Positions 1 to 64,000 of a stretch of DNA of 64,000 bases are shown in pieces. The position numbers and the translations under genes were made by a program. The stretch lies in assembly GCA_963705295.1 (NCBI GenBank), contig OY970065.1, positions 1,568,001-1,632,000 of the forward strand. Reading direction: 5' to 3'. The notes below the pieces were generated by a model. It was not told the origin of the DNA, searched no databases, and saw nothing but the letters and a program-made list of their open reading frames with translations. Source of the stretch: Parachlamydiales bacterium (GTDB lineage: Bacteria; Chlamydiota; Chlamydiia; Chlamydiales; Rhabdochlamydiaceae). How positions within the stretch are numbered: position 1 is the stretch's first letter; each line of letters starts with the position of its first letter.

Positions 1-482
1 CTTCACAACCTATCGCACCTTTACAGTCAAACCCCATCTCAGCTTATTTGTTATGGAGTGTTCAAGTGATGGGTCATGGACTTTCTCAAGCTGTGAACAA
101 TTCACCCGGGGCGGCTTTAGCTTACGGAGGAGTTTTAGGAGTCAGTTATTTGGGGAAATTTATTTCTGCCGGTTTCACAGTGTCTCCTAATATGCCAAGA
201 TTCGTAGCTATGGCTTATTTGATCCACACAGCCTTATCTCCTATTTTCAAATTCTCTCAACGGAGGGAAACAGGAATTCTGTGGGGGTTTACTATCCAAC
301 ACCTGAATCCGCTTTTCATCGCCTTCTTTTTAGCGCGCAAATTTAGATGGGATGTGCAGTCTGTACAGAATATCCTTTTAACAGGGGGCGTTTTGATAAT
401 TGTAAAATCCCTTCAACATTATATTCAAAATGGTAACGAAGTAAGAATAAGTAGAGGCCAGTCACGCGAAATTTATGACTAA
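1..482 (+). CDS. Hypothetical multi-pass membrane protein, 5' end probably outside the window
   Basis: Frame is open from base 3 to TAA at 480-482; several hydrophobic segments. Confidence 0.6.
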   Translation, partial: SQPIAPLQSNPISAYLLWSVQVMGHGLSQAVNNSPGAALAYGGVLGVSYLGKFISAGFTVSPNMPRFVAMAYLIHTALSPIFKFSQRRETGILWGFTIQHLNPLFIAFFLARKFRWDVQSVQNILLTGGVLIIVKSLQHYIQNGNEVRISRGQSREIYD

Positions 483-483
483 A

Positions 484-1503
484 TCAGAATTGAGAGAGGA
501 ATCTTAAGTCGTTTTCCGCAAAGAGGCGGATATCGGGGATGTTGTATCGGAGTAGCGCGAGCCGCTCGATGCCCATCCCCCATGCGTAGCCGGAGTAGAT
601 TTCAGGGTCGATGCCGCCGTTTTTGAGAACTTCGGGATGGACCATCCCAGCGCCAGCAACTTCAAGCCAGCCTGAGTCTTTGCAGAGCCTGCAACCTTTC
701 CCTTCACACTTCGTGCAGCTGATATCGATTTCAAGTCCAGGTTCTACGAAAGGGAAATAACTGGGCCGGAAACGGGTTTCGACTTTTTTTCCGAGGAGTT
801 TTTTCCAAAATTCTTCCATGGTGGCGAACAGATCGGCGAACGAGACATTTTTATCGACGTAAAGCCCTTCGACTTGGTGGAAAAAGACATGTGACCGTGC
901 GCTGATATTTTCATTCCGATAGACGGTTCCGGGTGCAATGATCCGGATGGGAGGAGGAGTTTTTTCCATCACGCGGAGCTGTGTATTGGAGGTGTGGGAC
1001 CGAAGAAGCTTATCGGTGTCGATATAGAACGTATCTTGCATTTCACGGGCGGGATGATCGGGAGGAAAGTTGAGTCCCTCGTAGTTGTACCAATCGGAAT
1101 CGATTTCGGGTCCGTATTGGACAGAAAATCCCATGCTGGAGAAGATTTCGATGACTTCATCGAGAACGAGTGTCAAAGGGTGTTTACGACCTAAAAAGTG
1201 TTTTCTACCGGGAAGAGTGACATCGATCTTTTCATCGGCGATCCGGTGGGCGATTTCTGCTAAGTGAAAACTGGTTTGGGCTTTTTCACATAGATCGGTG
1301 AGCTCGGTCTTGAGATCGTTGATCTGTTTTCCGAGGGTTGGCCTCTCCTGGGCAGGAGTTTCACGGAGAGCATTCATCAAATCTTGGAGAATGCCCTTTT
1401 TTCCGAGAAAACGGATCTTGAGTTGTTCGATTTCTTTCGTGTCTTTGACGTGAGAGAGTTCTTGTTTGAACTGCTCGCGTAAATCCCCGATTTTTTCGAT
1501 CAT
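484..1503 (-). CDS. pheS: Phenylalanine-tRNA ligase alpha subunit
   Basis: HPAREMQDTFY, LLRSHTS, FHQVEG, FRPSYFPFVEP and GMGIERL motifs; follows rplT. Confidence 0.99.
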   Translation of the reverse strand: MIEKIGDLREQFKQELSHVKDTKEIEQLKIRFLGKKGILQDLMNALRETPAQERPTLGKQINDLKTELTDLCEKAQTSFHLAEIAHRIADEKIDVTLPGRKHFLGRKHPLTLVLDEVIEIFSSMGFSVQYGPEIDSDWYNYEGLNFPPDHPAREMQDTFYIDTDKLLRSHTSNTQLRVMEKTPPPIRIIAPGTVYRNENISARSHVFFHQVEGLYVDKNVSFADLFATMEEFWKKLLGKKVETRFRPSYFPFVEPGLEIDISCTKCEGKGCRLCKDSGWLEVAGAGMVHPEVLKNGGIDPEIYSGYAWGMGIERLALLRYNIPDIRLFAENDLRFLSQF

Positions 1504-1514
1504 CTTTTATCGAT

Positions 1515-1874
1515 TTATTGGGCTAAGGCTTGTTTTGCTTGGCTGGCAATCGCTGCAAATCCGGTTGGGTCATGGATCGCCATCTCGGACAACATTTTTC
1601 TATCCAAAACACATCCTGCTTTCTTGAGGCCATGGATGAATTTGCTATACGACAGACCATGCATTTTTGATCCGACAGATAGACGATTGATCCAAAGACT
1701 TCTGAAATCACGCTTCCGTTGTTTACGGCTTCTGTAATTGAAAGCCATCGCTTGCAAGACAGAATTGGAGGTTAATCTTCGATGGTTTTTTCGATCTCCT
1801 ACAAACCCTTTCGCTTGCTTTAACAACCGTTTTTTCTTCCGATTGCTATAAACAGCATTTGTTGCTCTAACCAT
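1515..1874 (-). CDS. rplT: 50S ribosomal protein L20
   Basis: KRDFRSLWINR, SYSKFIHGLKKAG and LDRKMLSEMAI motifs. Confidence 0.99.
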   Translation of the reverse strand: MVRATNAVYSNRKKKRLLKQAKGFVGDRKNHRRLTSNSVLQAMAFNYRSRKQRKRDFRSLWINRLSVGSKMHGLSYSKFIHGLKKAGCVLDRKMLSEMAIHDPTGFAAIASQAKQALAQ

Positions 1875-1878
1875 ATTT

Positions 1879-2073
1879 TTACACTCCCATTAATCGTGCG
1901 TACATTTTTGACTGACTTGAGTCAACCAGTGCATCTTTCCTGAGGCGTCGTTTACGCTTGGAAGATTTGCCTACTAAAAGGTGACGACGGCCTGGTTTTC
2001 GACGTTTGAGTTTACCAGTTCCTGTCACTTTGAAGCGGGCCAGCATGGCTTTATTCGTTTTCATCTTAGGCAT
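1879..2073 (-). CDS. rpmI: 50S ribosomal protein L35
   Basis: MPKMKTNK...RFKVTGTGK; position between infC and rplT. Confidence 0.99.
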
Positions 2074-2587
2074 ATTTTTGTTCCTTTTTCTTTACTCCGG
2101 GCGCCAACACCACCGATAGGGCTCGTCCAAACATTTTTGGGGGCGACTCAGGCGTTGCGATATCTGCGAGATCATTGCAGAGTCTTTGTACAACCCTCAA
2201 GCCGATCTCTTGGTGGAGCATTTCTCTTCCACGGTAGGTACAAGTGATTTTGACCTTGTTCCCTTTCTGGATAAATTCTCTCGCATGTCGCATTTTGGTC
2301 TGGAGATCGTGTTCGTCTGTGGTCGGCTTTATCTTGACCTCTTTGACCTTAACCTGGTGTTGTCCTTTTTTACTTTCTTTCTCTTTTTTCGTTTGCTGAT
2401 ACCGGTACTTTCCAAAATCAATGATTTTGCAGACGGGTGGATCAGCAGAAGCTGCAATTTCGACCAAATCAAGGCCTACTTGTTCAGCTCGTTGCAAGGC
2501 GTCTAGCAGTGTTAAAACCCCTAGTTGGTTGCCATCTCGATCGATGACACGGACGCGCGGAGCCCGTATTTCTCTATTGATTCTCAA
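2066..2587 (-). CDS. infC: Translation initiation factor IF-3 (TTG start)
   Basis: [21 protein letters not shown]...[14 protein letters not shown] and KGNKVKI motifs; in-frame TGA three codons upstream limits the start. Confidence 0.98.
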
Positions 2588-3905
2588 ACGGTTTCAACCT
2601 GTCTATTAACTTTTCTATATTCATATTCAACGTCGTATTTCCCTCTCGCACTGTGATTGTTTTACTCTTTTTTTCACGATCCCCTAAAACAATACAACAA
2701 GGGATTCTTTCACGCAATGCTCGCTGCAACCTTTTTGCAAGAAGCTCGTCTTCTTCATCGAGTCCGACTCGAAATCCTGCTTCCTCAAGAGCTTCTTTTA
2801 TCTCCCTCGCATAATCGGGCTGCATCGATATAATCCTAATCTGCTCGGGTTGCAGCCAAAAAGGAAGCTTCCCTTTTGTTTTTTCCACCAGCAAAGTTAC
2901 AAACCGCTCGAGGGAGTGAAAAAGCGAAAGGACAACGGTAGTTTTATCCCACCCCAGTCGAGACATCTCCCACTTCCGCCCTAAATTATCTTCCACCAGA
3001 AAGACAACGGCTGAAGAGTCTCCCCTCTCTGTATGCCACTTTGTATGAAAGCCAAGTTCACTCTTTTCAAGCGCATTTCGGACCATTTTCACAGGTTTTC
3101 CCATGAAAACTATCTCTAAATCAAAAGTGAAAATTTTAAGGAATTTTGTGATGTTTTGCAAGAAAGAAATTACATTTTCTTCGGTTAGAGGCAGATAAGC
3201 CCGGTCTGTCCACCCAAAGGAAGGATCGACCAGCTCCTCCCCTTTTCCAAGCAGCGGCTTCTTGATCCATTCAAAAGATCCTTTTCCATACGCACCATGG
3301 CAAGCCATCAACTCTTTTTCGCTCACACCAGGCGTTGAAATGTAATCCAATCCAGCCGGCCTGATTTTTTCGAAAAGAATTTTTTTAACCACCTCTCCTC
3401 GAGGGAGCCAAAGCCATCCTCCTGGACATTTTTCAAGAAGCCTCAGCTCAGAAATCGGATAGCTCTGAGGAGATTTAAGCGGCGCCGCTGAGCCAATGAT
3501 CCGAATCGATCCATCCATTTTTTGAAAATCGAGCAGTTTAAAAAACTTTAGCTGCCCCGTACTTTCCAAAGGCGTTCCCGGCGATAGACCTGCAAATCGA
3601 TCGATCTGAAAAATTTCCACCAAACCGTCTCCTGCAGCAATCTCTCGATTTCCATGATGTTTCAAAAACGCTGTCGCATTCGAAGGGATCATTTCAAAAA
3701 CCTGAATGGGAATATCCTTCTTAACCAACGCTCGCATCCGTTCCTCGAGCATCGAAAACATTTTTTTCTCAAAGGTAAACGGAAAAACTAGGTCACAAAA
3801 AAAATATTTCTCCGTCGCCTGAGATATCAAGATTCGACTCTCTGGAAATATTTCTTGGATGGCAATGGAAAGTAAAATACTACTGGTGGCTTGAGATGAT
3901 TTCAC
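2574..3905 (-). CDS. Degenerate threonyl-tRNA synthetase-like protein (probable pseudo-enzyme)
   Basis: ThrRS-like WLPRG, DNLGRKWE and SLERFVTLLVE..GKLPFWLQPEQ segments plus C-terminal anticodon-binding domain; only 443 aa; canonical editing and Zn motifs not recognisable. Confidence 0.85.
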   Translation of the reverse strand: MKSSQATSSILLSIAIQEIFPESRILISQATEKYFFCDLVFPFTFEKKMFSMLEERMRALVKKDIPIQVFEMIPSNATAFLKHHGNREIAAGDGLVEIFQIDRFAGLSPGTPLESTGQLKFFKLLDFQKMDGSIRIIGSAAPLKSPQSYPISELRLLEKCPGGWLWLPRGEVVKKILFEKIRPAGLDYISTPGVSEKELMACHGAYGKGSFEWIKKPLLGKGEELVDPSFGWTDRAYLPLTEENVISFLQNITKFLKIFTFDLEIVFMGKPVKMVRNALEKSELGFHTKWHTERGDSSAVVFLVEDNLGRKWEMSRLGWDKTTVVLSLFHSLERFVTLLVEKTKGKLPFWLQPEQIRIISMQPDYAREIKEALEEAGFRVGLDEEDELLAKRLQRALRERIPCCIVLGDREKKSKTITVREGNTTLNMNIEKLIDRLKPFENQ

Positions 3906-3912
3906 AATATAA

Positions 3913-3986
3913 TGGGATATAGCTGACTCGAACAGCTGACCTCCACGATGTCAACGTGGCGCTCTAACCAACTGAGCTAATACCCC
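3913..3986 (-). tRNA. tRNA-Val (GAC), CCA not encoded
   Basis: Reverse complement GGGGTATTAGCTCAGTTGGTTAGAGCGCCACGTTGACATCGTGGAGGTCAGCTGTTCGAGTCAGCTATATCCCA folds as a cloverleaf with anticodon GAC. Confidence 0.97.
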
Positions 3987-4526
3987 ATGAAGGAAGAAAT
4001 TTTACATAATCCCTCCCATTCCTTCAAGCCTCATCTTGAACAAGCCTATACGTATTGGAAATCTCTCCTGAAGCCCGATGATATCGTTATTGATGCGACC
4101 TGCGGAAATGGAAAAGACACACTCCGATTGGCCGAGTTAGTTCCCGATGGGCATGTTTATTCTCTTGATATTCAAGAGGTTGCGCTCGAAAATGCTCGAA
4201 AACTTATCCCCTTTTCGAACGTCACCTTTCTCCATCAATCCCATGAAGAGTTTCCGCCGGTTTCCGTGAAATTAATTGTTTACAATTTGGGTTATTTACC
4301 CGGGGGAAATAAAAAAATTACTACGATGACAAACACAACTTTGAAAAGCATCTCCAAGGCGATGGAAATTTCTGAAGCTCTTTGCATCACCTTTTACCCC
4401 GGTCATCCCGAGGGTCTTTTAGAACAGGAAGCGGTTTTAAAATTAGATTTTCAAAAATGGATTATCACATTTCATCAGTGGCGCGAAAATTCTCCAACAT
4501 TATTATTTTTAAAATTAAAAATTTAA
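3987..4526 (+). CDS. SAM-dependent methyltransferase, YtqB/MnmM-like
   Basis: VIDATCGNGKDT, DIQEVA, YNLGYLPGG and YPGHPEG motifs. Confidence 0.9.
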   Translation: MKEEILHNPSHSFKPHLEQAYTYWKSLLKPDDIVIDATCGNGKDTLRLAELVPDGHVYSLDIQEVALENARKLIPFSNVTFLHQSHEEFPPVSVKLIVYNLGYLPGGNKKITTMTNTTLKSISKAMEISEALCITFYPGHPEGLLEQEAVLKLDFQKWIITFHQWRENSPTLLFLKLKI

Positions 4527-4646
4527 TTTTGTAATTAATATTAAACTAATTCTTAGTATTTATAAACAAAATACAATAATAGTATAATTAGTGATGTAGA
4601 TCTAATGACTTGCCTTTAATTTTAATAAAGTAATAAGAGGGAAATT

Positions 4647-5348
4647 ATGGATCTGAGTATGAACACCGTTTACTCTGAGTACGCCGAGAAACTCCACTCG
4701 ATTGAAGAGGAGCTTCACGCACAGCCTATCACGGAGGAAGTCCGTGAACATATCGTCCATGAATTGGACGTCGTCCATGATGGATTGTCACAGCTGGAAA
4801 TCACTGCGAGCCGGGTCAACCGATTTGCGATTTCATTTCTAGAAGAACTCCGCCAAAAAACCATCTTATTGTATGGAGAGGTGGTCGAATTTTTCCATCA
4901 GCATGAAATCGATGTAATCCAAAATGAAACCAAATCGTTGCAACAGACACTGCAGCAAAAAGATTTTTTGAGAATTTCACAGCTAGTTGATTCTCTCAAA
5001 ATGCACATACAAAAATTATTAGAATCGTATAGCCCAGGGTTGCAAGAAAGGAGAGTCCTTGTCTTTGCAGGTCTTGCACTGGAGCAGGCCGAGGGGCTAC
5101 TTCAAGGCACTTTGACAGCAAAAACAATGCTAACGGAAGAATCATGTCTTGAAATCGAAGAAATTCTTGAAGAAATCAATGAGTATTTAGGAAATAGTGA
5201 CAAGGTAAGTCTCCGCCTCTTATGGGCACGGCTGACTCCTCATCAACGAAAGTTGGTCATGTCCTACCTCAATCCGGGCCGCCTCACGGTAAGCTTGCTG
5301 CATGATATAGAACGACCCACATATGAGGAGAATCTCCTCGGAGTCTAA
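4647..5348 (+). CDS. Hypothetical alpha-helical protein
   Basis: 233 aa ORF with AAGAGG SD-like site and AT-rich upstream region containing TATAAT. Confidence 0.7.
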   Translation: MDLSMNTVYSEYAEKLHSIEEELHAQPITEEVREHIVHELDVVHDGLSQLEITASRVNRFAISFLEELRQKTILLYGEVVEFFHQHEIDVIQNETKSLQQTLQQKDFLRISQLVDSLKMHIQKLLESYSPGLQERRVLVFAGLALEQAEGLLQGTLTAKTMLTEESCLEIEEILEEINEYLGNSDKVSLRLLWARLTPHQRKLVMSYLNPGRLTVSLLHDIERPTYEENLLGV

Positions 5349-6431
5349 CCCTTTTTGAAGGCTCTCCTCAGGGGAGAGGTTCGACGTAAAATGGGTGAAC
5401 CCTTCTTCGGAGAGCATTTGAGCCATTGTTTCAGGAGGGGTCGCACGCCTCGACGGGGCAGCCACCAGATAGAGATGGGTTGCTCTGCTGGCCAGTAAGT
5501 TTAAACATGTTTTGACGTCTTTGTCGAAAGACATCCCAAAAACAACCGAGAATTTCTTCCCAGGAAAATGATAATCGAAAGCCTCTAAAAGCTTGATAAT
5601 CCCCGCGGGATTGTGAGCGACGTCCAAAATTGCCCTTCCGATCTGCTGGAATCGGCAAGGGGGTCTCCATTTCAAAGCAGCTTCGATCATCTCGTCTTTC
5701 AGCGGATAAACCGACTTTAAAAGAACGAGAGCCCGGTGAGCGATGGAGCTATTTTCCAGATCATAAAATCCAGGGGAAGAGGGAGCTTTGTAGAGCGGAC
5801 TTTCACACTGCAAAGCTTTTTCTCTGATGGGAGTGAAGTCTGCGTGAGATCCAATGACGACAGGAACTCGAGGCTTGATAATCCCCGCTTTTTGAAAGGC
5901 GATCGCATCCAAAGTGTTTCCCAGCATATCTTCATGGTCTCTGGCAACAGAAGTAATCACCGAAAGAATACTATTAACAATATTGGTCGAGTCAAAAAGA
6001 CCGCCTATCCCCACTTCTACGACAGCAACATCAATTTTCTGCTCACAAAAATAGTCGAAAGCCAGCAGTGTGACGAAGTCAAAAAAACAAAACTCTTTCC
6101 CCTTATCGAAGAGATCCAAAAGTCCCGTTCTTGCTCGTTCTTCGGAGATGGGGACTCCGCTGACGACAATTCTTTCACAAAAAGAGAAGAGGTGGGGTGA
6201 AGTAAAAAGACCGACTTTGAGACCTGCAAACTCTAAAGCTTTGGCAATTTTTAAACAGACAGAACCTTTTCCATTGGTTCCCGCCACATGAATGGAGGGA
6301 AAGGCTAAATGCGGTGATCCTAAAGACGCGGCAACCTTTTCTATCGGATCTAGAGTTGTGCACCCTCCGATCGCTCGCTTAGAAAATAAATATTTCAATG
6401 TCTCTTGATAATTCATGCCCTGATAATTCAT
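5220..6431 (-). CDS. folC: Folylpolyglutamate synthase/dihydrofolate synthase
   Basis: IHVAGTNGKGS, FTSPHL, EVGIGG..DSTN, LDVAHNP and ICGSFY motifs. Confidence 0.95.
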   Translation of the reverse strand: MNYQGMNYQETLKYLFSKRAIGGCTTLDPIEKVAASLGSPHLAFPSIHVAGTNGKGSVCLKIAKALEFAGLKVGLFTSPHLFSFCERIVVSGVPISEERARTGLLDLFDKGKEFCFFDFVTLLAFDYFCEQKIDVAVVEVGIGGLFDSTNIVNSILSVITSVARDHEDMLGNTLDAIAFQKAGIIKPRVPVVIGSHADFTPIREKALQCESPLYKAPSSPGFYDLENSSIAHRALVLLKSVYPLKDEMIEAALKWRPPCRFQQIGRAILDVAHNPAGIIKLLEAFDYHFPGKKFSVVFGMSFDKDVKTCLNLLASRATHLYLVAAPSRRATPPETMAQMLSEEGFTHFTSNLSPEESLQKGLDSEEILLICGSFYIMQQAYREAARIEVGHDQLSLMRSQPCP

Positions 6432-7249
6432 GCAAGGGGTTTTTCAAAAATCTGATAAAAAGTCGCCTCATCGACCCCACTGCACCCGAGCCGTGTTTCG
6501 GGTTTAACACTACCGTGAAAATCGGATCCTCCACTGATCAACCAAACCCGCTCTTTGGCCACTTCTATCCAAGATTTTCTTACCATGTTTCCATAATAAC
6601 ATTCGATCCCATCGAAAGGCAATTGCAATAACTTCTCGACAGGAAAGTCACTATCTAAAAGTTGTGGATGAGCTATAAAAGCTTTCCCTTCCGCCGCATG
6701 AATGACATCGATCGCTTCTTCGGCTTTAAAAGGTTCACCATGGGCATGACAAGGGACATAACATTTTTTTCCTTCACCTAAATATTGTTGAAATGCATCG
6801 CGGATGTTTTTTACGACCCCTTTTTCCACAAGAATGAGGGCAATGTGCGGCCGGCCAATCGTCGCCCCTGTCGCACGGGCAAGTAGTTCTTCATAGGTGA
6901 TCTGAATCCCCTCTTCAGCAAGCTTATCCAAAATAGCCCTATTCCGGTTTTCTCTCCTCGTTTGATGCCGCTGGCATAGATGCTCGATCTCAACCGAATC
7001 AATTAAAAAATCGTAACCGAGAAGATGGAGGCTTTTTCCTTCAAATTCGCAAGAAAATTCAATGCCCGAACCGAGATGGATACCCGTATCCAAAGCCATC
7101 CGTATGGCCGCCGGATAAGCATCGATCGTATCGTGATCCGTAATCGAAAGTCCTTGCAGATCAATCGTCTTCGCCTGAAGAATCAATTCTTGGGGCGATG
7201 ACGTCCCATCCGAACAATCACTATGGCAATGCAAATCAGCCCAAATCAT
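6428..7249 (-). CDS. PHP-domain phosphoesterase (YciV/TrpH-like)
   Basis: DLHCHSDCSDG, ITDHDT, GRPHIA, AHP and GGSDFHG motifs. Confidence 0.93.
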   Translation of the reverse strand: MIWADLHCHSDCSDGTSSPQELILQAKTIDLQGLSITDHDTIDAYPAAIRMALDTGIHLGSGIEFSCEFEGKSLHLLGYDFLIDSVEIEHLCQRHQTRRENRNRAILDKLAEEGIQITYEELLARATGATIGRPHIALILVEKGVVKNIRDAFQQYLGEGKKCYVPCHAHGEPFKAEEAIDVIHAAEGKAFIAHPQLLDSDFPVEKLLQLPFDGIECYYGNMVRKSWIEVAKERVWLISGGSDFHGSVKPETRLGCSGVDEATFYQIFEKPLA

Positions 7250-7300
7250 AAATGAAAGAATATCATAAAACTCTCTGAAATGGTATAATTTTGGTCTTTT

Positions 7301-8623
7301 ATGCCACTTGCACCTTCACAAATTTTAAACCATTTACCCCTGACCAAGGTTACTGTGACAAACCTTTATGGTCCTTCTCTGAGAGATGAAGTTTTGAATT
7401 CTTTCGTTTATTGCGGGAAACAATTATTTCCCTTCGCCGGAGCTTTAACTCCGAGGTTCGGCATTTCGCTCCGCATGGTTACCGATCTCACCGAACTTTT
7501 TCAGTGTAAAAGACTGGGGAAAAAGGTTCCACCGGCTCTCATCAATACGACTCTTTCTGCCATCTCTGTCTATTCCGTTTTTTTTGCCCCTGTTTATTTT
7601 CAACACCTTGAACTTCTCCGATCAACACTCACGCATCTGATGTATCTTATACAGGGAAATAGAGAAGATCTTCTTCACCTCAGTATCGATCTTGTTAACT
7701 TATCGATTTCTTTTTCTAACTCTTATGAATTGAAGATCTTTTCCCATGCGATCCAAATCATTGCAAGTATCACCGACTTTTTCGATCAGTGGAATAAGGA
7801 ATATGGGTTGGGAGCTGGAATGCAAACGTGTCTTCTATGTCTGCGAGTCCATAGTCTTTATAAAGAAATCTATCCAATGCAGCCGACTGCTGCCCGACAA
7901 CCCAGTCCCATAAAGCGCATCCAAGAAGAGAAAAAAGCCAAAGCCCTTCTACGACTTCAGAGGGAAGGAAGTGGATCGGATGAACTCAAAAAACTCACCG
8001 TTTTGGAATATAGGGGTCTCGGAAAACAGGGAGAGCTGTTTAAAGTCCAAGATGAACAGGGGAACATCGCCGTTCTAAAACGGTTTTTCAAACCCCACGC
8101 ATCCAAAGCCGAAAAGCATTTGGAATTTTCTCAAACCGTAAACAATCCTCATATTCTTCGTGTACTCGGCCTCATTCGTAACTGTTACGAAAAGGGAACA
8201 AAAGAAGTTCAAGATACATACCTTTTAATGGAGCATTTTGAAGGAAGCTCATTAACCGTTGAGAAGTCGCTCACCTATAAAGCGGTAGCTAAAATCGTAG
8301 AGATCTTCCGTCAGATGGCTTCCTTAGATTATTTTTACACCGGCAATCTCCATGATATCAAAATTGATAAGAGTGGAGAAAATATTAGGTTCGCTCGATT
8401 GGAGTCTTTTGAAAAGGCCACAACACCCGAGCTCTGCCAGATAATTTATACAAAAATGCACGACATATTTCGTATTCTCGCCCTTCTCTCCCCTTTCAGC
8501 GAGGGTGAGAAAAATCTCATCTATTCATGGATAGATAAGATTTTCACTCACACGACTTCTTCTCCTGACCTCTTGAAAAAAGTGGTGCAGAAGTCGTGTG
8601 ATTTACTTATGAAATTATCTTAA
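7301..8623 (+). CDS. Protein-kinase-like (probable pseudokinase) protein with hydrophobic N-terminal half
   Basis: LGKQGELFKV (G-loop-like), AVLK, PHILRVLG and YLLMEHFEG; HRD and DFG motifs not evident. Confidence 0.65.
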   Translation: MPLAPSQILNHLPLTKVTVTNLYGPSLRDEVLNSFVYCGKQLFPFAGALTPRFGISLRMVTDLTELFQCKRLGKKVPPALINTTLSAISVYSVFFAPVYFQHLELLRSTLTHLMYLIQGNREDLLHLSIDLVNLSISFSNSYELKIFSHAIQIIASITDFFDQWNKEYGLGAGMQTCLLCLRVHSLYKEIYPMQPTAARQPSPIKRIQEEKKAKALLRLQREGSGSDELKKLTVLEYRGLGKQGELFKVQDEQGNIAVLKRFFKPHASKAEKHLEFSQTVNNPHILRVLGLIRNCYEKGTKEVQDTYLLMEHFEGSSLTVEKSLTYKAVAKIVEIFRQMASLDYFYTGNLHDIKIDKSGENIRFARLESFEKATTPELCQIIYTKMHDIFRILALLSPFSEGEKNLIYSWIDKIFTHTTSSPDLLKKVVQKSCDLLMKLS

Positions 8624-9443
8624 TTTCCATTTCGAGAGCGTGGCCGGTTTTTTCGAAGACGGTTTTTTTTACATGCGCGGCGAGCTGAAGGACATCTTGG
8701 GTTGTTGCATCGCACCGGTTCACGATAAAGTTCGCATGGACAGTGGAGACTTGTGCGCCCCCGATGGAGAAACCTTTTAAGCCGCACTGTTCGATGAGGG
8801 CTCCTGCAGGATGGCCAGCAGTGTTACGAAAGACACATCCTGCAGATAGATCGCCATAGGGTTGGGTCTTGGTTCTGTAGTCGATGATTTTGAGTTGCCG
8901 CTGACGAGCCTCGGTTGAGGTCAAGAGATGAAACCGAGCTGCAGCAATCGCTCCTGGCATCGTTTGGAAGGAAGAGAACCGGTAATCGAATTTTAATTGC
9001 TCTTTTGAAAGTTCTTGAACCTCGCCTTGCTGATCGACATAGGTCACGTGGGTCAAAGTTTGGAATGTCTCTCCCCCATTGGCCCCCGCGTTCATATAGA
9101 CGGCTCCGCCGACAGAACCGGGAATGCCTGAGGCAAATTCAAGGCCGGCAAATCCTTTACGAGCTGTTTGTGTTCCGAGCAGCGAGAAACTATAGCCCGC
9201 TCCGACACGGAATTCAGAGCCGTTTTGCTCGCAAAAGTGAATCTTGTTCAAGATGACAAGCCCGTCGAATCCCCTGTCATCGAAAAGGACGTTCGATCCT
9301 TTTCCAAGGACGATAGAGCGGCCACTATATTGGATGGCTTCTTGGAGCTCAGGAATGGTGTGGACTTCGATAAAATATTTTGCAGGTCCGCCGATACCAA
9401 AGGTCGTAAAATCTTTTAAAAGACGACCTTCTTCAAAACGCAT
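8607..9443 (-). CDS. murB: UDP-N-acetylenolpyruvoylglucosamine reductase
   Basis: TTFGIGGPA, LGKGSNVL, GIPGSVGGAVYMNAGA, SAGCVFRN and HANFIVN motifs. Confidence 0.98.
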   Translation of the reverse strand: MRFEEGRLLKDFTTFGIGGPAKYFIEVHTIPELQEAIQYSGRSIVLGKGSNVLFDDRGFDGLVILNKIHFCEQNGSEFRVGAGYSFSLLGTQTARKGFAGLEFASGIPGSVGGAVYMNAGANGGETFQTLTHVTYVDQQGEVQELSKEQLKFDYRFSSFQTMPGAIAAARFHLLTSTEARQRQLKIIDYRTKTQPYGDLSAGCVFRNTAGHPAGALIEQCGLKGFSIGGAQVSTVHANFIVNRCDATTQDVLQLAAHVKKTVFEKTGHALEMEIKIIS

Positions 9444-9846
9444 GCTCTTTCTTTTTGTACAAAGCGTCTAAAACAGCATTAACGAAGGTTGCCCCTTCAG
9501 CCGTTGCAAATTTTCGTGCAAGCCGGATCGCCTCGCTGAGAGCAACTTTGGGAGGAACGGTTTTAGAAAAATAGATTTCATACAGAGCCAGTCTCAATAA
9601 ATTTCTCTCTACCCTGGGAATCCTCTCGAATTCATAATCTGTCGCTGTTTCCGAGATCCATTGATCGAGGATGTACATTTTGTCTCGTATTTGTTGAGCG
9701 AGCTCATCTGCCGCGTGCAGTGTTTTTTTGGTCACCTTATGATGCTCCATGAGAAAAGGAAAAATTTCACTCTGCTCGCTTTCTGAGAAATCAGAGCTAT
9801 ACAACAGGTGGAAGACGATTTCTCGGAGTTTGTGCGGCGTCAGCAT
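9433..9846 (-). CDS. nusB: Transcription antitermination factor NusB
   Basis: ERNLLRLALYEI, PPKVALSEAIRLARKF and FVNAVLD motifs. Confidence 0.97.
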   Translation of the reverse strand: MLTPHKLREIVFHLLYSSDFSESEQSEIFPFLMEHHKVTKKTLHAADELAQQIRDKMYILDQWISETATDYEFERIPRVERNLLRLALYEIYFSKTVPPKVALSEAIRLARKFATAEGATFVNAVLDALYKKKEHAF

Positions 9847-9852
9847 CCCGCC

Positions 9853-9882
9853 AGTATATCAAAAAGTCGATGGTGAATTCAA
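9853..9882 (-). promoter_or_regulatory. Sigma70-type promoter of nusB (leaderless-type)
   Basis: Minus strand reads TTGAAT-N18-TATACT with extended TG, then 6 nt and ATG. Confidence 0.65.
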
Positions 9883-9987
9883 TAATTCTTAAGTCCCTTA
9901 TTCTAAAAGACTTCGGTGCATCCATGCAATTTTTTTTTGCCATGGAAAAATTTCCTTTGTTTCAGTAAGATTTTCCCGGAGGTATTT

Positions 9988-10350
9988 ATGTCAATGATTG
10001 TAGAGTCAGCTGCTCAAGGAATAGTCTTTGGAGGTGCTGCATTTCTGTATGGTAAATTTGCTTTAGGTTCATCTAGATCGCTAGAATTGGCAGCTCTTGT
10101 TACAGGCGCAGTTGCCCTAAGTGAGTTTGCTCGTCGATTATCTCAAAAGGAAATTTCAAATTTAAGATTGCGCCAAGTTGTTTACCACTTATTACCCATT
10201 GGAGCCACTTTTTTAACGCTTAGGATTGGAAAGTATTTCCAATTAAGAAACCCCGATCTCCACTCATTTTTTGGGATTGTATGTATCTTGGATGCACTTG
10301 CAGGGGCATTTGTTGCATCGAGTGGTGACAGACCTCGTCGCGTTTTCTAA
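9988..10350 (+). CDS. Small hypothetical membrane protein
   Basis: GGAGG SD before ATG at 9988; about four hydrophobic helices; stop overlaps the next start (TAATG). Confidence 0.7.
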   Translation: MSMIVESAAQGIVFGGAAFLYGKFALGSSRSLELAALVTGAVALSEFARRLSQKEISNLRLRQVVYHLLPIGATFLTLRIGKYFQLRNPDLHSFFGIVCILDALAGAFVASSGDRPRRVF

Positions 10351-10985
10351 TGAATGAAGCTGTTTTTCTGCTACAGATTTTGGTGATTCTGGGCTCCCTT
10401 TGGGGAGCCTGGAAAATCGGTAAAGAAGCACTTATTGCGCTGTCTGTTCTATTGGCGATTTTGGCCAATTTTTTTGTTTTGAAACAGGTGGAGCTTTTTG
10501 GATGGAATGTCACCTGCAGTGATCCGTTTGCCATTGGGAGTATTTTTGGATTGAATCTCATCCAGAAAGGATTCGGTCGAGAAGCGGCCAAAAAAACCAT
10601 CTGGATTTCGCTTTGGGGAATGGTGTTTTTTGTCATCGTTTCTCAAATCCATCTCCAATATGAGCCGAGTCGTTTTGATTCGAGTCAAGGCCATTTTATG
10701 GCCCTCCTCGCTCCTGCACCGCGGCTGCTTTTCGCTTCGATGATCACTTTTTTTATTGTTCAGCAGCTCGATGTGAGAATTTATGGATTTTTAAAACGGA
10801 ACACCCCTTCATTGTTCCTTTCGCAAGCCATCGATACGGTTCTTTTTAGTTTTCTTGGACTCTATGGGATTGTGCAAGAGATCGGTTCCATCATCATGAT
10901 GAGTTACTGTGTGAAATGTGCCGTCATTTTGATCACAACGGCTTCAGCCCGTTTTTTCCAAAAGCCTCTGTCAAATGAAATTTGA
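10350..10985 (+). CDS. yhhQ: Queuosine precursor transporter, YhhQ/VUT family
   Basis: ANFFVLKQ, PRLLFAS...QQLDV and SQAIDTVLFSFLG motifs; directly upstream of tgt. Confidence 0.88.
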   Translation: MNEAVFLLQILVILGSLWGAWKIGKEALIALSVLLAILANFFVLKQVELFGWNVTCSDPFAIGSIFGLNLIQKGFGREAAKKTIWISLWGMVFFVIVSQIHLQYEPSRFDSSQGHFMALLAPAPRLLFASMITFFIVQQLDVRIYGFLKRNTPSLFLSQAIDTVLFSFLGLYGIVQEIGSIIMMSYCVKCAVILITTASARFFQKPLSNEI

Positions 10986-12096
10986 AATTCTCCATACCTC
11001 GTCGAAATCGAGGGCTCGCTTAGGAAGGATCCATACGCCGCATGGAATCATTGAAACGCCGAGTTTCGTTGCTGTCGGCACCCATGGATCGATCAAAGGG
11101 CTCGACAATAAACTTGTTCAGGAGATTGGCCTGCAGCTGATGTTTTGCAATACGTATCATCTCCTCTTGCAACCGGGGACAGAGGTGATAAAAAATGCCG
11201 GTGGAATTCACAAGTTTATCAACAGGGATTTGCCGATCATCACCGACTCGGGTGGATTTCAGGTCTTTAGTCTCGCTTATGGGGGTGTCGCGAATGAACT
11301 CAAAAGCAAAGGAACCAAAAAGACCGATGGCACTGTTTTAAAAATCACCGAAGAAGGGGTTTTATTCCGGTCGTACCGCGACGGCGCCAAAATCATGCTC
11401 ACCCCTGAAATCTCGATCGAGGCGCAGAAAAATTTAGGTGCCGATATCATCATCCCCTTTGATGAACTCCCACCCTATCACATGGACCCGTATGCCCTTC
11501 TCGCCTCGTTAGAGCGGACCCACCGGTGGGAAGAGAGATCGCTCTCAGCCCACCTGAAAAACCCTCAAAATCAAGCGATGTACGGTGTCATCCATGGAGG
11601 AATCGATCCGAGGCTGCGTCAAAAAAGCTGCGAGGTTTTAACGGCTCTTCCCTTCGATGGATTTGCCATTGGAGGAAGTCTTGGGAAAAATAAAGATGAG
11701 ATGATTGGCATGTTGACGGGCATGATGCCGCTCCTACCGGTTGAAAAACCGAACCATTTGCTGGGAATAGGAGATCTCGAATCGATCGGAGCGTGCATCC
11801 CCTTAGGGATCGATACGTTTGACAGCTCGTACCCAACGCGTGCGGCACGGCATGGGATGGCGCTGACGGCGTCGGGGCCTCTTAATCTCACTCAAGGGAA
11901 ACAAGCTAGCCGTTTTGAGCCGATTGAGGCAGGTTGTGGTTGTTCGACATGCCAACATTTTACCGTGGCCTATTTAAACCACCTCTTTAAAGCCCGAGAA
12001 ATCACAGCCCTCACATTGACAACCGTTCACAATCTCCATTTCATGGTGAGACTCATGGAGTCTTACCGAGCAGCGATCGCCGTCGACCTGCTATAG
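10975..12096 (+). CDS. tgt: tRNA-guanine transglycosylase
   Basis: ARLGRIHTPHG, CNTYHL, TDSGGFQVFSL and CGCSTC...HNLHFM Zn site. Confidence 0.97.
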   Translation: MKFEILHTSSKSRARLGRIHTPHGIIETPSFVAVGTHGSIKGLDNKLVQEIGLQLMFCNTYHLLLQPGTEVIKNAGGIHKFINRDLPIITDSGGFQVFSLAYGGVANELKSKGTKKTDGTVLKITEEGVLFRSYRDGAKIMLTPEISIEAQKNLGADIIIPFDELPPYHMDPYALLASLERTHRWEERSLSAHLKNPQNQAMYGVIHGGIDPRLRQKSCEVLTALPFDGFAIGGSLGKNKDEMIGMLTGMMPLLPVEKPNHLLGIGDLESIGACIPLGIDTFDSSYPTRAARHGMALTASGPLNLTQGKQASRFEPIEAGCGCSTCQHFTVAYLNHLFKAREITALTLTTVHNLHFMVRLMESYRAAIAVDLL

Positions 12097-12665
12097 CCCG
12101 CTTCTTCCAATTGTTGCCGGTAGCACCGATAACAGACGGGGAGATACCTCTCCTCACCACCAAGTTGCACCGTCGGCCCTTCTAAAACCGCCTTCCCGTC
12201 GACATGGCGGAGATTGATGATCGATTTCCGATTGCAGAAATAACAGGTCGCTTTCACTTCTTCGATCGAATCGGAAAGTTCCATCAGCCTCATCGATCCA
12301 GGAAAGAGTTTTGCCCGGAAATCGGTTCGAAGGCCATAACAAATCACCGGAATATCTTTGTCGAGAGAAATATCGCGCAGTTGTTCGATGTGCTCCATGG
12401 AAAGAAAGTGGGCTTCATCGACTAAAAGACAGTTGACTCCTTCAAAGTTGATCTGCATCAAATCAGAGGTTGGAGAAATCAGCACATCGGCCTCCATCTG
12501 AAGACCCGCTCTCGATTTGATGAATTCTTTTCCATAACGGATATCCAAATCGGGTTTTAGAAGAAGAACCTGTTTTCCTTGTTGTCTGTAGTTGTGTGCA
12601 ACTGCCAGCAAATTTAAGGTTTTTGCGCTACCCATCGTACCGTGACGAAAATAAAGCTTGGCCAT
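12063..12665 (-). CDS. tdk: Thymidine kinase
   Basis: GTMGSAKT, VDEAHF, YGLRTDF, CYFC and YLPVCYRC motifs. Confidence 0.97.
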   Translation of the reverse strand: MAKLYFRHGTMGSAKTLNLLAVAHNYRQQGKQVLLLKPDLDIRYGKEFIKSRAGLQMEADVLISPTSDLMQINFEGVNCLLVDEAHFLSMEHIEQLRDISLDKDIPVICYGLRTDFRAKLFPGSMRLMELSDSIEEVKATCYFCNRKSIINLRHVDGKAVLEGPTVQLGGEERYLPVCYRCYRQQLEEAGYSRSTAIAAR

Positions 12666-12696
12666 TTTTAGACTCCCGGTTAAGGTTATTACTATA

Positions 12697-13296
12697 ATGC
12701 CATCGTCAGATATTAAAGTCAGAACTTTAATGGGAGCGGGGATTAGAACCTATATCCCGAGTATTGTTAAAATCAGAAGCGAAGTTCTGTGCGAAATGCC
12801 GTATGTCTGTCAAAGTACCGTTCCTTCCGATGTCCACTTTGTGAAAAAATGTAGCCAAATCAAAGATGCCATCGCCGTCCTCATTTTTGACGGCCCAAAA
12901 ATCATCGGCGCCACGCTCGGAATGCCCCTCGAGGAATTACCGACCTATTACCACCACCCGTTCCTCGAAAAAGAAGACACCATCGGCGATTACTATTATT
13001 TCGACTTTTGCGCCCTTCTCAAACCTTATCGGAGCCGCGGACTGGCTCACCATTTCTTCGATATCCGTGAAGACCATGTCAAACATCTCAAAAGATACAA
13101 GAAAATCTGCCTCTCTGAAATTGTTCAGACCAACCATCTCAAGCGGTATCCCAACGATCCCGTTGCCCTCGATCTCTTCTGGAAAAGACGTGGGTTCATC
13201 GAACACCGCGATCTCATCTCCGAAGTGCCCCTCTTCGGCACCGAAGCCAAAAATCACATCCCCCGCTCCATGATCTTCTGGGTCAAAGACATTTAG
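12697..13296 (+). CDS. GNAT-family acetyltransferase-like protein
   Basis: IIGATLGMPL, LLKPYRSRGLAHHFFD, FWKRRGF and MIFWVK motifs; start approximate. Confidence 0.75.
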   Translation: MPSSDIKVRTLMGAGIRTYIPSIVKIRSEVLCEMPYVCQSTVPSDVHFVKKCSQIKDAIAVLIFDGPKIIGATLGMPLEELPTYYHHPFLEKEDTIGDYYYFDFCALLKPYRSRGLAHHFFDIREDHVKHLKRYKKICLSEIVQTNHLKRYPNDPVALDLFWKRRGFIEHRDLISEVPLFGTEAKNHIPRSMIFWVKDI

Positions 13297-13304
13297 GAAT
13301 TTTT

Positions 13305-15053
13305 ATGAGAGTTTCCTTTTCGAGACAAGGCTTTGTTTATGGAGCTGCTTGGAGTGCAACAACGGTTGTGCTGACCATTTTTAGTCACCGGAGATTCGGA
13401 TTGTTTGTGGTCGGCAGTGTAGCGCTGGGGCTGGCTCATGTTGTTGATTTTAACAGGGCGGTGAGAGAGTGGGATCCATCCAAACACCAGGAGATTCGCG
13501 AGTGGATGATCGTGGCCTGTTTTGTCACCAGCTCCGTTTTCGCTGCAGGACTCTTGCACGGTTTGTCGTACATTCCAAAAATGAGTCATTGGCCCTTTAC
13601 TCCGCTTGAGATTGGTTTAGCTCAATTCACGATTTTCTTTGGATTTTTGGGTTATGGTATTCCTGGTGTGAAAATGATCTATTTGAAAGGTCTTGAACTG
13701 TATAAAGCAGACGTGTGGAAAGAGATGCGTGCTTATATGGAGCAAGATGGAGGATCTAAAAGACTCATTCATTCGTTCCCTCAAAAATGCCAATTTCTTC
13801 TCGCTATTACAGCTCCTGAAAAATTTGAAAATCTTCTATCTTTTCCCGTTAAGATCAGTACAAGAATGTTTTTCTCAACCGATCACCTGGTAAAGTATTT
13901 GAAAGATCTTCTCGATAGTCCACGCTCTGCAACCCTTCTTGACCTCTCTCTCCATTTTCTTAAAGAGCTCCCTTCCCATCTACAATGGGAGTTGATTCCC
14001 CGTTATTTAGAAATCGGGAGAACTGTGAATATCGAACGGCGTCTCCCCATGCAGGGTGAAATTGCTGGTAAACGGCAGCTCCTCTCAGAAAATCAAAATA
14101 GACTTCTACGAAAATGCCAGCTCTCTCTCTTTGAAAGTTGGAACCAAAGACTCGATGAGCAAAAAGTTCAAGAAGTGTCAGGGGAAATCCACGAGTTAAG
14201 GAATGAGATTTCCCTTCATTGCAAAGAAACCGAGATCTTTTTGCCTCGACTGATCCTAACCGAACTCCGGCAATTTCAAAAACGGCTTCTCACAGGATTT
14301 GTAGCCTACAAACTCCAAAGGCTCAATTCTCAAACTTTAAGCCGGCAAAAAATCGACCGAATGGGCCCAACGAGCGATTTCATCATCGTTCAGTTTTCGC
14401 AAGATAAAAAATATCAACATTTCCTCGATCTTTTCAATGTTGCCGACCCCAACACATTCGACCAAGCTTTGGACAAACTGGGCATCGGAACGTTGGGTGA
14501 TTTCATCGGAAAGGTTTTAAATAACGATGAAAGCCTCCTCTATAAGGAAGCAGCCGTGCTCCGCCTTTTGAAAGAGTTTCTAAGCAGTCGAACGAGAAAT
14601 CGATTATATACCCTTTTGACTGGAACAACCACGCACCCGGTTTCCAAAGTCGCTCCCCTTGTCGATCGAGCCACTTACATCACCATCATGATCATTTCAA
14701 CGGCTGCTCCCCTCCAAAAATACCCTTATCAGACAGCTGTTGGCACCATCGGGGGTTTTGTCTACTATTCTAGACCGGCAATCCAAAGACGATTTTCGGC
14801 GGCAGCCCCGTACATAAGATCGTATCAAAGTTATCTCGATATTGCGATGAGAAGGCCTTTTTTACGCCTCTTTTTTGGAAGATCTTTTGAAGTATCTTCG
14901 TATCAAAATGCCGATACTTGGGGGAAAATGCGCATCCTGGCCCTGGAATGCTTCCATGCCTTCCTCATTTCCAATCTCGATGTTCGTGGGATCCCTATTG
15001 GTGGGCTGATCCAAGGCGCTGCCCTCGGTAGAGAAATTTATCAGCTTGTTTGA
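13305..15053 (+). CDS. Hypothetical membrane protein (possible secreted or Inc-like)
   Basis: 582 aa ORF with about four N-terminal hydrophobic segments, a helical middle and hydrophobic C-terminal segments. Confidence 0.7.
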   Translation: MRVSFSRQGFVYGAAWSATTVVLTIFSHRRFGLFVVGSVALGLAHVVDFNRAVREWDPSKHQEIREWMIVACFVTSSVFAAGLLHGLSYIPKMSHWPFTPLEIGLAQFTIFFGFLGYGIPGVKMIYLKGLELYKADVWKEMRAYMEQDGGSKRLIHSFPQKCQFLLAITAPEKFENLLSFPVKISTRMFFSTDHLVKYLKDLLDSPRSATLLDLSLHFLKELPSHLQWELIPRYLEIGRTVNIERRLPMQGEIAGKRQLLSENQNRLLRKCQLSLFESWNQRLDEQKVQEVSGEIHELRNEISLHCKETEIFLPRLILTELRQFQKRLLTGFVAYKLQRLNSQTLSRQKIDRMGPTSDFIIVQFSQDKKYQHFLDLFNVADPNTFDQALDKLGIGTLGDFIGKVLNNDESLLYKEAAVLRLLKEFLSSRTRNRLYTLLTGTTTHPVSKVAPLVDRATYITIMIISTAAPLQKYPYQTAVGTIGGFVYYSRPAIQRRFSAAAPYIRSYQSYLDIAMRRPFLRLFFGRSFEVSSYQNADTWGKMRILALECFHAFLISNLDVRGIPIGGLIQGAALGREIYQLV

Positions 15054-15138
15054 ACTCTAACACTCTCATTCTTAGAAACTTGGGATTTAATCTTTAATCT
15101 GTATTAATATTAAAGTTTTTATTATAATAGTTATAATT

Positions 15139-15825
15139 ATGGCTGTAGCGTTAAATCTAAATAACAGACGCTGGATAACTGTGAATGAGGTGGTCTCTCG
15201 TTTGGACGCCCTTGCAACTCGGATTTTCCCGAGGATTCAAGAACTCCCGACACGTTCCGAACGTTTCTCGGCTGTCTTTTGTATTCAAGTAGCGGGGCTC
15301 TCTATCTCCCTTATTACAGCTTTTCATGCCTCTACCGTTGCTGCTAGAATTTTTTCGACGTGGAAATGGCCTTCTTTATTGGATGTTTTTTTTCATTTGA
15401 TTTTAGCCTTCACGTTCGTCGTTTATTGCAATGCAACTCGGCAGATCATGAGACCTGATTCGAATGTCGAATTCTTTCGCACTCTTTTAACAAATTATCT
15501 TGCAAAACTCCCTAATAGAACCACCTTTTTGGAAGAACTTTCCGAGATGTCTGGAGATACCTTCACTAAATTCAAAGAAATGGCCCTAGAACACTTAATG
15601 GAATCTCCACATCCCTTGACGGCCGAAAATACTCCTCCTTTTGTCCATGAGCATCTAGAGGAACTGGAACAACTCCGTTTGGTCTATCAAAGCATGCTCG
15701 CTTCCGATCATCCGGAAGAACTCATCGGAGATATTTATAGAATAAGCGACAGCTTTATCTGGAGAACCCAACACCTCGGTGCTCGAGCTATCGTATCCGC
15801 TGTCTCTTGCCAGAGGCTCCTATGA
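15139..15825 (+). CDS. Hypothetical protein with bilobed hydrophobic region (Inc-like)
   Basis: Two adjacent hydrophobic stretches at about aa 42-97; AT-rich promoter region upstream. Confidence 0.6.
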   Translation: MAVALNLNNRRWITVNEVVSRLDALATRIFPRIQELPTRSERFSAVFCIQVAGLSISLITAFHASTVAARIFSTWKWPSLLDVFFHLILAFTFVVYCNATRQIMRPDSNVEFFRTLLTNYLAKLPNRTTFLEELSEMSGDTFTKFKEMALEHLMESPHPLTAENTPPFVHEHLEELEQLRLVYQSMLASDHPEELIGDIYRISDSFIWRTQHLGARAIVSAVSCQRLL

Positions 15826-16898
15826 CAAGTCGCATCGAAACAGAGAAAGGTTCTCCAGAATCTCCCCAAAATGAGCATGCATCTCTAGTCGATTCAAATA
15901 TGATCCCAAAAAATCCTCCAGCTGCAGCAACTCCGATGCCCCCAGTTTCCTTTGAGAAGACCAAGGAAGATGCCACACGGATTGTTACAACACTTCTCGA
16001 TCTTTTGATCACCCAATTGAAGGGTAGAAAATATTCCCACGAACTCCGATTTTTAAAAGCCGTGCGTGCAAAAAAATCGGTCTTGAATGGAGTCACTATT
16101 TTGGAACTTAAAAATAATCTTCGATCGATCATCGAAGTTTTGGCGAGACACCTAAAAAATGTCGATTTGGAAGATCTGATCCCTGTTGAACGTTCCCTGG
16201 AAGGAAATCACCCTGTCAGAAAATTCTTCAACCAGATGGAACAACTGATCGAAGTCTATCAATATGAAGACGACGCCGATATTTCTGATGAAGTGACTGC
16301 CTCTGAAATGTTTTTAGATTGCTCTTCTGCGTGCATCTTAAATGGATTTATTGGAGAAGGAATTCGAATTGCAGAGAAGATTACGGACCGTATCGCAAAG
16401 ACCACGGCTTGGACACAGATTGTTCAAATTCTCTGTATCTTTGAATTTTATGAAAAAGCCTTAGAAATTGCATATAAAATTGGAGATGAATTTAAAAGCG
16501 AGAAGGGTTCGGCACTGCTTCAAATTGCCCTCTCCCTTTACGGAAAAAAACGACTGATCGATAGTTTATATGTCGCAAAGCAGATCCCCCATACACATTT
16601 TAGAGGCCTTATTTTTCAACCCCTCATCCATGCCTTTTTGGGTGAAGCCAACTATGAAAAAGCGATGGAATGTGTTCAGTTTCTACCCACCTATTCTCAG
16701 CAAAAATGTATGATGGAAATGATCTTGAGAGATCTCTGTCTCGCAGGTAAAATTGAAGAGTGCGATAAACTGATCACAGCTATCAAAGACCCTCGCATCC
16801 GATCTTTAACCGTGCGCGATTTTGAGCAAATCAAACTCCTCAATTTCTGCACTTCTGGCAGCTCCGACGAATTCGTCGAAATGACGACTAGTTATTAA
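15822..16898 (+). CDS. Hypothetical protein with TPR-like helical repeats
   Basis: ATGA overlap with the previous gene; Pro/Ser-rich N-terminus; repeated A..IA..I.D pattern. Confidence 0.7.
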   Translation: MTSRIETEKGSPESPQNEHASLVDSNMIPKNPPAAATPMPPVSFEKTKEDATRIVTTLLDLLITQLKGRKYSHELRFLKAVRAKKSVLNGVTILELKNNLRSIIEVLARHLKNVDLEDLIPVERSLEGNHPVRKFFNQMEQLIEVYQYEDDADISDEVTASEMFLDCSSACILNGFIGEGIRIAEKITDRIAKTTAWTQIVQILCIFEFYEKALEIAYKIGDEFKSEKGSALLQIALSLYGKKRLIDSLYVAKQIPHTHFRGLIFQPLIHAFLGEANYEKAMECVQFLPTYSQQKCMMEMILRDLCLAGKIEECDKLITAIKDPRIRSLTVRDFEQIKLLNFCTSGSSDEFVEMTTSY

Positions 16899-17055
16899 CG
16901 GGGCTGGTAAACAAGTGACAAGATGCGCTGCGAGGCAAAGCCAGATTGATTCTCGCGAGGAATAACATTCTTGAATACGAAGGATTCCGAGCGAGAATCG
17001 ATATGGCGAAGCCGCAGCAAGCAGGTTGTCACTTGTTTACCAGCCCCGTTAATAA
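16892..17055 (+). repeat. Nested palindromic element E1 (MITE/RPE-like)
   Basis: Perfect 30-bp terminal inverted repeat TTATTAACGGGGCTGGTAAACAAGTGACAA (16892-16921 / 17026-17055); inner 94 bp identical to E4. Confidence 0.93.
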
Positions 17056-17168
17056 TAAGAAGATTTACCACCGAGCACAGCTCCGAGTATGTGGAGTTAG
17101 GACGTATCTGAAAAATTTTTATTCACTAAAAAAAAGTTTCAGCATATCTTTTTTAAAAAGGAGATTTT

Positions 17169-19814
17169 ATGGATTTTAAAAGACAAGCAATCGGTTTCGG
17201 TATTTCACTAGCACTTGTCATCCCATGTGGGTTATGGGGAGAAAGCGTTCAGACAACGAATATAAAGACCCAATACGGTAAAAAGAAAAATAAAACTTCG
17301 GGCTCTCTTCAAGATCATCAGAAAAAGAAAAATATCTACGATTTCGTTGTAGTTGGAGCTGGCAATGCGGGATGTGTAATAGCTAAGCGTTTGAGTGAAA
17401 ACGGCAAATATTCCGTTTGTTTGCTCGAAGCTGGACGCGATGATGCCCGTTTGCCGGAGCTACTTCCTGAGCCTTCTTCTGCTGATGTGCCACAGCCTGG
17501 GGACTTTCACTGGGGACAATATGTTCGTGCGACACAGCTAGCAGGTGAGCTTACTAACCGTGGATTTGGACAGTGGTGGTTTTATCAAACAACAAATAGT
17601 CGGCCCAATAATGTAACAAGTACCAGTTACAAAAGGTATTCAGGCTTTGGAGGATGTACTTCACATAATAGTGGGGCTACTCTTCGAAACGCCCCTTATA
17701 ACTGGAACGAATGGGCAGCCCTTGGTCTTACTGAATGGAGCGGAGGTAGTGCGCCTCTTTATCTAGATAGTCCGCTTATTAAGTATTACAAGAAGATGGA
17801 AAATCGATCTCAGGCATTGTTTGGTACAGCTTTCAAATTTTATGATCCTTCTTTGCCTCCAGGAAGTCCGGGTGGTTTTGATCCGGCCTACTACGGGTTT
17901 GATGGGATGGTGCCCTTAAATCTAGATGATTCAGCATTAGCAGTAACATTGCTTGAAATTATTTTAACAACACCTTCTCTCGCTCGTTTTGGGTACCCGC
18001 CAAATCTTGTAGACTTTGACTATCCCCCAACAGCGGCTCTTGGAGGAGTTGGTTTTCAACAGGTAACCAATCTTTTTCAAATTGACGATTCAACGATTAC
18101 AATACCCGGAACGGCACCAGCTCCTGGTGATTTTTCCAACAATGTTCCTGTGTCTTTATACAACCCTTATGGGGATGTAGGATTCAAAGTCCCGGTAGAA
18201 TATCAGCGCTTAAACGACCCTACTCTTGATCCTTCAGCCTTATTCATTACGCAAAGATCTAGCGCGGCTAATACTTATCTCTATGCGGCTCAAAAAACAC
18301 GGAATGCCAATCTGAAGATCAAATCGGAAGTTTTGGTGACCAACTTGATCATGTCGGGAAAAAAGGCGAAGGGTGTCGAGTACTTAAAAGGTTGGAATAT
18401 CTATCAGACCGGACGCAATCCGAATACGATGGATGGAGGATATGGTGGAACGGTAGCTGATGCCAAGTTAAATGGTATTACTGCGCTAGAGAAGGGTAAA
18501 AAACAAGTGTATGCAAGAAAGGCTGTTATTCTCTGTGCAGGTGTTTACAACACCCCTCAGATCTTGATGCTTTCTGGTATTGGAAATAAGCGTGACTTGA
18601 AAGAAGTAGGAATTAAACCCATCCACCATTTACCGGGTGTAGGAAAGCATCTCATCGATGCTCAGGAGCTGTTTATATTTTGGCAGTCACCCACTTCCCT
18701 ACCTCCAAATAGTCTAGGTCAATTAGCGGCTTTCACAAATCCTACTGACTCCCCAAATGGGATTCCTCCAACTTTCGATATCAGTATTTCCAATATCCTC
18801 CCAGCTTTTGATCAAAATCTTGAATCGATAGATGAATTTGTTCAAAAATCATGGATAGGACTTCGCAGCCTTCCAGCAACCCTTAACGCAAATACACGGA
18901 ATGCTTTCGAAAATATCTTGTTGAATCCCTCAAACCCAACTGCAAATCCTGCTCCCATTCCCGTGACATTTGTGTCAAAAATATCGCCTATACCCCCAGA
19001 AACAGGTCCATGGTTGGTAACTTTCTCCATTCCTTCCTCAACTGTATCTCAAGGCGGGTACACCATCGCTGGAAATTCAAACCCCAACTATGATGGAAAG
19101 TTTACTGCGACGAACATTAGTGGCAACAACATTCCCGATGTGACTTCTATTACTCTTTCATATCCTTTAGATCCGGGTATCTTTGGCTCTGGAGAGACTA
19201 CGATCACGGGTGATCCAGCATTTTTACCTATCATGATATCACCGGATCAAGTCCTAGGAATACTTATCGAACAAGAAGAACATAATCGATCGGAAGGTTA
19301 CGTAAAACTCCAGTCATCCGATCCAACAGTTCCTCCCCTAATTTTTATGAATTATTTGAGTAATCCACGAGATTTTCGGGACTGGAAAAGTGTCATGATG
19401 AACACGGTTTTTCCGATTATGGAGCAACTACCAGCTTTTGGTCTTTTTAGTAACCTTTTGTGGCCGGCTCCAGCTGACATATTGAAACCAGGTTTTACAA
19501 CCTTCAGCGTGGCTAATGTCGATGATTCGCCTGGCGGAAGGTTAGACCAATTCCTACTCAATTATGTCGGTGGACACCATGCCATGGGAACATGCAAAAT
19601 GGGCACTTCTTGCGATCGAAAGGCCGTAGTCGATCAGCACGGCGCTGTCCACGGGATCAAGCACCTCTATATTGCGGATATGAGTGTGGTGCCCGTGAGT
19701 GTCCGCTGGCCTAATGGTACAGCCTATGTCATTGCGGAAAAAATCGCAGATGATATTTTGACCGCTTATTCTAGCGACAAGAAGAATTCAAAGCTTGAAA
19801 AGAGAAAAAAGTGA
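17169..19814 (+). CDS. GMC-family FAD oxidoreductase with signal peptide and insertions
   Basis: YDFVVVGAGNAGCVIAKRLSE, VILCAGVYNTPQILMLSGIG, LPGVGKHL, HHAMGTCKMG and IADMSVVP motifs. Confidence 0.93.
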   Translation: MDFKRQAIGFGISLALVIPCGLWGESVQTTNIKTQYGKKKNKTSGSLQDHQKKKNIYDFVVVGAGNAGCVIAKRLSENGKYSVCLLEAGRDDARLPELLPEPSSADVPQPGDFHWGQYVRATQLAGELTNRGFGQWWFYQTTNSRPNNVTSTSYKRYSGFGGCTSHNSGATLRNAPYNWNEWAALGLTEWSGGSAPLYLDSPLIKYYKKMENRSQALFGTAFKFYDPSLPPGSPGGFDPAYYGFDGMVPLNLDDSALAVTLLEIILTTPSLARFGYPPNLVDFDYPPTAALGGVGFQQVTNLFQIDDSTITIPGTAPAPGDFSNNVPVSLYNPYGDVGFKVPVEYQRLNDPTLDPSALFITQRSSAANTYLYAAQKTRNANLKIKSEVLVTNLIMSGKKAKGVEYLKGWNIYQTGRNPNTMDGGYGGTVADAKLNGITALEKGKKQVYARKAVILCAGVYNTPQILMLSGIGNKRDLKEVGIKPIHHLPGVGKHLIDAQELFIFWQSPTSLPPNSLGQLAAFTNPTDSPNGIPPTFDISISNILPAFDQNLESIDEFVQKSWIGLRSLPATLNANTRNAFENILLNPSNPTANPAPIPVTFVSKISPIPPETGPWLVTFSIPSSTVSQGGYTIAGNSNPNYDGKFTATNISGNNIPDVTSITLSYPLDPGIFGSGETTITGDPAFLPIMISPDQVLGILIEQEEHNRSEGYVKLQSSDPTVPPLIFMNYLSNPRDFRDWKSVMMNTVFPIMEQLPAFGLFSNLLWPAPADILKPGFTTFSVANVDDSPGGRLDQFLLNYVGGHHAMGTCKMGTSCDRKAVVDQHGAVHGIKHLYIADMSVVPVSVRWPNGTAYVIAEKIADDILTAYSSDKKNSKLEKRKK

Positions 19815-19857
19815 GTCATCGTAGCGATAACCAGTGAACAGTCCCTTCATTAATATC

Positions 19858-19900
19858 AAATTGGCTTTGTCTTCCTGGCGTATATTGTCTCTTTTTTGCC
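19858..19900 (-). repeat. Degenerate half of a palindromic element next to E2
   Basis: Reverse complement GGCAAAAAAGAGACAATATACGCCAGGAAGACAAAGCCAA joins the E5/E6 outer arm to an E1-type GGCAAAGCCA layer. Confidence 0.6.
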
Positions 19901-19905
19901 GCTCG

Positions 19906-20091
19906 TTATTAGCCCGACGGGCAAAAAGGTGACCCAAAGGGTGACAATATGCGTCAGCGAACTCCTGTCAGAGCGAAGCGTTAGCGGTCCGACCGACGAG
20001 GACCCCATCGATAGGTTAGGGCGAGGAGGAGGATCGATCTGGCAGGAGTGCAGCAAGCAGATTGTCACCTGTTTGCCTGTTGGGTTAATAA
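19906..20091 (+). repeat. Nested palindromic element E2
   Basis: TTATTAGCCCGACGGGCAAA...TTTGCCTGTTGGGTTAATAA arms with G-T pairs; core similar to E5/E6. Confidence 0.9.
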
Positions 20092-20121
20092 TCAACCCAT
20101 GAAAACTTTTATGGTTAGGTA

Positions 20122-21006
20122 CTAGTTAATAATGACTTTGTTGCTTTCTTTGAGATTGAAAGAGTTCACGAAGATTTCGTGCTGCTGGTTGCGGGGCGTG
20201 TCGGGGTAGTAAGTGACCATGAGGCGGTAGAGGGTGTTGCCGACGAGGATGAGGCGGCCTTCGATTTCGTTATCCCCTTCTTTCATTTTGAAGTCCATCG
20301 CGGGGTAGCTTTTGTGTTTGACGATTTTTTTATCGATCAGCTTGGTTCCAGGCATGTGATCTAAAACGACATTCATGGCACCTTTGAGAAGGGTGTTCGA
20401 GCTGAAAAGTTTCCATTTTTTTGGAAGATCGATGTAGCTGACGGAGAAAGTGGCTTCTTTTTCGGCTTTATATTCATTGAGATTGAGGGGTTCGCCATTG
20501 GGGGCTTCGTAGGTCTTGGAGACAGCTTCTGGTTTTTTGGGAAACTGAACGGTGAACTTGCCATTATCAGAGAGGTATTCAATCCACCCCTTGCCGGCGA
20601 CCGATTGTTCATAGTGGATGGCGACGTCGGTGATGTCTTTTCCAAGGAAGAGGGCACTGCCGGCAGTCGAGGCGATCATGAGGGCTATCAGGTACCTCCA
20701 ATGAGAGATCTTTTGGGAAACGAGGGTGCCAGCCCTTTTTCCTAAAAAGAATGCCCTTTTGAACGACTCTTTCCAAGTGAGGGAGGGAATCGAGATTCCA
20801 AAAAGTTTTTTACCAGGTGTGGTCCCTTTCCATTTGAGTAGGATGGCTTCGATCGGCGCCCAAACGAATGGAACGGCAAGGGCAAAGAGGAAATAGAACG
20901 TTTCGGGTATTTCGAAGGGTAACAAGAGAGATATAAAGACCGAGCAGAAATAAAACAGCCCGTAATCCATTAAACGAGCTAAAAATCTTCTTAAAAATAA
21001 AAACAT
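20122..21006 (-). CDS. RDD-family membrane protein with C-terminal soluble domain
   Basis: RRFLARLMDY and GTTPGKKLFGI motifs; C-terminal FTVQFPKKP domain; start approximate. Confidence 0.8.
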   Translation of the reverse strand: MFLFLRRFLARLMDYGLFYFCSVFISLLLPFEIPETFYFLFALAVPFVWAPIEAILLKWKGTTPGKKLFGISIPSLTWKESFKRAFFLGKRAGTLVSQKISHWRYLIALMIASTAGSALFLGKDITDVAIHYEQSVAGKGWIEYLSDNGKFTVQFPKKPEAVSKTYEAPNGEPLNLNEYKAEKEATFSVSYIDLPKKWKLFSSNTLLKGAMNVVLDHMPGTKLIDKKIVKHKSYPAMDFKMKEGDNEIEGRLILVGNTLYRLMVTYYPDTPRNQQHEIFVNSFNLKESNKVIIN

Positions 21007-21141
21007 ATTAACCATCATTCTAATCGGTTTTAGAGTTTTTTTCCAGCGAAACATCTGTAAAGTTAAAATTTTAATTTACATCCTTGCAGGAGAATAACCT
21101 GTTCAGGCAGAATGAGTCAAATTTTTTGGGTGAGTTATACT

Positions 21142-23028
21142 ATGCGAAGATCGATCTGTGTTTGTGAGCCCATGGCATGTTTTGCCGGGGAAATGGGGAC
21201 ATTCCGCTTTGTCTATACCCCTGCGGTCAACCTACCCAAAGGGGCCAAGCTGAGGTTCGATCTAGCGACGCGCGGCCGTCCCATCGATTGGGAACTTCCC
21301 CAAACCAATGTCAAAATAAAGAAGAACCTGATTTGGGCGCAAATGCCTGACAATAAGGGCCTTATGGCGAAGGCGATCGAGAAAGCCGATTCATGGGAAA
21401 CGGTTTATGAGTTTACATTGCAGCAAGAAATCAAGGCTGGCGACAATTTCATCATTTACATGGGATCACCCCTAAAAGGGAGAGAAAATGGGAGCCGGTG
21501 TCAGCTGAATGTGCAGCGGAGACGTCCTTTCAATCTATTCATCGACCCGCGCGGCAAAGGAGATTTCAAGGAGCAAGAGGTGTTCCACATCGATGTCCGT
21601 GGCAACATGCTCGAAAATATTCGGATCATTGCTCCGTCTCTCGTTGCCAAAAACAAACGGTTCGATGTGCTGGTCCGGTTCGAAGACAAATACGGCAACC
21701 TCACGAATTACGCTCCGGAAGGAAGCTTGATCGAGCTGAGCTATGAAAATCAGCGGGAAAATCTCAACTGGAAGCTGTTCATTCCTGAGACCGGTTTTAT
21801 CAACCTGCCTAATCTTTATTTCAACGAAGCCGGAGTTTATAAGATTCAACTCCTCAACTTAAAGACCGGCGATAAATATTATTCTTCTCCGATCAAATGT
21901 CTCCCTGAATCGAGCACGATTATCTGCTGGGGAGTGTTTCATGGAGAATCGGAAAAGAACGACTCGGTGGAAAATATCGAAGCGTGTTTGAGAGAGTTTC
22001 GGGATGAAAAAGCGCTCCAGTTTTATTCGACATCTCCGTTTGAAGAAGAAACGTCTCCTGAGGCGTGGAAACAGATCAACCTCCAAGTTGCTGAATTTAG
22101 TGAAGAGCAGCGGTTTTGCGCCTTTCTTGGGTTTCAATACCCTTCCGATGAGGGCTTGAGGCAGATTGTCTATCTCAAAGACAGCAAACCCCTCCATCGA
22201 AAAAAAGAAGCCAAGAGCAATGTTCTTTCAAAAGTCTACAAATCGATGAGTCCAAAAGAGGCGTTTGCGATTCCTTCTTTCACCATGGGAAAAGGGTTCC
22301 AGACCAATTTTTCACACTTTGATCCCGATTTTGAAAAAGTCGTCGAAATCTACAACGCCTGGGGTTCTTCCGAATGTTCAGCGAAAGAGGGAAATCCTCG
22401 TCCAATTAAATCGAGCTCGAAAAAAGGAATCCAAGAAACCGAGACCGGTTCGGTATTAAACGGTTTAAAGAAAAATTGCCGTTTTGGATTTGTCGCGGGC
22501 GGCCTCGATGATCGAGGGATCTATGCCGACTTTTTTGAGCACGGGCAGGAACAATATACCCCCGGTCTCACCGCTGTGTTATCGGCCGATCAAACCAAGG
22601 AAGCCATTGTCCAGGCTATCACTAGACGGTCGTGCTACGCAACAACCGGCGAGAGAATCATTGTTGGCATTAACATTGCTGGAACGTCTATGGGCGGAGA
22701 GTTGAATACCAAGATTAAACCGGGTCTCGTCTTCAACAGGCATATCATTGTGTATGCCGCAGGGACTGCTCCCTTGAAAGAAATTGTTTTGATTCGGAAT
22801 GGAGTCGCCATCAAGAAATTTAATACAAAAGAGTATTTCATCGATTTTACCTATGACGACGCCGAGCATCTTTCCAAATGCGTTCTGGAAGGATCTGAAG
22901 GAAAGCCACACTTTTGTTTCTATTATCTGCGCGTCATGCAGCAAGATGGGCATATGGCGTGGAGCTCTCCCATCTGGATCGATTACCCCGAGCACCAAGA
23001 ATCGTTACCGCCTAAAAAGAAGAAATGA
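21142..23028 (+). CDS. DUF3604-like conserved chlamydial protein (PHP-like fold)
   Basis: VEIYNAWGSSE, FGFVAGGLDD, RSCYATTG and YYLRVMQQDGHMAWSSPIWI motifs. Confidence 0.8.
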   Translation: MRRSICVCEPMACFAGEMGTFRFVYTPAVNLPKGAKLRFDLATRGRPIDWELPQTNVKIKKNLIWAQMPDNKGLMAKAIEKADSWETVYEFTLQQEIKAGDNFIIYMGSPLKGRENGSRCQLNVQRRRPFNLFIDPRGKGDFKEQEVFHIDVRGNMLENIRIIAPSLVAKNKRFDVLVRFEDKYGNLTNYAPEGSLIELSYENQRENLNWKLFIPETGFINLPNLYFNEAGVYKIQLLNLKTGDKYYSSPIKCLPESSTIICWGVFHGESEKNDSVENIEACLREFRDEKALQFYSTSPFEEETSPEAWKQINLQVAEFSEEQRFCAFLGFQYPSDEGLRQIVYLKDSKPLHRKKEAKSNVLSKVYKSMSPKEAFAIPSFTMGKGFQTNFSHFDPDFEKVVEIYNAWGSSECSAKEGNPRPIKSSSKKGIQETETGSVLNGLKKNCRFGFVAGGLDDRGIYADFFEHGQEQYTPGLTAVLSADQTKEAIVQAITRRSCYATTGERIIVGINIAGTSMGGELNTKIKPGLVFNRHIIVYAAGTAPLKEIVLIRNGVAIKKFNTKEYFIDFTYDDAEHLSKCVLEGSEGKPHFCFYYLRVMQQDGHMAWSSPIWIDYPEHQESLPPKKKK

Positions 23029-23052
23029 TAAGGAAAGAGGGATAGGATTTTT

Positions 23053-23146
23053 AACCACCGAGCACACCGAGATCACCGAGGCGGCTTCGCCGCAAAAGAA
23101 TCTCTTCCTCTGCATTTTCTCGGTGATCTCGGTGTGCTCGGTGGTT
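23053..23146. repeat. REP-like palindrome built from 9-mer units
   Basis: Perfect 28-bp inverted repeat (23053-23080 / 23119-23146), each arm three copies of NNCACCGAG; inner GCGGC-TTC-GCCGC hairpin. Confidence 0.9.
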
Positions 23147-23172
23147 TATTTCTTCCTCTTTAAATTAATGAT

Positions 23173-23766
23173 ATGAAGCCGATTATTTTAGGGAGTCAGT
23201 CGCCGCGCCGGAGAGATATTTTAGATTATTTCTCGCTCCCGTTTATTCAGGTGGGATCGAACTTCGATGAAGAATCGGTTCCTTTCGAGGGAGATCCAGG
23301 CCGGCATGCGATGTTGTTGTCGCAGAAAAAAGCCGAGGTCATTGCCGCAAAGTATCCTGAGGATGTGATCTTGACGGCGGATAGCGTGGTGTATTGCGAA
23401 GGAAAATTGTACAACAAACCGGCCGATGAGCGTGAGGCGCGTGACTTTTTACGCCATCTGTGTGGTCGGTGGCAAAGTGTTTTCACCGGTGTGACGGAGA
23501 GAAGAGGAAGGGAGGGTTTTTCTGACGTGGCAGAGACGAGGCTCCTTTTTCACGACTTGACACCGGAGCAGATCAAACAATTCCATCTCCACTGCTACTT
23601 TCTCGACAAGGCGGGCGGATATACCATTGAGAAAAATGGGAATTTAATTGTTTCCAGGTTAGAGGGATGTTATTACAATGTTCTCGGACTGCCGATCAAC
23701 ACTGTCCAGAAATTACTTCTCAAGGTAGGCATTGATCTATGGGATTTTTTCAAAAGCTTTCCCTGA
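23173..23766 (+). CDS. maf: Maf-family nucleoside triphosphate pyrophosphatase
   Basis: ILGSQSPRRRDIL, ADSVV, KPAD, DKAGGY and YNVLGLP motifs. Confidence 0.95.
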   Translation: MKPIILGSQSPRRRDILDYFSLPFIQVGSNFDEESVPFEGDPGRHAMLLSQKKAEVIAAKYPEDVILTADSVVYCEGKLYNKPADEREARDFLRHLCGRWQSVFTGVTERRGREGFSDVAETRLLFHDLTPEQIKQFHLHCYFLDKAGGYTIEKNGNLIVSRLEGCYYNVLGLPINTVQKLLLKVGIDLWDFFKSFP

Positions 23767-25406
23767 TTATTTTGCTGGTCTCTACTCTTTTTTCTCTCGA
23801 TCGAGATCATGTCGCCTATCTGATCCATGCGCAAGACATCGAATCCTCGATCAACCTCTATGAAACCTATAAAAAAGAGCTTGGACACCACGATTTCGAG
23901 ATTTTGATCCAGCTGGCGACCCATATTCTGCAAGAAGGGATTCGGAGTCCCGACCTCACCATTCAGCTCTCCAGCCTGTATGGAACGGCCCTTGCCACCC
24001 TTTCATCCTCTTTTGACATTCTCGAGGAAGGGATCAAAAGTCAAAATTTTGAGACTCAGATGGCGGCGATTCAACTCCTTGCCCATCTCCAAGATGATCG
24101 GGGCGATGAACTCCTCACCAAGGCGATGGCCTCCCCTTTTCTCATGGCCCGGATCGAAGCCGGTTTCCATCTCGCTGAGCGAAAACATCGGAAAGCGACG
24201 GGACACATCGAAGCCCTCATGTACAAACTCCCCGAGGAGCTCTGGTTTTATTTTCCACAATTTTTTGCACTGATTGGAACCCAAGATTCGATGGAGATGT
24301 TGAAAAAATTGATGGAAGATCCGTTTTCAGTGACCCGTGTCGAAGCCATTCTCTGCGCGGCTCGGTTTGGAAGGGACGACCTTTTGCCCAAAATTCGTGC
24401 CCATGCCACCCATCTCCACCATGCAGAACAAGAAGCCGCTGCAACAGCACTGGGGCTGCTCAAAGATTCGAAATCGATCCCCCAACTTAAAACTTTAACC
24501 CAATCGACCTCCATCCCCGTAAAACTCGCAGCATATCGATCCCTTTATCTCCTCGGCGATACTCAGGCTCTTTTTCCGATCTTTGAACTGGCCAAACAAG
24601 CCGACATCTTTGCTATTTCCCTTTTAGGCGAACTCCCCGGAGGAGAAGACGTTTTAGCCTCTCTCTTGAAACATCCGAGTATCCACGTCCGGTTTAATGC
24701 AGCGTTCTCTCTCTTGCAGCGTCGGGACAGCCGCGCCGCATCTGCTATCGAAGAATTTCTTCTGCTCGACACCAAAGACCTCGGATATCAACCCCATTTT
24801 TCGATTGGACATTCGATCACCGCATGGAAAGTGGTTCCTTCCCTCCAACAAAACATGAAAAATGTCCACTTTGATTTGGAAGCCGTTTCACTGCAACTCC
24901 GTGAACAAATGTTGGCTGGATGCTTAGAACTTCCTGAAAAAGAATTTCTTTCGGTCACCGAAAAGGTTTTTCAGCACCACGAACTCGATCTTATCCCCCT
25001 TGTCGTCCAACTGCTGGAAAATCACAAAACTGAAGAAAGCCTCAAACTCCTCAAAAAACACGCCGACCATGCCGGCGTCCCCCTCATCCGGATGTATTGC
25101 ACACTCGCCCTCTTCCGTCTCAAACAAGACGGACCGTACGAAGCGAGACTCCGTTCATGGATCTCTCACGTACAAACCCATGAGATGGTTCGTTTCCGGA
25201 CCTCTCTCCCCTGGCATCTTCGAAAAAAGAACTCGACCCATGAGCTCAACCCCGAAGAAAGCACCCGCCTCCTCCTAGAATCGTACCAAGCCCTTTCAGA
25301 CCGACATGATGAAAAAGGAATCGAAATTCTCCTCCGTGGAATCAAAGAAGGGAATATCAAGAATCGGTATGCTTTAGCTGGTCTTTTGATCCACACGTTG
25401 CAGTGA
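23739..25406 (+). CDS. HEAT-repeat protein with signal peptide
   Basis: Repeated R.EA..ALG pattern; N-terminal hydrophobic signal; follows maf as in other chlamydiae. Confidence 0.85.
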   Translation: MGFFQKLSLIILLVSTLFSLDRDHVAYLIHAQDIESSINLYETYKKELGHHDFEILIQLATHILQEGIRSPDLTIQLSSLYGTALATLSSSFDILEEGIKSQNFETQMAAIQLLAHLQDDRGDELLTKAMASPFLMARIEAGFHLAERKHRKATGHIEALMYKLPEELWFYFPQFFALIGTQDSMEMLKKLMEDPFSVTRVEAILCAARFGRDDLLPKIRAHATHLHHAEQEAAATALGLLKDSKSIPQLKTLTQSTSIPVKLAAYRSLYLLGDTQALFPIFELAKQADIFAISLLGELPGGEDVLASLLKHPSIHVRFNAAFSLLQRRDSRAASAIEEFLLLDTKDLGYQPHFSIGHSITAWKVVPSLQQNMKNVHFDLEAVSLQLREQMLAGCLELPEKEFLSVTEKVFQHHELDLIPLVVQLLENHKTEESLKLLKKHADHAGVPLIRMYCTLALFRLKQDGPYEARLRSWISHVQTHEMVRFRTSLPWHLRKKNSTHELNPEESTRLLLESYQALSDRHDEKGIEILLRGIKEGNIKNRYALAGLLIHTLQ

Positions 25407-26825
25407 TTCTAAAAGCTTGACGATTTCAGTATAATGCCCTGCTTTAGCGGCTAGAAGAGCTTCCGTTCTAATGCCTTCATGGAATGCATCAGGGCCAAGA
25501 AGGGGAAGAAGCAATTTAACACATTCTAAATGCCCACCAGCAGCTGCGGCAACAATAGAAGAAGCTAAGGGAAAAGTATGAGTAGCTTTGCTCAGAAAAA
25601 ATCGGAGCGCCTCCAGGTGCCCATTTCTTGCTGCTTGATCGAAAGCCTTATGAAACATTTGCACTGTATGAGAGTCTTTCAATAAAAGTGGAAGGAGATG
25701 AGCGTGTCCACATTCTGCTGCAAGAATTAATAATAGATCAACTTCCATTTCATTCATTTGAGGAAGTAATTTTTGCACGATGGGTAAGTGACCATTTTTC
25801 ACTGCATGCCTCATAGCCCTTGTGACAATACTATTATTGGGATGAGGGCAGTAGCGCAGCAAGAGCAAAAGATCGGAAATATCTCCTCTTGAAGCAACAA
25901 CAGAGAGAGCTTCTCCAAAATAATACTCCTCAAAAGGTTCTTTTTTTCCCTCTTCCAAAAGAATCTCAAAAATACGGCCTCCTTTTGTAGAAGCAAAAAT
26001 AAGTGCGTGTCCTCGGAAAAAGTGAGAAATATCTCGAGAAAGCAACTCCCTAGTTTTATCAAGGTCATTTGTTGTAATTGCACCGATGAGTGCCAATCCA
26101 CGATCAACCCCTTCTGATCTTTTCCGAAATAAACTCTCAAAAGTAGCCAGATCACCATTTGCAGCAGCAACTCTTGCAACCACCTGATAAGCCTCACCCA
26201 CAGATCCAAGGCTAAGAATGAAACCAATGACAGGCGGCGAGTTTGCCTCAACAATTGCTCTACTTCTCAAACTGATTGAAAGAGGCTCCAATGAATTCAA
26301 CCACTGAAGTGTAGGAAGATTTCCCGCTTTAGAGGCTTCTTTTGCACATCTTTCTCTAAAATCATCCTTCATTATGACATCTTTGAGAAGAATGCGCATC
26401 GTCCTTAAGTACCCTTTTTTCGCGGCCTCAAGCGCAATAGTTTCGTGTGAACGGAAATCACGCATAACCACCATAACTGCATGGAATCGTGATATGATCG
26501 ATGCCTTAGATAAGGCTTGCCTAAAAATTCTAACCAGGGTTGTCGACTGGGGATCCTCTGTTCGCCTCTTTGTCATTGTATGGATGCATTCTACCGTCTC
26601 TTGGAAGAAATTTCTGATAGCGGCTTTGGGGGTCTCTTCTATTTGGATTTCTACACTTCCTTTCACCTTTTTCCAATATTCTCTCCAATATTGGGACTCG
26701 GGATTCAAAGTGGCATTGTAAAAAGCTCGACAGCAAAATCCCATAGCTCTTAGTGAGTTTATATCGGGGACTAAAGCTCCGATTCTTTGGACCAGTTCTC
26801 TTGGAAGGGTTGTAATTAATGACAT
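25374..26825 (-). CDS. F-box-like plus ankyrin-repeat protein
   Basis: LPRELVQRIG...CCRAFY N-terminus; AVKNGHLPIV and AAAGGHLECVKLLL ankyrin motifs. Confidence 0.88.
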   Translation of the reverse strand: MSLITTLPRELVQRIGALVPDINSLRAMGFCCRAFYNATLNPESQYWREYWKKVKGSVEIQIEETPKAAIRNFFQETVECIHTMTKRRTEDPQSTTLVRIFRQALSKASIISRFHAVMVVMRDFRSHETIALEAAKKGYLRTMRILLKDVIMKDDFRERCAKEASKAGNLPTLQWLNSLEPLSISLRSRAIVEANSPPVIGFILSLGSVGEAYQVVARVAAANGDLATFESLFRKRSEGVDRGLALIGAITTNDLDKTRELLSRDISHFFRGHALIFASTKGGRIFEILLEEGKKEPFEEYYFGEALSVVASRGDISDLLLLLRYCPHPNNSIVTRAMRHAVKNGHLPIVQKLLPQMNEMEVDLLLILAAECGHAHLLPLLLKDSHTVQMFHKAFDQAARNGHLEALRFFLSKATHTFPLASSIVAAAAGGHLECVKLLLPLLGPDAFHEGIRTEALLAAKAGHYTEIVKLLESLQRVDQKTS

Positions 26826-26838
26826 TTTAATCCTGCCT

Positions 26839-28125
26839 TTACAAATTGTAGATGGGAGCTGAGGCTTTGGAGGTGAGTGAAGTCACCTGCAGCTCTTTGT
26901 CAAACCCAATGGTGTAGTCGATCGTGAATCGGGCGGTTTCCTTTTTATCGGAGGTTTTCATGGCAAGCGGTAGGATCAGCTTGATCGAATAAGTACCATC
27001 GTCGTTAAAGTACCGATAAATCTGCTGCTCACCGGCCGGCAAGGCTGCGAAGAGTTTGTTTAACGTTTCCATATAGGCCGGATCTTTTGCATGATTCAGA
27101 ACATCTTTTTTCAACAATGAGCCTGTATACATTGACGCGGAACACGACCGAATAAACCGCTTCATCTTTTCATTAAAAATCGCCCGTTTCTCGGCCCATG
27201 CAAGACATTCTTCAACAGACCATGTCGAGGCATCCGGCAGTGGCTTTTGTCGAGAGAGGCTGACAAGCTCTACAATACGGCCGGCAATGACTTTTTTGTC
27301 CAACAGAGTTCTCGCATCCAGCCGAAACAACTGCAGGGCATCATCAAAAGTAGCGATGTCCTCAGCCCATGCTTTACATTCTTCATAGGTCCATTCCTTT
27401 GTATCTGGAAGGGAAGTACGATCGCCCGAATATTTTTGAAAGAGAATCCAGATGGTCCTAAAACGGTCAGCAAGATCACCATGGTCAACTTTTGCTAAAA
27501 GCTGATCAGCATCTTTTCGAATGAGCTGAACGACTCTATTTCCCTCAAATATGCACGTTGAACCTCCGGTACGTAGCATCTCGCCAATGGAATCGACAAC
27601 TTTTGTCACATACCCATCGGCAGAAGGTTCCCCCAGCACAAGGCGGCTGATACACATCTTCAGCTCTCTTAGCATCAGCTTCCGCTCTTCGCTCGTGTCG
27701 TTCAATCTTTTAATGATCCCTTCCACCTCGTCCTTTTTCAAAAGGAGATCTACCTCAGTCATAAGACCACGAGATTTTTCCATGACTTGCAATTGCTTTA
27801 GCCGCTCTTCGACAGCAGATAAATAATCTTGACGCTTGGTTTGTTTCGAATCATTTTTGGTAATTTTGACAGTGATGAGCCCGCGACATCTTTCGTAGAA
27901 AGCGGTCATCATTTGTATCTCTTCCAGGGTCTCGTTTCCCCTCAGCACGGGTGGAGGAGAAAGTTTTTTCACCTCATCTTCAACCTTTCGCTCTTTTTCC
28001 TTCGCTTTTGGCGGGTCAAGAGGCTCAGAGAGACGTCGACCTATGGGTGACTGATCAGGGGGACCAAACGACATGCGCCTTTGGAGTTGTTGCGATAAAG
28101 CTTTTACATTTGTTGGAGAAGACAT
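26839..28125 (-). CDS. Hypothetical protein, possible effector
   Basis: Ser/Pro-rich N-terminus; internal repeat LPD..W(T/S).EEC.AWAE. Confidence 0.7.
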   Translation of the reverse strand: MSSPTNVKALSQQLQRRMSFGPPDQSPIGRRLSEPLDPPKAKEKERKVEDEVKKLSPPPVLRGNETLEEIQMMTAFYERCRGLITVKITKNDSKQTKRQDYLSAVEERLKQLQVMEKSRGLMTEVDLLLKKDEVEGIIKRLNDTSEERKLMLRELKMCISRLVLGEPSADGYVTKVVDSIGEMLRTGGSTCIFEGNRVVQLIRKDADQLLAKVDHGDLADRFRTIWILFQKYSGDRTSLPDTKEWTYEECKAWAEDIATFDDALQLFRLDARTLLDKKVIAGRIVELVSLSRQKPLPDASTWSVEECLAWAEKRAIFNEKMKRFIRSCSASMYTGSLLKKDVLNHAKDPAYMETLNKLFAALPAGEQQIYRYFNDDGTYSIKLILPLAMKTSDKKETARFTIDYTIGFDKELQVTSLTSKASAPIYNL

Positions 28126-28142
28126 AATTTACCTATGATTTA

Positions 28143-29561
28143 TTAGTTTAAAAGTTCGATGATTTCCTGATAATGCCCTGCTCTAGCGGCATCTAGAGCA
28201 GCTTGCCGTATTCTTTGGTGAATTTCGCCAGGGCCAAGAAGGGGGAGAAGCAATTTAACACATTCTAAATGCCCACCAGCAGCTGCAGCTTCAATATCAC
28301 ATGCAATCTGACACATATTGTGATTAGAAGCTTTGTCAAGAAGAAATCGGAGTACCTCGAGATGGCCATTTTTTGCTGCTCTAGTAATACCATGATGAAA
28401 GAAAGGCCCATTAGAGCGTGTGAATAAAAGTGGCAAGAGATGAGCATGTCCATGTTCTGCTGCCGAAGTTAATAAATGATCTAACATCATATTCTTTATT
28501 CGAAGAAGTATCTCCTGCGCGATCGGTAAGTGACCATTTTTCACCGCATCCCATATAGCCATCTCCATTTCGATTCCGTCATAAAATTCGCTCGGATGCC
28601 TATCTAACAAAAGCCGAAAGTCGGAAATATTTCCTCTTCTAGCAACAACAGACAATGCAATTCCATAGTAATACAGTTCAAAAGGTTTTTCCAAAAGAAT
28701 CTCTAAAATACGGCTTCCCACTTTAGAAGCAAAAATAAGAGCATATCCTTGGAAAAAGGGGGGAATACCTCCAGAAAGTAATTCCCTGGTTTTTTCAATA
28801 TCATTTGTTGAAACTGCAGCTATCAATTCCAACCCACGATGGATCGCATCGGGTCTTTTTTTCCGAAACAAACTCTGAAAGGTGGTTAGATCACCGTTCT
28901 CTGCAGCAAAACGTGCAACTTCCTTACGATCTTTAGGGGCCATAGGTTTAATGCTACGAATAAAGTCAACAACCGCCGAAGACCGTGCTTGACCTAATGC
29001 ACGACTTCTCAATCCGGATGAAAGTGGCTTTGATGCGTGCATCAACTGAAGTGTAGGAAGATTTCCCACATTAGCAGCTTCTGTTACAAAACTTTCTCTA
29101 AATTCGTCGGTCATTTGGACATCTTTGAGAAGGATACGCATCGTCCTTAAGTACCCTTTTTTCGCAGCCTCAAGCGCAACAGCTTCTCGTGAAATGAAAT
29201 CACAATCGACCTTCATAACTGCGTGGAATTGTGTTATGACCGTCTCTCTAGATAGAGCTTGCCTACACTCTCTCACGGCAGATTTCTCTTCGGTATCTTC
29301 GAATCTTCCCTTTGTTTTACCATGGATGCACTCCAATGTTTCTTGGAAAAACTTTTGGACAGCGGCTTTGGGAGTATCGTCTTCTAATTCGATGACTACA
29401 TCTCCTTTCACCTTTTTCCAATATTCTTTCCAATATTGAGATTCAGGATCCAACGTTGCATTATAAAAAGCTTTGCATGCAAGCCCCATAGCTCTTATAT
29501 CGGAGAGTCTTGCACCAATTCCTTGGAGTATTTCTAATGGCAATCCTGTAATTAATGACAT
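28143..29561 (-). CDS. F-box-like plus ankyrin-repeat protein (paralog of 25374-26825)
   Basis: LPLEILQGIG; shares ALEAAKKGYLRTMRILLKDV and AAAAGGHLECVKLLLPLLGP with the paralog. Confidence 0.88.
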   Translation of the reverse strand: MSLITGLPLEILQGIGARLSDIRAMGLACKAFYNATLDPESQYWKEYWKKVKGDVVIELEDDTPKAAVQKFFQETLECIHGKTKGRFEDTEEKSAVRECRQALSRETVITQFHAVMKVDCDFISREAVALEAAKKGYLRTMRILLKDVQMTDEFRESFVTEAANVGNLPTLQLMHASKPLSSGLRSRALGQARSSAVVDFIRSIKPMAPKDRKEVARFAAENGDLTTFQSLFRKKRPDAIHRGLELIAAVSTNDIEKTRELLSGGIPPFFQGYALIFASKVGSRILEILLEKPFELYYYGIALSVVARRGNISDFRLLLDRHPSEFYDGIEMEMAIWDAVKNGHLPIAQEILLRIKNMMLDHLLTSAAEHGHAHLLPLLFTRSNGPFFHHGITRAAKNGHLEVLRFLLDKASNHNMCQIACDIEAAAAGGHLECVKLLLPLLGPGEIHQRIRQAALDAARAGHYQEIIELLN

Positions 29562-29625
29562 ATTTAGAATGATATTATACTTTATTTTTAAAATAAAATG
29601 TTAATTAATTACAAACATTTAAAAA

Positions 29626-30852
29626 TTAAGAACTTAGAATCTTCTTAAAGACAATCGCTATGATAACTACCACAACGTGAAGGGCTAATGGAACTCTAGG
29701 AAGGGGCCGGGGAACCAGTGGACGGGCCTTTAAACTCATATGTTCTAGTAGGAGTCTTTCGAGACCTCGGTCTTTTTTTCTTCTTGCTATATCCAACGAA
29801 GGACCACCTACATCGATGATGGTTGGGTCGGCTCCGTGTGCTAAAAGAAGCCTTGCCATTGCCAGATGCCCCCTTCTGACTGCTCTATTCAAAGGAGATC
29901 TGATATCTATATCATCTCCTTCTCGGAGATGCTCTAGTAAAAGTTTCATGAGATCCATTTGCCCACGGGCGGCAGCGATTGCCAGGTCCTCATAATACCG
30001 ATTGTGTTGTCCACCTTGACGTAATATAAAAATGGCAAGGGCCTCATGTCCATTCTTAATAGCGACATCGAGCGGTGTTCCTTGTCCGTTGTAGTCGAGT
30101 TGCATTAATACGGGCGCAGCTTGAAGAAGTAAAGCAGCTAGGGCCACACTCCCCCCACGTTTACACAGCAAATGTAAAGGGGTTTCTCCGAACTGATTCC
30201 TAACCCAAGGCCTTCCACCCGAAGCTAATATTCTTTTGGCTAAATCCTCTACGAGAAAAGAATCTGCTCCATACTTTTTTCCTCTAAAACCTCTAAAAGA
30301 CGCGGGACAATCTCTTTTATGCAAAAACTGGAGGTGGTTTAGAGGTGAAATATGGGTTAAAGAACGGCACTCTTGGATATCTAGATGCTGCAAAGAGGTT
30401 GTTAAATTCAGGTGCTGCATCTCCCGACAAAAGGAAAGAGAAAGGGAAATTAAGTTCGGAGGAATGCGAAGATCTCGAAAGGAAGAAAACTCGATCCGAA
30501 GCTTTTTTAATGCTGTTAACTGCTCAAAAGTCGTATTTAGATCGCCGTCAAACCAAGCGATTGCTACAGACTCAACCTGTGTTATTTCGCTCCGGTTGAA
30601 TAAATCTAAAACCCGTGCAAAAGACCACCGATTAAGAATAAGATTTTTCATTCTGTAGTCTGTAAAACGGTTAAAAAAGGCAGAAAGCTGCGCATCGGTA
30701 ATGTCTGCCGGAAATTTCACATGGGGGGATGTTTTTCTCACGAGTGCAGCTATACGTCTACAGACGAGGGCCCAACATTTTCTAGAATCGGATGCTGCTA
30801 TAACAACCGATAAAATATCATTGGGCAATTGAAGGAGATGTGTAATTGTCAT
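29626..30852 (-). CDS. F-box, LRR and ankyrin protein with C-terminal hydrophobic tail
   Basis: LLQLPNDIL...LVCRR; LISLSLSFC and LQHLDIQEC LRRs; GETPLHL ankyrin; LALHVVVVIIAIVFKK tail. Confidence 0.85.
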   Translation of the reverse strand: MTITHLLQLPNDILSVVIAASDSRKCWALVCRRIAALVRKTSPHVKFPADITDAQLSAFFNRFTDYRMKNLILNRWSFARVLDLFNRSEITQVESVAIAWFDGDLNTTFEQLTALKKLRIEFSSFRDLRIPPNLISLSLSFCREMQHLNLTTSLQHLDIQECRSLTHISPLNHLQFLHKRDCPASFRGFRGKKYGADSFLVEDLAKRILASGGRPWVRNQFGETPLHLLCKRGGSVALAALLLQAAPVLMQLDYNGQGTPLDVAIKNGHEALAIFILRQGGQHNRYYEDLAIAAARGQMDLMKLLLEHLREGDDIDIRSPLNRAVRRGHLAMARLLLAHGADPTIIDVGGPSLDIARRKKDRGLERLLLEHMSLKARPLVPRPLPRVPLALHVVVVIIAIVFKKILSS

Positions 30853-30918
30853 TAGTGAATAATATAACAAAATAATTCAAATCATACAAACAATTGTAAA
30901 TATCTCATATTTAGACGA

Positions 30919-30947
30919 TTGACCATTAGCGGAAAGTTCTGTATTCT
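30919..30947 (+). promoter_or_regulatory. Sigma70-type promoter of the lptD-like gene
   Basis: TTGACC-N17-TATTCT, then 8 nt and ATG. Confidence 0.7.
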
Positions 30948-30955
30948 TCCTCGGA

Positions 30956-33034
30956 ATGAAGCGTCTGCTTTTTTCAGTCACATTGGCTCTGTCTTGTGTC
31001 ATTGCTGAAGAGTACACAATCAATCTGAAAGATCCTGTCTTCACCAATGGTGTCCTTTCGACGGAGCAGGGCGGGGTGATATCGGGGTCGGATTTTAGGA
31101 TTCAAGCGCAGAAGATTGAATATGTGAATCGGGTTGAAAATGGGATGGCCATCAAGAAAATCACGGCTGAGGGTGATTTGCTGTTGGAGAAAAAGGGGCG
31201 GATTTTTGTCGGGAAGAAACTCGAGTACAATCTCGCTGAGAAAACAGGAAAGATGATCGATGGAAAAACCACGACCGATTATTGGTTTATCGGCGGCGAT
31301 GAGATCGAACTTTTGGCCGATGGAAGTTTTTGGATTTCGAATGCGTATCTAACGACGGTCGAAGGTGGAGAGCCTTGGTGGGAGCTGAGCTCGGGGCAAA
31401 TCGATGTCTCCGATCAAAGTGTGATGACGGCTAAGAACATCAAAATTAAGTTTTTTGAAGTGCCGGTCTTTTGGTTTCCGAAATTCAAGCTGAATCTCAA
31501 TTGGGGCAAGAAGGTTAAAGAATCAACCATCCGGTACAAGTTCATTTGGGATCAGATTCTGAAACAAAAAATATCCATGAGGTACGAACTCTACTCAAGT
31601 GAAACGTTCGATCTTTTTGGAAGATTCGATTACCGGTTCAAACGGGGTCCTGGAGCGGCGATCGAAACCGATTACCATCCCTTAAGTGGCCGAACATTTT
31701 TCCAGACAAAGAACTACGCAGCTTATGACAAAGTCGTCGATGATGAGCACGGAAATGAGCGGTACCGATTTCAAGGACTTTTGAATCACAAATCTCTCGA
31801 TGAGCGGACGAAAGTCCACATGAGTTATGACAAACTCAGCGACAATAAGATGCCGCAAGATTTTAAGAGCGATGATTTTGAACTGGGCACCCAAAAAAGA
31901 ACGATTCTCTGGGTCAAAAATCAGCAAGACAATTATCTCACCCGGTTTTCCGTGCAGCCTCGGATCAATTATTTCCAAAGCATCAACCAAGAACTCCCTT
32001 TGATCACCCTCGACCTCCGCCCTTTTCCACTGGGAGAATCGGGGATTATTTTCGACAACTGGTTTTCCGCCGGCTATCTCAACTATGTCTATGCAACGAA
32101 CATCGCCAAAGAACTCTCCAGCTCGAAAGCAGCTCGCCTAGAAACCAATAACACGATCTACCGGAACTTTGACTTAGACCCGATCAGTTTCACCCCTTAC
32201 ACTGGATTTATTGGGATTTTTTATAGCAACACACAAGAACATCACCCGGCAGGACAGGCGATCGGATCGTATGGGTTTGATCTCAACTCACTCCTCTACA
32301 AAAATTACCCCCGGTTCGGCCATACTCTAAAACCGTATCTGAAATACCAAGGCCTCAGTTCTCCTCCCACTCCGAATCATGCCCATTTCATCTTCAACAT
32401 CAACGACGGTTATTTCCAAGAAAATCTCCTCCGGCCGGGCCTCGTTCAAAACTTTTATCCCTTGGCAACGTCTCTCCTTCCAGATGTCTCCCTTGATCTG
32501 TATAGCAACATTTTCCTCGGTCCCAATAAATTCCACCGGACCCTTCCAAAGCTCTACACCACCTGGGAATTTATCTATCCGTCGTGGCATGTGAGTACCG
32601 ATATCGTTTACAATATTCAGGAATGGGTATTCGACCGGACGAATATTAAATCAGATTGGACTGTCTCAGAAAATTTTGCTTTCGGACTCGAGTTTCGGCA
32701 CCGGAGTAAGTTTGATTGGAGAAAATCGGATCATGACAACTACCTCCTCGATCTCGCAAGGCCGATTGAAGAGCTCGTCCACTCCCCGATCTCGGATGGC
32801 CGCGATACCGTTCTTTCCCGCTTCCAAATCCGGCTTTCACCTCTTTGGACATGCCATATCGAAAGCCACCACGGCTGGGGACGGAAAAATGAGCCACGCT
32901 ACGACGGGTTCGAAGTCCGCATCTCTACCCTTCTCACGGGTAAATGGCAGCTCCAATTCGGCTACAAACACACTCCTGGCATCAAGAACGAGTGGGTCTT
33001 CCCCTATATCAAGTTACTTCCAACCGAGTTCTAA
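30956..33034 (+). CDS. LptD/OstA-like outer membrane protein
   Basis: Signal peptide; N-terminal IQAQKIEY/AEGD/LEYN jellyroll-like region; VPVFWFP; aromatic beta-barrel pattern; C-terminal Phe. Confidence 0.75.
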   Translation: MKRLLFSVTLALSCVIAEEYTINLKDPVFTNGVLSTEQGGVISGSDFRIQAQKIEYVNRVENGMAIKKITAEGDLLLEKKGRIFVGKKLEYNLAEKTGKMIDGKTTTDYWFIGGDEIELLADGSFWISNAYLTTVEGGEPWWELSSGQIDVSDQSVMTAKNIKIKFFEVPVFWFPKFKLNLNWGKKVKESTIRYKFIWDQILKQKISMRYELYSSETFDLFGRFDYRFKRGPGAAIETDYHPLSGRTFFQTKNYAAYDKVVDDEHGNERYRFQGLLNHKSLDERTKVHMSYDKLSDNKMPQDFKSDDFELGTQKRTILWVKNQQDNYLTRFSVQPRINYFQSINQELPLITLDLRPFPLGESGIIFDNWFSAGYLNYVYATNIAKELSSSKAARLETNNTIYRNFDLDPISFTPYTGFIGIFYSNTQEHHPAGQAIGSYGFDLNSLLYKNYPRFGHTLKPYLKYQGLSSPPTPNHAHFIFNINDGYFQENLLRPGLVQNFYPLATSLLPDVSLDLYSNIFLGPNKFHRTLPKLYTTWEFIYPSWHVSTDIVYNIQEWVFDRTNIKSDWTVSENFAFGLEFRHRSKFDWRKSDHDNYLLDLARPIEELVHSPISDGRDTVLSRFQIRLSPLWTCHIESHHGWGRKNEPRYDGFEVRISTLLTGKWQLQFGYKHTPGIKNEWVFPYIKLLPTEF

Positions 33035-35741
33035 AGGAGGAAATGATCGATTGAAGTTTTGTCGCATGACGGGTCCGCTCGGCCGCCTGTTTTTCCACTT
33101 TTTTCTGCATCTCGCTTTCCAGAGAGCGGATAGAATCTTCACGGATCTCGGCACTTTTAGCTGCCGTATCCAACCGAGCCGTATGCAAAGCCGACTCTGC
33201 CTCTTGTTTTGCCCGCGCAAACATCGTCAGCTGACTATCTAACCTCCCTAGTTGAAAACTCTCTTGGAGGGCACCCACTGTATCCGCAGCCATTTGCACG
33301 CGAAGGGATTCTATTTCTCTATTTAAAAGACCTATCTCTTCACTCTCTCTTACTAATCGGTTCTTCCGCTTCTCTAATTCTCGATACTGTGTATCTAGAA
33401 GTTTAAGAGCAATTTCCTTAGATTGGACGACACTCGACCCTTCTAAGTGAGTTTTTTCTCGCTCTTTTTCTTCAAGAGGTTGATACATCGCAAGACGGCG
33501 CCGCTCGAGATCCCCTTTACGGCTTTTTTCGAGTTCGCCGCGGATTTCTTTCAGCCGCTGTTCTTGTTTTTCAAGAGCTTCTAATTCTTTTTTAGGATCT
33601 TGACGGGCGGCTTTTACTCCTGTAACGGGGGTATCGGGATGATCGACCCGTTGTTTAAATTCCCTCTTCTTGGCTTTAAATTCTAGGCTTTCGACGGTCC
33701 CGGCTAAGGTTTTTTCTTCTCTTTCAAGTTTTAAGATGGCGGAAATTTCCGCTTCAAGCGCTTTCAAAACCTTTTTCTCGGTTTCAATCTGTTGGTCCAG
33801 CTCTTTTACTTTTGGAGCTAATTTAGACTTTGCATCTGCAAGTGCCCTTTCGGCTTCTCGATATTTAACGAGCATAGCTTGAAGCCGTGTAGAAATCTGT
33901 TCTGATTCGAGACGTTGCACACTTTGCTGCAGAGCTTCTAACTGTTTTCCTTTTATAGCGAGAAGATTAGCGGTACTTATACCACTCGGACGGGATTGCA
34001 ACTCCCTCAATTGCCTTTGCACGTTGTCGTAGGCCAATTCTGCATTCCGAGCCACTTGTTCTTTCTCTTTGAGCCGCGTTTCCATTGTCTTGACGCGGCT
34101 TTCTTCCGCAGTTTTTAGCCTTTGTTTTTCGGTTGTATAAATCGTATCGATTGCACCGAGGGTCCGTTCATGGAGATTTTTTTCATCGGCATACTCTTTC
34201 TGCGCGGCTGTATAGGCTCCTCGGAGTTCAGCTCCTATCAAGTCCAAATGGGTGATCGATGTTAGTTCAGAGGTGACCGGCTCCTGAAAGGTTCGACTCA
34301 CCAAAACATCGGCATGCTCATAGAAAAAACCTCGCACTAAAGCACGAATTTCCGGTTGTTTGGGGTCGATAAAATTATATTGGAGAAATTCCGATCCATA
34401 TCTTTGAGAAATCTCGGTCCATCGCGTGACCCTTTTTACTTCCCTAGCAAAGCGAGCTTTTAAATCGCCATCTTCGGGTAACAAAACACTGGACTCAAAA
34501 AGAGGTAAATATTCGTGAAAGAGTTTTGAAAGAGGCAGATCCGCTGTTTCAGCAAGAGCTGCTTGCGTCCATTCTCGAGGTGAGAAAAAGACCTTCAAAC
34601 TCTCTAAAAAGCCGGCTCGATCAAAAGCCAAAACATTGCGGAGGTTAATAGGAGATCCCCACCTGGATAAAAGAGTTTCTCTCACATCGTTTTTCGTAAT
34701 CCCGAGAAGTTCCCGATCCTTGCGGAAGGCAGGATTGACGATGTCGAGTGTCGGCAGTTGAAGAAACTGCTCTTTGAGAAGAGGGACATAGGCGGGGTTC
34801 GCAGCAATGGTTTCGATCCCATTTCTAAAGCGAAAGATGGTGTATGTTAAGGCAGGAAGGTTTTTAAATTCCCTTGTTAAAAGGGCAACTTCAAGGGTGT
34901 TTTGCACATTGAACGCTTTCATGCCCTTTTCATACTTCGACCGGATTTCGACCAGACCCAGACCTCGGCTCAGAACATGGGCAACAAAACTCGGCTGGAG
35001 CAAAGCAAGGCCGTCGGGATCCAGGTGGTCAAGACCGTTCATGCCATTTCGCTCGATAAACCGTTCATAGGTTTGGCCGTCAACTCTAGCTTCTCTAAAA
35101 ACGACCGATCTTCTGTATTGATTTTGTTCTTCGGTTGTCAGCAACCTTGTAAAAGCCCTCTGACCTTCTAAAGCGGTTAAGGTGAATTCGGGTTGCTCGA
35201 GATAATGGATATACGATGCCTTCAAGGCATCGAGGGTTTCACGACTTAAAGGGGCGTTGAAAATGCCTTCGGTTTGACGGTGCAAAAATTGAGAATACCC
35301 ATGTTGGTCGAGTAGGTACGCAGCCCACTGATTGAACTCTTCATCTGAAAAGACAAGTGGATCCTTATAAACATTTCTTAAAGTTACAAGGGGGTTATTT
35401 TCAATACCACTACTCACAATACGTCGTTGCATCTTCATTTCGTTTGGATCTTTCTCTCGCCGGTTAAAAAACCATAGTGCAAGACCGACCACAGAAGAGA
35501 AGAGAGTGAATGTTGCTGAAGCGGTAAAAATGATTAAAATTGTTCTCGGTTTTGCGGTGAGAGAAGTGTATACGTAATGTGTAAAGATTCCTGACGGAAT
35601 GCTGACCGCCGTCAAAAACTGGCCCGCATGCCGACGGGTTTTCCGCCCTGCAGTTTCAATCGGTCCCGTCAAGTCATTCCAATTTGTAAGTGGTCTAGGA
35701 GCAGGTGCGCGTGCAAAAGAAGGTGCTGGTGCTGATGCCAT
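33009..35741 (-). CDS. Large Inc-like protein with long C-terminal coiled coil
   Basis: Pro/Ala-rich N-terminus; two hydrophobic segments at about aa 40-92; E/K/L/R-rich heptads in the last roughly 400 aa; GAGG SD. Confidence 0.75.
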   Translation of the reverse strand: MASAPAPSFARAPAPRPLTNWNDLTGPIETAGRKTRRHAGQFLTAVSIPSGIFTHYVYTSLTAKPRTILIIFTASATFTLFSSVVGLALWFFNRREKDPNEMKMQRRIVSSGIENNPLVTLRNVYKDPLVFSDEEFNQWAAYLLDQHGYSQFLHRQTEGIFNAPLSRETLDALKASYIHYLEQPEFTLTALEGQRAFTRLLTTEEQNQYRRSVVFREARVDGQTYERFIERNGMNGLDHLDPDGLALLQPSFVAHVLSRGLGLVEIRSKYEKGMKAFNVQNTLEVALLTREFKNLPALTYTIFRFRNGIETIAANPAYVPLLKEQFLQLPTLDIVNPAFRKDRELLGITKNDVRETLLSRWGSPINLRNVLAFDRAGFLESLKVFFSPREWTQAALAETADLPLSKLFHEYLPLFESSVLLPEDGDLKARFAREVKRVTRWTEISQRYGSEFLQYNFIDPKQPEIRALVRGFFYEHADVLVSRTFQEPVTSELTSITHLDLIGAELRGAYTAAQKEYADEKNLHERTLGAIDTIYTTEKQRLKTAEESRVKTMETRLKEKEQVARNAELAYDNVQRQLRELQSRPSGISTANLLAIKGKQLEALQQSVQRLESEQISTRLQAMLVKYREAERALADAKSKLAPKVKELDQQIETEKKVLKALEAEISAILKLEREEKTLAGTVESLEFKAKKREFKQRVDHPDTPVTGVKAARQDPKKELEALEKQEQRLKEIRGELEKSRKGDLERRRLAMYQPLEEKEREKTHLEGSSVVQSKEIALKLLDTQYRELEKRKNRLVRESEEIGLLNREIESLRVQMAADTVGALQESFQLGRLDSQLTMFARAKQEAESALHTARLDTAAKSAEIREDSIRSLESEMQKKVEKQAAERTRHATKLQSIISSFRTRLEVT

Positions 35742-35772
35742 ATATTCCTCAATTTTTTCAGAATATTATACT

Positions 35773-37962
35773 CTAAAACTGTTCTTGGTCGAATACTAAT
35801 CTTTTTTTGGGAGCATCGACATACAGTTTTTCATTGATTTCCCTCGCGATGGTGAGGTATTTCAAAGCTTTTTTTTCACACTTTTCTTTAAGGTAGCTCC
35901 AGCCGATCCCTTGGTAGGCGGTCAAAACAATAGGATTGCTGTCTCCGCAATGGTGCTCTCCCATGCGGAGAGCTTTTTTGAATAATGTGCGGGCTTTTTT
36001 ATACTGATGGAGCTTGAGATAAGCTCTTCCCATCGCGTTCCAAAGACGTGAGAGGTAAGGGTTTCGAAGGGGAAATTTCCGTTCAATATCGAGGAATAAA
36101 TCTAACGCCCCGCGGATCTTGCCCTGGTCATAGAGCATGATTCCCTTGCATAGGACACTGTACAGATAGAAAGGGTGGTTTTTTCCCAAAATTTGTTGAT
36201 CGACAATCGCCGTTTTCTCAAACCATTCCAAAGATTCGTCGTATCTTTTTAGTTTACTCAGACTATTGGCGATATTATGGTAGCTAAAGATGAAGTCGTT
36301 TTCTCCATGATGCTGCTGCCTAATGGCTAAGGCTTCTTGATGACATTTTAAAGCCTCCTCATACTCTCCCATTTCTACCAAAATACAACCTTTGTTATTC
36401 AGAGAATGCGCTAGATTCAAAGGAAATTGTTCAAAATGGAGTTTTTGAATTTCTATCGCCTTTCTAACTGAGTCGAGCCCTTCAGAATACCTCCCCAGTC
36501 TCATCAGATCCCAACCCATCGCTTGATAAATGTCTCCCACTTCGATCTTTGTAACATGTGGACCCAAAATTTGAAGAGCTTCCTTAAAAACCTCGACAGA
36601 ATCAAAAAAGTAGTCATTATAAAGACCCCAAATCCCTATCATTTCTAAAATTTTAGCTCTTTTTAGAGGATCGACCTCAGCCGCATTTTGAAGGGCATGC
36701 CTCCTAACCTCACTCGCGTGGATATAAAAAAGCCAACCTTCTCTCCAAGTTGACATCTTCTCAAATTGATAATCTAGAGCATGTTTTTCGATTAAGGTCA
36801 CCGCTTGTCCAAGATCGGTTCGGATCGAATCTTTTCGACTTTCCCGCAGCACATGCTGGAAAAAGGGGTGAAGAGAAAATGTTTTCGTTTTTTCGTCGTA
36901 CCGAATCAGGCTGTACATCTGCAGCGACTTTAAGATCTCTTTTTTTTCGACATCGACGTTCGGTATATTCCCCAGCCAATCGGCAATCCACTCTTCTGGA
37001 ATCGATTCACGGTAAAGATAGCCGCAAAGATAGAGCCACTGGAGTGCCGAAGGATGATTCTTCTCGAGCCACCGCAGAGGGAAGAGCCACGATGTCGCTA
37101 GACTTTTCGTATACCGTCCATTCACATCGGTGTATTTCCAGAGAGGCCCGAATTTTTCCCGATAACTAGAAGCAAAAAGAGTGTGGTATTCGGCAATACT
37201 AAAACCGGGAGTGGCTTTGATGTAATGCCCCACAGCATTCACAAGTAAGGGAATTCCATCCAAATCTTTTGCCAGATCTTCCATAGCAAGGCTCGGTTTT
37301 TCCCCCGTAATTTTTTCGAGCAGTGCCATGGATTCCTCCAAGGAAAAGGGGGGAATCTCGACCCAATATTCGGGATTTAAGATCCTCTTCTGAGAGGTGA
37401 TCAGAATCGATCCTCCTCTTTGAGGATAAGAAATCGTATCGTCTTCCACATTATCGAAAATGAGTAGCCAAGGAAGTTTAAACGGGTGATTTTCAAGATG
37501 GAGATGGACCCTTTCCTGGATTCTTTGAGCCGACTCTCCCCCACCGAGGAGTCCCAGCTTCTCCGCCAGGTCCCGGTATCCTTGATCGAGATGCTCTTTG
37601 CTGTCACACATGAACGTCCAGATGAATGAAAACTTATTCTGATACAGATTTCCAAACTGGATCGCCGTCTCGCTCTTGCCAAATCCTCCCCTCCCGAGAA
37701 GGATTCTCATTTTTAAATTCCCGTCCTTCTTCGTCAGATCGTTCTTAAGAGAGTCCAACACCTTCTGCCGGCCAATAAAATCAGGCGATGGCCCTTTGAG
37801 ATAGACAAAGTGAGAATCCGAAGACCGCTTGGGATAAAAAAAGAAAAGGAGTAATCCGAGACTAAAAACCCATACCCAGCGAAAGGTTTTCTTCCTCTTG
37901 GGCGGAAGGTAGAGATCCTCGATCTTTTCATCCCTGAGAATTGATGACGGAATACCAGGCAC
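35773..37962 (-). CDS. NB-ARC (STAND NTPase) plus TPR protein with N-terminal TM helix
   Basis: FIGRQ, Walker A GRGGFGKS, Walker B WLLIFDNVED, GIPL and kinesin-light-chain-type TPRs. Confidence 0.9.
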   Translation of the reverse strand: MPGIPSSILRDEKIEDLYLPPKRKKTFRWVWVFSLGLLLFFFYPKRSSDSHFVYLKGPSPDFIGRQKVLDSLKNDLTKKDGNLKMRILLGRGGFGKSETAIQFGNLYQNKFSFIWTFMCDSKEHLDQGYRDLAEKLGLLGGGESAQRIQERVHLHLENHPFKLPWLLIFDNVEDDTISYPQRGGSILITSQKRILNPEYWVEIPPFSLEESMALLEKITGEKPSLAMEDLAKDLDGIPLLVNAVGHYIKATPGFSIAEYHTLFASSYREKFGPLWKYTDVNGRYTKSLATSWLFPLRWLEKNHPSALQWLYLCGYLYRESIPEEWIADWLGNIPNVDVEKKEILKSLQMYSLIRYDEKTKTFSLHPFFQHVLRESRKDSIRTDLGQAVTLIEKHALDYQFEKMSTWREGWLFYIHASEVRRHALQNAAEVDPLKRAKILEMIGIWGLYNDYFFDSVEVFKEALQILGPHVTKIEVGDIYQAMGWDLMRLGRYSEGLDSVRKAIEIQKLHFEQFPLNLAHSLNNKGCILVEMGEYEEALKCHQEALAIRQQHHGENDFIFSYHNIANSLSKLKRYDESLEWFEKTAIVDQQILGKNHPFYLYSVLCKGIMLYDQGKIRGALDLFLDIERKFPLRNPYLSRLWNAMGRAYLKLHQYKKARTLFKKALRMGEHHCGDSNPIVLTAYQGIGWSYLKEKCEKKALKYLTIAREINEKLYVDAPKKRLVFDQEQF

Positions 37963-38007
37963 GGGGGTATTTTAACTTTATCCCGAATTATTTAGAATAA
38001 CTAGAAC

Positions 38008-38079
38008 GCCGAGGAGGAGGATCGATTTGGCTTTGCCTAGCGGCGCATATTGTCACTTGTTTACCAGCCCCGTTAATAA
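38008..38079. repeat. Truncated chimeric palindromic element E3
   Basis: 38050-38079 identical to the E1 right arm; 38008-38026 GCCGAGGAGGAGGATCGAT matches the E6 core. Confidence 0.88.
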
Positions 38080-38088
38080 TATGATGCG

Positions 38089-39453
38089 ATGATGTTGGAT
38101 TTCTATGATGTGATCATTGTTGGGGCCGGATATGCCGGATTAGCGTGTGCTCTGAAGCTTCAAGAAAAGGGAGCAAAAGTCGTTTTGCTGGAAGCGAAAG
38201 ATCGGGTTGGGGGGCGGACGCTGGATCGGGAGGTCTTCGGCAGTCGCCGGTTAGAGCTGGGCGGGCAATATATTGCTCCTATTCAAAAGAGGGTCACGAA
38301 AATGATCGCCGATCTGGGGCTGAAGACCTATCAAGCTTGGGGAAAGGGAGACAATTTCCTCATCTACGATGGTATGTTGGCTCGGTATTCATCGACACCT
38401 TCGGAATGCCTTGGAAAACTTCTATCCGATCCAACGATCCAAAAAGAGATTGATCAAGCTATCTTAATGCTGGAAAAGATGGTTGAAGAGGTCCCTTCGC
38501 ACGCTCCCTGGGATGCTGCTGAAGGGGATCTTTGGGATAGCATGACTTTCGAGAGTTGGATCCAAGATCATCTCCACTCTTCTGCCGCTCAGCAATTTTT
38601 TCGATTCATCGTCAATCAAGGGTTTTCAACGGAACCGGAGGATATTTCCGTTTTGCAGATGGTCTGGTTTTTTAAAACGAGCCACGGCCTGCCCCCTTGG
38701 GCTATGGGGGGTCCTCAAGCCAACCGGATCGATGGAGGGACTCAACTGGCGGCTATCAAAATGGGAGAAAAACTTCCTATCCAATTCCAAGAGAGAGTCA
38801 TTCAAATTGTTCAGACGGAAGTTGGGGTAGAGGTGGTGACGACTCGGAGGATCTACAAAGCTCAACGTGCGGTCGTTTCTGTCCCACCTCAACTGATTCT
38901 GACGATCCATTATGAGCCTTCGCTTCCCTCGGACCTTCACCGGGCCTTTGCTGCTATGCAAACGGGGAATGCTATGAAAGTGCAGGCGGTTTATAAAACT
39001 CCTTTCTGGCGCGCAAAAGGGTTTTCAGGAAACGGGATCTCCTACAATCGAAGCCCCACTTTCACATATGATAATAGTGGTCCCGATGGAGTTCCGGGAG
39101 TCCTGCTTGGATTTCTTACGGCTTCAAAGGCAACAGAGATGAATCGCCTGCCTGAAAATAAACGGAGGGATGCGGTTTTATCGACATGGGCCTCGGTCTT
39201 CGGGCAAGAGGTCATGGATCCGATCGAATACATCGAATACGATTGGCTCCAAGATCCTACCATACGGGGCGGTCATGGATGCCACTTTCCGCCTGGATTC
39301 TGGAAGGAACTCGGTCCTGCCCTCGGAAAAAATCAGATGCCCAGCTTCGGGCGGATCATTTGGGCTGCTTCTGATCTTGCAAAAGACTGGAATGGTTATT
39401 TGGAAGGAGCCCTTTTTGCGGGCGAGCAAGCTGCTGAGGAGACTTTAGTATGA
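38089..39453 (+). CDS. Flavin monoamine oxidase family protein
   Basis: VIIVGAGYAGL, LEAKDRVGGR, ELGGQYI, YKTPFWR and GYLEGA motifs. Confidence 0.93.
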   Translation: MMLDFYDVIIVGAGYAGLACALKLQEKGAKVVLLEAKDRVGGRTLDREVFGSRRLELGGQYIAPIQKRVTKMIADLGLKTYQAWGKGDNFLIYDGMLARYSSTPSECLGKLLSDPTIQKEIDQAILMLEKMVEEVPSHAPWDAAEGDLWDSMTFESWIQDHLHSSAAQQFFRFIVNQGFSTEPEDISVLQMVWFFKTSHGLPPWAMGGPQANRIDGGTQLAAIKMGEKLPIQFQERVIQIVQTEVGVEVVTTRRIYKAQRAVVSVPPQLILTIHYEPSLPSDLHRAFAAMQTGNAMKVQAVYKTPFWRAKGFSGNGISYNRSPTFTYDNSGPDGVPGVLLGFLTASKATEMNRLPENKRRDAVLSTWASVFGQEVMDPIEYIEYDWLQDPTIRGGHGCHFPPGFWKELGPALGKNQMPSFGRIIWAASDLAKDWNGYLEGALFAGEQAAEETLV

Positions 39454-40715
39454 TCTCTTTTCGAAATTTACTTTTTCTTTTGCCGGCTTTAAGTTTCGCC
39501 ACGGAAACAGACGAGGGCCTTGGCATTAGCACGAACCCTAGTACTGTGGACATTGTGCCTGGAACGGGTGAACTCGGCGCGTGGATTTTTCAGCAACCGG
39601 AAACCTCGGGCGTTCGACTAGGCGGCGTCTGGATTTCTGATGGAGATGTCACTCTTACAGGAGGGCAAGGCTCCAAGCGTTGGAGTGGAAACAATTTAGT
39701 GGTTCTGGGGCTTAATTTAGATTTTGAAAAATACAATTTTTGGGAGGGAGGATCTTTCGGGATCGCGTATTTACAGTTTAACGGGATGGATTCGAATGGA
39801 AGGGCTGGGGTTGTTCAAGGATTTGATTCGATGTCCGTTGTCCCTCCCTTTACAAATCGTTCGGAATTATATGAAGTATGGATCCGCCAGGTGCTTTTTG
39901 ATGAAAAACTCGTTATTCGCCTAGGGAAAACAGTTCCTACCTACGATTTTAACAATGTGATTCGTCCTGTGCCCGTCCAAGATGAGAGTCTAGACATTCC
40001 AGGGGTGAGTGGTCTTTTGTATACTCCTATCTTTATCAATCCTGTCAATATTGGCGTGCTCCCTGGATATTACAACTCTGCCTACGGAGTTACAGTCAAC
40101 ATTGCTCCCACCGATAATTACTATCTTTCTTTGGGTAGCTACGACGGCAATTTAGCCCGAGGGGTCCAGACAGGACTTAAATTGGGTCCTCATTTCAATG
40201 GGTATTATTTTTATATTGCAGAAACAGGGGTCGATTGGTTGGCTGGGGAAGAGTGCAAACCAGGAAATATTGCTATTGGCGGATGGGTACAAACAGGAAA
40301 ACTATCTGTTCCCAATGTCGTAAAGCAGCACGGTGCTCAAGGCGTATATCTTTTCGGCTCTCAACGGGTTTGGTTTCAACACCCCGGTGTCGATCATAGC
40401 GGGATCAGCGTGTTTTGGCAGCTAGGTTATAACCATGCAAAAACCCTGCCGATGAATCGATTTGTAGGTTTTGGATTGACAGCATTTGCACTCACTCGTC
40501 CGAAAGATTCATTCGGTTTTGGAACTGCCTGGTCGCGGCTCAATCACAAACTTTTTACCCGAAGAAGCGAGTTGATGTTTCAATTCTATTACCAAGCCCA
40601 CCTCTTCCATACGACATACTTGGAACCTGTGATCAGTTATATTCCCACACCCGGCGGTGGATATCATCTCCCCCAAACTGTGATCGCAACTTTTCAAATG
40701 ATCACCCTATTCTAA
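39450..40715 (+). CDS. OprB-family carbohydrate-selective porin
   Basis: Signal peptide; LYEVWIRQ..FDEKLVIRLGK motif; C-terminal Phe. Confidence 0.85.
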   Translation: MISFRNLLFLLPALSFATETDEGLGISTNPSTVDIVPGTGELGAWIFQQPETSGVRLGGVWISDGDVTLTGGQGSKRWSGNNLVVLGLNLDFEKYNFWEGGSFGIAYLQFNGMDSNGRAGVVQGFDSMSVVPPFTNRSELYEVWIRQVLFDEKLVIRLGKTVPTYDFNNVIRPVPVQDESLDIPGVSGLLYTPIFINPVNIGVLPGYYNSAYGVTVNIAPTDNYYLSLGSYDGNLARGVQTGLKLGPHFNGYYFYIAETGVDWLAGEECKPGNIAIGGWVQTGKLSVPNVVKQHGAQGVYLFGSQRVWFQHPGVDHSGISVFWQLGYNHAKTLPMNRFVGFGLTAFALTRPKDSFGFGTAWSRLNHKLFTRRSELMFQFYYQAHLFHTTYLEPVISYIPTPGGGYHLPQTVIATFQMITLF

Positions 40716-40765
40716 TTGCAAAATACTAAGAACTATAATAACACGAGAATATACGAGGAGTTTTT

Positions 40766-41248
40766 ATGGATAAAAATGACGAAGCGTTTATGAAGAAAGC
40801 GATTGAGCTGAGCAGGAGAGCTTCCATTATTGAAAAAAGTGGAGGGGTTTTCGGCGCCGTCGTTGTCAAAGACGGCAAAATTATCGGTGAGGGATACAAT
40901 CAAGTTCTTAGACATAACGATCCGACATGGCACGCCGAAATGCAAGCCATACGAGAGGCGTGCAAAAAATTAGGAACACCTCATCTTAAAGGTTGCGTGA
41001 TGTACACCAGTGCTGAATGTTGCCCCATGTGTTTAGCCACAGCTTATTGGGCCCATCTCGATAAAGTCTATTATGCTGCGACAACAGCTGATGCTCTAAA
41101 ATATGGAGAATTTGCTGATATCGATATTTTGGACGAAATCCGAAAAGATCCCAAAGATCGGCGCATTAAATTCACACAAATGCTCCAGCCTGAAGCTGTC
41201 GAGGTTTGGAAAGAATTTTCCAAGATGCCTGACCGAGCGCGTTATTGA
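40766..41248 (+). CDS. Nucleoside/guanine deaminase (CDA fold)
   Basis: FGAVVVKDG, DPTWHAEMQAIR and CCPMC Zn motifs. Confidence 0.92.
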   Translation: MDKNDEAFMKKAIELSRRASIIEKSGGVFGAVVVKDGKIIGEGYNQVLRHNDPTWHAEMQAIREACKKLGTPHLKGCVMYTSAECCPMCLATAYWAHLDKVYYAATTADALKYGEFADIDILDEIRKDPKDRRIKFTQMLQPEAVEVWKEFSKMPDRARY

Positions 41249-42156
41249 TGAATGAAATCACGATATTGACCACTAAGGTCCATATTGAACCTCCATTAAA
41301 AGCACCATTTGCCGATTGGCAAGTCGATTTTAATACAACAGTTGCCGCATTTCCTGGCTTTGTTAGTATGGAAATTTTATCTGCTGTGTCTGAATGGAGG
41401 ATATTGCAACGGTTTTCAAACAGTGAAGCTTTGCAGGCTTGGAAGAAGTCTAAAGTACACCAGGAGCTCATTGAAAAATTGCAGCGCATTGTGGGCCCTA
41501 ATGCCATTGAAGAAACCGAATTAGAGGCAAGCAATCTTGAAGGAGGTGTTACCGAAGTCTTTGTGACACAGGTCGCCCCTGACATGGATGAGGCTTTTCG
41601 GAAATGGCTTGCGAAAATGCATCAAGCCGAAGCAAAATTCCCTGGATTTAGAGGCGTGTATGTTCAATCGCCCAGTACAACGGCTAAGAATTGGATAACG
41701 ATGCTCCAGTTCGACACGCCGGAAAATCTCGATCGGTGGTTAACATCCCCCGAGCGTAACCAAGTCCTAAAAGAATCCGAATCTTTCATAGCCTCCCTTG
41801 AAAGTCACCGTGTGATTTCCCCCTATGCAGGATGGTTTTCTTCCCTTGCAAAAACTGGCCTTCCTTCCGTCTGGAAGCAGACCATGGTCGTTCTCCTTGT
41901 CCTTTTCCCCATTGTCATATTCGAAATTAAATACCTGTCACCTTTGACATCCCAATGGGGCCCTTCCCTTGCAACCTTCATTGGCAATGCCCTCAGCGTG
42001 ACTTTAATCGCCTGGCCCATGATGCCCATCGCTATCCGTTTTCTCCGCTGGTGGCTCTGCCCTGTAACACCTCGACCCTCGATCACCCTTCTAGGCACCC
42101 TTGTCGTTCTAGCCCTTTATCTAATAGAAATTGCCATCTTCTGGAATTTTATTTGA
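41248..42156 (+). CDS. Tandem ABM (antibiotic biosynthesis monooxygenase-like) domains with C-terminal TM helices
   Basis: Two FPGF...F.....L..W repeats; WKQTMVVLLVLFP and further TM segments. Confidence 0.85.
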   Translation: MNEITILTTKVHIEPPLKAPFADWQVDFNTTVAAFPGFVSMEILSAVSEWRILQRFSNSEALQAWKKSKVHQELIEKLQRIVGPNAIEETELEASNLEGGVTEVFVTQVAPDMDEAFRKWLAKMHQAEAKFPGFRGVYVQSPSTTAKNWITMLQFDTPENLDRWLTSPERNQVLKESESFIASLESHRVISPYAGWFSSLAKTGLPSVWKQTMVVLLVLFPIVIFEIKYLSPLTSQWGPSLATFIGNALSVTLIAWPMMPIAIRFLRWWLCPVTPRPSITLLGTLVVLALYLIEIAIFWNFI

Positions 42157-42817
42157 CAATAATAAATTGGGTTCCTATCCACTGCATGAAGGGAATGAGA
42201 GCCGCATCAATTCTCCATCCATGATATGGATCCCGGATCGTAGCAGTCATCTTTTTAAGAGAAATCGCATCGAGAACAACCATGTGACTTCCCACTTCAG
42301 GATGAAGAATACCCAAAAGCCCAGGGCCGTCTTTTAATAAAGCCATCAACGTTGTCACCCTTTCAATGGCACCACCGTGAAGGTTATGGATCTTGTACAA
42401 CAGACCCGCCTTTTGAAGAAATCTCTCCATCATTTCCTCGGTTGTCATATTTCCTCGCCGCATCTCTTCGAAAAGGGGCGTTCTCCCCAGATCGAGCGCC
42501 AGCATCGTGATGGCTGTCGGTACACAGGTCCGGGTTCCTTGCTGCAGCAGAACATGCTTGCCATCGCCTGTTAGAGGATACTTTTTTACGATCTGCTCAT
42601 CCGTGACAAACTCGGCAGTCCCATGCGCTGATATCGGGTTAAAATCTTGATCAAAATAAACCGTATCATTCCAACTAACCCGGGGAATCCTCCGTGCAGG
42701 CAACTCTCCCTCTTCCTCTACTTTTGCATATTTATGTGAAACGTGGTCCACAAATGAAGAAGACCGGGGTCTTTTAAACTCAAGAATCCGTTCACAACCT
42801 CCAACCGGCTGACTCAT
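42149..42817 (-). CDS. C39-like (papain-fold) cysteine peptidase
   Basis: QQGTRTC (Cys), GSHMVV (His) and IRDPYHG (Asp); ATG at 42817 preferred because it lies 7 nt after a TAAACT box. Confidence 0.75.
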   Translation of the reverse strand: MSQPVGGCERILEFKRPRSSSFVDHVSHKYAKVEEEGELPARRIPRVSWNDTVYFDQDFNPISAHGTAEFVTDEQIVKKYPLTGDGKHVLLQQGTRTCVPTAITMLALDLGRTPLFEEMRRGNMTTEEMMERFLQKAGLLYKIHNLHGGAIERVTTLMALLKDGPGLLGILHPEVGSHMVVLDAISLKKMTATIRDPYHGWRIDAALIPFMQWIGTQFIIVK

Positions 42818-42892
42818 ACCCAAGAGTTTATACCTCGGGCCCGATAAAAGAAAAGGGTACTTTTTATTAAAATAATGTTAAAATGTCTCAAT

Positions 42893-44950
42893 ATGTCTTT
42901 AATTGTTAGATCAATGCCCGAAGAACTATGGGTATATATTTTTAGTTATACAGATGTTCAAACAAGAAATGCATCTAGTTTGAGTTGTAAAATATTTGCT
43001 AGAGTTATGAGAGAATTTGTTCGATCGGTTTATTTACCCTCGGATGATCGTCATCTTCAGAAATTTCTTTCTAGGTTCCCTCCACACGTTAAAAGAATTT
43101 TCTTTGGCAGTTGGAGTTGTAAGAGAGTCGCTGCGCTTCTTTCGGAACCAGAAGTTCAAAAAGTCGAAATGTTATCGCTTGTTGCACTGAATGGGCTAGA
43201 GGAAGAAGATCTTTTATCAAAAGCTATTTTAAAATTAACATCGTTAAGAATATTAAAGATCGTATCCTCTAATAATGTAGGTGTTTGCATTCATCCCTCT
43301 CTTCATTTGAGGAGTTTGATTCTAGAAAATTGTTATCCTCTTAGAATCGCGCTGTTTCCACCTTCACTTGAACATCTCAGTATCCATGATGTTCCAAAAT
43401 CGGGCTTACCAACTCTGACAAACTTATCTAAACTTCAACTCCTCCGCGATGAACAGAACCTTTATCCCGAATATCAAGGTACAAGGTACACCTCTAAAAC
43501 GTTGGCTTCCGGAGATTTAAAAACAATAGAGTCGTTATTCAATCAAGGCGCAGATCCCAATACTGCTCCACTGCCTATACTGGGCGATCATGCACGTTTA
43601 GCTTTATTCATCAAAAATGGAGCTAATCTTAGAATTCAAGATCTCGAAGATGCAATCAATAAACCTTGTTTCGCATGTGTGTCTTTATTATTGAATGGAG
43701 GAGCTCCCTGCAATGATGTCAATCGTCAAGGGAACACTCCCTTACATCAAGCAGTTCAACAGAGTCTTAGTAATATTGCTCACTTACTTATCAGAAATGG
43801 AGCCTATGTTCGAGCTACAAACGCCAAATATGAAACTCCTTTGCACGCCGCTGCTTCCAATGGGGATACTGCTTGCGGAGCTTTGTTAGTCAGTCATGGC
43901 GCCGATTTGAATGCTCGAGCTATCCATAAATGGTCTCCTTTGCATAAAGCGGCGGAAAATGGTCAAGGGGACTTTGCAAATTTTCTATTGGAGAAAGGTG
44001 CGGATATCCATGCAAGAGATGACATGCGTGCTACTCCTCTTCACCGTGCAGCCCTTAAAGGTCATGTGAGTGTAGCGAGATTATTAGTGAGCAAAGGGGC
44101 TTCGATGGATGCTGTTGATAAAAAAAATTCCACTCCTTTGCATGTGGCAATACAGCATGGCCATGTTGCATGTGCGACTTTCCTTGTAAATCAAGGGGCT
44201 AATATCAAGGCTCTTAATTTGGAAAATATGACACCTTTGCATTATACCTACCATTCCAAGGATGATACCTTGCCGTTATTGCTCCTTAGCAAAGGTGCAG
44301 ACATGCATGCAAAAAATGCGAAAGGTGAAACTTCTTTACATCTGTCCGTCGCTTATGGTTCCAGAACACGCGTAAGCCTCATGCTCGATCAGGGAGCCGA
44401 TATTCATGCTCAAAATCATCTCAATGAAACCGTCTTGCATTACCTTGTCAGGAGAGACTCTGTCCATTTTAAACGACCCCTTTTAGAATTACTTGTGGAA
44501 AGAGGAGCGAATATCAATGCTACAAATCATGAAGGCAAAACACCTTTGCAAATTGCTAGAGATAAAAAACTCAAATGTCTTCCATATCTCTTACATGTAA
44601 AAACAGCTCTAGAAAAAGTTGATGCCGTCGGTAGAACCTCTTTACACCTTGCAGCGGCCCAAGGGGATCAAACCCAGGTTCGCCTGCTTTTGAGCAGAGG
44701 ATCCCCTATTGATGCCATCGATCATTTTCATGAAACTCCTCTCCATTTAGCAGCCACCGAGGGTCGTGATGAATGTGTCGCTTTACTCCTTGAAAAAGGT
44801 GCAAACCTACAATCAAAAAATGTCATGGACCTCACTCCTTTAGAAGTGGCAATGCTTCATCAAAAAGAAAAATGTATCGAACTACTTACCAAAGAAGAAA
44901 GGAGAATTTCTCAAACGAAACGGAAATTTATTAACCCAATGGTCAAATAG
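42893..44950 (+). CDS. F-box, LRR and long ankyrin-repeat protein
   Basis: MPEELWVYIFSY...CKIF F-box; LRSLILENC LRR; many TPLH.A ankyrin repeats. Confidence 0.92.
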   Translation: MSLIVRSMPEELWVYIFSYTDVQTRNASSLSCKIFARVMREFVRSVYLPSDDRHLQKFLSRFPPHVKRIFFGSWSCKRVAALLSEPEVQKVEMLSLVALNGLEEEDLLSKAILKLTSLRILKIVSSNNVGVCIHPSLHLRSLILENCYPLRIALFPPSLEHLSIHDVPKSGLPTLTNLSKLQLLRDEQNLYPEYQGTRYTSKTLASGDLKTIESLFNQGADPNTAPLPILGDHARLALFIKNGANLRIQDLEDAINKPCFACVSLLLNGGAPCNDVNRQGNTPLHQAVQQSLSNIAHLLIRNGAYVRATNAKYETPLHAAASNGDTACGALLVSHGADLNARAIHKWSPLHKAAENGQGDFANFLLEKGADIHARDDMRATPLHRAALKGHVSVARLLVSKGASMDAVDKKNSTPLHVAIQHGHVACATFLVNQGANIKALNLENMTPLHYTYHSKDDTLPLLLLSKGADMHAKNAKGETSLHLSVAYGSRTRVSLMLDQGADIHAQNHLNETVLHYLVRRDSVHFKRPLLELLVERGANINATNHEGKTPLQIARDKKLKCLPYLLHVKTALEKVDAVGRTSLHLAAAQGDQTQVRLLLSRGSPIDAIDHFHETPLHLAATEGRDECVALLLEKGANLQSKNVMDLTPLEVAMLHQKEKCIELLTKEERRISQTKRKFINPMVK

Positions 44951-45093
44951 GTGACAAAAGGGCTTAGCGAGGCAAAGCCAGATTGATTCTCGCGAGGAAT
45001 AACATTCTTGAATACGAAGGATTCCGAGCGAGAATCGATATGGCGAAGCCGCAGCAAGCATCTTTGTCGCCTATTTGATCAGCGGGTTAATAC
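44928..45093 (+). repeat. Nested palindromic element E4
   Basis: Core 44967-45060 identical to E1 16930-17023, but the outer stem differs (GGTCAAATAGGTGACAAA / TTTGTCGCCTATTTGATC); contains the stop codons of both flanking genes. Confidence 0.93.
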
Positions 45094-46100
45094 CGATACT
45101 TCTCATAAATAGTCAGAGCACAGGCAGCCACGAGGACCATTAAAATCCCTAGGGCAGTATTGTAATTGCGTACGAAATGATAGACACGGGACGGTGTCGG
45201 TACAAGAGGTGCAGCAGCCTGCTGGGCAGTCACATATTTCAAACATTCTGCATGGAATGCTCGGATTCTACGATGCTGCTCTTCGATGGGCAAATTGTCA
45301 GCATAGGTGACATCCATTAGATGAGTAGGGTTTCTGGTCATTTTTTCTAGAGCATTTTCAAAGGGGCCAAGTTGATTAAATTTATAGGAAAGCTGCCTAC
45401 AAACCAGTTTGATTTCTCTTCCTTTGAGATCAAAAATAACACTATCCCCTTCTTTTTTCCCTAGAAACAGTTGAGCGGGAAGAGCATCATCTATATTTTT
45501 TGCATGCCTGGACCAATTGCCACATCTATGACTCATAACCCATGTTTCAACGGAGACAAGCGGACCACCTTCGGTCCCATAGTTTCCATGATACCTCAGT
45601 CTCTCTCCGCAAACATACGCTGGATTGGGAATGATAAAAACATCCCCTTTTTCTCGATTTTTAGCTTTGGCAAGAACAAGAGCCATAGCCTTCACAGAAG
45701 GTACATCATCCGATTTCGGGGACTCTAATAGATTTAACTCTCTAGGCGCGAGATCACAAAGAGCATCGATGATATCTTCTGCAAATTGATCGATGTTTCT
45801 AGCCACTTCTACGCCTCGACATGTAAAAATACGACGAAAGTAGTTACCTAAGTCGACAGTGGTGAATTTTTTGATATCCGGATAGGCAGGCCGATCATTA
45901 GATATTAAAAAACCTTCGCTATGTGTGAGTTCTTTAAGCTTTTGATCCCAATGATTGACCAATCGAATCCATTTGTAGCCTCGCAATTCACCGACGATAC
46001 TTCTGTATACCCTTGAACTTTGACGGAGCGCACGTATCTCAGATCCATCACAGAAGGAAAAAACATGGGCTAATAATTCTTGCGGCAATGTAATAGCCAT
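45087..46100 (-). CDS. F-box-like protein with C-terminal TM tail
   Basis: LPQELLAHVFSFC F-box; ALGILMVLVAACALTIY tail. Confidence 0.8.
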   Translation of the reverse strand: MAITLPQELLAHVFSFCDGSEIRALRQSSRVYRSIVGELRGYKWIRLVNHWDQKLKELTHSEGFLISNDRPAYPDIKKFTTVDLGNYFRRIFTCRGVEVARNIDQFAEDIIDALCDLAPRELNLLESPKSDDVPSVKAMALVLAKAKNREKGDVFIIPNPAYVCGERLRYHGNYGTEGGPLVSVETWVMSHRCGNWSRHAKNIDDALPAQLFLGKKEGDSVIFDLKGREIKLVCRQLSYKFNQLGPFENALEKMTRNPTHLMDVTYADNLPIEEQHRRIRAFHAECLKYVTAQQAAAPLVPTPSRVYHFVRNYNTALGILMVLVAACALTIYEKYRY

Positions 46101-46107
46101 GAGAAGT

Positions 46108-46136
46108 ATTATATATTAGTTTTTTAATAATTTCAA
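46108..46136 (-). promoter_or_regulatory. Sigma70-type promoter (leaderless-type)
   Basis: Minus strand reads TTGAAA-N17-TATAAT, then 7 nt and ATG. Confidence 0.75.
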
Positions 46137-46249
46137 TAAATCGCAACAAATTGTGCATCAGTTAATTATAGAAATTTCCGAACCAAAATATCCAATTTTA
46201 TTGGAGATTTGTGTCTAAAACATACTCTCATGAATTTTTTATCATGCAC

Positions 46250-46332
46250 TATCAAGCATATCCTATGAATCATGTTTTTGGCGTTGTCTACACAGTTGCC
46301 GGAAAAACATGATTCATAGGATATGCTTGATA
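46250..46332. repeat. Perfect 30-bp inverted repeat with 23-nt loop
   Basis: TATCAAGCATATCCTATGAATCATGTTTTT (46250-46279) / AAAAACATGATTCATAGGATATGCTTGATA (46303-46332). Confidence 0.92.
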
Positions 46333-46396
46333 CACGTGATATGAAAAAGGAGAGAAATCCGATAACACGCGATTGGCTAAAATTCACAATGAATTT

Positions 46397-48064
46397 TCAG
46401 CCAGAAATTAAAACACTGGCATGCTTGAGGGCGGCGTCGATGTGGGGGAAGATGTTTTTTCGGCCGATGAGATCGGCGAGGCCGAACTTTTTGAGACTTT
46501 CGAGGGGTCGATCTTTTACGCCGGATAGGAGGAGGATGGTGTTGTCTTTTTGGCATTTGTAGTAAAACTCTTTGAGGGCGTGCATGCCGGAGGCATCGAT
46601 GATCGGAACATGGCGCATGCGTAAGATGAAGACTTTGGGTGGTTTTTCGAGATTGTGCAGGATGTCTTTCAAGCTATCGGCAACGCCAAAGAAGAAAGGT
46701 CCGGTGATTTCGTAGACTTCCGTATGGGGCGGGATATGTTTTTTAGAAATCGCATCACGGTCTTTTTCCTCTTCTTCTTCGACTTGGATGGCGGTCGATA
46801 CTTTGGGTGAGAGATCGCTCATCCGTTTCATGAATAAAAATGCGGCGAGGATCATCCCAATTTCAACGGCAACGGTCAGATCGACAAAAACGGTGAGCAA
46901 AAAGACGGTCAAAAGGACTGCCACATCGCCCAGTGGTGCTTTGAGCAGATGGCGAAAATGGGTGATTTCGCTCATATTCCAAGCGACCATCATCAAAACA
47001 GCGGAAAGAGCAGGCAAAGGGATTTTTCCAACGAGCGGAGCAAAAGCCAAGATAATCAGAAAGAGAGTGATCGCATGGATCATCCCTGCAACAGGGGTTT
47101 TTCCGCCCGTCTTGATATTGGTCGCTGTTCTTGCAATGGCGCCTGTCGCAGGAATTCCTCCAAAGAAGATAGATCCGATGTTGCCGATCCCTTGGGCTAC
47201 CAGTTCGCAGTTAGATTTATGTCTTCCACCTGTCATTCCATCGGCAACGACAGCAGAAAGCAAAGATTCAACCCCTGCTAAAAAAGCAATCACCAGAGCA
47301 TCGGGGAGTAAATTCTGCAGACTTTGCAAACTCAAATGAAAACTGGGAAGTTTTGGAGTCGGAAGGAGACGGGGAATTTCTCCAAAGCGAGAGGCGATTG
47401 TTTCTACCGGCAGCTGAAATATAATACACGTTGCTGTTGCAAGAGCAATCGCTGTAATGCCCCAAGGAAGAGAAGGGATATATTTCCGGACGATCAAAAT
47501 GATGCCTAAGGTAGTAGCAGCGACCCCGAATGTCACACCGTCGAATGTGGGAAAACACTTAAAATAGAGATCCCACTGGCCAAGAAAACTCGAAGGTACG
47601 GCAGCAATTTTAAGGCCAAAAAAATCTTTGATCTGCGAAGAGAAGATAATCACGGCGATTCCAGAAGTAAAACCGGTTACGAGAGGATAAGGGATAAACT
47701 TGATGAGTGTGCCCAGCCGGAATAATCCGGCGATAATTAATAATGCAGCTGCAATTAAAGTAGCAAATACGAGTCCATCGTACCCTTGTCTTTGAATAAT
47801 TCCATAAATGATCACGACAAAAGCTCCGGTGGGACCGCCAATCTGAAATCGGCTTCCACCGAGAAGCGAAATTAAAAAACCGGCCACGATCGCGGTATAT
47901 AAACCACGTTCTGGTTCGACACCGGAAGCAATGGCAAATGCCATAGCCAGCGGCAGGGCGACGACGCCGACGGTTAACCCGGCAATTAAATCATGTCGAA
48001 ATGTATTCCAGGAATACTCCCTTAAACAAATCCATGACTTGGGAACAAAGGGCTTAATGGGCAT
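46397..48064 (-). CDS. SulP/SLC26 anion transporter with STAS domain
   Basis: DLIAGLTVGVVALPLAMAFA, GGPTGAF, ESLLSA and GPFFFG...IDASG motifs; true start is probably MPIKPF at 48064. Confidence 0.95.
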   Translation of the reverse strand: MPIKPFVPKSWICLREYSWNTFRHDLIAGLTVGVVALPLAMAFAIASGVEPERGLYTAIVAGFLISLLGGSRFQIGGPTGAFVVIIYGIIQRQGYDGLVFATLIAAALLIIAGLFRLGTLIKFIPYPLVTGFTSGIAVIIFSSQIKDFFGLKIAAVPSSFLGQWDLYFKCFPTFDGVTFGVAATTLGIILIVRKYIPSLPWGITAIALATATCIIFQLPVETIASRFGEIPRLLPTPKLPSFHLSLQSLQNLLPDALVIAFLAGVESLLSAVVADGMTGGRHKSNCELVAQGIGNIGSIFFGGIPATGAIARTATNIKTGGKTPVAGMIHAITLFLIILAFAPLVGKIPLPALSAVLMMVAWNMSEITHFRHLLKAPLGDVAVLLTVFLLTVFVDLTVAVEIGMILAAFLFMKRMSDLSPKVSTAIQVEEEEEKDRDAISKKHIPPHTEVYEITGPFFFGVADSLKDILHNLEKPPKVFILRMRHVPIIDASGMHALKEFYYKCQKDNTILLLSGVKDRPLESLKKFGLADLIGRKNIFPHIDAALKHASVLISG

Positions 48065-48584
48065 ATTTCTTCTTGATTTCGCGGAGTTCGGGCTGTGCTT
48101 TATGGAGGAATTTTTTAGGGACACGGTCGATGTAGAGGACGCCGTTGAGGTGGTCGTTTTCGTGCATGATGACGCGGCCATTGTGCCATTCGAACTCTTC
48201 GGTGAGGACGGTGCCATCGAGTTTGGTTGACTCGACCTTGACTTTGAAGGGCCTTTCGACGGGGAGATTGAGTTTTGGGATAGAAAGACATCCTTCGTCG
48301 GTGACCCACGTCTCCTGGGAGTATCCGAGGATTTTTGGATTGACATAGACGTGCGGTTCTGAAAGGGCCCATTTCCCATCAGGAAGGTGGATGTATCTGC
48401 GCAGAACAAAGAGACGGATGGAATGGCCAACTTGGGGGGCGGAGAGTCCGATGCCCCGTCCTCCTTCATCCATGGTTTCGATCATGTCGGCAGCGAGCTG
48501 CCGAATCTCATCGGTGATTTCGGCAATCGGCTCACATTTTTTCCGGAGAATGGGATCGCCGTAGTAACGGAGCGGGAGCTTCAT
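48054..48584 (-). CDS. def: Peptide deformylase
   Basis: GIGLSAPQVG, EGCLSIP and HENDHLNG motifs. Confidence 0.98.
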   Translation of the reverse strand: MKLPLRYYGDPILRKKCEPIAEITDEIRQLAADMIETMDEGGRGIGLSAPQVGHSIRLFVLRRYIHLPDGKWALSEPHVYVNPKILGYSQETWVTDEGCLSIPKLNLPVERPFKVKVESTKLDGTVLTEEFEWHNGRVIMHENDHLNGVLYIDRVPKKFLHKAQPELREIKKKYAH

Positions 48585-48871
48585 TTCTGGACGTCTTCAA
48601 TCGTTGTGGGGAGAGCCTTCACACGGTGCGAGCTGATCGTCGATGACCAGATGGAGAGGACCAAGCAGGCCACCATAAAGACAACGGCGAGCCATGCGGT
48701 GAACTTCTTTAAAACATCGGCCGTAGACGTTCCAAAGAGCGACTCCCCCGGATCTCCTCCAAAAGAGGCTCCAAGGCCAAGGCTTTTGCTCTCTTGCACC
48801 AGGATAACCAGGCAGAGAATGCCGCAGAGAAACATGAAAAAGAAAATAGAAAGATAAAATAAGAAAGTCAT
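48581..48871 (-). CDS. secG: Preprotein translocase subunit SecG
   Basis: ILVQESKSLGLGASFGG; two TM helices; downstream of tpiA. Confidence 0.95.
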   Translation of the reverse strand: MTFLFYLSIFFFMFLCGILCLVILVQESKSLGLGASFGGDPGESLFGTSTADVLKKFTAWLAVVFMVACLVLSIWSSTISSHRVKALPTTIEDVQK

Positions 48872-49611
48872 GGGTTGAATCCTTGGATAATTTTAATAAA
48901 TTTTGTGACATCGAGGGAGGCGCCTCCAACAAGGGCACCATCGATATCGGGTTGCAGGGCAAGGCCAGAGGCCGTTTCAGGAGTGACCGAGCCGCCGTAA
49001 AGAATAGGGGTTTTTTCGCTGATTTTCTTTCCCCAGACCTCTTCAATAACGCCGCGGCAAAATCGGTGGGCTTCCTGTGCAATTTCCGGCGTCGCAGTTT
49101 TACCTGTGCCGATCGCCCAGACAGGTTCATAGGCAATGACGAGATCTCCAGGGGGAATATTTCCTAGGGCGGTTTTGAGTTGCGCGGCCAGCACATCGAA
49201 TGTTTTCCCTTCTTGTCTTTTCTCGAGAGTCTCGCCCACACAAAGAATCGGAAGGAGATGGTGGGTCAACGCTTGCTTGAGTTTGAGATGGATTCTCTCA
49301 TCGGTTTCATGGAAAAGTCTCCGCCTCTCCGAATGGCCCAAGATGACAAACCGAGCCCCGGCATCTTTCAACATGGTTGCCGATATTTCGCCGGTATAAG
49401 CCCCCTCTTCTGCCTCATGCATATTTTGAGCTCCGATGACGTAAGGTTCAGATCTGGATATGAGGGGAAGAGCCGTGAAAGGAGGAGCAATGAAAACTTG
49501 GCAAGATGGGTTTGGGAGATCTTTTTTTAAAGCCCGAATAAATGTCTCGGCTTCAACTCCTGTCTTGTACATTTTCCAGTTGGCAGCAATAATAGGGTTT
49601 CTATTGGACAT
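48868..49611 (-). CDS. tpiA: Triosephosphate isomerase
   Basis: NWKM, GHSERR, AYEPVWAIGTG, LYGGSV and LVGGASL motifs. Confidence 0.99.
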   Translation of the reverse strand: MSNRNPIIAANWKMYKTGVEAETFIRALKKDLPNPSCQVFIAPPFTALPLISRSEPYVIGAQNMHEAEEGAYTGEISATMLKDAGARFVILGHSERRRLFHETDERIHLKLKQALTHHLLPILCVGETLEKRQEGKTFDVLAAQLKTALGNIPPGDLVIAYEPVWAIGTGKTATPEIAQEAHRFCRGVIEEVWGKKISEKTPILYGGSVTPETASGLALQPDIDGALVGGASLDVTKFIKIIQGFNP

Positions 49612-49640
49612 GGGAATATTTTAGCTAAACCCTTGAGCAA

Positions 49641-50828
49641 ATGCAAGAAAACGTCTTAACTGTCAGTGAACTCACCCAGGCTATCAAGAAACAATTAGAA
49701 GGAAGATTCCCCTCTGTCCAGGTGCAAGGAGAAATTTCAAATTTTAAAGAACAGGCTTCCGGACATCTCTATTTTACCCTGAAAGATACAAACGCCCAAA
49801 TCTCGGCCGTACTTTTTAGAGGTCACACGCAAGGATTGACTAGATTACCAAAAAACGGCGACCAGGTGATTGTGCAGGGAGAGATCAGTGTCTATCCGCC
49901 GCGCGGCAACTACCAGCTGATCATCCGAGGATTGCAATATGCGGGCGTGGGCGAACTTTTGCTCAAACTCCACGCTCTCAAAACAAAACTTGAAAACTTG
50001 GGATGGTTTGACAAATCGCGCAAAAAGCCCCTTCCCAAAACCCCCAAAACCATTGGAGTGGTGACGAGTCCGACCGGCGCGGTGATTCAAGATATTTTAA
50101 ATATTTTGGGGAGAAGACATGCCGGGTTTCATCTGCTTTTAAATCCGGTCAAAGTCCAAGGCGAGGGGGCAGCTCAAGAGATTGCGAAAGCGATCGAACA
50201 TTTTAACACCTACAATCTTGCTGATGTATTGATTGTCGGTCGCGGGGGTGGAAGTCTCGAAGATCTCTGGCCGTTCAATGAAGAGATTGTGGCTACGGCG
50301 ATCTTCCGATCAAAAATACCGATCATTTCCGCCGTCGGACACGAGACCGATTTTTCGATCGCTGATTTTGTGGCCGACGTCAGAGCACCGACCCCGTCGG
50401 CTGCAGCGGAAATCTGTATGGCAGCAGCCGAAGAACACCTTCAATTTCTCCGGCAAATGGACAAACGGATCACCCAGGCCCTCTTGCACCTGCTGAAATT
50501 CTACCGTCACCGACTCGATCACATCCGCAAGCAACCGATCCTCTCTTCCCCCTTTGCTCTTCTCGGCAATGCATCCCAGCGGCTCGATGATTTAGGAGAA
50601 GAGATCCTCGAAAGTTTGCAGCGAAATATTCAAATCCACAAACAAAAACTGACCCAGCTCACTAGCCACCTGAAGTCGATCGACCCTAAAAACCTTTTAA
50701 CGAAAGGGTATTCCATTCTCTTCCGAGAAAACAGCCGGTCCGTTATCTTCTCAAGTAAGGATGTGAATGCTGGAGAAAATGTATCCATTGTATTCCATGA
50801 TGGAGAAACCAAAGCCAAAATATTATGA
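49641..50828 (+). CDS. xseA: Exodeoxyribonuclease VII large subunit
   Basis: [25 protein letters not shown] and GHETD...APTPSAAAE motifs. Confidence 0.97.
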
Positions 50829-51064
50829 AATTTGAAGAAGCGTATCACCGATTAGAAGAAATTTTAGAAAAAATGAATGGTGGAAAAGTCGTCCTCGATG
50901 ATTCCCTCAAGCTGTATGAAGAAGCCGACCTGCTGATCACGACATGTCAAAAAAAATTACAAGATGCTGAAAAGAAAATCGAGATGATGATCAAAAATCG
51001 AAACGGTGAGCCTGTGCTCGATGAAGCCGGCAATCCGACCGTTCAACCGTTTGAAGTCCGATGA
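50825..51064 (+). CDS. xseB: Exodeoxyribonuclease VII small subunit
   Basis: [15 protein letters not shown]...[10 protein letters not shown]; follows xseA. Confidence 0.95.
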
Positions 51065-51900
51065 AAATTGCACTCTTCCGCAATCGTGCCATAGAACAGT
51101 CGAAAAATTTGGCGATTGGCATCCGTGAATTTTTATCGAATCAAAAAGTTGAAGTTTTTGTTGAAGATTTGGACACCCAAGAAATCGATGCCCATCCTCT
51201 CTCGCAAGTCAACTTAAAAGAGATCGATTTCGTCATTACGCTCGGCGGCGATGGAACCATCCTCAAACTGCTCCACAACTATGATAACATCGATGCTCCC
51301 ATCTTAGGAATCAACATGGGTCATCTCGGGTTCATGGCCGATGTTCAAATCCCAGAAGTCTATCCGAGCCTTCAAGATCTCATCGCAGGCTCATTTGTCA
51401 TCGAAGAAAGAATGATGCTCCAAGGCGAGACCCTTCAAAAGGAAACCTTTTTTGCGATCAACGACATTGTCATTCACCGGGCAACCAATCATAGCATCAT
51501 TCAAGTTGCTCTCCATGTGAATGGCCTCTACCTCAATACCTTTGAAGCCGATGGCGTGATCATCTCTACCCCCAACGGCTCCACCGCCTACTCTCTCGCT
51601 GCGGGAGGGCCCATTCTCTCCCCCACTCTCGAAGGCATTGTCATCACACCCATCTGCCCCCACACCATCTCCAACCGGCCCATCGTCCTCACCGCCGACT
51701 CCCAAATCCAAATCCAATACCTCAGCCCCTATGATCCCATCGAGATCCGCGCCGACGGCCTCACCCACTTCCCTCTCAAAACCGGCGAAGTCTTCCACAT
51801 CTCGCGCAGCCCCAAGAAATTCAAACTCGTCAGCCTCCTACGCATCGATTACTTCACCACCCTCCGCACCAAACTCGGCTGGGTCGGCAAATTAAGATAG
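51061..51900 (+). CDS. nadK: NAD kinase
   Basis: [15 protein letters not shown] and [22 protein letters not shown] motifs. Confidence 0.97.
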
Positions 51901-53322
51901 TTGTTGCTCTTTGAGCCATTGGACGACATCCCCATAATGGCCCATTTGTGCAATTTCGATAGCAAAACTTTTGATTAGAAAATCCCATCGTCCAGTTTGC
52001 ACAAGCGCTTTAATGCACTCCAAATGACCATTTGCGGCAGCTGCAAGAATGGGTAGAACAAAAAGACCCCCGTCTGCAGGAGGGAACCTCAAAAGAAATT
52101 GAATGACAGGGAGATGTCCTTCTCTAGCGGCTACCTCGAGTGCTTTGGAATAAGTTGGAGAATCTAAATCTTCGTCCCATACCAATTCTTCGACTATCGG
52201 AAGGTAGCCTCTTTCGCATGCAGCAATGACCCATGATTGAAATATTTTTAAATTAAGAAAACCTTCCGTGGCTACGACTACAACAGAAAGACACTTATTT
52301 TTTATGGCGCAAAGGACAGCATCCTTTAGAACGTTATCATCAGCCAGCAAAAGCCTCATCGCGATAAACGTTTTAGATCTACCTCTTAGACTCGACGCCC
52401 AAAGGGCCATATCGTAGTAGGAGTAATCCAATTCGAAATCCACAGTGAAAAGATATTGGAGAAGAGGTTCATCCCCTTCCCCCGCAGCCCAAATAAGAGC
52501 AAGATTTCTGTAATAGATATCAGGGGGCTGCTTTTCAAAAATTTCTCTCACCCTCTCAAAATCGCCATTTTCGACAGCTATGAGTAATTCTAAACCTTGT
52601 GCCGCTTCAGGAGTTTTGTCATCTTTAGAAAGCAGCTCGTATATTTCTAAATTTCCTCCCACCGCTGCCCATTTCTTTGCCATTTTTAAGGTTTCTGGAG
52701 TGAAGGAGGAGTGCTCCATCAGAAAATCAACTATCTCAAAATATCCTTCTCTGACCGCTATAAAAAGAGACTCATCCAATTTTAATAGGTTGTAGGAATG
52801 GAAGAGTTGTACTAAGGGCAAATTTCCACTTTCAATAACTATAGAATCCTTACAAGCTTCGACCCCACCGATTTCTTCTAGAAAGAACCGAGCAGCAGCC
52901 GTGTTTCCTCCTTTAGTAGCCTTGACCACCACGGTATCCAAAATAAGCTCGGCTTTTTGGGTTTTTAGGAAATCGAACACAGTCCTCAATCTGGGCCAAA
53001 GACGATCGATCTTCATGCATGTTCGAAGCTTCCGTTTAAAGTTGTCATCTTTAATATCACTTGAGTAGTCATTGATCCCATTCAAGAAACTCATTGTCTC
53101 TCCAAAAAATCTCTTTACAGCCCCTTTATTCGTCTCGGAGGGCAAAAGTTCAATCCCCCTTCGCTGGACCATCGCTCTCCAATATTCGGCATTAGGTTCA
53201 CATGCAGCCTGGAAAAAGAATCGGCAACATTTGCTAAACCTTACTAGATCGTCAAGGGGTAGAAACGTCGTGACGCGTTGAGTTATTTCCGCAGGAAGAG
53301 TCCAATTGCATTCTACTGTCAT
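51892..53322 (-). CDS. F-box plus ankyrin protein, tandem copy 1
   Basis: LPAEITQRVTTFLPLDDLVRFSKCCRFF F-box; AAREGHL and AAANGHLECIKAL ankyrin motifs. Confidence 0.9.
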   Translation of the reverse strand: MTVECNWTLPAEITQRVTTFLPLDDLVRFSKCCRFFFQAACEPNAEYWRAMVQRRGIELLPSETNKGAVKRFFGETMSFLNGINDYSSDIKDDNFKRKLRTCMKIDRLWPRLRTVFDFLKTQKAELILDTVVVKATKGGNTAAARFFLEEIGGVEACKDSIVIESGNLPLVQLFHSYNLLKLDESLFIAVREGYFEIVDFLMEHSSFTPETLKMAKKWAAVGGNLEIYELLSKDDKTPEAAQGLELLIAVENGDFERVREIFEKQPPDIYYRNLALIWAAGEGDEPLLQYLFTVDFELDYSYYDMALWASSLRGRSKTFIAMRLLLADDNVLKDAVLCAIKNKCLSVVVVATEGFLNLKIFQSWVIAACERGYLPIVEELVWDEDLDSPTYSKALEVAAREGHLPVIQFLLRFPPADGGLFVLPILAAAANGHLECIKALVQTGRWDFLIKSFAIEIAQMGHYGDVVQWLKEQQLS

Positions 53323-54749
53323 ATGGGTTGCTCTTCAATCCATTTCACGACATCCCCAAAATGGCTTACTTGTGCAACTTCGATCGCAAAACGTTTGAGT
53401 AAGGAATCCCATCGCCCAGTTTGCACAAGCGCTTTAATGCACTCCAAATGGCCATTTGCTGCAGCTGCGAGAATGGGTTGATAAAAAAAATACTCGTTAG
53501 CAGAAGGCAACCTCAAAAGAAATTGAATGACAGGGAGATGTCCCTCTCTGGCAGCTACCAAGAGTGCTTTCAAATGAGTTTGACGATCTATATTCTCATC
53601 TCCTACCAATTCCTCGACTATCGGAAGGTAGCCTCTTTCGCATGCAGCAATGACCCATGATTGAAATATTTTTAAATTAAAAAAACCTAGCGTGGCTTTG
53701 ACTACAACAGAAAGACACTTATTTTTTATGGCGCAAAGAACAGCCTCCTTTAGAACATCATCATTAGAATGCAAAAGCCTCATCGTCATAAACGTTTTAG
53801 CTCTGCCTCTTAGACTCGATGCCCAAAGGGCCATATCGTAGACATCCAGTTCTAAACCCATCGTGAAAAGATATTGGATGAAACGATAATCCCCTTCCCC
53901 CGCAGCCCAAATAAGAACAAGGCCTCTGTAATAGATATCGGGGAGCTGCTTTTCAAAAATTTCTCTCACCCTCTCAAAATCGCCGTTTTCGACAGCTCTC
54001 AGCAACTCTAAACCTTGTGCCGCTTCAGGAGTTTTGTCATTTTTAGAAAGCAACTCATATATTTCTAAATTTCCTCCCACCGCTGCCCATTTCCTTGCCA
54101 TTCTTAACGTTTCAGGAGTGAAGGATGAGTGCTCCATCAGAAAATCAACAACTTCTAAATGTCCTTCTCTGGCCGCAATAAAAAGAGATGCATCCAATTT
54201 TAATAGGTTGTAGGAATGGAAGAGTTGTATTAAGGACAAATTTCCACTTTCAATAACTCTAGGGGGACAACCCTTACAAGCTTCGATCCCACCGATTTCT
54301 TCTAGAAAGAACCGAGCAGCAGCTGTGTTTCCTCTTTTAGTAGCCTTGACCACCACGGTATCCAAAATAAGCTCGGCTTTTTGGGTTTTTAGAAAATCGA
54401 ACACAGCCCTCAATCTGGGCCAAAGCCGATCGATCTTCAAGCATGTTTCAAGAATCCGTTTAAAGTTGGGGTTATCTTTAATATCACTTGAATAGTCATT
54501 GATGCCATTCAATAAACTCACCGTCTCTCCAAAGAATCTCTTTACAGCCCCCTTGTCCGTCTCGGAGGGCAAAAGTTCAATCCCTCTTCGCTGGACCATC
54601 GCTTTCCAATATTCGGCATTTGGTTCACATGCAGCCTGGAAAAAGAATTTGCAACATTTGCTAAACCTTACCAGATCGTCAAGGGGTAGAAACGTCGTGA
54701 CGCGTTGAGTTATTTCCGTAGGAAGGGTCCAATTGCATTCTACTGTCAT
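53319..54749 (-). CDS. F-box plus ankyrin protein, tandem copy 2
   Basis: Highly similar to copy 1; C-terminal tail DVVKWIEEQPI identical to copy 3. Confidence 0.9.
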   Translation of the reverse strand: MTVECNWTLPTEITQRVTTFLPLDDLVRFSKCCKFFFQAACEPNAEYWKAMVQRRGIELLPSETDKGAVKRFFGETVSLLNGINDYSSDIKDNPNFKRILETCLKIDRLWPRLRAVFDFLKTQKAELILDTVVVKATKRGNTAAARFFLEEIGGIEACKGCPPRVIESGNLSLIQLFHSYNLLKLDASLFIAAREGHLEVVDFLMEHSSFTPETLRMARKWAAVGGNLEIYELLSKNDKTPEAAQGLELLRAVENGDFERVREIFEKQLPDIYYRGLVLIWAAGEGDYRFIQYLFTMGLELDVYDMALWASSLRGRAKTFMTMRLLHSNDDVLKEAVLCAIKNKCLSVVVKATLGFFNLKIFQSWVIAACERGYLPIVEELVGDENIDRQTHLKALLVAAREGHLPVIQFLLRLPSANEYFFYQPILAAAANGHLECIKALVQTGRWDSLLKRFAIEVAQVSHFGDVVKWIEEQPI

Positions 54750-56125
54750 ATGGGTTGCTCTTCAATCCATTTCACGACATCTGCAAAGTGACCAGCGCGC
54801 GCAGCATCGAGTGTGGTATCTTTACTTAGCTGATCGACAGGCCGTAGTTTCCAGAGCTCTTGGACGCACAGCAAATGACCACCTGCAGCAGCTGCTTCGA
54901 TAAGTTCATAAAGATAGTTCCGATCGAGATATATGCTGAGATATTGTATGAGATGCAAATGCCCCTCCCCTGCTGCAAGGAGAATTGCTTTATAGCCTAG
55001 TTCTCTTCTCGGGCCCCCCATTTGTTCAACGAATTTCTCGATCATGGGAAGATGACCGAGTTTAGAAGCTTCTAAAAACCACGCTTCATAGGTCTTATAA
55101 GAAATAGAATGAGAATATCGAGAAGCAATATCGATAATACCCTGGTGATTTTTCCTAATTGCGAAAAGGACAGCTTCATTCAATGCATAAACATCCAGAC
55201 GACGAGATACTAGAACTTTAAAAGTCTCAACATTTCCTTGGAAGCCGGCTGCCAATAGTGCAAAATAGTTGTCATCCTCTCCCATGTTCGGAAAGAAAGA
55301 TAAATTCCCCTTTCCCGCTGCTAAAATAAATGCAAGACTTTTGTAGTAGGGAGAAGCTTTTTCAAAAAGATCTGCTGCTTTTCTATTATTACAAATAATC
55401 GATTCGATTAACTTCAAACCGTGCAGATCTTCGGGCGCTGTATCCCTTTCAGATAGTCTTTGGTAAATATCCAGACGGCCTCCGACCATCGCCCATTTTT
55501 TAATGCTTGCCTTTAAGGTCTTTCCCATACTCATCTGTTGCAAGATAAAATCGACAATTGCCAAATGTCCTTCTCTGGCAGCTATTTCAAGAGCCCGGTC
55601 TAAATGGATCGATCCGTGAGAGTAGCAGAGTTGAACCATGGATAGATTTCCCCTTTCGGCAGCAAAATCGGAGCATTCGGGACAACCTCGCTCTAAAAAC
55701 AATCTAAAAACACCAGTATTTCCTCGCCGGATCGCTTCTTCGCACACCTCTCTTGCATGCGCACAAAACGTTTCTGTATTAATAAGCTCGACGACGCGGT
55801 TGAATCGGGTCCAAAGTTGAGGAATCACTAAAGCCTCTCGGAGGGAAGACCTCCATTCAATACCCTCAGTTGTTTCAGTGGGTTTTTTATGGAGCACATT
55901 GGCACAACTGAAGAGTTCTCGGAAAATCCGCTGGACGGCCTGAAGAGGCTTTTCATCGGGTCGTAGCTCGATCCCTTTTTGTGCGAGAAAGGCGGAACAA
56001 TACCCGTTAGAAGCCTGCTGAAAAAAACGGCAACATTGAGCGAATTTTGCTAAATCGTGCGGCTCAAGAAAAGATATAACTTGTTGAAGTTGTTTTAATT
56101 GAAGAACTTGATTAATTACTGACAT
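54746..56125 (-). CDS. F-box plus ankyrin protein, diverged copy 3
   Basis: VISFLEPHDLAKFAQCCRFF F-box; AAREGHL and AAAGGHL ankyrin motifs; GGAG SD. Confidence 0.88.
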   Translation of the reverse strand: MSVINQVLQLKQLQQVISFLEPHDLAKFAQCCRFFQQASNGYCSAFLAQKGIELRPDEKPLQAVQRIFRELFSCANVLHKKPTETTEGIEWRSSLREALVIPQLWTRFNRVVELINTETFCAHAREVCEEAIRRGNTGVFRLFLERGCPECSDFAAERGNLSMVQLCYSHGSIHLDRALEIAAREGHLAIVDFILQQMSMGKTLKASIKKWAMVGGRLDIYQRLSERDTAPEDLHGLKLIESIICNNRKAADLFEKASPYYKSLAFILAAGKGNLSFFPNMGEDDNYFALLAAGFQGNVETFKVLVSRRLDVYALNEAVLFAIRKNHQGIIDIASRYSHSISYKTYEAWFLEASKLGHLPMIEKFVEQMGGPRRELGYKAILLAAGEGHLHLIQYLSIYLDRNYLYELIEAAAAGGHLLCVQELWKLRPVDQLSKDTTLDAARAGHFADVVKWIEEQPI

Positions 56126-56205
56126 AATCTCCTTAAATTTTCCGTTAATTATATAATAATAATTAATTTAAATCAATTAGTTATAAGTTATTAAAGATGT
56201 TTACC

Positions 56206-56380
56206 TTATTAACCCTCCACGCAAAAAAGAGACAACCTGCTGGCTGCACCCCTGACAGATCGATCCTCCTCCTCGGCCTAGCCTATCGGCTATGATCCTC
56301 GTCGGTCGGACCGCTGACGCTTCGATCTGACAGGGGTTCGCTTACGCATCTTGTCTCTTTTTTGCCTATCGGGTTAATAG
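56206..56380 (-). repeat. Nested palindromic element E5
   Basis: Near-identical reverse complement of E6; supplies the last codons and TAG of the upstream minus-strand gene. Confidence 0.93.
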
Positions 56381-58282
56381 GATAAGATCGAGTGAAGGGT
56401 TAGGATAGATTTCTGAAATGATGTCCCAATAATTTTGAACAAGGTCTAGGGGGACGTGATCTTGGAGATGTTTAAGTTCAAAATGATAGTCTGCGGTATG
56501 TCCTTGCTTTTGATGATGAAATTGATACGAAATGACTCCGTTATCAAATGCCGCTTCTTCTGAATCACGACTCCATTCATGGAATGGATTTTCAATATGG
56601 ATATGTTCTTCGACCCACCGTGGATAGGCTAAATCGTAGGGAGAAGTCCGCTCGTTATCGAGGCTATCGTCAAAATACCTCTCGAGGGTGTGGGAATAAA
56701 TCTGTAAAGATTTTCGGCGGATGGGGATTTTATAAGACTCTTCGACGGTGACAACATTTTTCTCTCGATCATCTGAGAAGGAAGGGGGCTGGAGAGGAGT
56801 CGCTCCCCTATAAGAAGCTTGAGCGGCTTCTAAGAAATCCTGTGTTAATTTTTTAAGACCTCTGTTTTCAATCCGCTGCCGCATATATTCTGCTTCAAAT
56901 CCATAATAATGCCGTTTCATATCGAGAGAAGCTATATCGGGTGCTGTGAGAGTCAAGGTGGTGAAAATTTGAGTCGGTTTTTCGAGAATGATCTTTGGAA
57001 GAGGGATGAGCCGTGTGGTTTGATCCGAAATCATGAGTCCCCAGTCATATTCAGGAAAACAGTGGTTTGGCAGGGAACTTCCTTGCCGCGTGATGACAGG
57101 ATCGACATAAAAAACGGTTTCGCCCATCGTTATTTGCAAAACGACATGATTGAAAACCTTCGATGCTGGGAGAATATGAGGTAGTTTTCTTCCCCTCTCT
57201 GTATTCACCAAAACAGGCACCGATGCAATGTCCATCATCTTGAGGAGTGCGTGGAGAAGAAACACCTTATCTTTACAATCTCCAAACCGTTTCTCAAAAA
57301 CGATACCGGGTTCTCTTGGAATAAAACCTCCGAGATCATCTTCAAACCCAAGATATTTTACCTCGTCTTGAACAAAACGGAGAGCCAGCCCCGCTTGCTC
57401 AAATGGATTTTTTCCTTTCCAATGAGCGACCTTCTCTTGCATGGCCTGAGTGGCAAAATTGCCAGGCAATGTAAAGAAAGGAACCGTTTGCTGAGCCACT
57501 TCGTGCCAATTTTTATATTGGGAAAGTTGGATGCGAGCATAAGGGACATACCACGATGGTTCCCAATGATACCTTGTCACAGCTTCAGTCTCTAAGGCCT
57601 GCCAAGTCCATTCGTGAAGGTTAGGTGCAAGGTCGACGATCGTAGGCTCGATTGAGGTATTGAACGATTTTATGGAAAAAGTCTTATCGGGATCGATCAA
57701 AAGACGGTAAACCATTTTCTCAATAGAAACCTCATCCTGCATTCTAAATGAATCGGTTAAATGATTCGAAAACAGCGGGTGCTCGCCGACTGAGGTATAC
57801 GCATATTCGATGATATCTCCGATTCGAATGTCATCTAGAAAATAGACCAACGTCACATCCCCTTCATACAGATTATTCTCGAGGTCTTCTTCTCGTTGAA
57901 GCAATTTAGACCGGGCGGTTTTTAATCGATCCAAGCATGCACCATTCCTGAGAACCTGGAGCTGATGGACAACTAATTGTTGATAGCTGGGATCAAATTC
58001 AATCTGGAGATTGGTAAAACTCTCGACAGCGGTTTGATCGAGAAGCTTAATGACTCTATGGATATAATTTGATTTTTCTTCCCAATTTCGTTGAGTATCG
58101 ACCAAAAGATGTTGAGAGTGGATTTGTGAAGGCTTAACAGGCGCATCAGCATTGAAACTGCACGGCTTCACCCATGCGGCTTCAGGCCCTACCGAATATT
58201 TACCCTCACTTGCGAGAAGTAAAAAAGGGAAACAAATTAGAAGGATAAATTTATCTAACTTCAAAGTCAAAGTGGGATCCAT
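56366..58282 (-). CDS. DUF3857 plus transglutaminase-like domain protein
   Basis: DIRIGDIIEYAY; GDCKDK (Cys), FNHVV (His) and YVDP (Asp); signal-like N-terminus. Confidence 0.88.
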   Translation of the reverse strand: MDPTLTLKLDKFILLICFPFLLLASEGKYSVGPEAAWVKPCSFNADAPVKPSQIHSQHLLVDTQRNWEEKSNYIHRVIKLLDQTAVESFTNLQIEFDPSYQQLVVHQLQVLRNGACLDRLKTARSKLLQREEDLENNLYEGDVTLVYFLDDIRIGDIIEYAYTSVGEHPLFSNHLTDSFRMQDEVSIEKMVYRLLIDPDKTFSIKSFNTSIEPTIVDLAPNLHEWTWQALETEAVTRYHWEPSWYVPYARIQLSQYKNWHEVAQQTVPFFTLPGNFATQAMQEKVAHWKGKNPFEQAGLALRFVQDEVKYLGFEDDLGGFIPREPGIVFEKRFGDCKDKVFLLHALLKMMDIASVPVLVNTERGRKLPHILPASKVFNHVVLQITMGETVFYVDPVITRQGSSLPNHCFPEYDWGLMISDQTTRLIPLPKIILEKPTQIFTTLTLTAPDIASLDMKRHYYGFEAEYMRQRIENRGLKKLTQDFLEAAQASYRGATPLQPPSFSDDREKNVVTVEESYKIPIRRKSLQIYSHTLERYFDDSLDNERTSPYDLAYPRWVEEHIHIENPFHEWSRDSEEAAFDNGVISYQFHHQKQGHTADYHFELKHLQDHVPLDLVQNYWDIISEIYPNPSLDLILLTR

Positions 58283-59219
58283 TTTTGTGAACAAGAATAA
58301 TTTTACGAGACCCTTTTTCATTGAATACGGGGTCAAGACCTTTCATCCTTTCACCGTTATTGAAACACCGCTCGATTTCTAATCGGTAGTTTGGGTAGAG
58401 GCGACTAAAGGTATAGATTTCAGCTACGGAGGCAAAAAATCGATTCATATCCGCGCGGGTTAAATATGCCCCGTATTTCAGATCAGGCTGCTCAAAAAAA
58501 CTGAGGACCGTTTCTTCTTCTTCTAATTCTTTGAGCAGGGTCGTCACCTCACGCCCTTCTGAAAAAAGAAGGTCGTAGGTTGCACGCCTACCATTGAATT
58601 CTATTTTTTTTGCAGCAACATAAGCCTCGATGGCATCATCGATATATTTTTGAAGACGGGCATCACAGGTGAGATTCTTTTTCATTTCATCGACGACGAG
58701 CTGTCTTAAACCGTGGTGATCCATCTTTAGTTTTCGATCGAGCATCTGCATTGCCCGGCACAAAGAATGGAATAAACAACTCCCATCAGGAGGAACGGTG
58801 ATCAAGAAAAGCCCTGCGTGTTGAGCCCTAAGTCCATTCAAATTGTTTTCACAATTCTCGACCATCGCATGCGCCGCTAGATTTTCTGGATCGCGTAAAA
58901 TGGTGCATTTGAACCGGGTGATTTTCTCAGAAAGATGCTTTCCTCTCTCCTTATTCAGCTCTCCTAAATGCTCCAGAATATACTCAAAATCTGTATTGAT
59001 ATCTTCGGCGAGTCTACGCACGGCTCTTACCAAAGCAGGCAGGGGCGGCTCTGCTACGATCTTCCGACGAGCCCCCAAAAATAAACCGAGGCCAAAAATG
59101 GCCAACCCAAAAACAACCAGCGCCACCCGATGAACCCGGTCCGTCACACTTGGAAAAGGGTTTATCCGTTTAAAAACCCTTACCGTAATATCCAGATAGA
59201 GAGGAGGTTGCACCGTCAT
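58251..59219 (-). CDS. OTU-family deubiquitinase-like protein with N-terminal TM helix
   Basis: VPPDGSCLFHSL (Asp/Cys box) and NGSHFD (His box); TM segment VALVVFGLAIFGLGLFLG. Confidence 0.85.
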   Translation of the reverse strand: MTVQPPLYLDITVRVFKRINPFPSVTDRVHRVALVVFGLAIFGLGLFLGARRKIVAEPPLPALVRAVRRLAEDINTDFEYILEHLGELNKERGKHLSEKITRFKCTILRDPENLAAHAMVENCENNLNGLRAQHAGLFLITVPPDGSCLFHSLCRAMQMLDRKLKMDHHGLRQLVVDEMKKNLTCDARLQKYIDDAIEAYVAAKKIEFNGRRATYDLLFSEGREVTTLLKELEEEETVLSFFEQPDLKYGAYLTRADMNRFFASVAEIYTFSRLYPNYRLEIERCFNNGERMKGLDPVFNEKGSRKIILVHKNGSHFDFEVR

Positions 59220-59287
59220 GCCGAAAATTCTACCGTCTGGAGTAATATTTATCGATGGGAAAATTTGATTATGTTAAAATAATTCTT

Positions 59288-60625
59288 ATGACATTTTCAG
59301 CGTTACCTCTTGAATTGACCCAAAAGGTCATGGAGCATGTACCCCAGAAAGATAAATACAGCGCGGCTTTTGCTTGTTGGGAATTTCAGAGGGCTATTTT
59401 CGGAGACGGCGGCCAATATTGGCGTGATTTCCTTAAAGAAAGAGACATCCAGATTCTTACAGATCAGACGCCGAAGCAACGGGTTCTTCAATATTGCCAA
59501 AAAGTGATACGCGTTTTCTTTCAACTTTTTGCAAATATTATAGACAATCCAGGTACGAGAAGAGCGAGTCGATTAGAGGTTCTGAAAATTAAAAATCTCG
59601 GCATGCAATTTTCAACAGTGATGGGCTATTTCAGAATAATGCCTCTATTTCGAGGTGCAGCGTTTGCTCTAGGTGTCAAATTAAGAGACCGCGCTTTGCT
59701 ATATGATATGCGTCGATTAGGGCCAATCGAAAGCATCTGCTATCAGAAAGCTTTTACTCTAGCTGCAAGAAATGGAGATCTTCCGATCGTAAAGGCGATG
59801 TGTGCCTCTGAAGTTCTCACATGTACCGATTTTCTCATTGCCATCGAAAAAGCCTCCCTACAGGGTCAGATGGAAGTTGTCCAATTCCTTTTTCAAAAGA
59901 TAAAACCTACGAATCTAGATGAAAAAAATGCCGTCATTCTCACTGCGGCCCTCGTTGGACAAACAAAATTTTTGGAAGAATTCATGACCAAAGAAGGATT
60001 TGTCAACCCTGTCGGATATGCATTTTTAGATGCCGTGCGAAACGAAGATCTCGATTCCGTAAGAGGGCAATTGCAGGAAAATCGAGACCTTCTTGATGGG
60101 TTTTCTACTCTTGCTTTACTCTGGAGTGTCTGGAAAGGAAATACCGATCTTTTCGTATTACTTCTGGACCATGCTGCCTCATTTGATGCAACTGCCGTCG
60201 CGGCAGCTATTGTAGGCAGAGGCAATCTTCGGATGTTTCATCATTTCATTCATCGACATCCCTTATCGATATGGAGTCGACATCTCAACTTTAACCTGCT
60301 TCTCGATAATATCCCTCATCTCGGCATTGCTAAAGAACTACTCCAAAATGGTCCTCCCTTGATAGATGATTTTTTCCCCGGCACTTTAAATACGGCTGCT
60401 TACCTGGGATTTCTTGATATTTTAAAGTTACTTCTCCAACACCACACCTTTACCCCCCTAGAGCTTGGACATGCCCTCGAAATGGCAACCATGGGTGGAC
60501 ATCTCGCCTGCGTGCAACTCGTTTTGGAAAAAGGAAATATCGATCCCGACTTCCTAGAACTCTCCCAACTAGCCGCCAAAGTCAGCAACCACACCGAAAT
60601 TCTCCAAAAACTAACTCCTTCATAA
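59288..60625 (+). CDS. F-box-like plus ankyrin protein
   Basis: FSALPLELTQKVM...ACWEF F-box; AARNGDL and ATMGGHLACV ankyrin motifs. Confidence 0.85.
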   Translation: MTFSALPLELTQKVMEHVPQKDKYSAAFACWEFQRAIFGDGGQYWRDFLKERDIQILTDQTPKQRVLQYCQKVIRVFFQLFANIIDNPGTRRASRLEVLKIKNLGMQFSTVMGYFRIMPLFRGAAFALGVKLRDRALLYDMRRLGPIESICYQKAFTLAARNGDLPIVKAMCASEVLTCTDFLIAIEKASLQGQMEVVQFLFQKIKPTNLDEKNAVILTAALVGQTKFLEEFMTKEGFVNPVGYAFLDAVRNEDLDSVRGQLQENRDLLDGFSTLALLWSVWKGNTDLFVLLLDHAASFDATAVAAAIVGRGNLRMFHHFIHRHPLSIWSRHLNFNLLLDNIPHLGIAKELLQNGPPLIDDFFPGTLNTAAYLGFLDILKLLLQHHTFTPLELGHALEMATMGGHLACVQLVLEKGNIDPDFLELSQLAAKVSNHTEILQKLTPS

Positions 60626-60696
60626 TGAAATAGGCTATAAAACTGCCCTTTTTTAAAATGTAGCTTTTTAAACTTTTCTAATTTAAAATAGTTGCA

Positions 60697-62751
60697 ATGA
60701 GTTTAGAATCACGAATACTAGCAGTAAAAGTCGCAACACGTAATTTATCTGATTATTTTAAATCAAAAGAAAGAGAAAACTTACAAGCAATCGTATATGA
60801 GATTCTTAATCAGCCTGAAGCTTCTCGGCCAGAGGAACTTATAAATAGGCTAATCCTTCATATTAGAAATGGTAATGAAGGCTCGTTGGACCGAGCCATT
60901 ATGTTATTTAAAGCATTAGGTAATTATTTAGGGTCTCGAGCTCCTCAATTAAACGAAACCATCCTCTTAAAAGAAAAAATTGTCCCAAAAGTCGTTCTGC
61001 GCCTAGAACTCCCTTATTTTACTGAACATTTAACAACCTTGGATTGTGATGAAATCAGTGATCCTGCTGCTCTCGCTGAACTTGCTGCTTTCTTTAATAC
61101 CGGAAATTGGAATACATCGGGGATTTCTTTGGAAGCACTGTTAGAGATTAGAATATTCTCGATCGCATGGTTCTCCAGAACTCTCCAAGAAATGTCGTTA
61201 AGTTCAATTAAAAGTAGAATAGACCGCTCTAATATTCAGCTGTTATTGGGTGTTTGGACATTTGCCTTCACAAACAATGATAGCGAATTAAAGAGAATGT
61301 TATTAACGCAATATCCGAAAGATCTTGAACTCTGTGATTTTTCCGAAATATCCGATGAGACAGAATCTTTAGCAGTAAAAGCAATGAAGCTCAGCGACGA
61401 TTTGGGAAAAGCAAGTAGAAATGGTTCTGATCCTTTATTATCTTTTCCAAAAACTTCACCCCAATTTCTCACATTATTAGAGAGGATTTTCCAGGATAGG
61501 TACAAAATCGGTCATCTGATGTGCGAGTGCAATGATCTCGCGGATGCTGAAAAATTGGCACACCTCTTAGATGTCTATGGTATCTCTTCCGATTTGGTAG
61601 GGTTTACTTTAAGAACTGACAATGATCGAGTATTACAACACCTTATCCCACATATTTTAAGAACCAAAATCAAAACCTTCATCATCCATAGTAAAATAGA
61701 CATGAAATTGGGATTAAAGAGTCTTGGAGAAGCTTTAGAACACCATACAACTCTAGAAACTCTGCGGATTTTTTGTAGCTCTATATTGAATCTGGAAGGG
61801 GCCCTTTCTTTTACAACGAGTTTGCAAAGAAATCAGGGGTTAAGTGAACTCTATCTCGGAGGATCCATCGATCATTCAGATATTATAATAACCTTGGCAA
61901 GATCCATCCAAAACCATCCTAAACTTCAATGTGTTGATATTGCAGGAAGTTCATCTCTAGGTTATGTGGAAATCTCTGATTGGGCTGAAATGATCGATCG
62001 GAATAAAAGTCTAAGAAGTATTGAAATGGGCATGAAAATGGATGCTTGGGCAAAAGTGGATGCTCTCGCAAGAGCTTTTAGAAATAATTCGACTGTCGAG
62101 ACTTTAAATTTATTTTTAGACCCCTATGATGCAAGAGTCGATAAACTTGATCCAAGAGTCGATAAGCTTTTTAGAGAAGGTTTAGCTCAAAATCGGACTC
62201 TGCGGACATTGAAAATTCGTATGACTCAACAGACCGCCTTTCTTATGATTGGGGGAATTGCCGAAGTTTTGAAAACCAAAACCTGTTGTCTTCGCACCCT
62301 TATCTTAAATTCGAACCAGATAGGAGATGAAAATGGAGCTATTCTTATACAAGCTCTCCATAGAAATACTTCTCTTCAAACATTGGATTTAGCTGATACG
62401 GATATTGGTACAGCAACGATCGAAGCTCTCGCTGAGGTTTTAAAAACGGAACATCCACTTCAAAATTTGGATCTCCGTTACAACAAACTTAGGGATCAAC
62501 ATTTGAGAATTTTGGGATCAGCGCTTCAAAATGTTCGTTCTTTATCCGATTTAAAGATGGAACATAAATTTTCATTTTCTACACTTGCTGACTTCGCTCG
62601 TCAACTAAAAAAGAATTCGTCTTTAATTTATATTCAACTGGACCATCTTTCTTTTAGAGAGGGTCAAAGAGAAGAGTTAACAGCAATTTTATCCGAAAGT
62701 GGCTTTGCTGTGGAAGCAACCCTCACCTTGAGAAGAAAACTTTATATTTAA
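60697..62751 (+). CDS. BTB/BACK-like plus RNI-type LRR protein
   Basis: PYF...DEISDPAALAELAAFFNTG...LLEI (BTB-like); repeated N.(S/T)L..L.L..N.IGDE LRRs. Confidence 0.75.
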   Translation: MSLESRILAVKVATRNLSDYFKSKERENLQAIVYEILNQPEASRPEELINRLILHIRNGNEGSLDRAIMLFKALGNYLGSRAPQLNETILLKEKIVPKVVLRLELPYFTEHLTTLDCDEISDPAALAELAAFFNTGNWNTSGISLEALLEIRIFSIAWFSRTLQEMSLSSIKSRIDRSNIQLLLGVWTFAFTNNDSELKRMLLTQYPKDLELCDFSEISDETESLAVKAMKLSDDLGKASRNGSDPLLSFPKTSPQFLTLLERIFQDRYKIGHLMCECNDLADAEKLAHLLDVYGISSDLVGFTLRTDNDRVLQHLIPHILRTKIKTFIIHSKIDMKLGLKSLGEALEHHTTLETLRIFCSSILNLEGALSFTTSLQRNQGLSELYLGGSIDHSDIIITLARSIQNHPKLQCVDIAGSSSLGYVEISDWAEMIDRNKSLRSIEMGMKMDAWAKVDALARAFRNNSTVETLNLFLDPYDARVDKLDPRVDKLFREGLAQNRTLRTLKIRMTQQTAFLMIGGIAEVLKTKTCCLRTLILNSNQIGDENGAILIQALHRNTSLQTLDLADTDIGTATIEALAEVLKTEHPLQNLDLRYNKLRDQHLRILGSALQNVRSLSDLKMEHKFSFSTLADFARQLKKNSSLIYIQLDHLSFREGQREELTAILSESGFAVEATLTLRRKLYI

Positions 62752-62752
62752 A

Positions 62753-62927
62753 CTATTAACCCGATACGCAAAAAAGAGACAAGATGCGTAAGCGAACCCC
62801 TGTCAGATCGAAGCGTCAGCGGTCCGACCGACGAGGACCATAGCCGATAGGCTAGGCCGAGGAGGAGGATCGATCTGTCAGGGGTGCAGCCAGCAGGTTG
62901 TCTCTTTTTTGCGTATCGGGTTAATAA
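62753..62927 (+). repeat. Nested palindromic element E6
   Basis: Perfect 29-bp inverted repeat TATTAACCCGATACGCAAAAAAGAGACAA (62754-62782 / 62898-62926). Confidence 0.93.
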
Positions 62928-62956
62928 CTCCTTCATAATGAATAGGATGTAAATAA

Positions 62957-63031
62957 ATGAGCTATAGAGCCTTGTTCTATAACTCATATTTATGCTAAAA
63001 GTTGAGTTATAGAAAAGAGGTCTATAACTCA
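62957..63031. promoter_or_regulatory. Two tandem palindromic operators upstream of fic
   Basis: ATGAGCTATAGA-N7-TCTATAACTCAT (62957-62987) and TGAGTTATAGA-N7-TCTATAACTCA (63003-63031). Confidence 0.8.
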
Positions 63032-64000
63032 TGCGTTGGAACTGGCAGCTACTAGATTGGCCTAAATTTAAGTACGATCGAAAATCGATCCTGGATAGGG
63101 AAAGACAATTCCTTTTGAAAATGGGTTCTGCATCGGCTTTCTTAAAAAATATTGATAAAGCAGAGTATAACCAATTCATCGTTGAAATTCTCAGTAGCGA
63201 AGGGCTAGAAAGTTCTAAAATAGAAGGTGAAATCCTCGACAGAGAAAGCCTGCAATCTTCTATTCAGAGGCAGTTTGGACTGAAAAGTTCTCCCAAGCGA
63301 GATGGTGAGAAAGAATCCCACATGGCAAAACTTCTTTATGAAGTGTATACAACCTATGACAAGCCGTTAACACATGAAATGCTTTGGAAATGGCATGCCA
63401 TTCTATTTGATCACACTTCATTAGAAGATAAAGGGAAATATCGGACACATGCTGAACCAATGCAGATTGTTTCGGGTCGATATGATTCACGTAAAATTTT
63501 CTTCGAAGCGCCCCCTTCATCGAAATTACAAGAAGAAATGACGTCTTTCATCCATTGGTTTAATGAGCAAAGTCTAGAAGAACCTATTCTAGGACGAGCT
63601 GCCATTGCTCATGTCTATTTTGAGAGCATTCATCCTTTTGAAGATGGGAATGGAAGGATTGGGCGAGTGCTCATCGAAAAAGTTCTTTCTCAGGGTATTG
63701 AACGTCCGGTCTTGATTGCCGTTTCCAAAGTGTTAGAAAAAAGGAAAAAAGAGTATTACTCTGCTTTAGAAAGATGTAACCGAACATTGGAAGTTGATCA
63801 TTGGGTCGATTTTTTTACCGATGTTGTTTTGCAAGCTCAAAAAGAATCGATGGATTTACTGAACTGGTTAATGTCAGGAGTTCTGAATCCCCGCCAAGAA
63901 AAGGTTTTGCTGAGAATGTTTGCCGAAGGGCCGAGCGGAGGGTTGCATGCTGAGAATTATATTGACATCACGAAGACCTCTCGAGCGACCGCATCGCGTG
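63031..64000 (+). CDS. Fic-family protein (DUF4172-type N-terminus, C-terminal HTH), runs off the window; absent from the ORF track
   Basis: Manual translation gives MRWNWQLLDWPKF..., SSKIEGE, HPFEDGNGRIGR, LNPRQEK and TSRATASR. Confidence 0.95.
   Translation, partial: MRWNWQLLDWPKFKYDRKSILDRERQFLLKMGSASAFLKNIDKAEYNQFIVEILSSEGLESSKIEGEILDRESLQSSIQRQFGLKSSPKRDGEKESHMAKLLYEVYTTYDKPLTHEMLWKWHAILFDHTSLEDKGKYRTHAEPMQIVSGRYDSRKIFFEAPPSSKLQEEMTSFIHWFNEQSLEEPILGRAAIAHVYFESIHPFEDGNGRIGRVLIEKVLSQGIERPVLIAVSKVLEKRKKEYYSALERCNRTLEVDHWVDFFTDVVLQAQKESMDLLNWLMSGVLNPRQEKVLLRMFAEGPSGGLHAENYIDITKTSRATASR

Follow-up and report, generated by a model that had tools for sequence, protein, structure and literature searches.

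An apparently inactive threonyl-tRNA synthetase paralogue in the ancestral thrS position of environmental chlamydiae, probably retained for a non-enzymatic role

Organization of the locus

The window (the whole 64,000-nt stretch of DNA that was analysed) carries, on its minus strand, the gene string tRNA-Val(GAC)-thrS*-infC-rpmI-rplT-pheS, in which a degenerate threonyl-tRNA synthetase (ThrRS) paralogue, hereafter pseudo-ThrRS, holds the ancestral thrS slot. The pseudo-ThrRS ORF (2574..3905, minus strand) runs from a GTG start to a TAG stop and encodes 443 aa without an internal stop in its translation; its identification draws on TIGR00418, AlphaFold and Foldseek results. Its stop codon (2574-2576) falls 14 nt inside infC, which encodes IF3 (2066..2587, minus strand; TTG start at 2587-2585; Pfam IF3_N and IF3_C), and the two genes share these 14 nt, in agreement with the initial annotation, which had described an intact ORF overlapping infC. 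Downstream on the same strand lie a basic 64-aa ORF of the size and position of rpmI (L35; 1879..2073), a 119-aa ORF of the size and position of rplT (L20; 1515..1874) and pheS (484..1503; Pfam tRNA-synt_2d, E value 4.5e-94). The gene order matches that of the E. coli locus used for comparison (L006, NC_000913), where thrS itself stands upstream of infC-rpmI-rplT-pheS in the operon position taken here by pseudo-ThrRS.

The tRNA-Val(GAC) gene (3913..3987, minus strand; Rfam RF00005, 66.8 bits; ARAGORN concurs) ends 7 nt upstream of the pseudo-ThrRS GTG codon, on the same strand. The possibility that this 7-nt gap marks a special leaderless mRNA was rejected as a gene-specific feature, since 11/36 tRNA genes of this genome have an ORF of 100 aa or more on the same strand within the next 25 nt. 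An Rfam scan of window positions 1-8000 at E ≤ 1 matched tRNA-Val alone and returned no leader or operator family. Promoter and terminator counts in the region were no different from those in shuffled sequences (nine −35/−10 promoter-like sites against 5.9 ± 2.5 expected). The sole suggestive point among these predictions is the position of one −35/−10 pair (TTGAAG-17-TAAAAT; 3999..4027, minus strand) just upstream of tRNA-Val, which we regard as weak evidence for a promoter. Window positions 1500-4000 were also compared with sequencing runs, and no matching run was listed.

Loss of catalytic and editing residues

The genome also carries a canonical thrS at another site (G000:C1:311235-313160, 641 aa), as the initial annotation had anticipated. 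Its product scores 663.6 bits against TIGR00418 (cut-off 383.65) and possesses all catalytic and editing residues, and it is this separate gene that does the charging. Pseudo-ThrRS returns 115.5 bits with the same model, under the cut-off for assignment to the ThrRS family, and shares only ~17-25 % identity with true ThrRS.

The residue roles used below (zinc ligands C334, H385 and H511 and others, in E. coli numbering) are those that we take to be established in the ThrRS structure literature. Pseudo-ThrRS was aligned using MAFFT with E. coli ThrRS (NC_000913) and the ThrRS of its own genome, and proved collinear with both from its first residue, which corresponds approximately to E. coli residue 70. 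The TGS domain is thus missing, the DNA upstream being filled by the tRNA gene. Residues 1-145 (3471..3905, minus strand; aligned to E. coli 70-225) correspond to an N2, or editing-domain-like, fold from which the editing residues have gone: H73 is replaced by A and H77 by I in the SSILL region, while DMCRGPH reads GLSPGTP, with C182 changed to S and H186 to P. Residues 146-345 (2871..3470, minus strand) form a reduced class II core that retains the motif-1 region (WLWLPRGE...STP) and motif 3 (SLERF) and has undergone two deletions of ~36 and ~20 residues (~55 in total). The KPMNC motif lies inside the ~36-residue deletion, leaving M as the residue aligned to C334; QDDAH has become TDRAY, with Y in place of H385; and VMIHRA has become TVVLSL next to the ~20-residue deletion, with V or L in place of H511. 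Because none of the three ligands remains, the protein is predicted to be unable to bind the catalytic zinc. Class II motif 2 is lost as well (L stands in place of R363, and E365 falls in a gap), and Y462 and K465 are lost.

Retained are SLERF, including the motif-3 arginine R520, the linker sequence LPFWLQPEQ and the anticodon-binding domain (HGTP_anticodon; residues 346-443; 2577..2870, minus strand), the last matching Pfam PF03129 over residues 360-438 (53.9 bits, gathering cut-off 21, E value 2.1e-14). Within this domain, the residues of the fold (G597, E600 and R609) are unchanged, and Q replaces the ThrRS-conserved R583. Neither tRNA-synt_2b nor tRNA_SAD was matched by pseudo-ThrRS in the Pfam search at E ≤ 1. 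Hence, the reading that had been made by eye, in which the TGS domain, the editing motifs and the zinc-ligand motifs were lost while SLERF, LPFWLQPEQ and the anticodon-binding domain persisted, was upheld by the alignment and Pfam at every point.

Structure prediction, which had been proposed as a check, gave a confident AlphaFold model (pLDDT 91.0, pTM 0.85). The top Foldseek matches to this model were the ThrRS structures 6vu9, 1nyq (S. aureus) and 1qf6 (E. coli), with E values of 5e-30 to 1e-29 and TMq of up to 0.75. The predicted protein has the same three-domain organization as these bacterial enzymes (N2, class II core and anticodon-binding domain), is collinear with them and shares motif 3 and the following linker; it differs from them in the absence of TGS, zinc ligands, motif-2 arginine and editing histidines and in its two core deletions.

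Distribution and phylogeny

Pseudo-ThrRS was found directly upstream of infC in 30/30 loci of its own family and in 19/19 loci of nine other families, i.e. in all 49 loci examined, spanning 10 chlamydial families; tRNA-Val lies upstream of it in 47/48 related loci. Across the family, protein length descends from about 600 aa to 333 aa, and forms both possessing and lacking the anticodon-binding domain occur. A related-locus search with a 12-row alignment returned nine loci, titled Rhabdochlamydiaceae, Parachlamydiales, uncultured Chlamydiae and uncultured bacterium, together with one ‘Verrucomicrobia’ metagenome-assembled genome. In the ESM Atlas, the only hits were ThrRS clusters and chlamydial clusters named ‘hypothetical protein’, and our literature search found no description of a chlamydial pseudo-ThrRS family.

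In a tree of 42 rows, from which one partial true ThrRS row was left out, the 18 pseudo-ThrRS rows are separated from the rest by a branch with SH-aLRT support of 100. Judging from these sequences, all copies belong to one clan and appear to have a single origin; the tree is unrooted, with the paralogues on long branches, and does not tell which copy is ancestral. A search of 30 genomes of family f4 did not recover the gene (29 of them matched at the true-ThrRS baseline only), and it is missing upstream of infC in 5/5 infC-anchored loci of families f3, f4, f7 and f30; some lineages can therefore do without it. In-frame stops occur in 8 of the 150 profile matches listed, one of which (G395) has four.

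Selection and conservation

The dN/dS values of pseudo-ThrRS were 0.07-0.23 (11 pairs with finite estimates), compared with 0.017-0.081 for IF3; within the same genomes, the ranges were 0.07-0.16 for pseudo-ThrRS and 0.040-0.089 for true ThrRS, all of these being rough values on account of dS near saturation (1.0-1.7). Pseudo-ThrRS thus evolves approximately three times faster than true ThrRS, and its dN/dS, proposed at the outset as a test among chlamydial orthologues, is not near 1 and indicates purifying selection.

The losses seen in the window copy recur throughout the family. Among the 49 infC-linked copies, none has Cys at C334, His at H511 or His at both H73 and H77, and Arg is found at R363 in only three; the motif-3 arginine R520 is kept in 43. 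Conservation peaks at pseudo-ThrRS residues 241-270, 301-315 and 331-360 and is lowest at 106-120, 196-240 and 286-300, which represent the former editing loop, the motif-2 region and the GAFYGPK loop. Best conserved are the motif-1 region, the motif-3 helix together with its linker (SLERF...LPFWLxPEQxRI), the central sheet and a helix particular to the family, formed by residues 246-261 (3123..3170, minus strand; I-S-S/F-L-Q-x-I-x-K-x-L-K-I-x-x-F in the 49-copy alignment). In this helix, 98 % of the 49 copies have S247 and L249, at positions that are variable in canonical ThrRS.

The anticodon-binding domain has a different history. It is kept in 35/49 copies, in which G597, E600 and R609 are nearly invariant, and is absent from the other 14, which fall in three families; it has been lost at least three times. 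Copies without it still display dN/dS of 0.07-0.16 in the one group tested, which is the window's own genus. In locus L012, an internal deletion has removed the domain but left the C-terminal tail in place.

Pseudo-ThrRS is intact, well folded in the model and under selection, yet its catalytic and proofreading residues are gone, and it therefore probably has a non-enzymatic job. The proposal of a retained pseudo-synthetase, neither a working enzyme nor a pseudogene, is accordingly borne out by the open ORF, the confident predicted fold and dN/dS of 0.07-0.23. Class II synthetase origin, loss of catalytic residues and purifying selection, three features of pseudoenzymes of the SLIMP/HisZ type, were all found.

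Possible roles of pseudo-ThrRS

That pseudo-ThrRS is a dead ThrRS paralogue with a selected non-catalytic role is, in our view, very likely. Motif 1 forms the dimer interface in class II synthetases. Since the ThrRS body and helix 246-261 are the best-conserved parts, we consider it most likely that pseudo-ThrRS is a pseudo-synthetase of ancient origin, retained as a scaffold or adaptor of the dimer type, with a probability for this explanation as a whole of roughly 0.55. The pattern of motif conservation suggests that selection may keep the ThrRS body itself and not the tRNA-handling pockets, and that the protein would bind a partner through this body and the new helix face, with the anticodon-binding domain as a dispensable accessory. 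Candidate partners are pseudo-ThrRS itself, true ThrRS or some other protein or RNA linked to translation. The protein-scaffold mechanism taken specifically is a tentative proposal, for which we would offer somewhat less than even odds. The approximately threefold faster evolution, the repeated loss of the anticodon-binding domain, the in-frame stops and the absence of the gene from some lineages were counted against the scaffold or adaptor explanation.

The initial annotation had favoured either an RNA-binding regulator that works via the anticodon-binding domain or an mL39-like ribosome factor, and here our data did not support the proposed mechanism. In its fullest form, the regulator reading holds that the dead ThrRS binds tRNA or tRNA-like mRNA via the anticodon-binding domain and a clamp formed by N2 and the core, thereby controlling translation of infC, rpmI and rplT. 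E. coli ThrRS is a translational repressor of thrS mRNA, and the likeness is evident: a ThrRS fold heads the infC operon, and here a real tRNA-Val stands before the start codon of a gene in a translation-factor operon. The tRNA-binding architecture of N2, core and anticodon-binding domain is also preserved in the predicted model, and the domain, where kept, has nearly invariant fold residues. However, the domain is dispensable in 14/49 copies, with selection persisting in those of the window's genus; the helix that is conserved in ThrRS and contacts the anticodon (E576, K581, I582 and R583) is not conserved in the family; and the editing pocket and motif-2 region, which were once tRNA-contact elements, are the least conserved of all. 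An RNA-binding charge signature was sought and none was found, the median pI of pseudo-ThrRS being 6.46 (range 5.20-8.72, n=49) with no basic shift (seven true chlamydial ThrRS, median 6.00), and the Rfam scan detected no operator-like leader element besides the tRNA. On balance, such regulation seems rather unlikely. A narrower version, in which pseudo-ThrRS would be a repressor with tRNA-Val(GAC) in its own primary transcript as the operator, is very improbable. In most of the 47 tRNA-bearing loci, 0-30 nt separate the tRNA from the start codon (7 nt here), so that a protein sitting on this tRNA-shaped element would keep ribosomes from entering or the tRNA from being excised, which might set the levels of IF3, L35 and L20. 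If true, the E. coli thrS operator circuit would have a counterpart here, with a real tRNA standing in for the tRNA mimic and an inactive enzyme for the active one.

SLIMP, a dead SerRS paralogue, pairs with mitochondrial SerRS as a heterodimer with SerRS2, and by analogy pseudo-ThrRS might be a heterodimer partner of genuine ThrRS that tunes its activity, stability or location. The class II dimer elements (motif-1 region and motif-3 helix) are among the best-conserved stretches, and SLIMP provides a precedent in a table of PMC9437257; but the low identity to true ThrRS (~17-25 %), the loss of core segments and the fact that true ThrRS works without the paralogue in lineages lacking pseudo-ThrRS make it improbable. 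A complex prediction for full-length pseudo-ThrRS with residues 242-641 of true ThrRS returned a score of 0.00, which carries no weight either way. We give little credence, too, to a slowly eroding relic whose protein is functionless and whose ORF stays open for cis reasons only, linking the tRNA-Val promoter to infC and feeding ribosomes into the overlapping infC start. The stop/start overlap (14 nt here, 4-14 nt in most copies that retain the anticodon-binding domain) and the C-terminal tail of L012 would suit such a role, as would the fast evolution, the repeated domain losses, the loss of the gene from several lineages and the few copies with stops. Against this, copies without the anticodon-binding domain lie 22-98 nt from infC and are still conserved as proteins, infC is preceded at a distance of 10-13 nt by a conserved TAGG(T/A) element of its own, dN/dS is far from neutral, the family-specific motif is conserved and a confident ThrRS-like fold is predicted after divergence over 10 families. 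Finally, the motif-3 arginine and general fold might be taken to indicate a still-working, highly divergent ThrRS or a trans-editing enzyme using other residues. This is almost certainly not the case, given that the zinc ligands, motif-2 arginine, Y462/K465 and editing histidines are gone, ~55 core residues are deleted, the TIGR00418 score is far under the cut-off and a canonical thrS is present.

Comparison with known synthetase-derived proteins

To our knowledge, pseudoenzymes derived from synthetases are uncommon, and every case solved so far (HisZ, SLIMP, the HisRS-like domain of Gcn2 and mL39) has shown the tRNA-handling fold put to a new regulatory or structural use. HisZ and the SLIMP of insect mitochondria are, like pseudo-ThrRS, class II paralogues without aminoacylation that are kept for a non-catalytic role, although they derive from other parent enzymes in other organisms and their partners are known. 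HisZ, the HisRS-like regulatory subunit of ATP phosphoribosyltransferase, is without an anticodon-binding domain, as are the short pseudo-ThrRS forms, but it keeps its amino-acid pocket, whereas the threonine/zinc pocket of pseudo-ThrRS is destroyed. The mitoribosomal protein mL39, a component of the large ribosomal subunit, is itself ThrRS-derived and retains the TGS and N2-like parts only; pseudo-ThrRS presents a different selection of domains, being without TGS and with the core and, usually, the anticodon-binding domain. The ThrRS duplicates T2 of Anabaena and ThrRS-L (TARSL2) of vertebrates, both mentioned in PMC9437257, are ThrRS-derived like pseudo-ThrRS but are active enzymes.

A dead ThrRS is thus kept beside IF3, in the ancestral slot, in most environmental chlamydiae families and is missing from the small-genome family f4, marking a difference in the translation apparatus between environmental and reduced chlamydiae. 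The reduction series within the family (about 600 to 333 aa) might reveal what portion of a class II body stays useful after the loss of catalysis. Public names for the protein vary between ‘threonyl-tRNA synthetase’, ‘hypothetical protein’ and ‘His/Gly/Thr/Pro-type tRNA ligase C-terminal domain-containing protein’, and on account of this inconsistency metabolic reconstructions may wrongly count pseudo-ThrRS as a second ThrRS.

Sequence and predicted structure of the ThrRS paralogue

The ORF at 2574..3905 (−) is uninterrupted and encodes 443 aa from a GTG start; before its TAG stop it runs 14 nt into infC, which begins with TTG at 2587, confirming the ORF and overlap described in the initial annotation. 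On the same strand infC is followed by rpmI, rplT and pheS, so that the gene order is that of thrS-infC-rpmI-rplT-pheS in E. coli. Pfam returned the anticodon-binding domain alone (PF03129, residues 360–438, 53.9 bits; cut-off, 21), and neither tRNA-synt_2b nor tRNA_SAD was found in the protein even at E≤1. Its TIGR00418 score (115.5 bits) was below the cut-off of 383.65, and a sequence search of solved structures gave a strong ThrRS match limited to residues 327–438.

When aligned with orthologues, the true ThrRS of this genome and E. coli ThrRS (from a translation of NC_000913), the protein (hereafter pseudo-ThrRS) is collinear with ThrRS only from approximately E. coli residue 70 on; the TGS domain is therefore absent. 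Substitutions have removed the editing residues (H73→A, H77→I, C182→S, H186→P), a core deletion of ~36 residues takes out the KPMNC segment including C334, neither R363 nor E365 of motif 2 is preserved, TDRAY stands in place of QDDAH (H385→Y) and GAFYGPK (Y462, K465) is unrecognisable. A second core deletion of ~20 residues removes the hairpin ahead of MIHRA and with it H511. Motif 3 (SLERF, R520) and the anticodon domain are retained, as is the LPFWLQPEQ linker; the initial annotation thus read the motifs correctly. For the E. coli residues named here we assume the functions given in the ThrRS structure literature.

Structure prediction returned a confident ThrRS-like fold (AlphaFold2 from a family alignment of 44 sequences: pLDDT 91.0, pTM 0.85, every segment ≥50). 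The top Foldseek matches of the model are full-length ThrRS structures (6vu9, E 5.1e-30; 1nyq_A, E 1.0e-29, TMq 0.75; 1qf6_A, E 1.3e-29, TMq 0.70); as modelled, pseudo-ThrRS is a well-folded, slimmed ThrRS body.

The supposition that a working thrS lies elsewhere was borne out. The genome (2,131,910 bp, one contig) carries a canonical thrS at C1:311235-313160 (641 aa, TIGR00418 663.6 bits), the product of which aligns with all of the residues lost from pseudo-ThrRS in place. Three further family hits are short partial matches within ORFs of other sizes, leaving two ThrRS-like genes in total.

Distribution, age and selection

A protein search recovered ~37 close members of the family (275–530 aa), named in their sources as 'threonyl-tRNA synthetase', 'hypothetical protein' or C-terminal-domain protein. 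Among named records, those with close relatives bear the titles Rhabdochlamydiaceae, Parachlamydiales, uncultured Chlamydiae and, in one case, 'Verrucomicrobia' metagenome-assembled genome. In the 30/30 best loci of the window's own family (f1, window included), the gene immediately ahead of infC, in the same orientation, is the paralogue, and a ThrRS-like ORF occupies this position in 19/19 picked loci from nine other families (f6, f7, f9, f12, f16, f24, f31, f32 and f43). Some of the copies from these other families (L041, L050, L051 and L052) are longer (584–604 aa) and nearer to true ThrRS (211–289 tblastn bits). By hand count over 49 copies, none has Cys at C334, His at H511 or His at both H73 and H77, 18 keep His at H385 and three keep Arg at R363; judged by these residues, no copy could be active as an enzyme.

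Profile searching of 401 genomes of the phylum gave a two-peaked picture. Matches at E≤1e-75 were present in at least ~155 genomes (hand count, a floor), to which f1 contributed 75 of its 90, while a small-genome family (f4; 30 genomes, ~1.0–1.4 Mb) sat at the true-ThrRS baseline (1e-37 to 1e-45, ~1e-69 for one-piece matches). No paralogue precedes infC in five of five infC-anchored loci from f3, f4 (two), f7 and f30.

In an unrooted 42-row tree, from which one partial row had been removed, 18 paralogues fall on one side of a branch and seven true chlamydial ThrRS on one side of another (SH-aLRT 100 for each). Since the paralogues group on one branch, inactivation most likely predates the split of the sampled chlamydial families. 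The seven true ThrRS cluster with proteobacterial and Babeliales-labelled ThrRS (SH-aLRT 96), apart from two Puniceicoccales (Verrucomicrobiota) sequences; although the tree is thinly sampled and unrooted, one may ask whether the working thrS is a replacement acquired horizontally.

Nei-Gojobori dN/dS among orthologues of the paralogue was 0.070–0.232 (11 pairs with finite estimates) and that of IF3 at the same loci 0.017–0.081; within the window's genus, the paralogue gave 0.071–0.159 (6/9 pairs finite) and true ThrRS from the same genomes 0.040–0.089 (9/9), all values being rough, as dS is saturated (1.0–1.7 or more), though far from 1. The paralogue evolves approximately threefold faster than its parent enzyme, with 46–54 % identity to same-genus orthologues vs 78–81 % for true ThrRS. 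Some erosion is visible in a few copies: in-frame stops occur in 8 of the 150 profile matches listed, one genome (G395) having four. Pseudo-ThrRS is a dead paralogue under selection, with the working enzyme encoded elsewhere.

Genomic context

A tRNA-Val(GAC) gene (3913–3987, −) ends 7 nt ahead of the GTG start, and this gap holds no Shine-Dalgarno sequence. The same tRNA precedes the paralogue in 47/48 related loci, the exception being cut by a contig end, at a distance of 0–30 nt in most. In two paralogue-less lineages (L057 in G252, L058 in G166), 35 and 105 nt separate tRNA-Val(GAC) from infC downstream, and pseudo-thrS as a whole looks to have been cleanly excised. A methyltransferase gene sits just upstream of the tRNA in both; in the window, the ATG of a divergent methyltransferase ORF (3987–4526, +) coincides with the tRNA 5′ end.

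Tight tRNA-ORF spacing is not special to pseudo-thrS, as 11 of the 36 tRNA genes in its genome have a same-strand ORF of ≥100 aa (called mechanically) starting ≤25 nt downstream, which suggests that many operons there are tRNA-led and that mRNAs with no leader, or a very short one, may arise through processing of the tRNA 3′ end. Examples are tRNA-Met (+2), Phe (+6), Cys (+8) and Arg(tct) (+9).

The first aligned infC codon (window 2574–2600) is TTG in most of loci L007–L061 and TTA or CTG in L017, L019, L021, L024, L025, L027, L030–L033, L035, L059 and L060; in the latter group infC therefore probably starts at a non-canonical codon or at a shifted position. A TAGG(T/A) element 10–13 nt upstream of infC is widely conserved among these loci. 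Two nearby ORFs, of 233 aa (4647–5348, +) and 440 aa (7301–8623, +), returned nothing from Pfam at E≤0.001; the former and a convergent Mur-ligase/FolC-like ORF (5220–6431, −) overlap by ~130 nt at their 3′ ends.

Conservation pattern and possible role

Conservation is even over the paralogue's domains (0.52–0.56). Residues 106–120 (CxxxH loop), 196–240 (motif-2 region) and 286–300 (GAFYGPK), all former functional loops, are least conserved, and residues 241–270, 301–315 (DALGRxW) and 331–360 (motif-3 helix and linker) most. Residues conserved in the family are mostly shared by canonical ThrRS and seem to be structural; a distinct block specific to the family is formed by helix 246–261 (I-S-S/F-L-Q-x-I-x-K-x-L-K-I), in which S247 and L249 occur in 98 % of copies and are variable in canonical ThrRS.

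Class II dimers are built by motif 1 and motif 3. Our tentative preference (probability roughly 0.35) is for a scaffold or adaptor of the dimer type, without enzymatic activity, because the pockets and loops for threonine, ATP and tRNA are deleted or conserved least, the anticodon domain is dispensable, and what persists is the body, together with the elements of motifs 1 and 3 and a new helix face. A SLIMP-like heterodimer with true ThrRS is improbable. The RNA-binding regulator proposed in the initial annotation is doubtful: the anticodon domain is absent from 14/49 copies in f1, f7 and f9, all of which also have domain-bearing copies, implying at least three losses. Domain-bearing copies keep the fold residues G597, E600, R609 and P591 and not the ThrRS-conserved E576, K581, I582 and R583 (the last 92 % conserved in ThrRS vs H, Y or Q in paralogues), and the family is not basic (median pI 6.46). 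That the gene is a relic kept for cis reasons only is a slim prospect. In L012, an internal deletion spares no more of the anticodon domain than the tail that overlaps infC. The domain-less copies tested, from the window's genus, have dN/dS of 0.07–0.16.

Pseudo-ThrRS shares its fold with ThrRS but falls outside it on score, zinc site, motif 2 and editing site, and belongs to the known kind of synthetase-derived pseudoenzymes, as do HisZ and SLIMP. It differs from each of the described ThrRS derivatives T2, ThrRS-L and mL39. SLIMP is listed in PMC9437257, and the listings and abstract openings from a full-text literature search held no description of the present family. The rank-4 ESM Atlas cluster (409 'hypothetical proteins' of ~450 aa, commonest in Actinomycetota; tRNA-synt_2b in 100 % and tRNA_SAD in 86 %, without TGS or anticodon domain) may be another truncated ThrRS-like family beyond Chlamydiae.

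Follow-up and report, generated by a model that had tools for sequence, protein, structure and literature searches.

Palindromic elements of a Rhabdochlamydiaceae genome as probable IS630-type MITEs with an exchangeable inner hairpin

The palindromic repeats described here are, with high probability, non-autonomous MITEs that have the ends of IS630 elements, duplicate a TA target and carry an inner hairpin as exchangeable cargo, and we predict that they are mobilised in trans by a DDE transposase of the IS630 family. The original prediction of a non-autonomous element agrees with the lack of transposase coding in any copy and with the IS630-type ends.

Results

Copies in the window and in the genome

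The window is a stretch of 64,000 nucleotides from a genome of 2.13 Mb that consists of one contig and is 94.7% complete (G000). Five full copies and two fragments of the repeat had been predicted in the window, and all seven were recovered; the boundaries of the full copies each moved inward by one base per side when they were set from TA to TA. E1 (16893..17054, + strand) is a full copy of 162 bp from TA to TA with a core of type T1. Its left end (16893..16921, +) spans 29 bp, in which the duplicated TA is followed by an IS630-type terminal inverted repeat, and provides the TAA stop codon for the ORF 15807-16898. The inner hairpin module of E1 (16922..17025, +) is composed of a middle stem with purine-rich internal loops and the core T1 and is not derived from an IS, and the right end (17026..17054, +) is again a terminal inverted repeat with TA, perfectly complementary to the left end. 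E2 (19907..20090, +) is a full copy with core T2 and a 12-bp duplication in its left arm. It apparently inserted into an older element, a decayed half copy (19855..19908, -) whose terminal T-TA-A would have been the target, with the TA shared between the two. The other fragment, E3 (38017..38078, -), is a half copy in which an E1-type arm is joined to a partial T2-like inner module. E4 (44929..45092, +) is a full copy with core T1 and asymmetric arms unlike those of E1, and the stop codons of both convergent neighbour genes lie within it. E5 (56207..56379, -), in which the ORF 56366-58336 terminates, is a full copy with core T2 whose arms form an asymmetric pair of class D, and E6 (62754..62926, +) is a full copy with core T2 whose symmetric (left/left) arms derive from the D pair. 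As anticipated, E1 and E4 contain an identical 94-nt core within different arms, E2, E5 and E6 share a second core type, and no transposase was found among the 38 of the 81 window ORFs that were scanned.

The genome-wide collection that had been recommended yielded about 8 fragments and 73 full-length copies, of which 41 have core T1, 29 have core T2 and three have other cores. The copies are 120-209 bp long, do not code for a transposase, and have the same frame at both ends, TA-YTARC followed by 15 variable bases and RWKRCAA. Rfam, also recommended for comparison, contained no matching family (best score 17.9 bits against a threshold of 72). Plasmids had no DNA match to E2 or to the B-family copy described below, and neither the arm pattern nor a relative of the transposase was found in viral contigs.

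Of 401 genomes of the order, 28, chiefly from two families, have the arm pattern, which is absent from all six genomes of the same genus; the reversed pattern, used as a control, had one match. The match in G253 is probably due to chance. The family appears to be spread patchily and its expansion in G000 looks recent, because this genome has by far the most arms (95) among the 401 and the same-genus genomes have none. The MITE-richest genomes are G000, G357, G369, G291 and G282. Relatives contribute 47 A-type copies (that is, copies with the ends described so far), which include further cores and small inserted hairpins.

Outer arms and IS630 ends

Comparison with related genomes shows that the outer 29 bp correspond to the termini of complete IS630 elements that form one clade. 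In G268, the arm pattern occurs as an inverted pair, with two identical arms facing each other 1.3 kb apart, and the DNA between them is a broken IS630 element with an inverted partial copy. In G315 and G210, each lone arm forms the left terminus of a complete IS630 element, with an ORF of 348 and 345 aa, respectively. Full elements with these ends are 1.1 kb long and encode a transposase of 345-348 aa; they occur in related genomes and not in G000, so that the search for a transposase bounded by the same termini, as originally suggested, succeeded in relatives. The transposases of G315 and G210 score 207 and 209 bits with NF033545 (cut-off 100), have HTH and DDE_3 domains, and also match PF13358. 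The first catalytic aspartate of the G315 transposase is replaced by alanine, and the three catalytic motifs are intact in the transposases of G210 and locus L083. The IS of G315, a genome of the same family, is also carried by a Chlamydiae bacterium record.

A protein search found relatives of this transposase (clade A) in 10 of the 401 genomes, and further clade-A ends were added from genome and metagenome scans. The clade-A sample comprises 23 distinct IS ends, with transposases 66-100% identical to that of G315; among the sampled loci, L082 duplicates L070, L084 duplicates L068, and L105/L106 and L112/L113 each represent one transposase. The 23 IS ends agree in their consensus with 132 distinct MITE arms and vary in the same columns as these (Spearman 0.84), and the near-invariant arm columns 2, 4, 5, 18, 19, 21, 26 and 27 agree with the IS ends. 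The 66 distinct arms of G000 lie 4.2 mismatches from real IS ends, compared with 5.1 for column-shuffled arms, and none of 2000 shuffles came as close. Several MITE arm classes differ by 0-2 bases (some by 0-1) from a particular IS end, and some arm classes of G000 are 5-8 bases from the closest sampled one. The end variants track the subclades of the transposase tree. With regard to a possible origin of both arms from IS left ends, MITE arms end in AA, as those ends do, at 133 of 144, and over arm positions 1-27 the closest IS end was a left end for 48 arms, a right end for 35, and a tie for 61.

No IS630 element was found in G000, at 94.7% completeness, with PF13358, a protein query or a clade profile, and the clade-A transposase query had no match in any of the five MITE-richest genomes. 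The MITE family and an IS630 partner were seen together on one metagenome contig only (L114), where the IS630 adjoins the MITE at a shared TA and the far flank does not cleanly continue the MITE end. At present, the family looks orphaned in G000. Among plasmid relatives of the transposase, none exceeds 50% identity.

Insertion sites

TA occurs at both ends in 61 of the 69 copies with clear ends. The base outside the TA is T at 97 of 138 ends, and T-TA-A is found at 31 of the 69 sites, compared with about 11% in the genome. No duplication extends beyond the TA, and a target duplication of 4 bp or longer was rejected. The duplication of TA, which had been suspected from the conserved ends, is shown by a copy (G000:1098991-1099151) that lies in frame inside an AbiEii gene. 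When this copy is excised to a single TA, the gene aligns without a gap at the site to 14 of 14 homologues (50-74% identical), taken as the best 14 among 51 genomes that matched, with G094 left unscored; when it is excised with both TAs, the reading frame is broken. We therefore conclude that the target is TA, preferably T-TA-A, and that it is duplicated on insertion, a conclusion that rests on one empty site reconstructed through homologues and not from a sister strain. Paralogues and other loci examined provided an empty site for none of 69 copies, the genes around E1 and E2 in same-genus genomes (about 70% identical) provided no usable one, and an empty-site search among homologues of an arylsulfotransferase returned 0 of 60.

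Four copies lie inside continuing reading frames, and the length of each minus 2 is divisible by 3. Many other copies contain or adjoin a stop codon; of 65 relations to gene ends, 43 fall within 30 bp. The orientation of the copies showed no bias relative to upstream genes (20 vs 23) and no significant bias relative to the replichore (27 vs 42, p 0.09).

Exchange of layers and a second family of ends

Among the 35 T1 copies examined, divergence is 3% in the core and 38% in the arms. A 72-nt core sample is identical in 18 copies, among which 13 different left arms occur and, conversely, a single identical 29-bp arm surrounds T1 in three and T2 in five perfectly paired copies. The layers are thus interchangeable, as the original prediction proposed, with the same arm around either core and the same core in many arms.

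The exchange extends to a second family of ends, B, which are 35 bp long and occur in 17 of the 401 genomes; the sole B-family copy of G000 is at 1253553-1253725. The interiors of 20 of 23 B copies match the profile of the A interiors, compared with none of 460 shuffles. B ends flank two-ORF IS630 elements in G308 and G369, the transposase of which shows 26% identity with its clade-A counterpart over 108 residues. The inner-module profile scored no higher than 5.5 bits in any of 14 IS loci, which speaks against a simple internal-deletion derivative of the IS, and in G000 it found the module only within these MITEs and their fragments. Hybrids that combine an A-type with a B-type end were not seen. 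The comparisons show that the interior, as judged from these profiles, forms a hairpin module of its own, in which cores can be exchanged and which is carried between the ends of two distant IS630 groups. We consider this interior to be cargo because it was not found in the 14 IS loci and is carried with two distant transposase systems, and the hairpin seems to outlive and to swap the transposases that move it.

Pairing of the arms and folding

The outer stems were predicted to differ between copies and yet remain paired. At the 15 variable positions, we found 1.2 mismatches between the arms within a copy and 5.8 between copies, a difference reached in none of 100,000 permutations; the comparison covers 63 of the 73 copies, with 10 copies that have indels left out, and treats related copies with no correction for phylogeny. 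The pairing is therefore real, but the selection for structure over sequence that had been proposed to explain it is not supported for the outer stems: the arms are transposase ends whose columns match those of IS630 ends, and the excess of G.T over A.C in the shared arm mismatches of G000 (10 vs 1) was not replicated in relatives (17:15 and 6:9), so that we rejected wobble bias as a sign of selection. Other observations point to copying between the arms. Asymmetric founder arm pairs are accompanied by left/left and right/right derivatives, as in E5 and E6, and the interior of one copy has been symmetrised, its inner right half being the inverse of its left half. In 13 of 66 copies, both arms contain changes that are missing from the closest other arm, and several arm mismatches disappear together, in either direction, as copying predicts. 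Template switching has been described as a route by which inverted repeats are perfected (PMC5941160). Descent from several IS630 relatives, together with arm-to-arm copying, explains the paired changes better than structural selection does. Covariation cannot separate selection from arm copying in this family, and covariation in palindromic repeats in general should be read with caution, as it can stem from arm copying and inheritance and not from selection for RNA structure.

Taken by themselves, the inner parts have better folds than their shuffled versions (z -5.5 and -3.5). In 67 of 69 copies here, and in 44 of 47 and 20 of 23 copies from relatives, the purine-rich strand is the one with the more stable fold, and the internal loops are conserved across the A and B families; because of these two features, the structure of the inner module may be under selection.

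Discussion

Judged by sequence, the element is an IS630-type MITE: it is short, non-coding and present in high copy number, shares its terminal inverted repeats with autonomous IS630 elements, and would work like RUP and ERIC/MITEPlu5. It belongs to a known kind because the enzyme predicted to mobilise it is an IS630 transposase. Its distinctive feature is that a single hairpin module seems to have switched transposase systems. Mobilisation in trans by IS630 relatives that have since been lost, together with a renewal of the ends, is what we infer from the distribution of ends and transposases, and the route by which cores and ends are exchanged and an aid of the hairpin to transposition are of the same inferred status.

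A possible course of events is as follows. Several related IS630 elements would have passed through the lineage, each leaving its end variant on the resident hairpin. Every MITE end contains T-TA-A, the preferred target, and an IS630 could insert there, after which a deletion between short end motifs common to both would leave the MITE with the new end; alternatively, the end could be captured by short-patch exchange. Template switching would then copy one arm to the other, making both arms alike, and the matching transposase would amplify the new version before being lost itself. More tentatively, and with less than even confidence, we suggest that the inner hairpin is a long-lived selfish unit that has neither an enzyme nor fixed ends, captures the ends of invading IS630 elements, and is kept because, thanks to its fold, such a short element transposes more readily, for example through cruciform extrusion that joins both ends in place of an IHF bend. 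If this is true, ERIC, BOX, RPE and similar TA-ended palindromes would be parallel cases of a hairpin cargo with borrowed IS ends.

The exchange of layers may also be read in the opposite direction, with the arms as ancient remnants that have stayed in place, among which ectopic gene conversion, acting through the middle motifs that are conserved, has spread the T1 and T2 cores. We regard this as possible but doubtful. It would account for cores that are far more uniform than the arms, for core-type switches that map to the GATGCG and GCAGC motifs on either side (as in the copy at 1899858), and for the extra small hairpins inserted into the module in A and B families alike. However, identical units of arm and core occur at many sites, the same-genus genomes lack the arm pattern, and copies lie in frame in otherwise intact genes, all of which argue for recent transposition of whole units, and the A and B ends are left unexplained unless a capture step is added. 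Core conversion is compatible with an IS630 origin but reverses the direction of exchange, and both processes may have operated. Less probable still is that selection for a fold, as RNA or single-stranded DNA, maintains the entire palindrome with its arms, so that sequence hardly matters. Arms that differ and remain paired, the better folding of the purine-rich strand in nearly all copies, the internal loops conserved across families and the G.T excess in G000 would all be expected. Nevertheless, the near-invariant arm columns coincide with the IS ends, mismatches vanish several at once and in either direction as under copying, the G.T bias failed in relatives, and the copies show neither an orientation bias to upstream genes nor a significant one to the replichore.

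REP and REPIN sequences are doublets of short tagged REPs, which also flank a RAYT gene, and they are not known to duplicate a TA. A REPIN-like element moved by an HUH enzyme (RAYT/Y1), or attC-like sites for a tyrosine recombinase, would resemble the present family in its long imperfect hairpins with strand-asymmetric loops and in its AAC...GTT ends, which often overlap stop codons, and G000 does contain one decayed Y1 fragment (631488-631646). We consider this reading very improbable, since the ends are those of IS630, the TA is duplicated, the copies are dispersed in both orientations and form no arrays, and the Y1 fragment has no flanking copies; we have rejected membership in REP/REPIN on the same grounds. 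Mobilisation in trans by an IS630 transposase is the reading that we prefer.

Several described families are close in kind. RUP is a short MITE with IS630-like ends, a TA target and a partner, IS630-Spn1 (PMC2229807, PMC3049150), but at 107 bp it is AT-rich and described as simple, whereas the interior of the present element is a layered hairpin of 100-150 bp with exchangeable cores, found with the ends of two distant IS630 groups. ERIC (MITEEc1, MITEPlu5) is described as a strongly folding palindrome of about 125 bp that targets and duplicates TA and has ends akin to an IS630 subtype (PMC6267812). One E. coli ERIC copy that we compared is similar in build, an extended hairpin of which one strand has purine-rich internal loops, and did not match the inner-module profile, so that homology was rejected for this copy; the ends also differ, and those of the present family match IS ends to 0-2 bases in several classes, beyond a short terminal motif. 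BOX, linked to ISSpn2, is modular, has IS-like ends and a target duplication, and often supplies the stop codon of a gene (PMC3049150), but its modules stand in series with a variable number of boxB, whereas the modules here are nested symmetric layers. In the literature covered, mostly outside subscription journals, we found no account of the family or of a core common to IS630 MITE families.

For RUP, BOX, ERIC and RPE, the link to a transposase has so far rested on partial similarity of the ends. In the present family, the ends closely match intact IS630 elements, so that a direct assay is possible. Moreover, the role of the hairpin is testable, because the same interior with the ends of two IS630 groups (26% alike) separates ends from cargo.

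RPE are palindromic, about 150 bp long, and inserted in frame into genes of an intracellular bacterium (PMC10969869). The descriptive likeness to them that the original prediction drew stands for the in-frame insertions, with at least four internal copies; as a difference, most copies here are intergenic or at gene ends, and a further difference is that an autonomous partner has been identified for the chlamydial MITEs. The MITE copies give chlamydial genes stop codons and in-frame inserts of 53-57 residues.

Genes and inner modules

Four genes of the 2.13-Mb genome to which the window belongs carry an in-frame MITE insert, which spans 53–57 codons across the four: an AbiEii gene (G000:C1:1098341-1099369), an NB-ARC/TPR-type gene (G000:C1:1201102-1203858), an unnamed gene (G000:C1:1282870-1285068) and an arylsulfotransferase gene (G000:C1:1453194-1455107).

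The inner module, the hairpin cargo found inside both the A-type ends (29 bp) and the family-B ends (35 bp), is enclosed in one case, L024 (G243:C14, approximately 8850-9000), by a third end type unlike either. Small additional hairpins of 40–60 nt occur as insertions within the module at L255, L056, L280, L066 and L199, and both families are represented. The palindrome at G000:C1:924036-924198, upstream of an aldo/keto reductase sequence, has family-B-like ends of 35 bp and shares the T3 central hairpin. The single-contig genome G235 holds 34 family-B arms and approximately 15 near-identical copies of another IS630 (L286 and others), and comparison of the ends of this multicopy element with the family-B ends gave no match.

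Other palindromes and gene setting

Thirty base pairs past the full MITE copy E6, a short palindrome with TA ends (window 62957-63032) has ends unlike those of the E6 family; in G194 (L002), similar ends surround a copy of the A type, and in G211 (L025) they lie close to another such copy. Two further palindromes of the window, at 23053-23146 and 46250-46332, belong to two different dispersed families, both distinct from the E1–E6 MITE family, each with approximately 5–10 similar copies in the genome. Outside the window, a third dispersed family reaches up to approximately 29 similar copies, and a 168-bp family has approximately five.

Tandem ankyrin, F-box, LRR and OTU-like genes, which are typical of the host-directed proteins of environmental chlamydiae, occupy window positions 25374-30870, 42875-46100, 51892-56125 and 58251-62751. 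The genomes G195 and G124 appear to lack, in the interval that separates the tgt region from the RDD gene, the segment of approximately 7 kb that contains the MITE copies E1 and E2 (window approximately 12800-20100).
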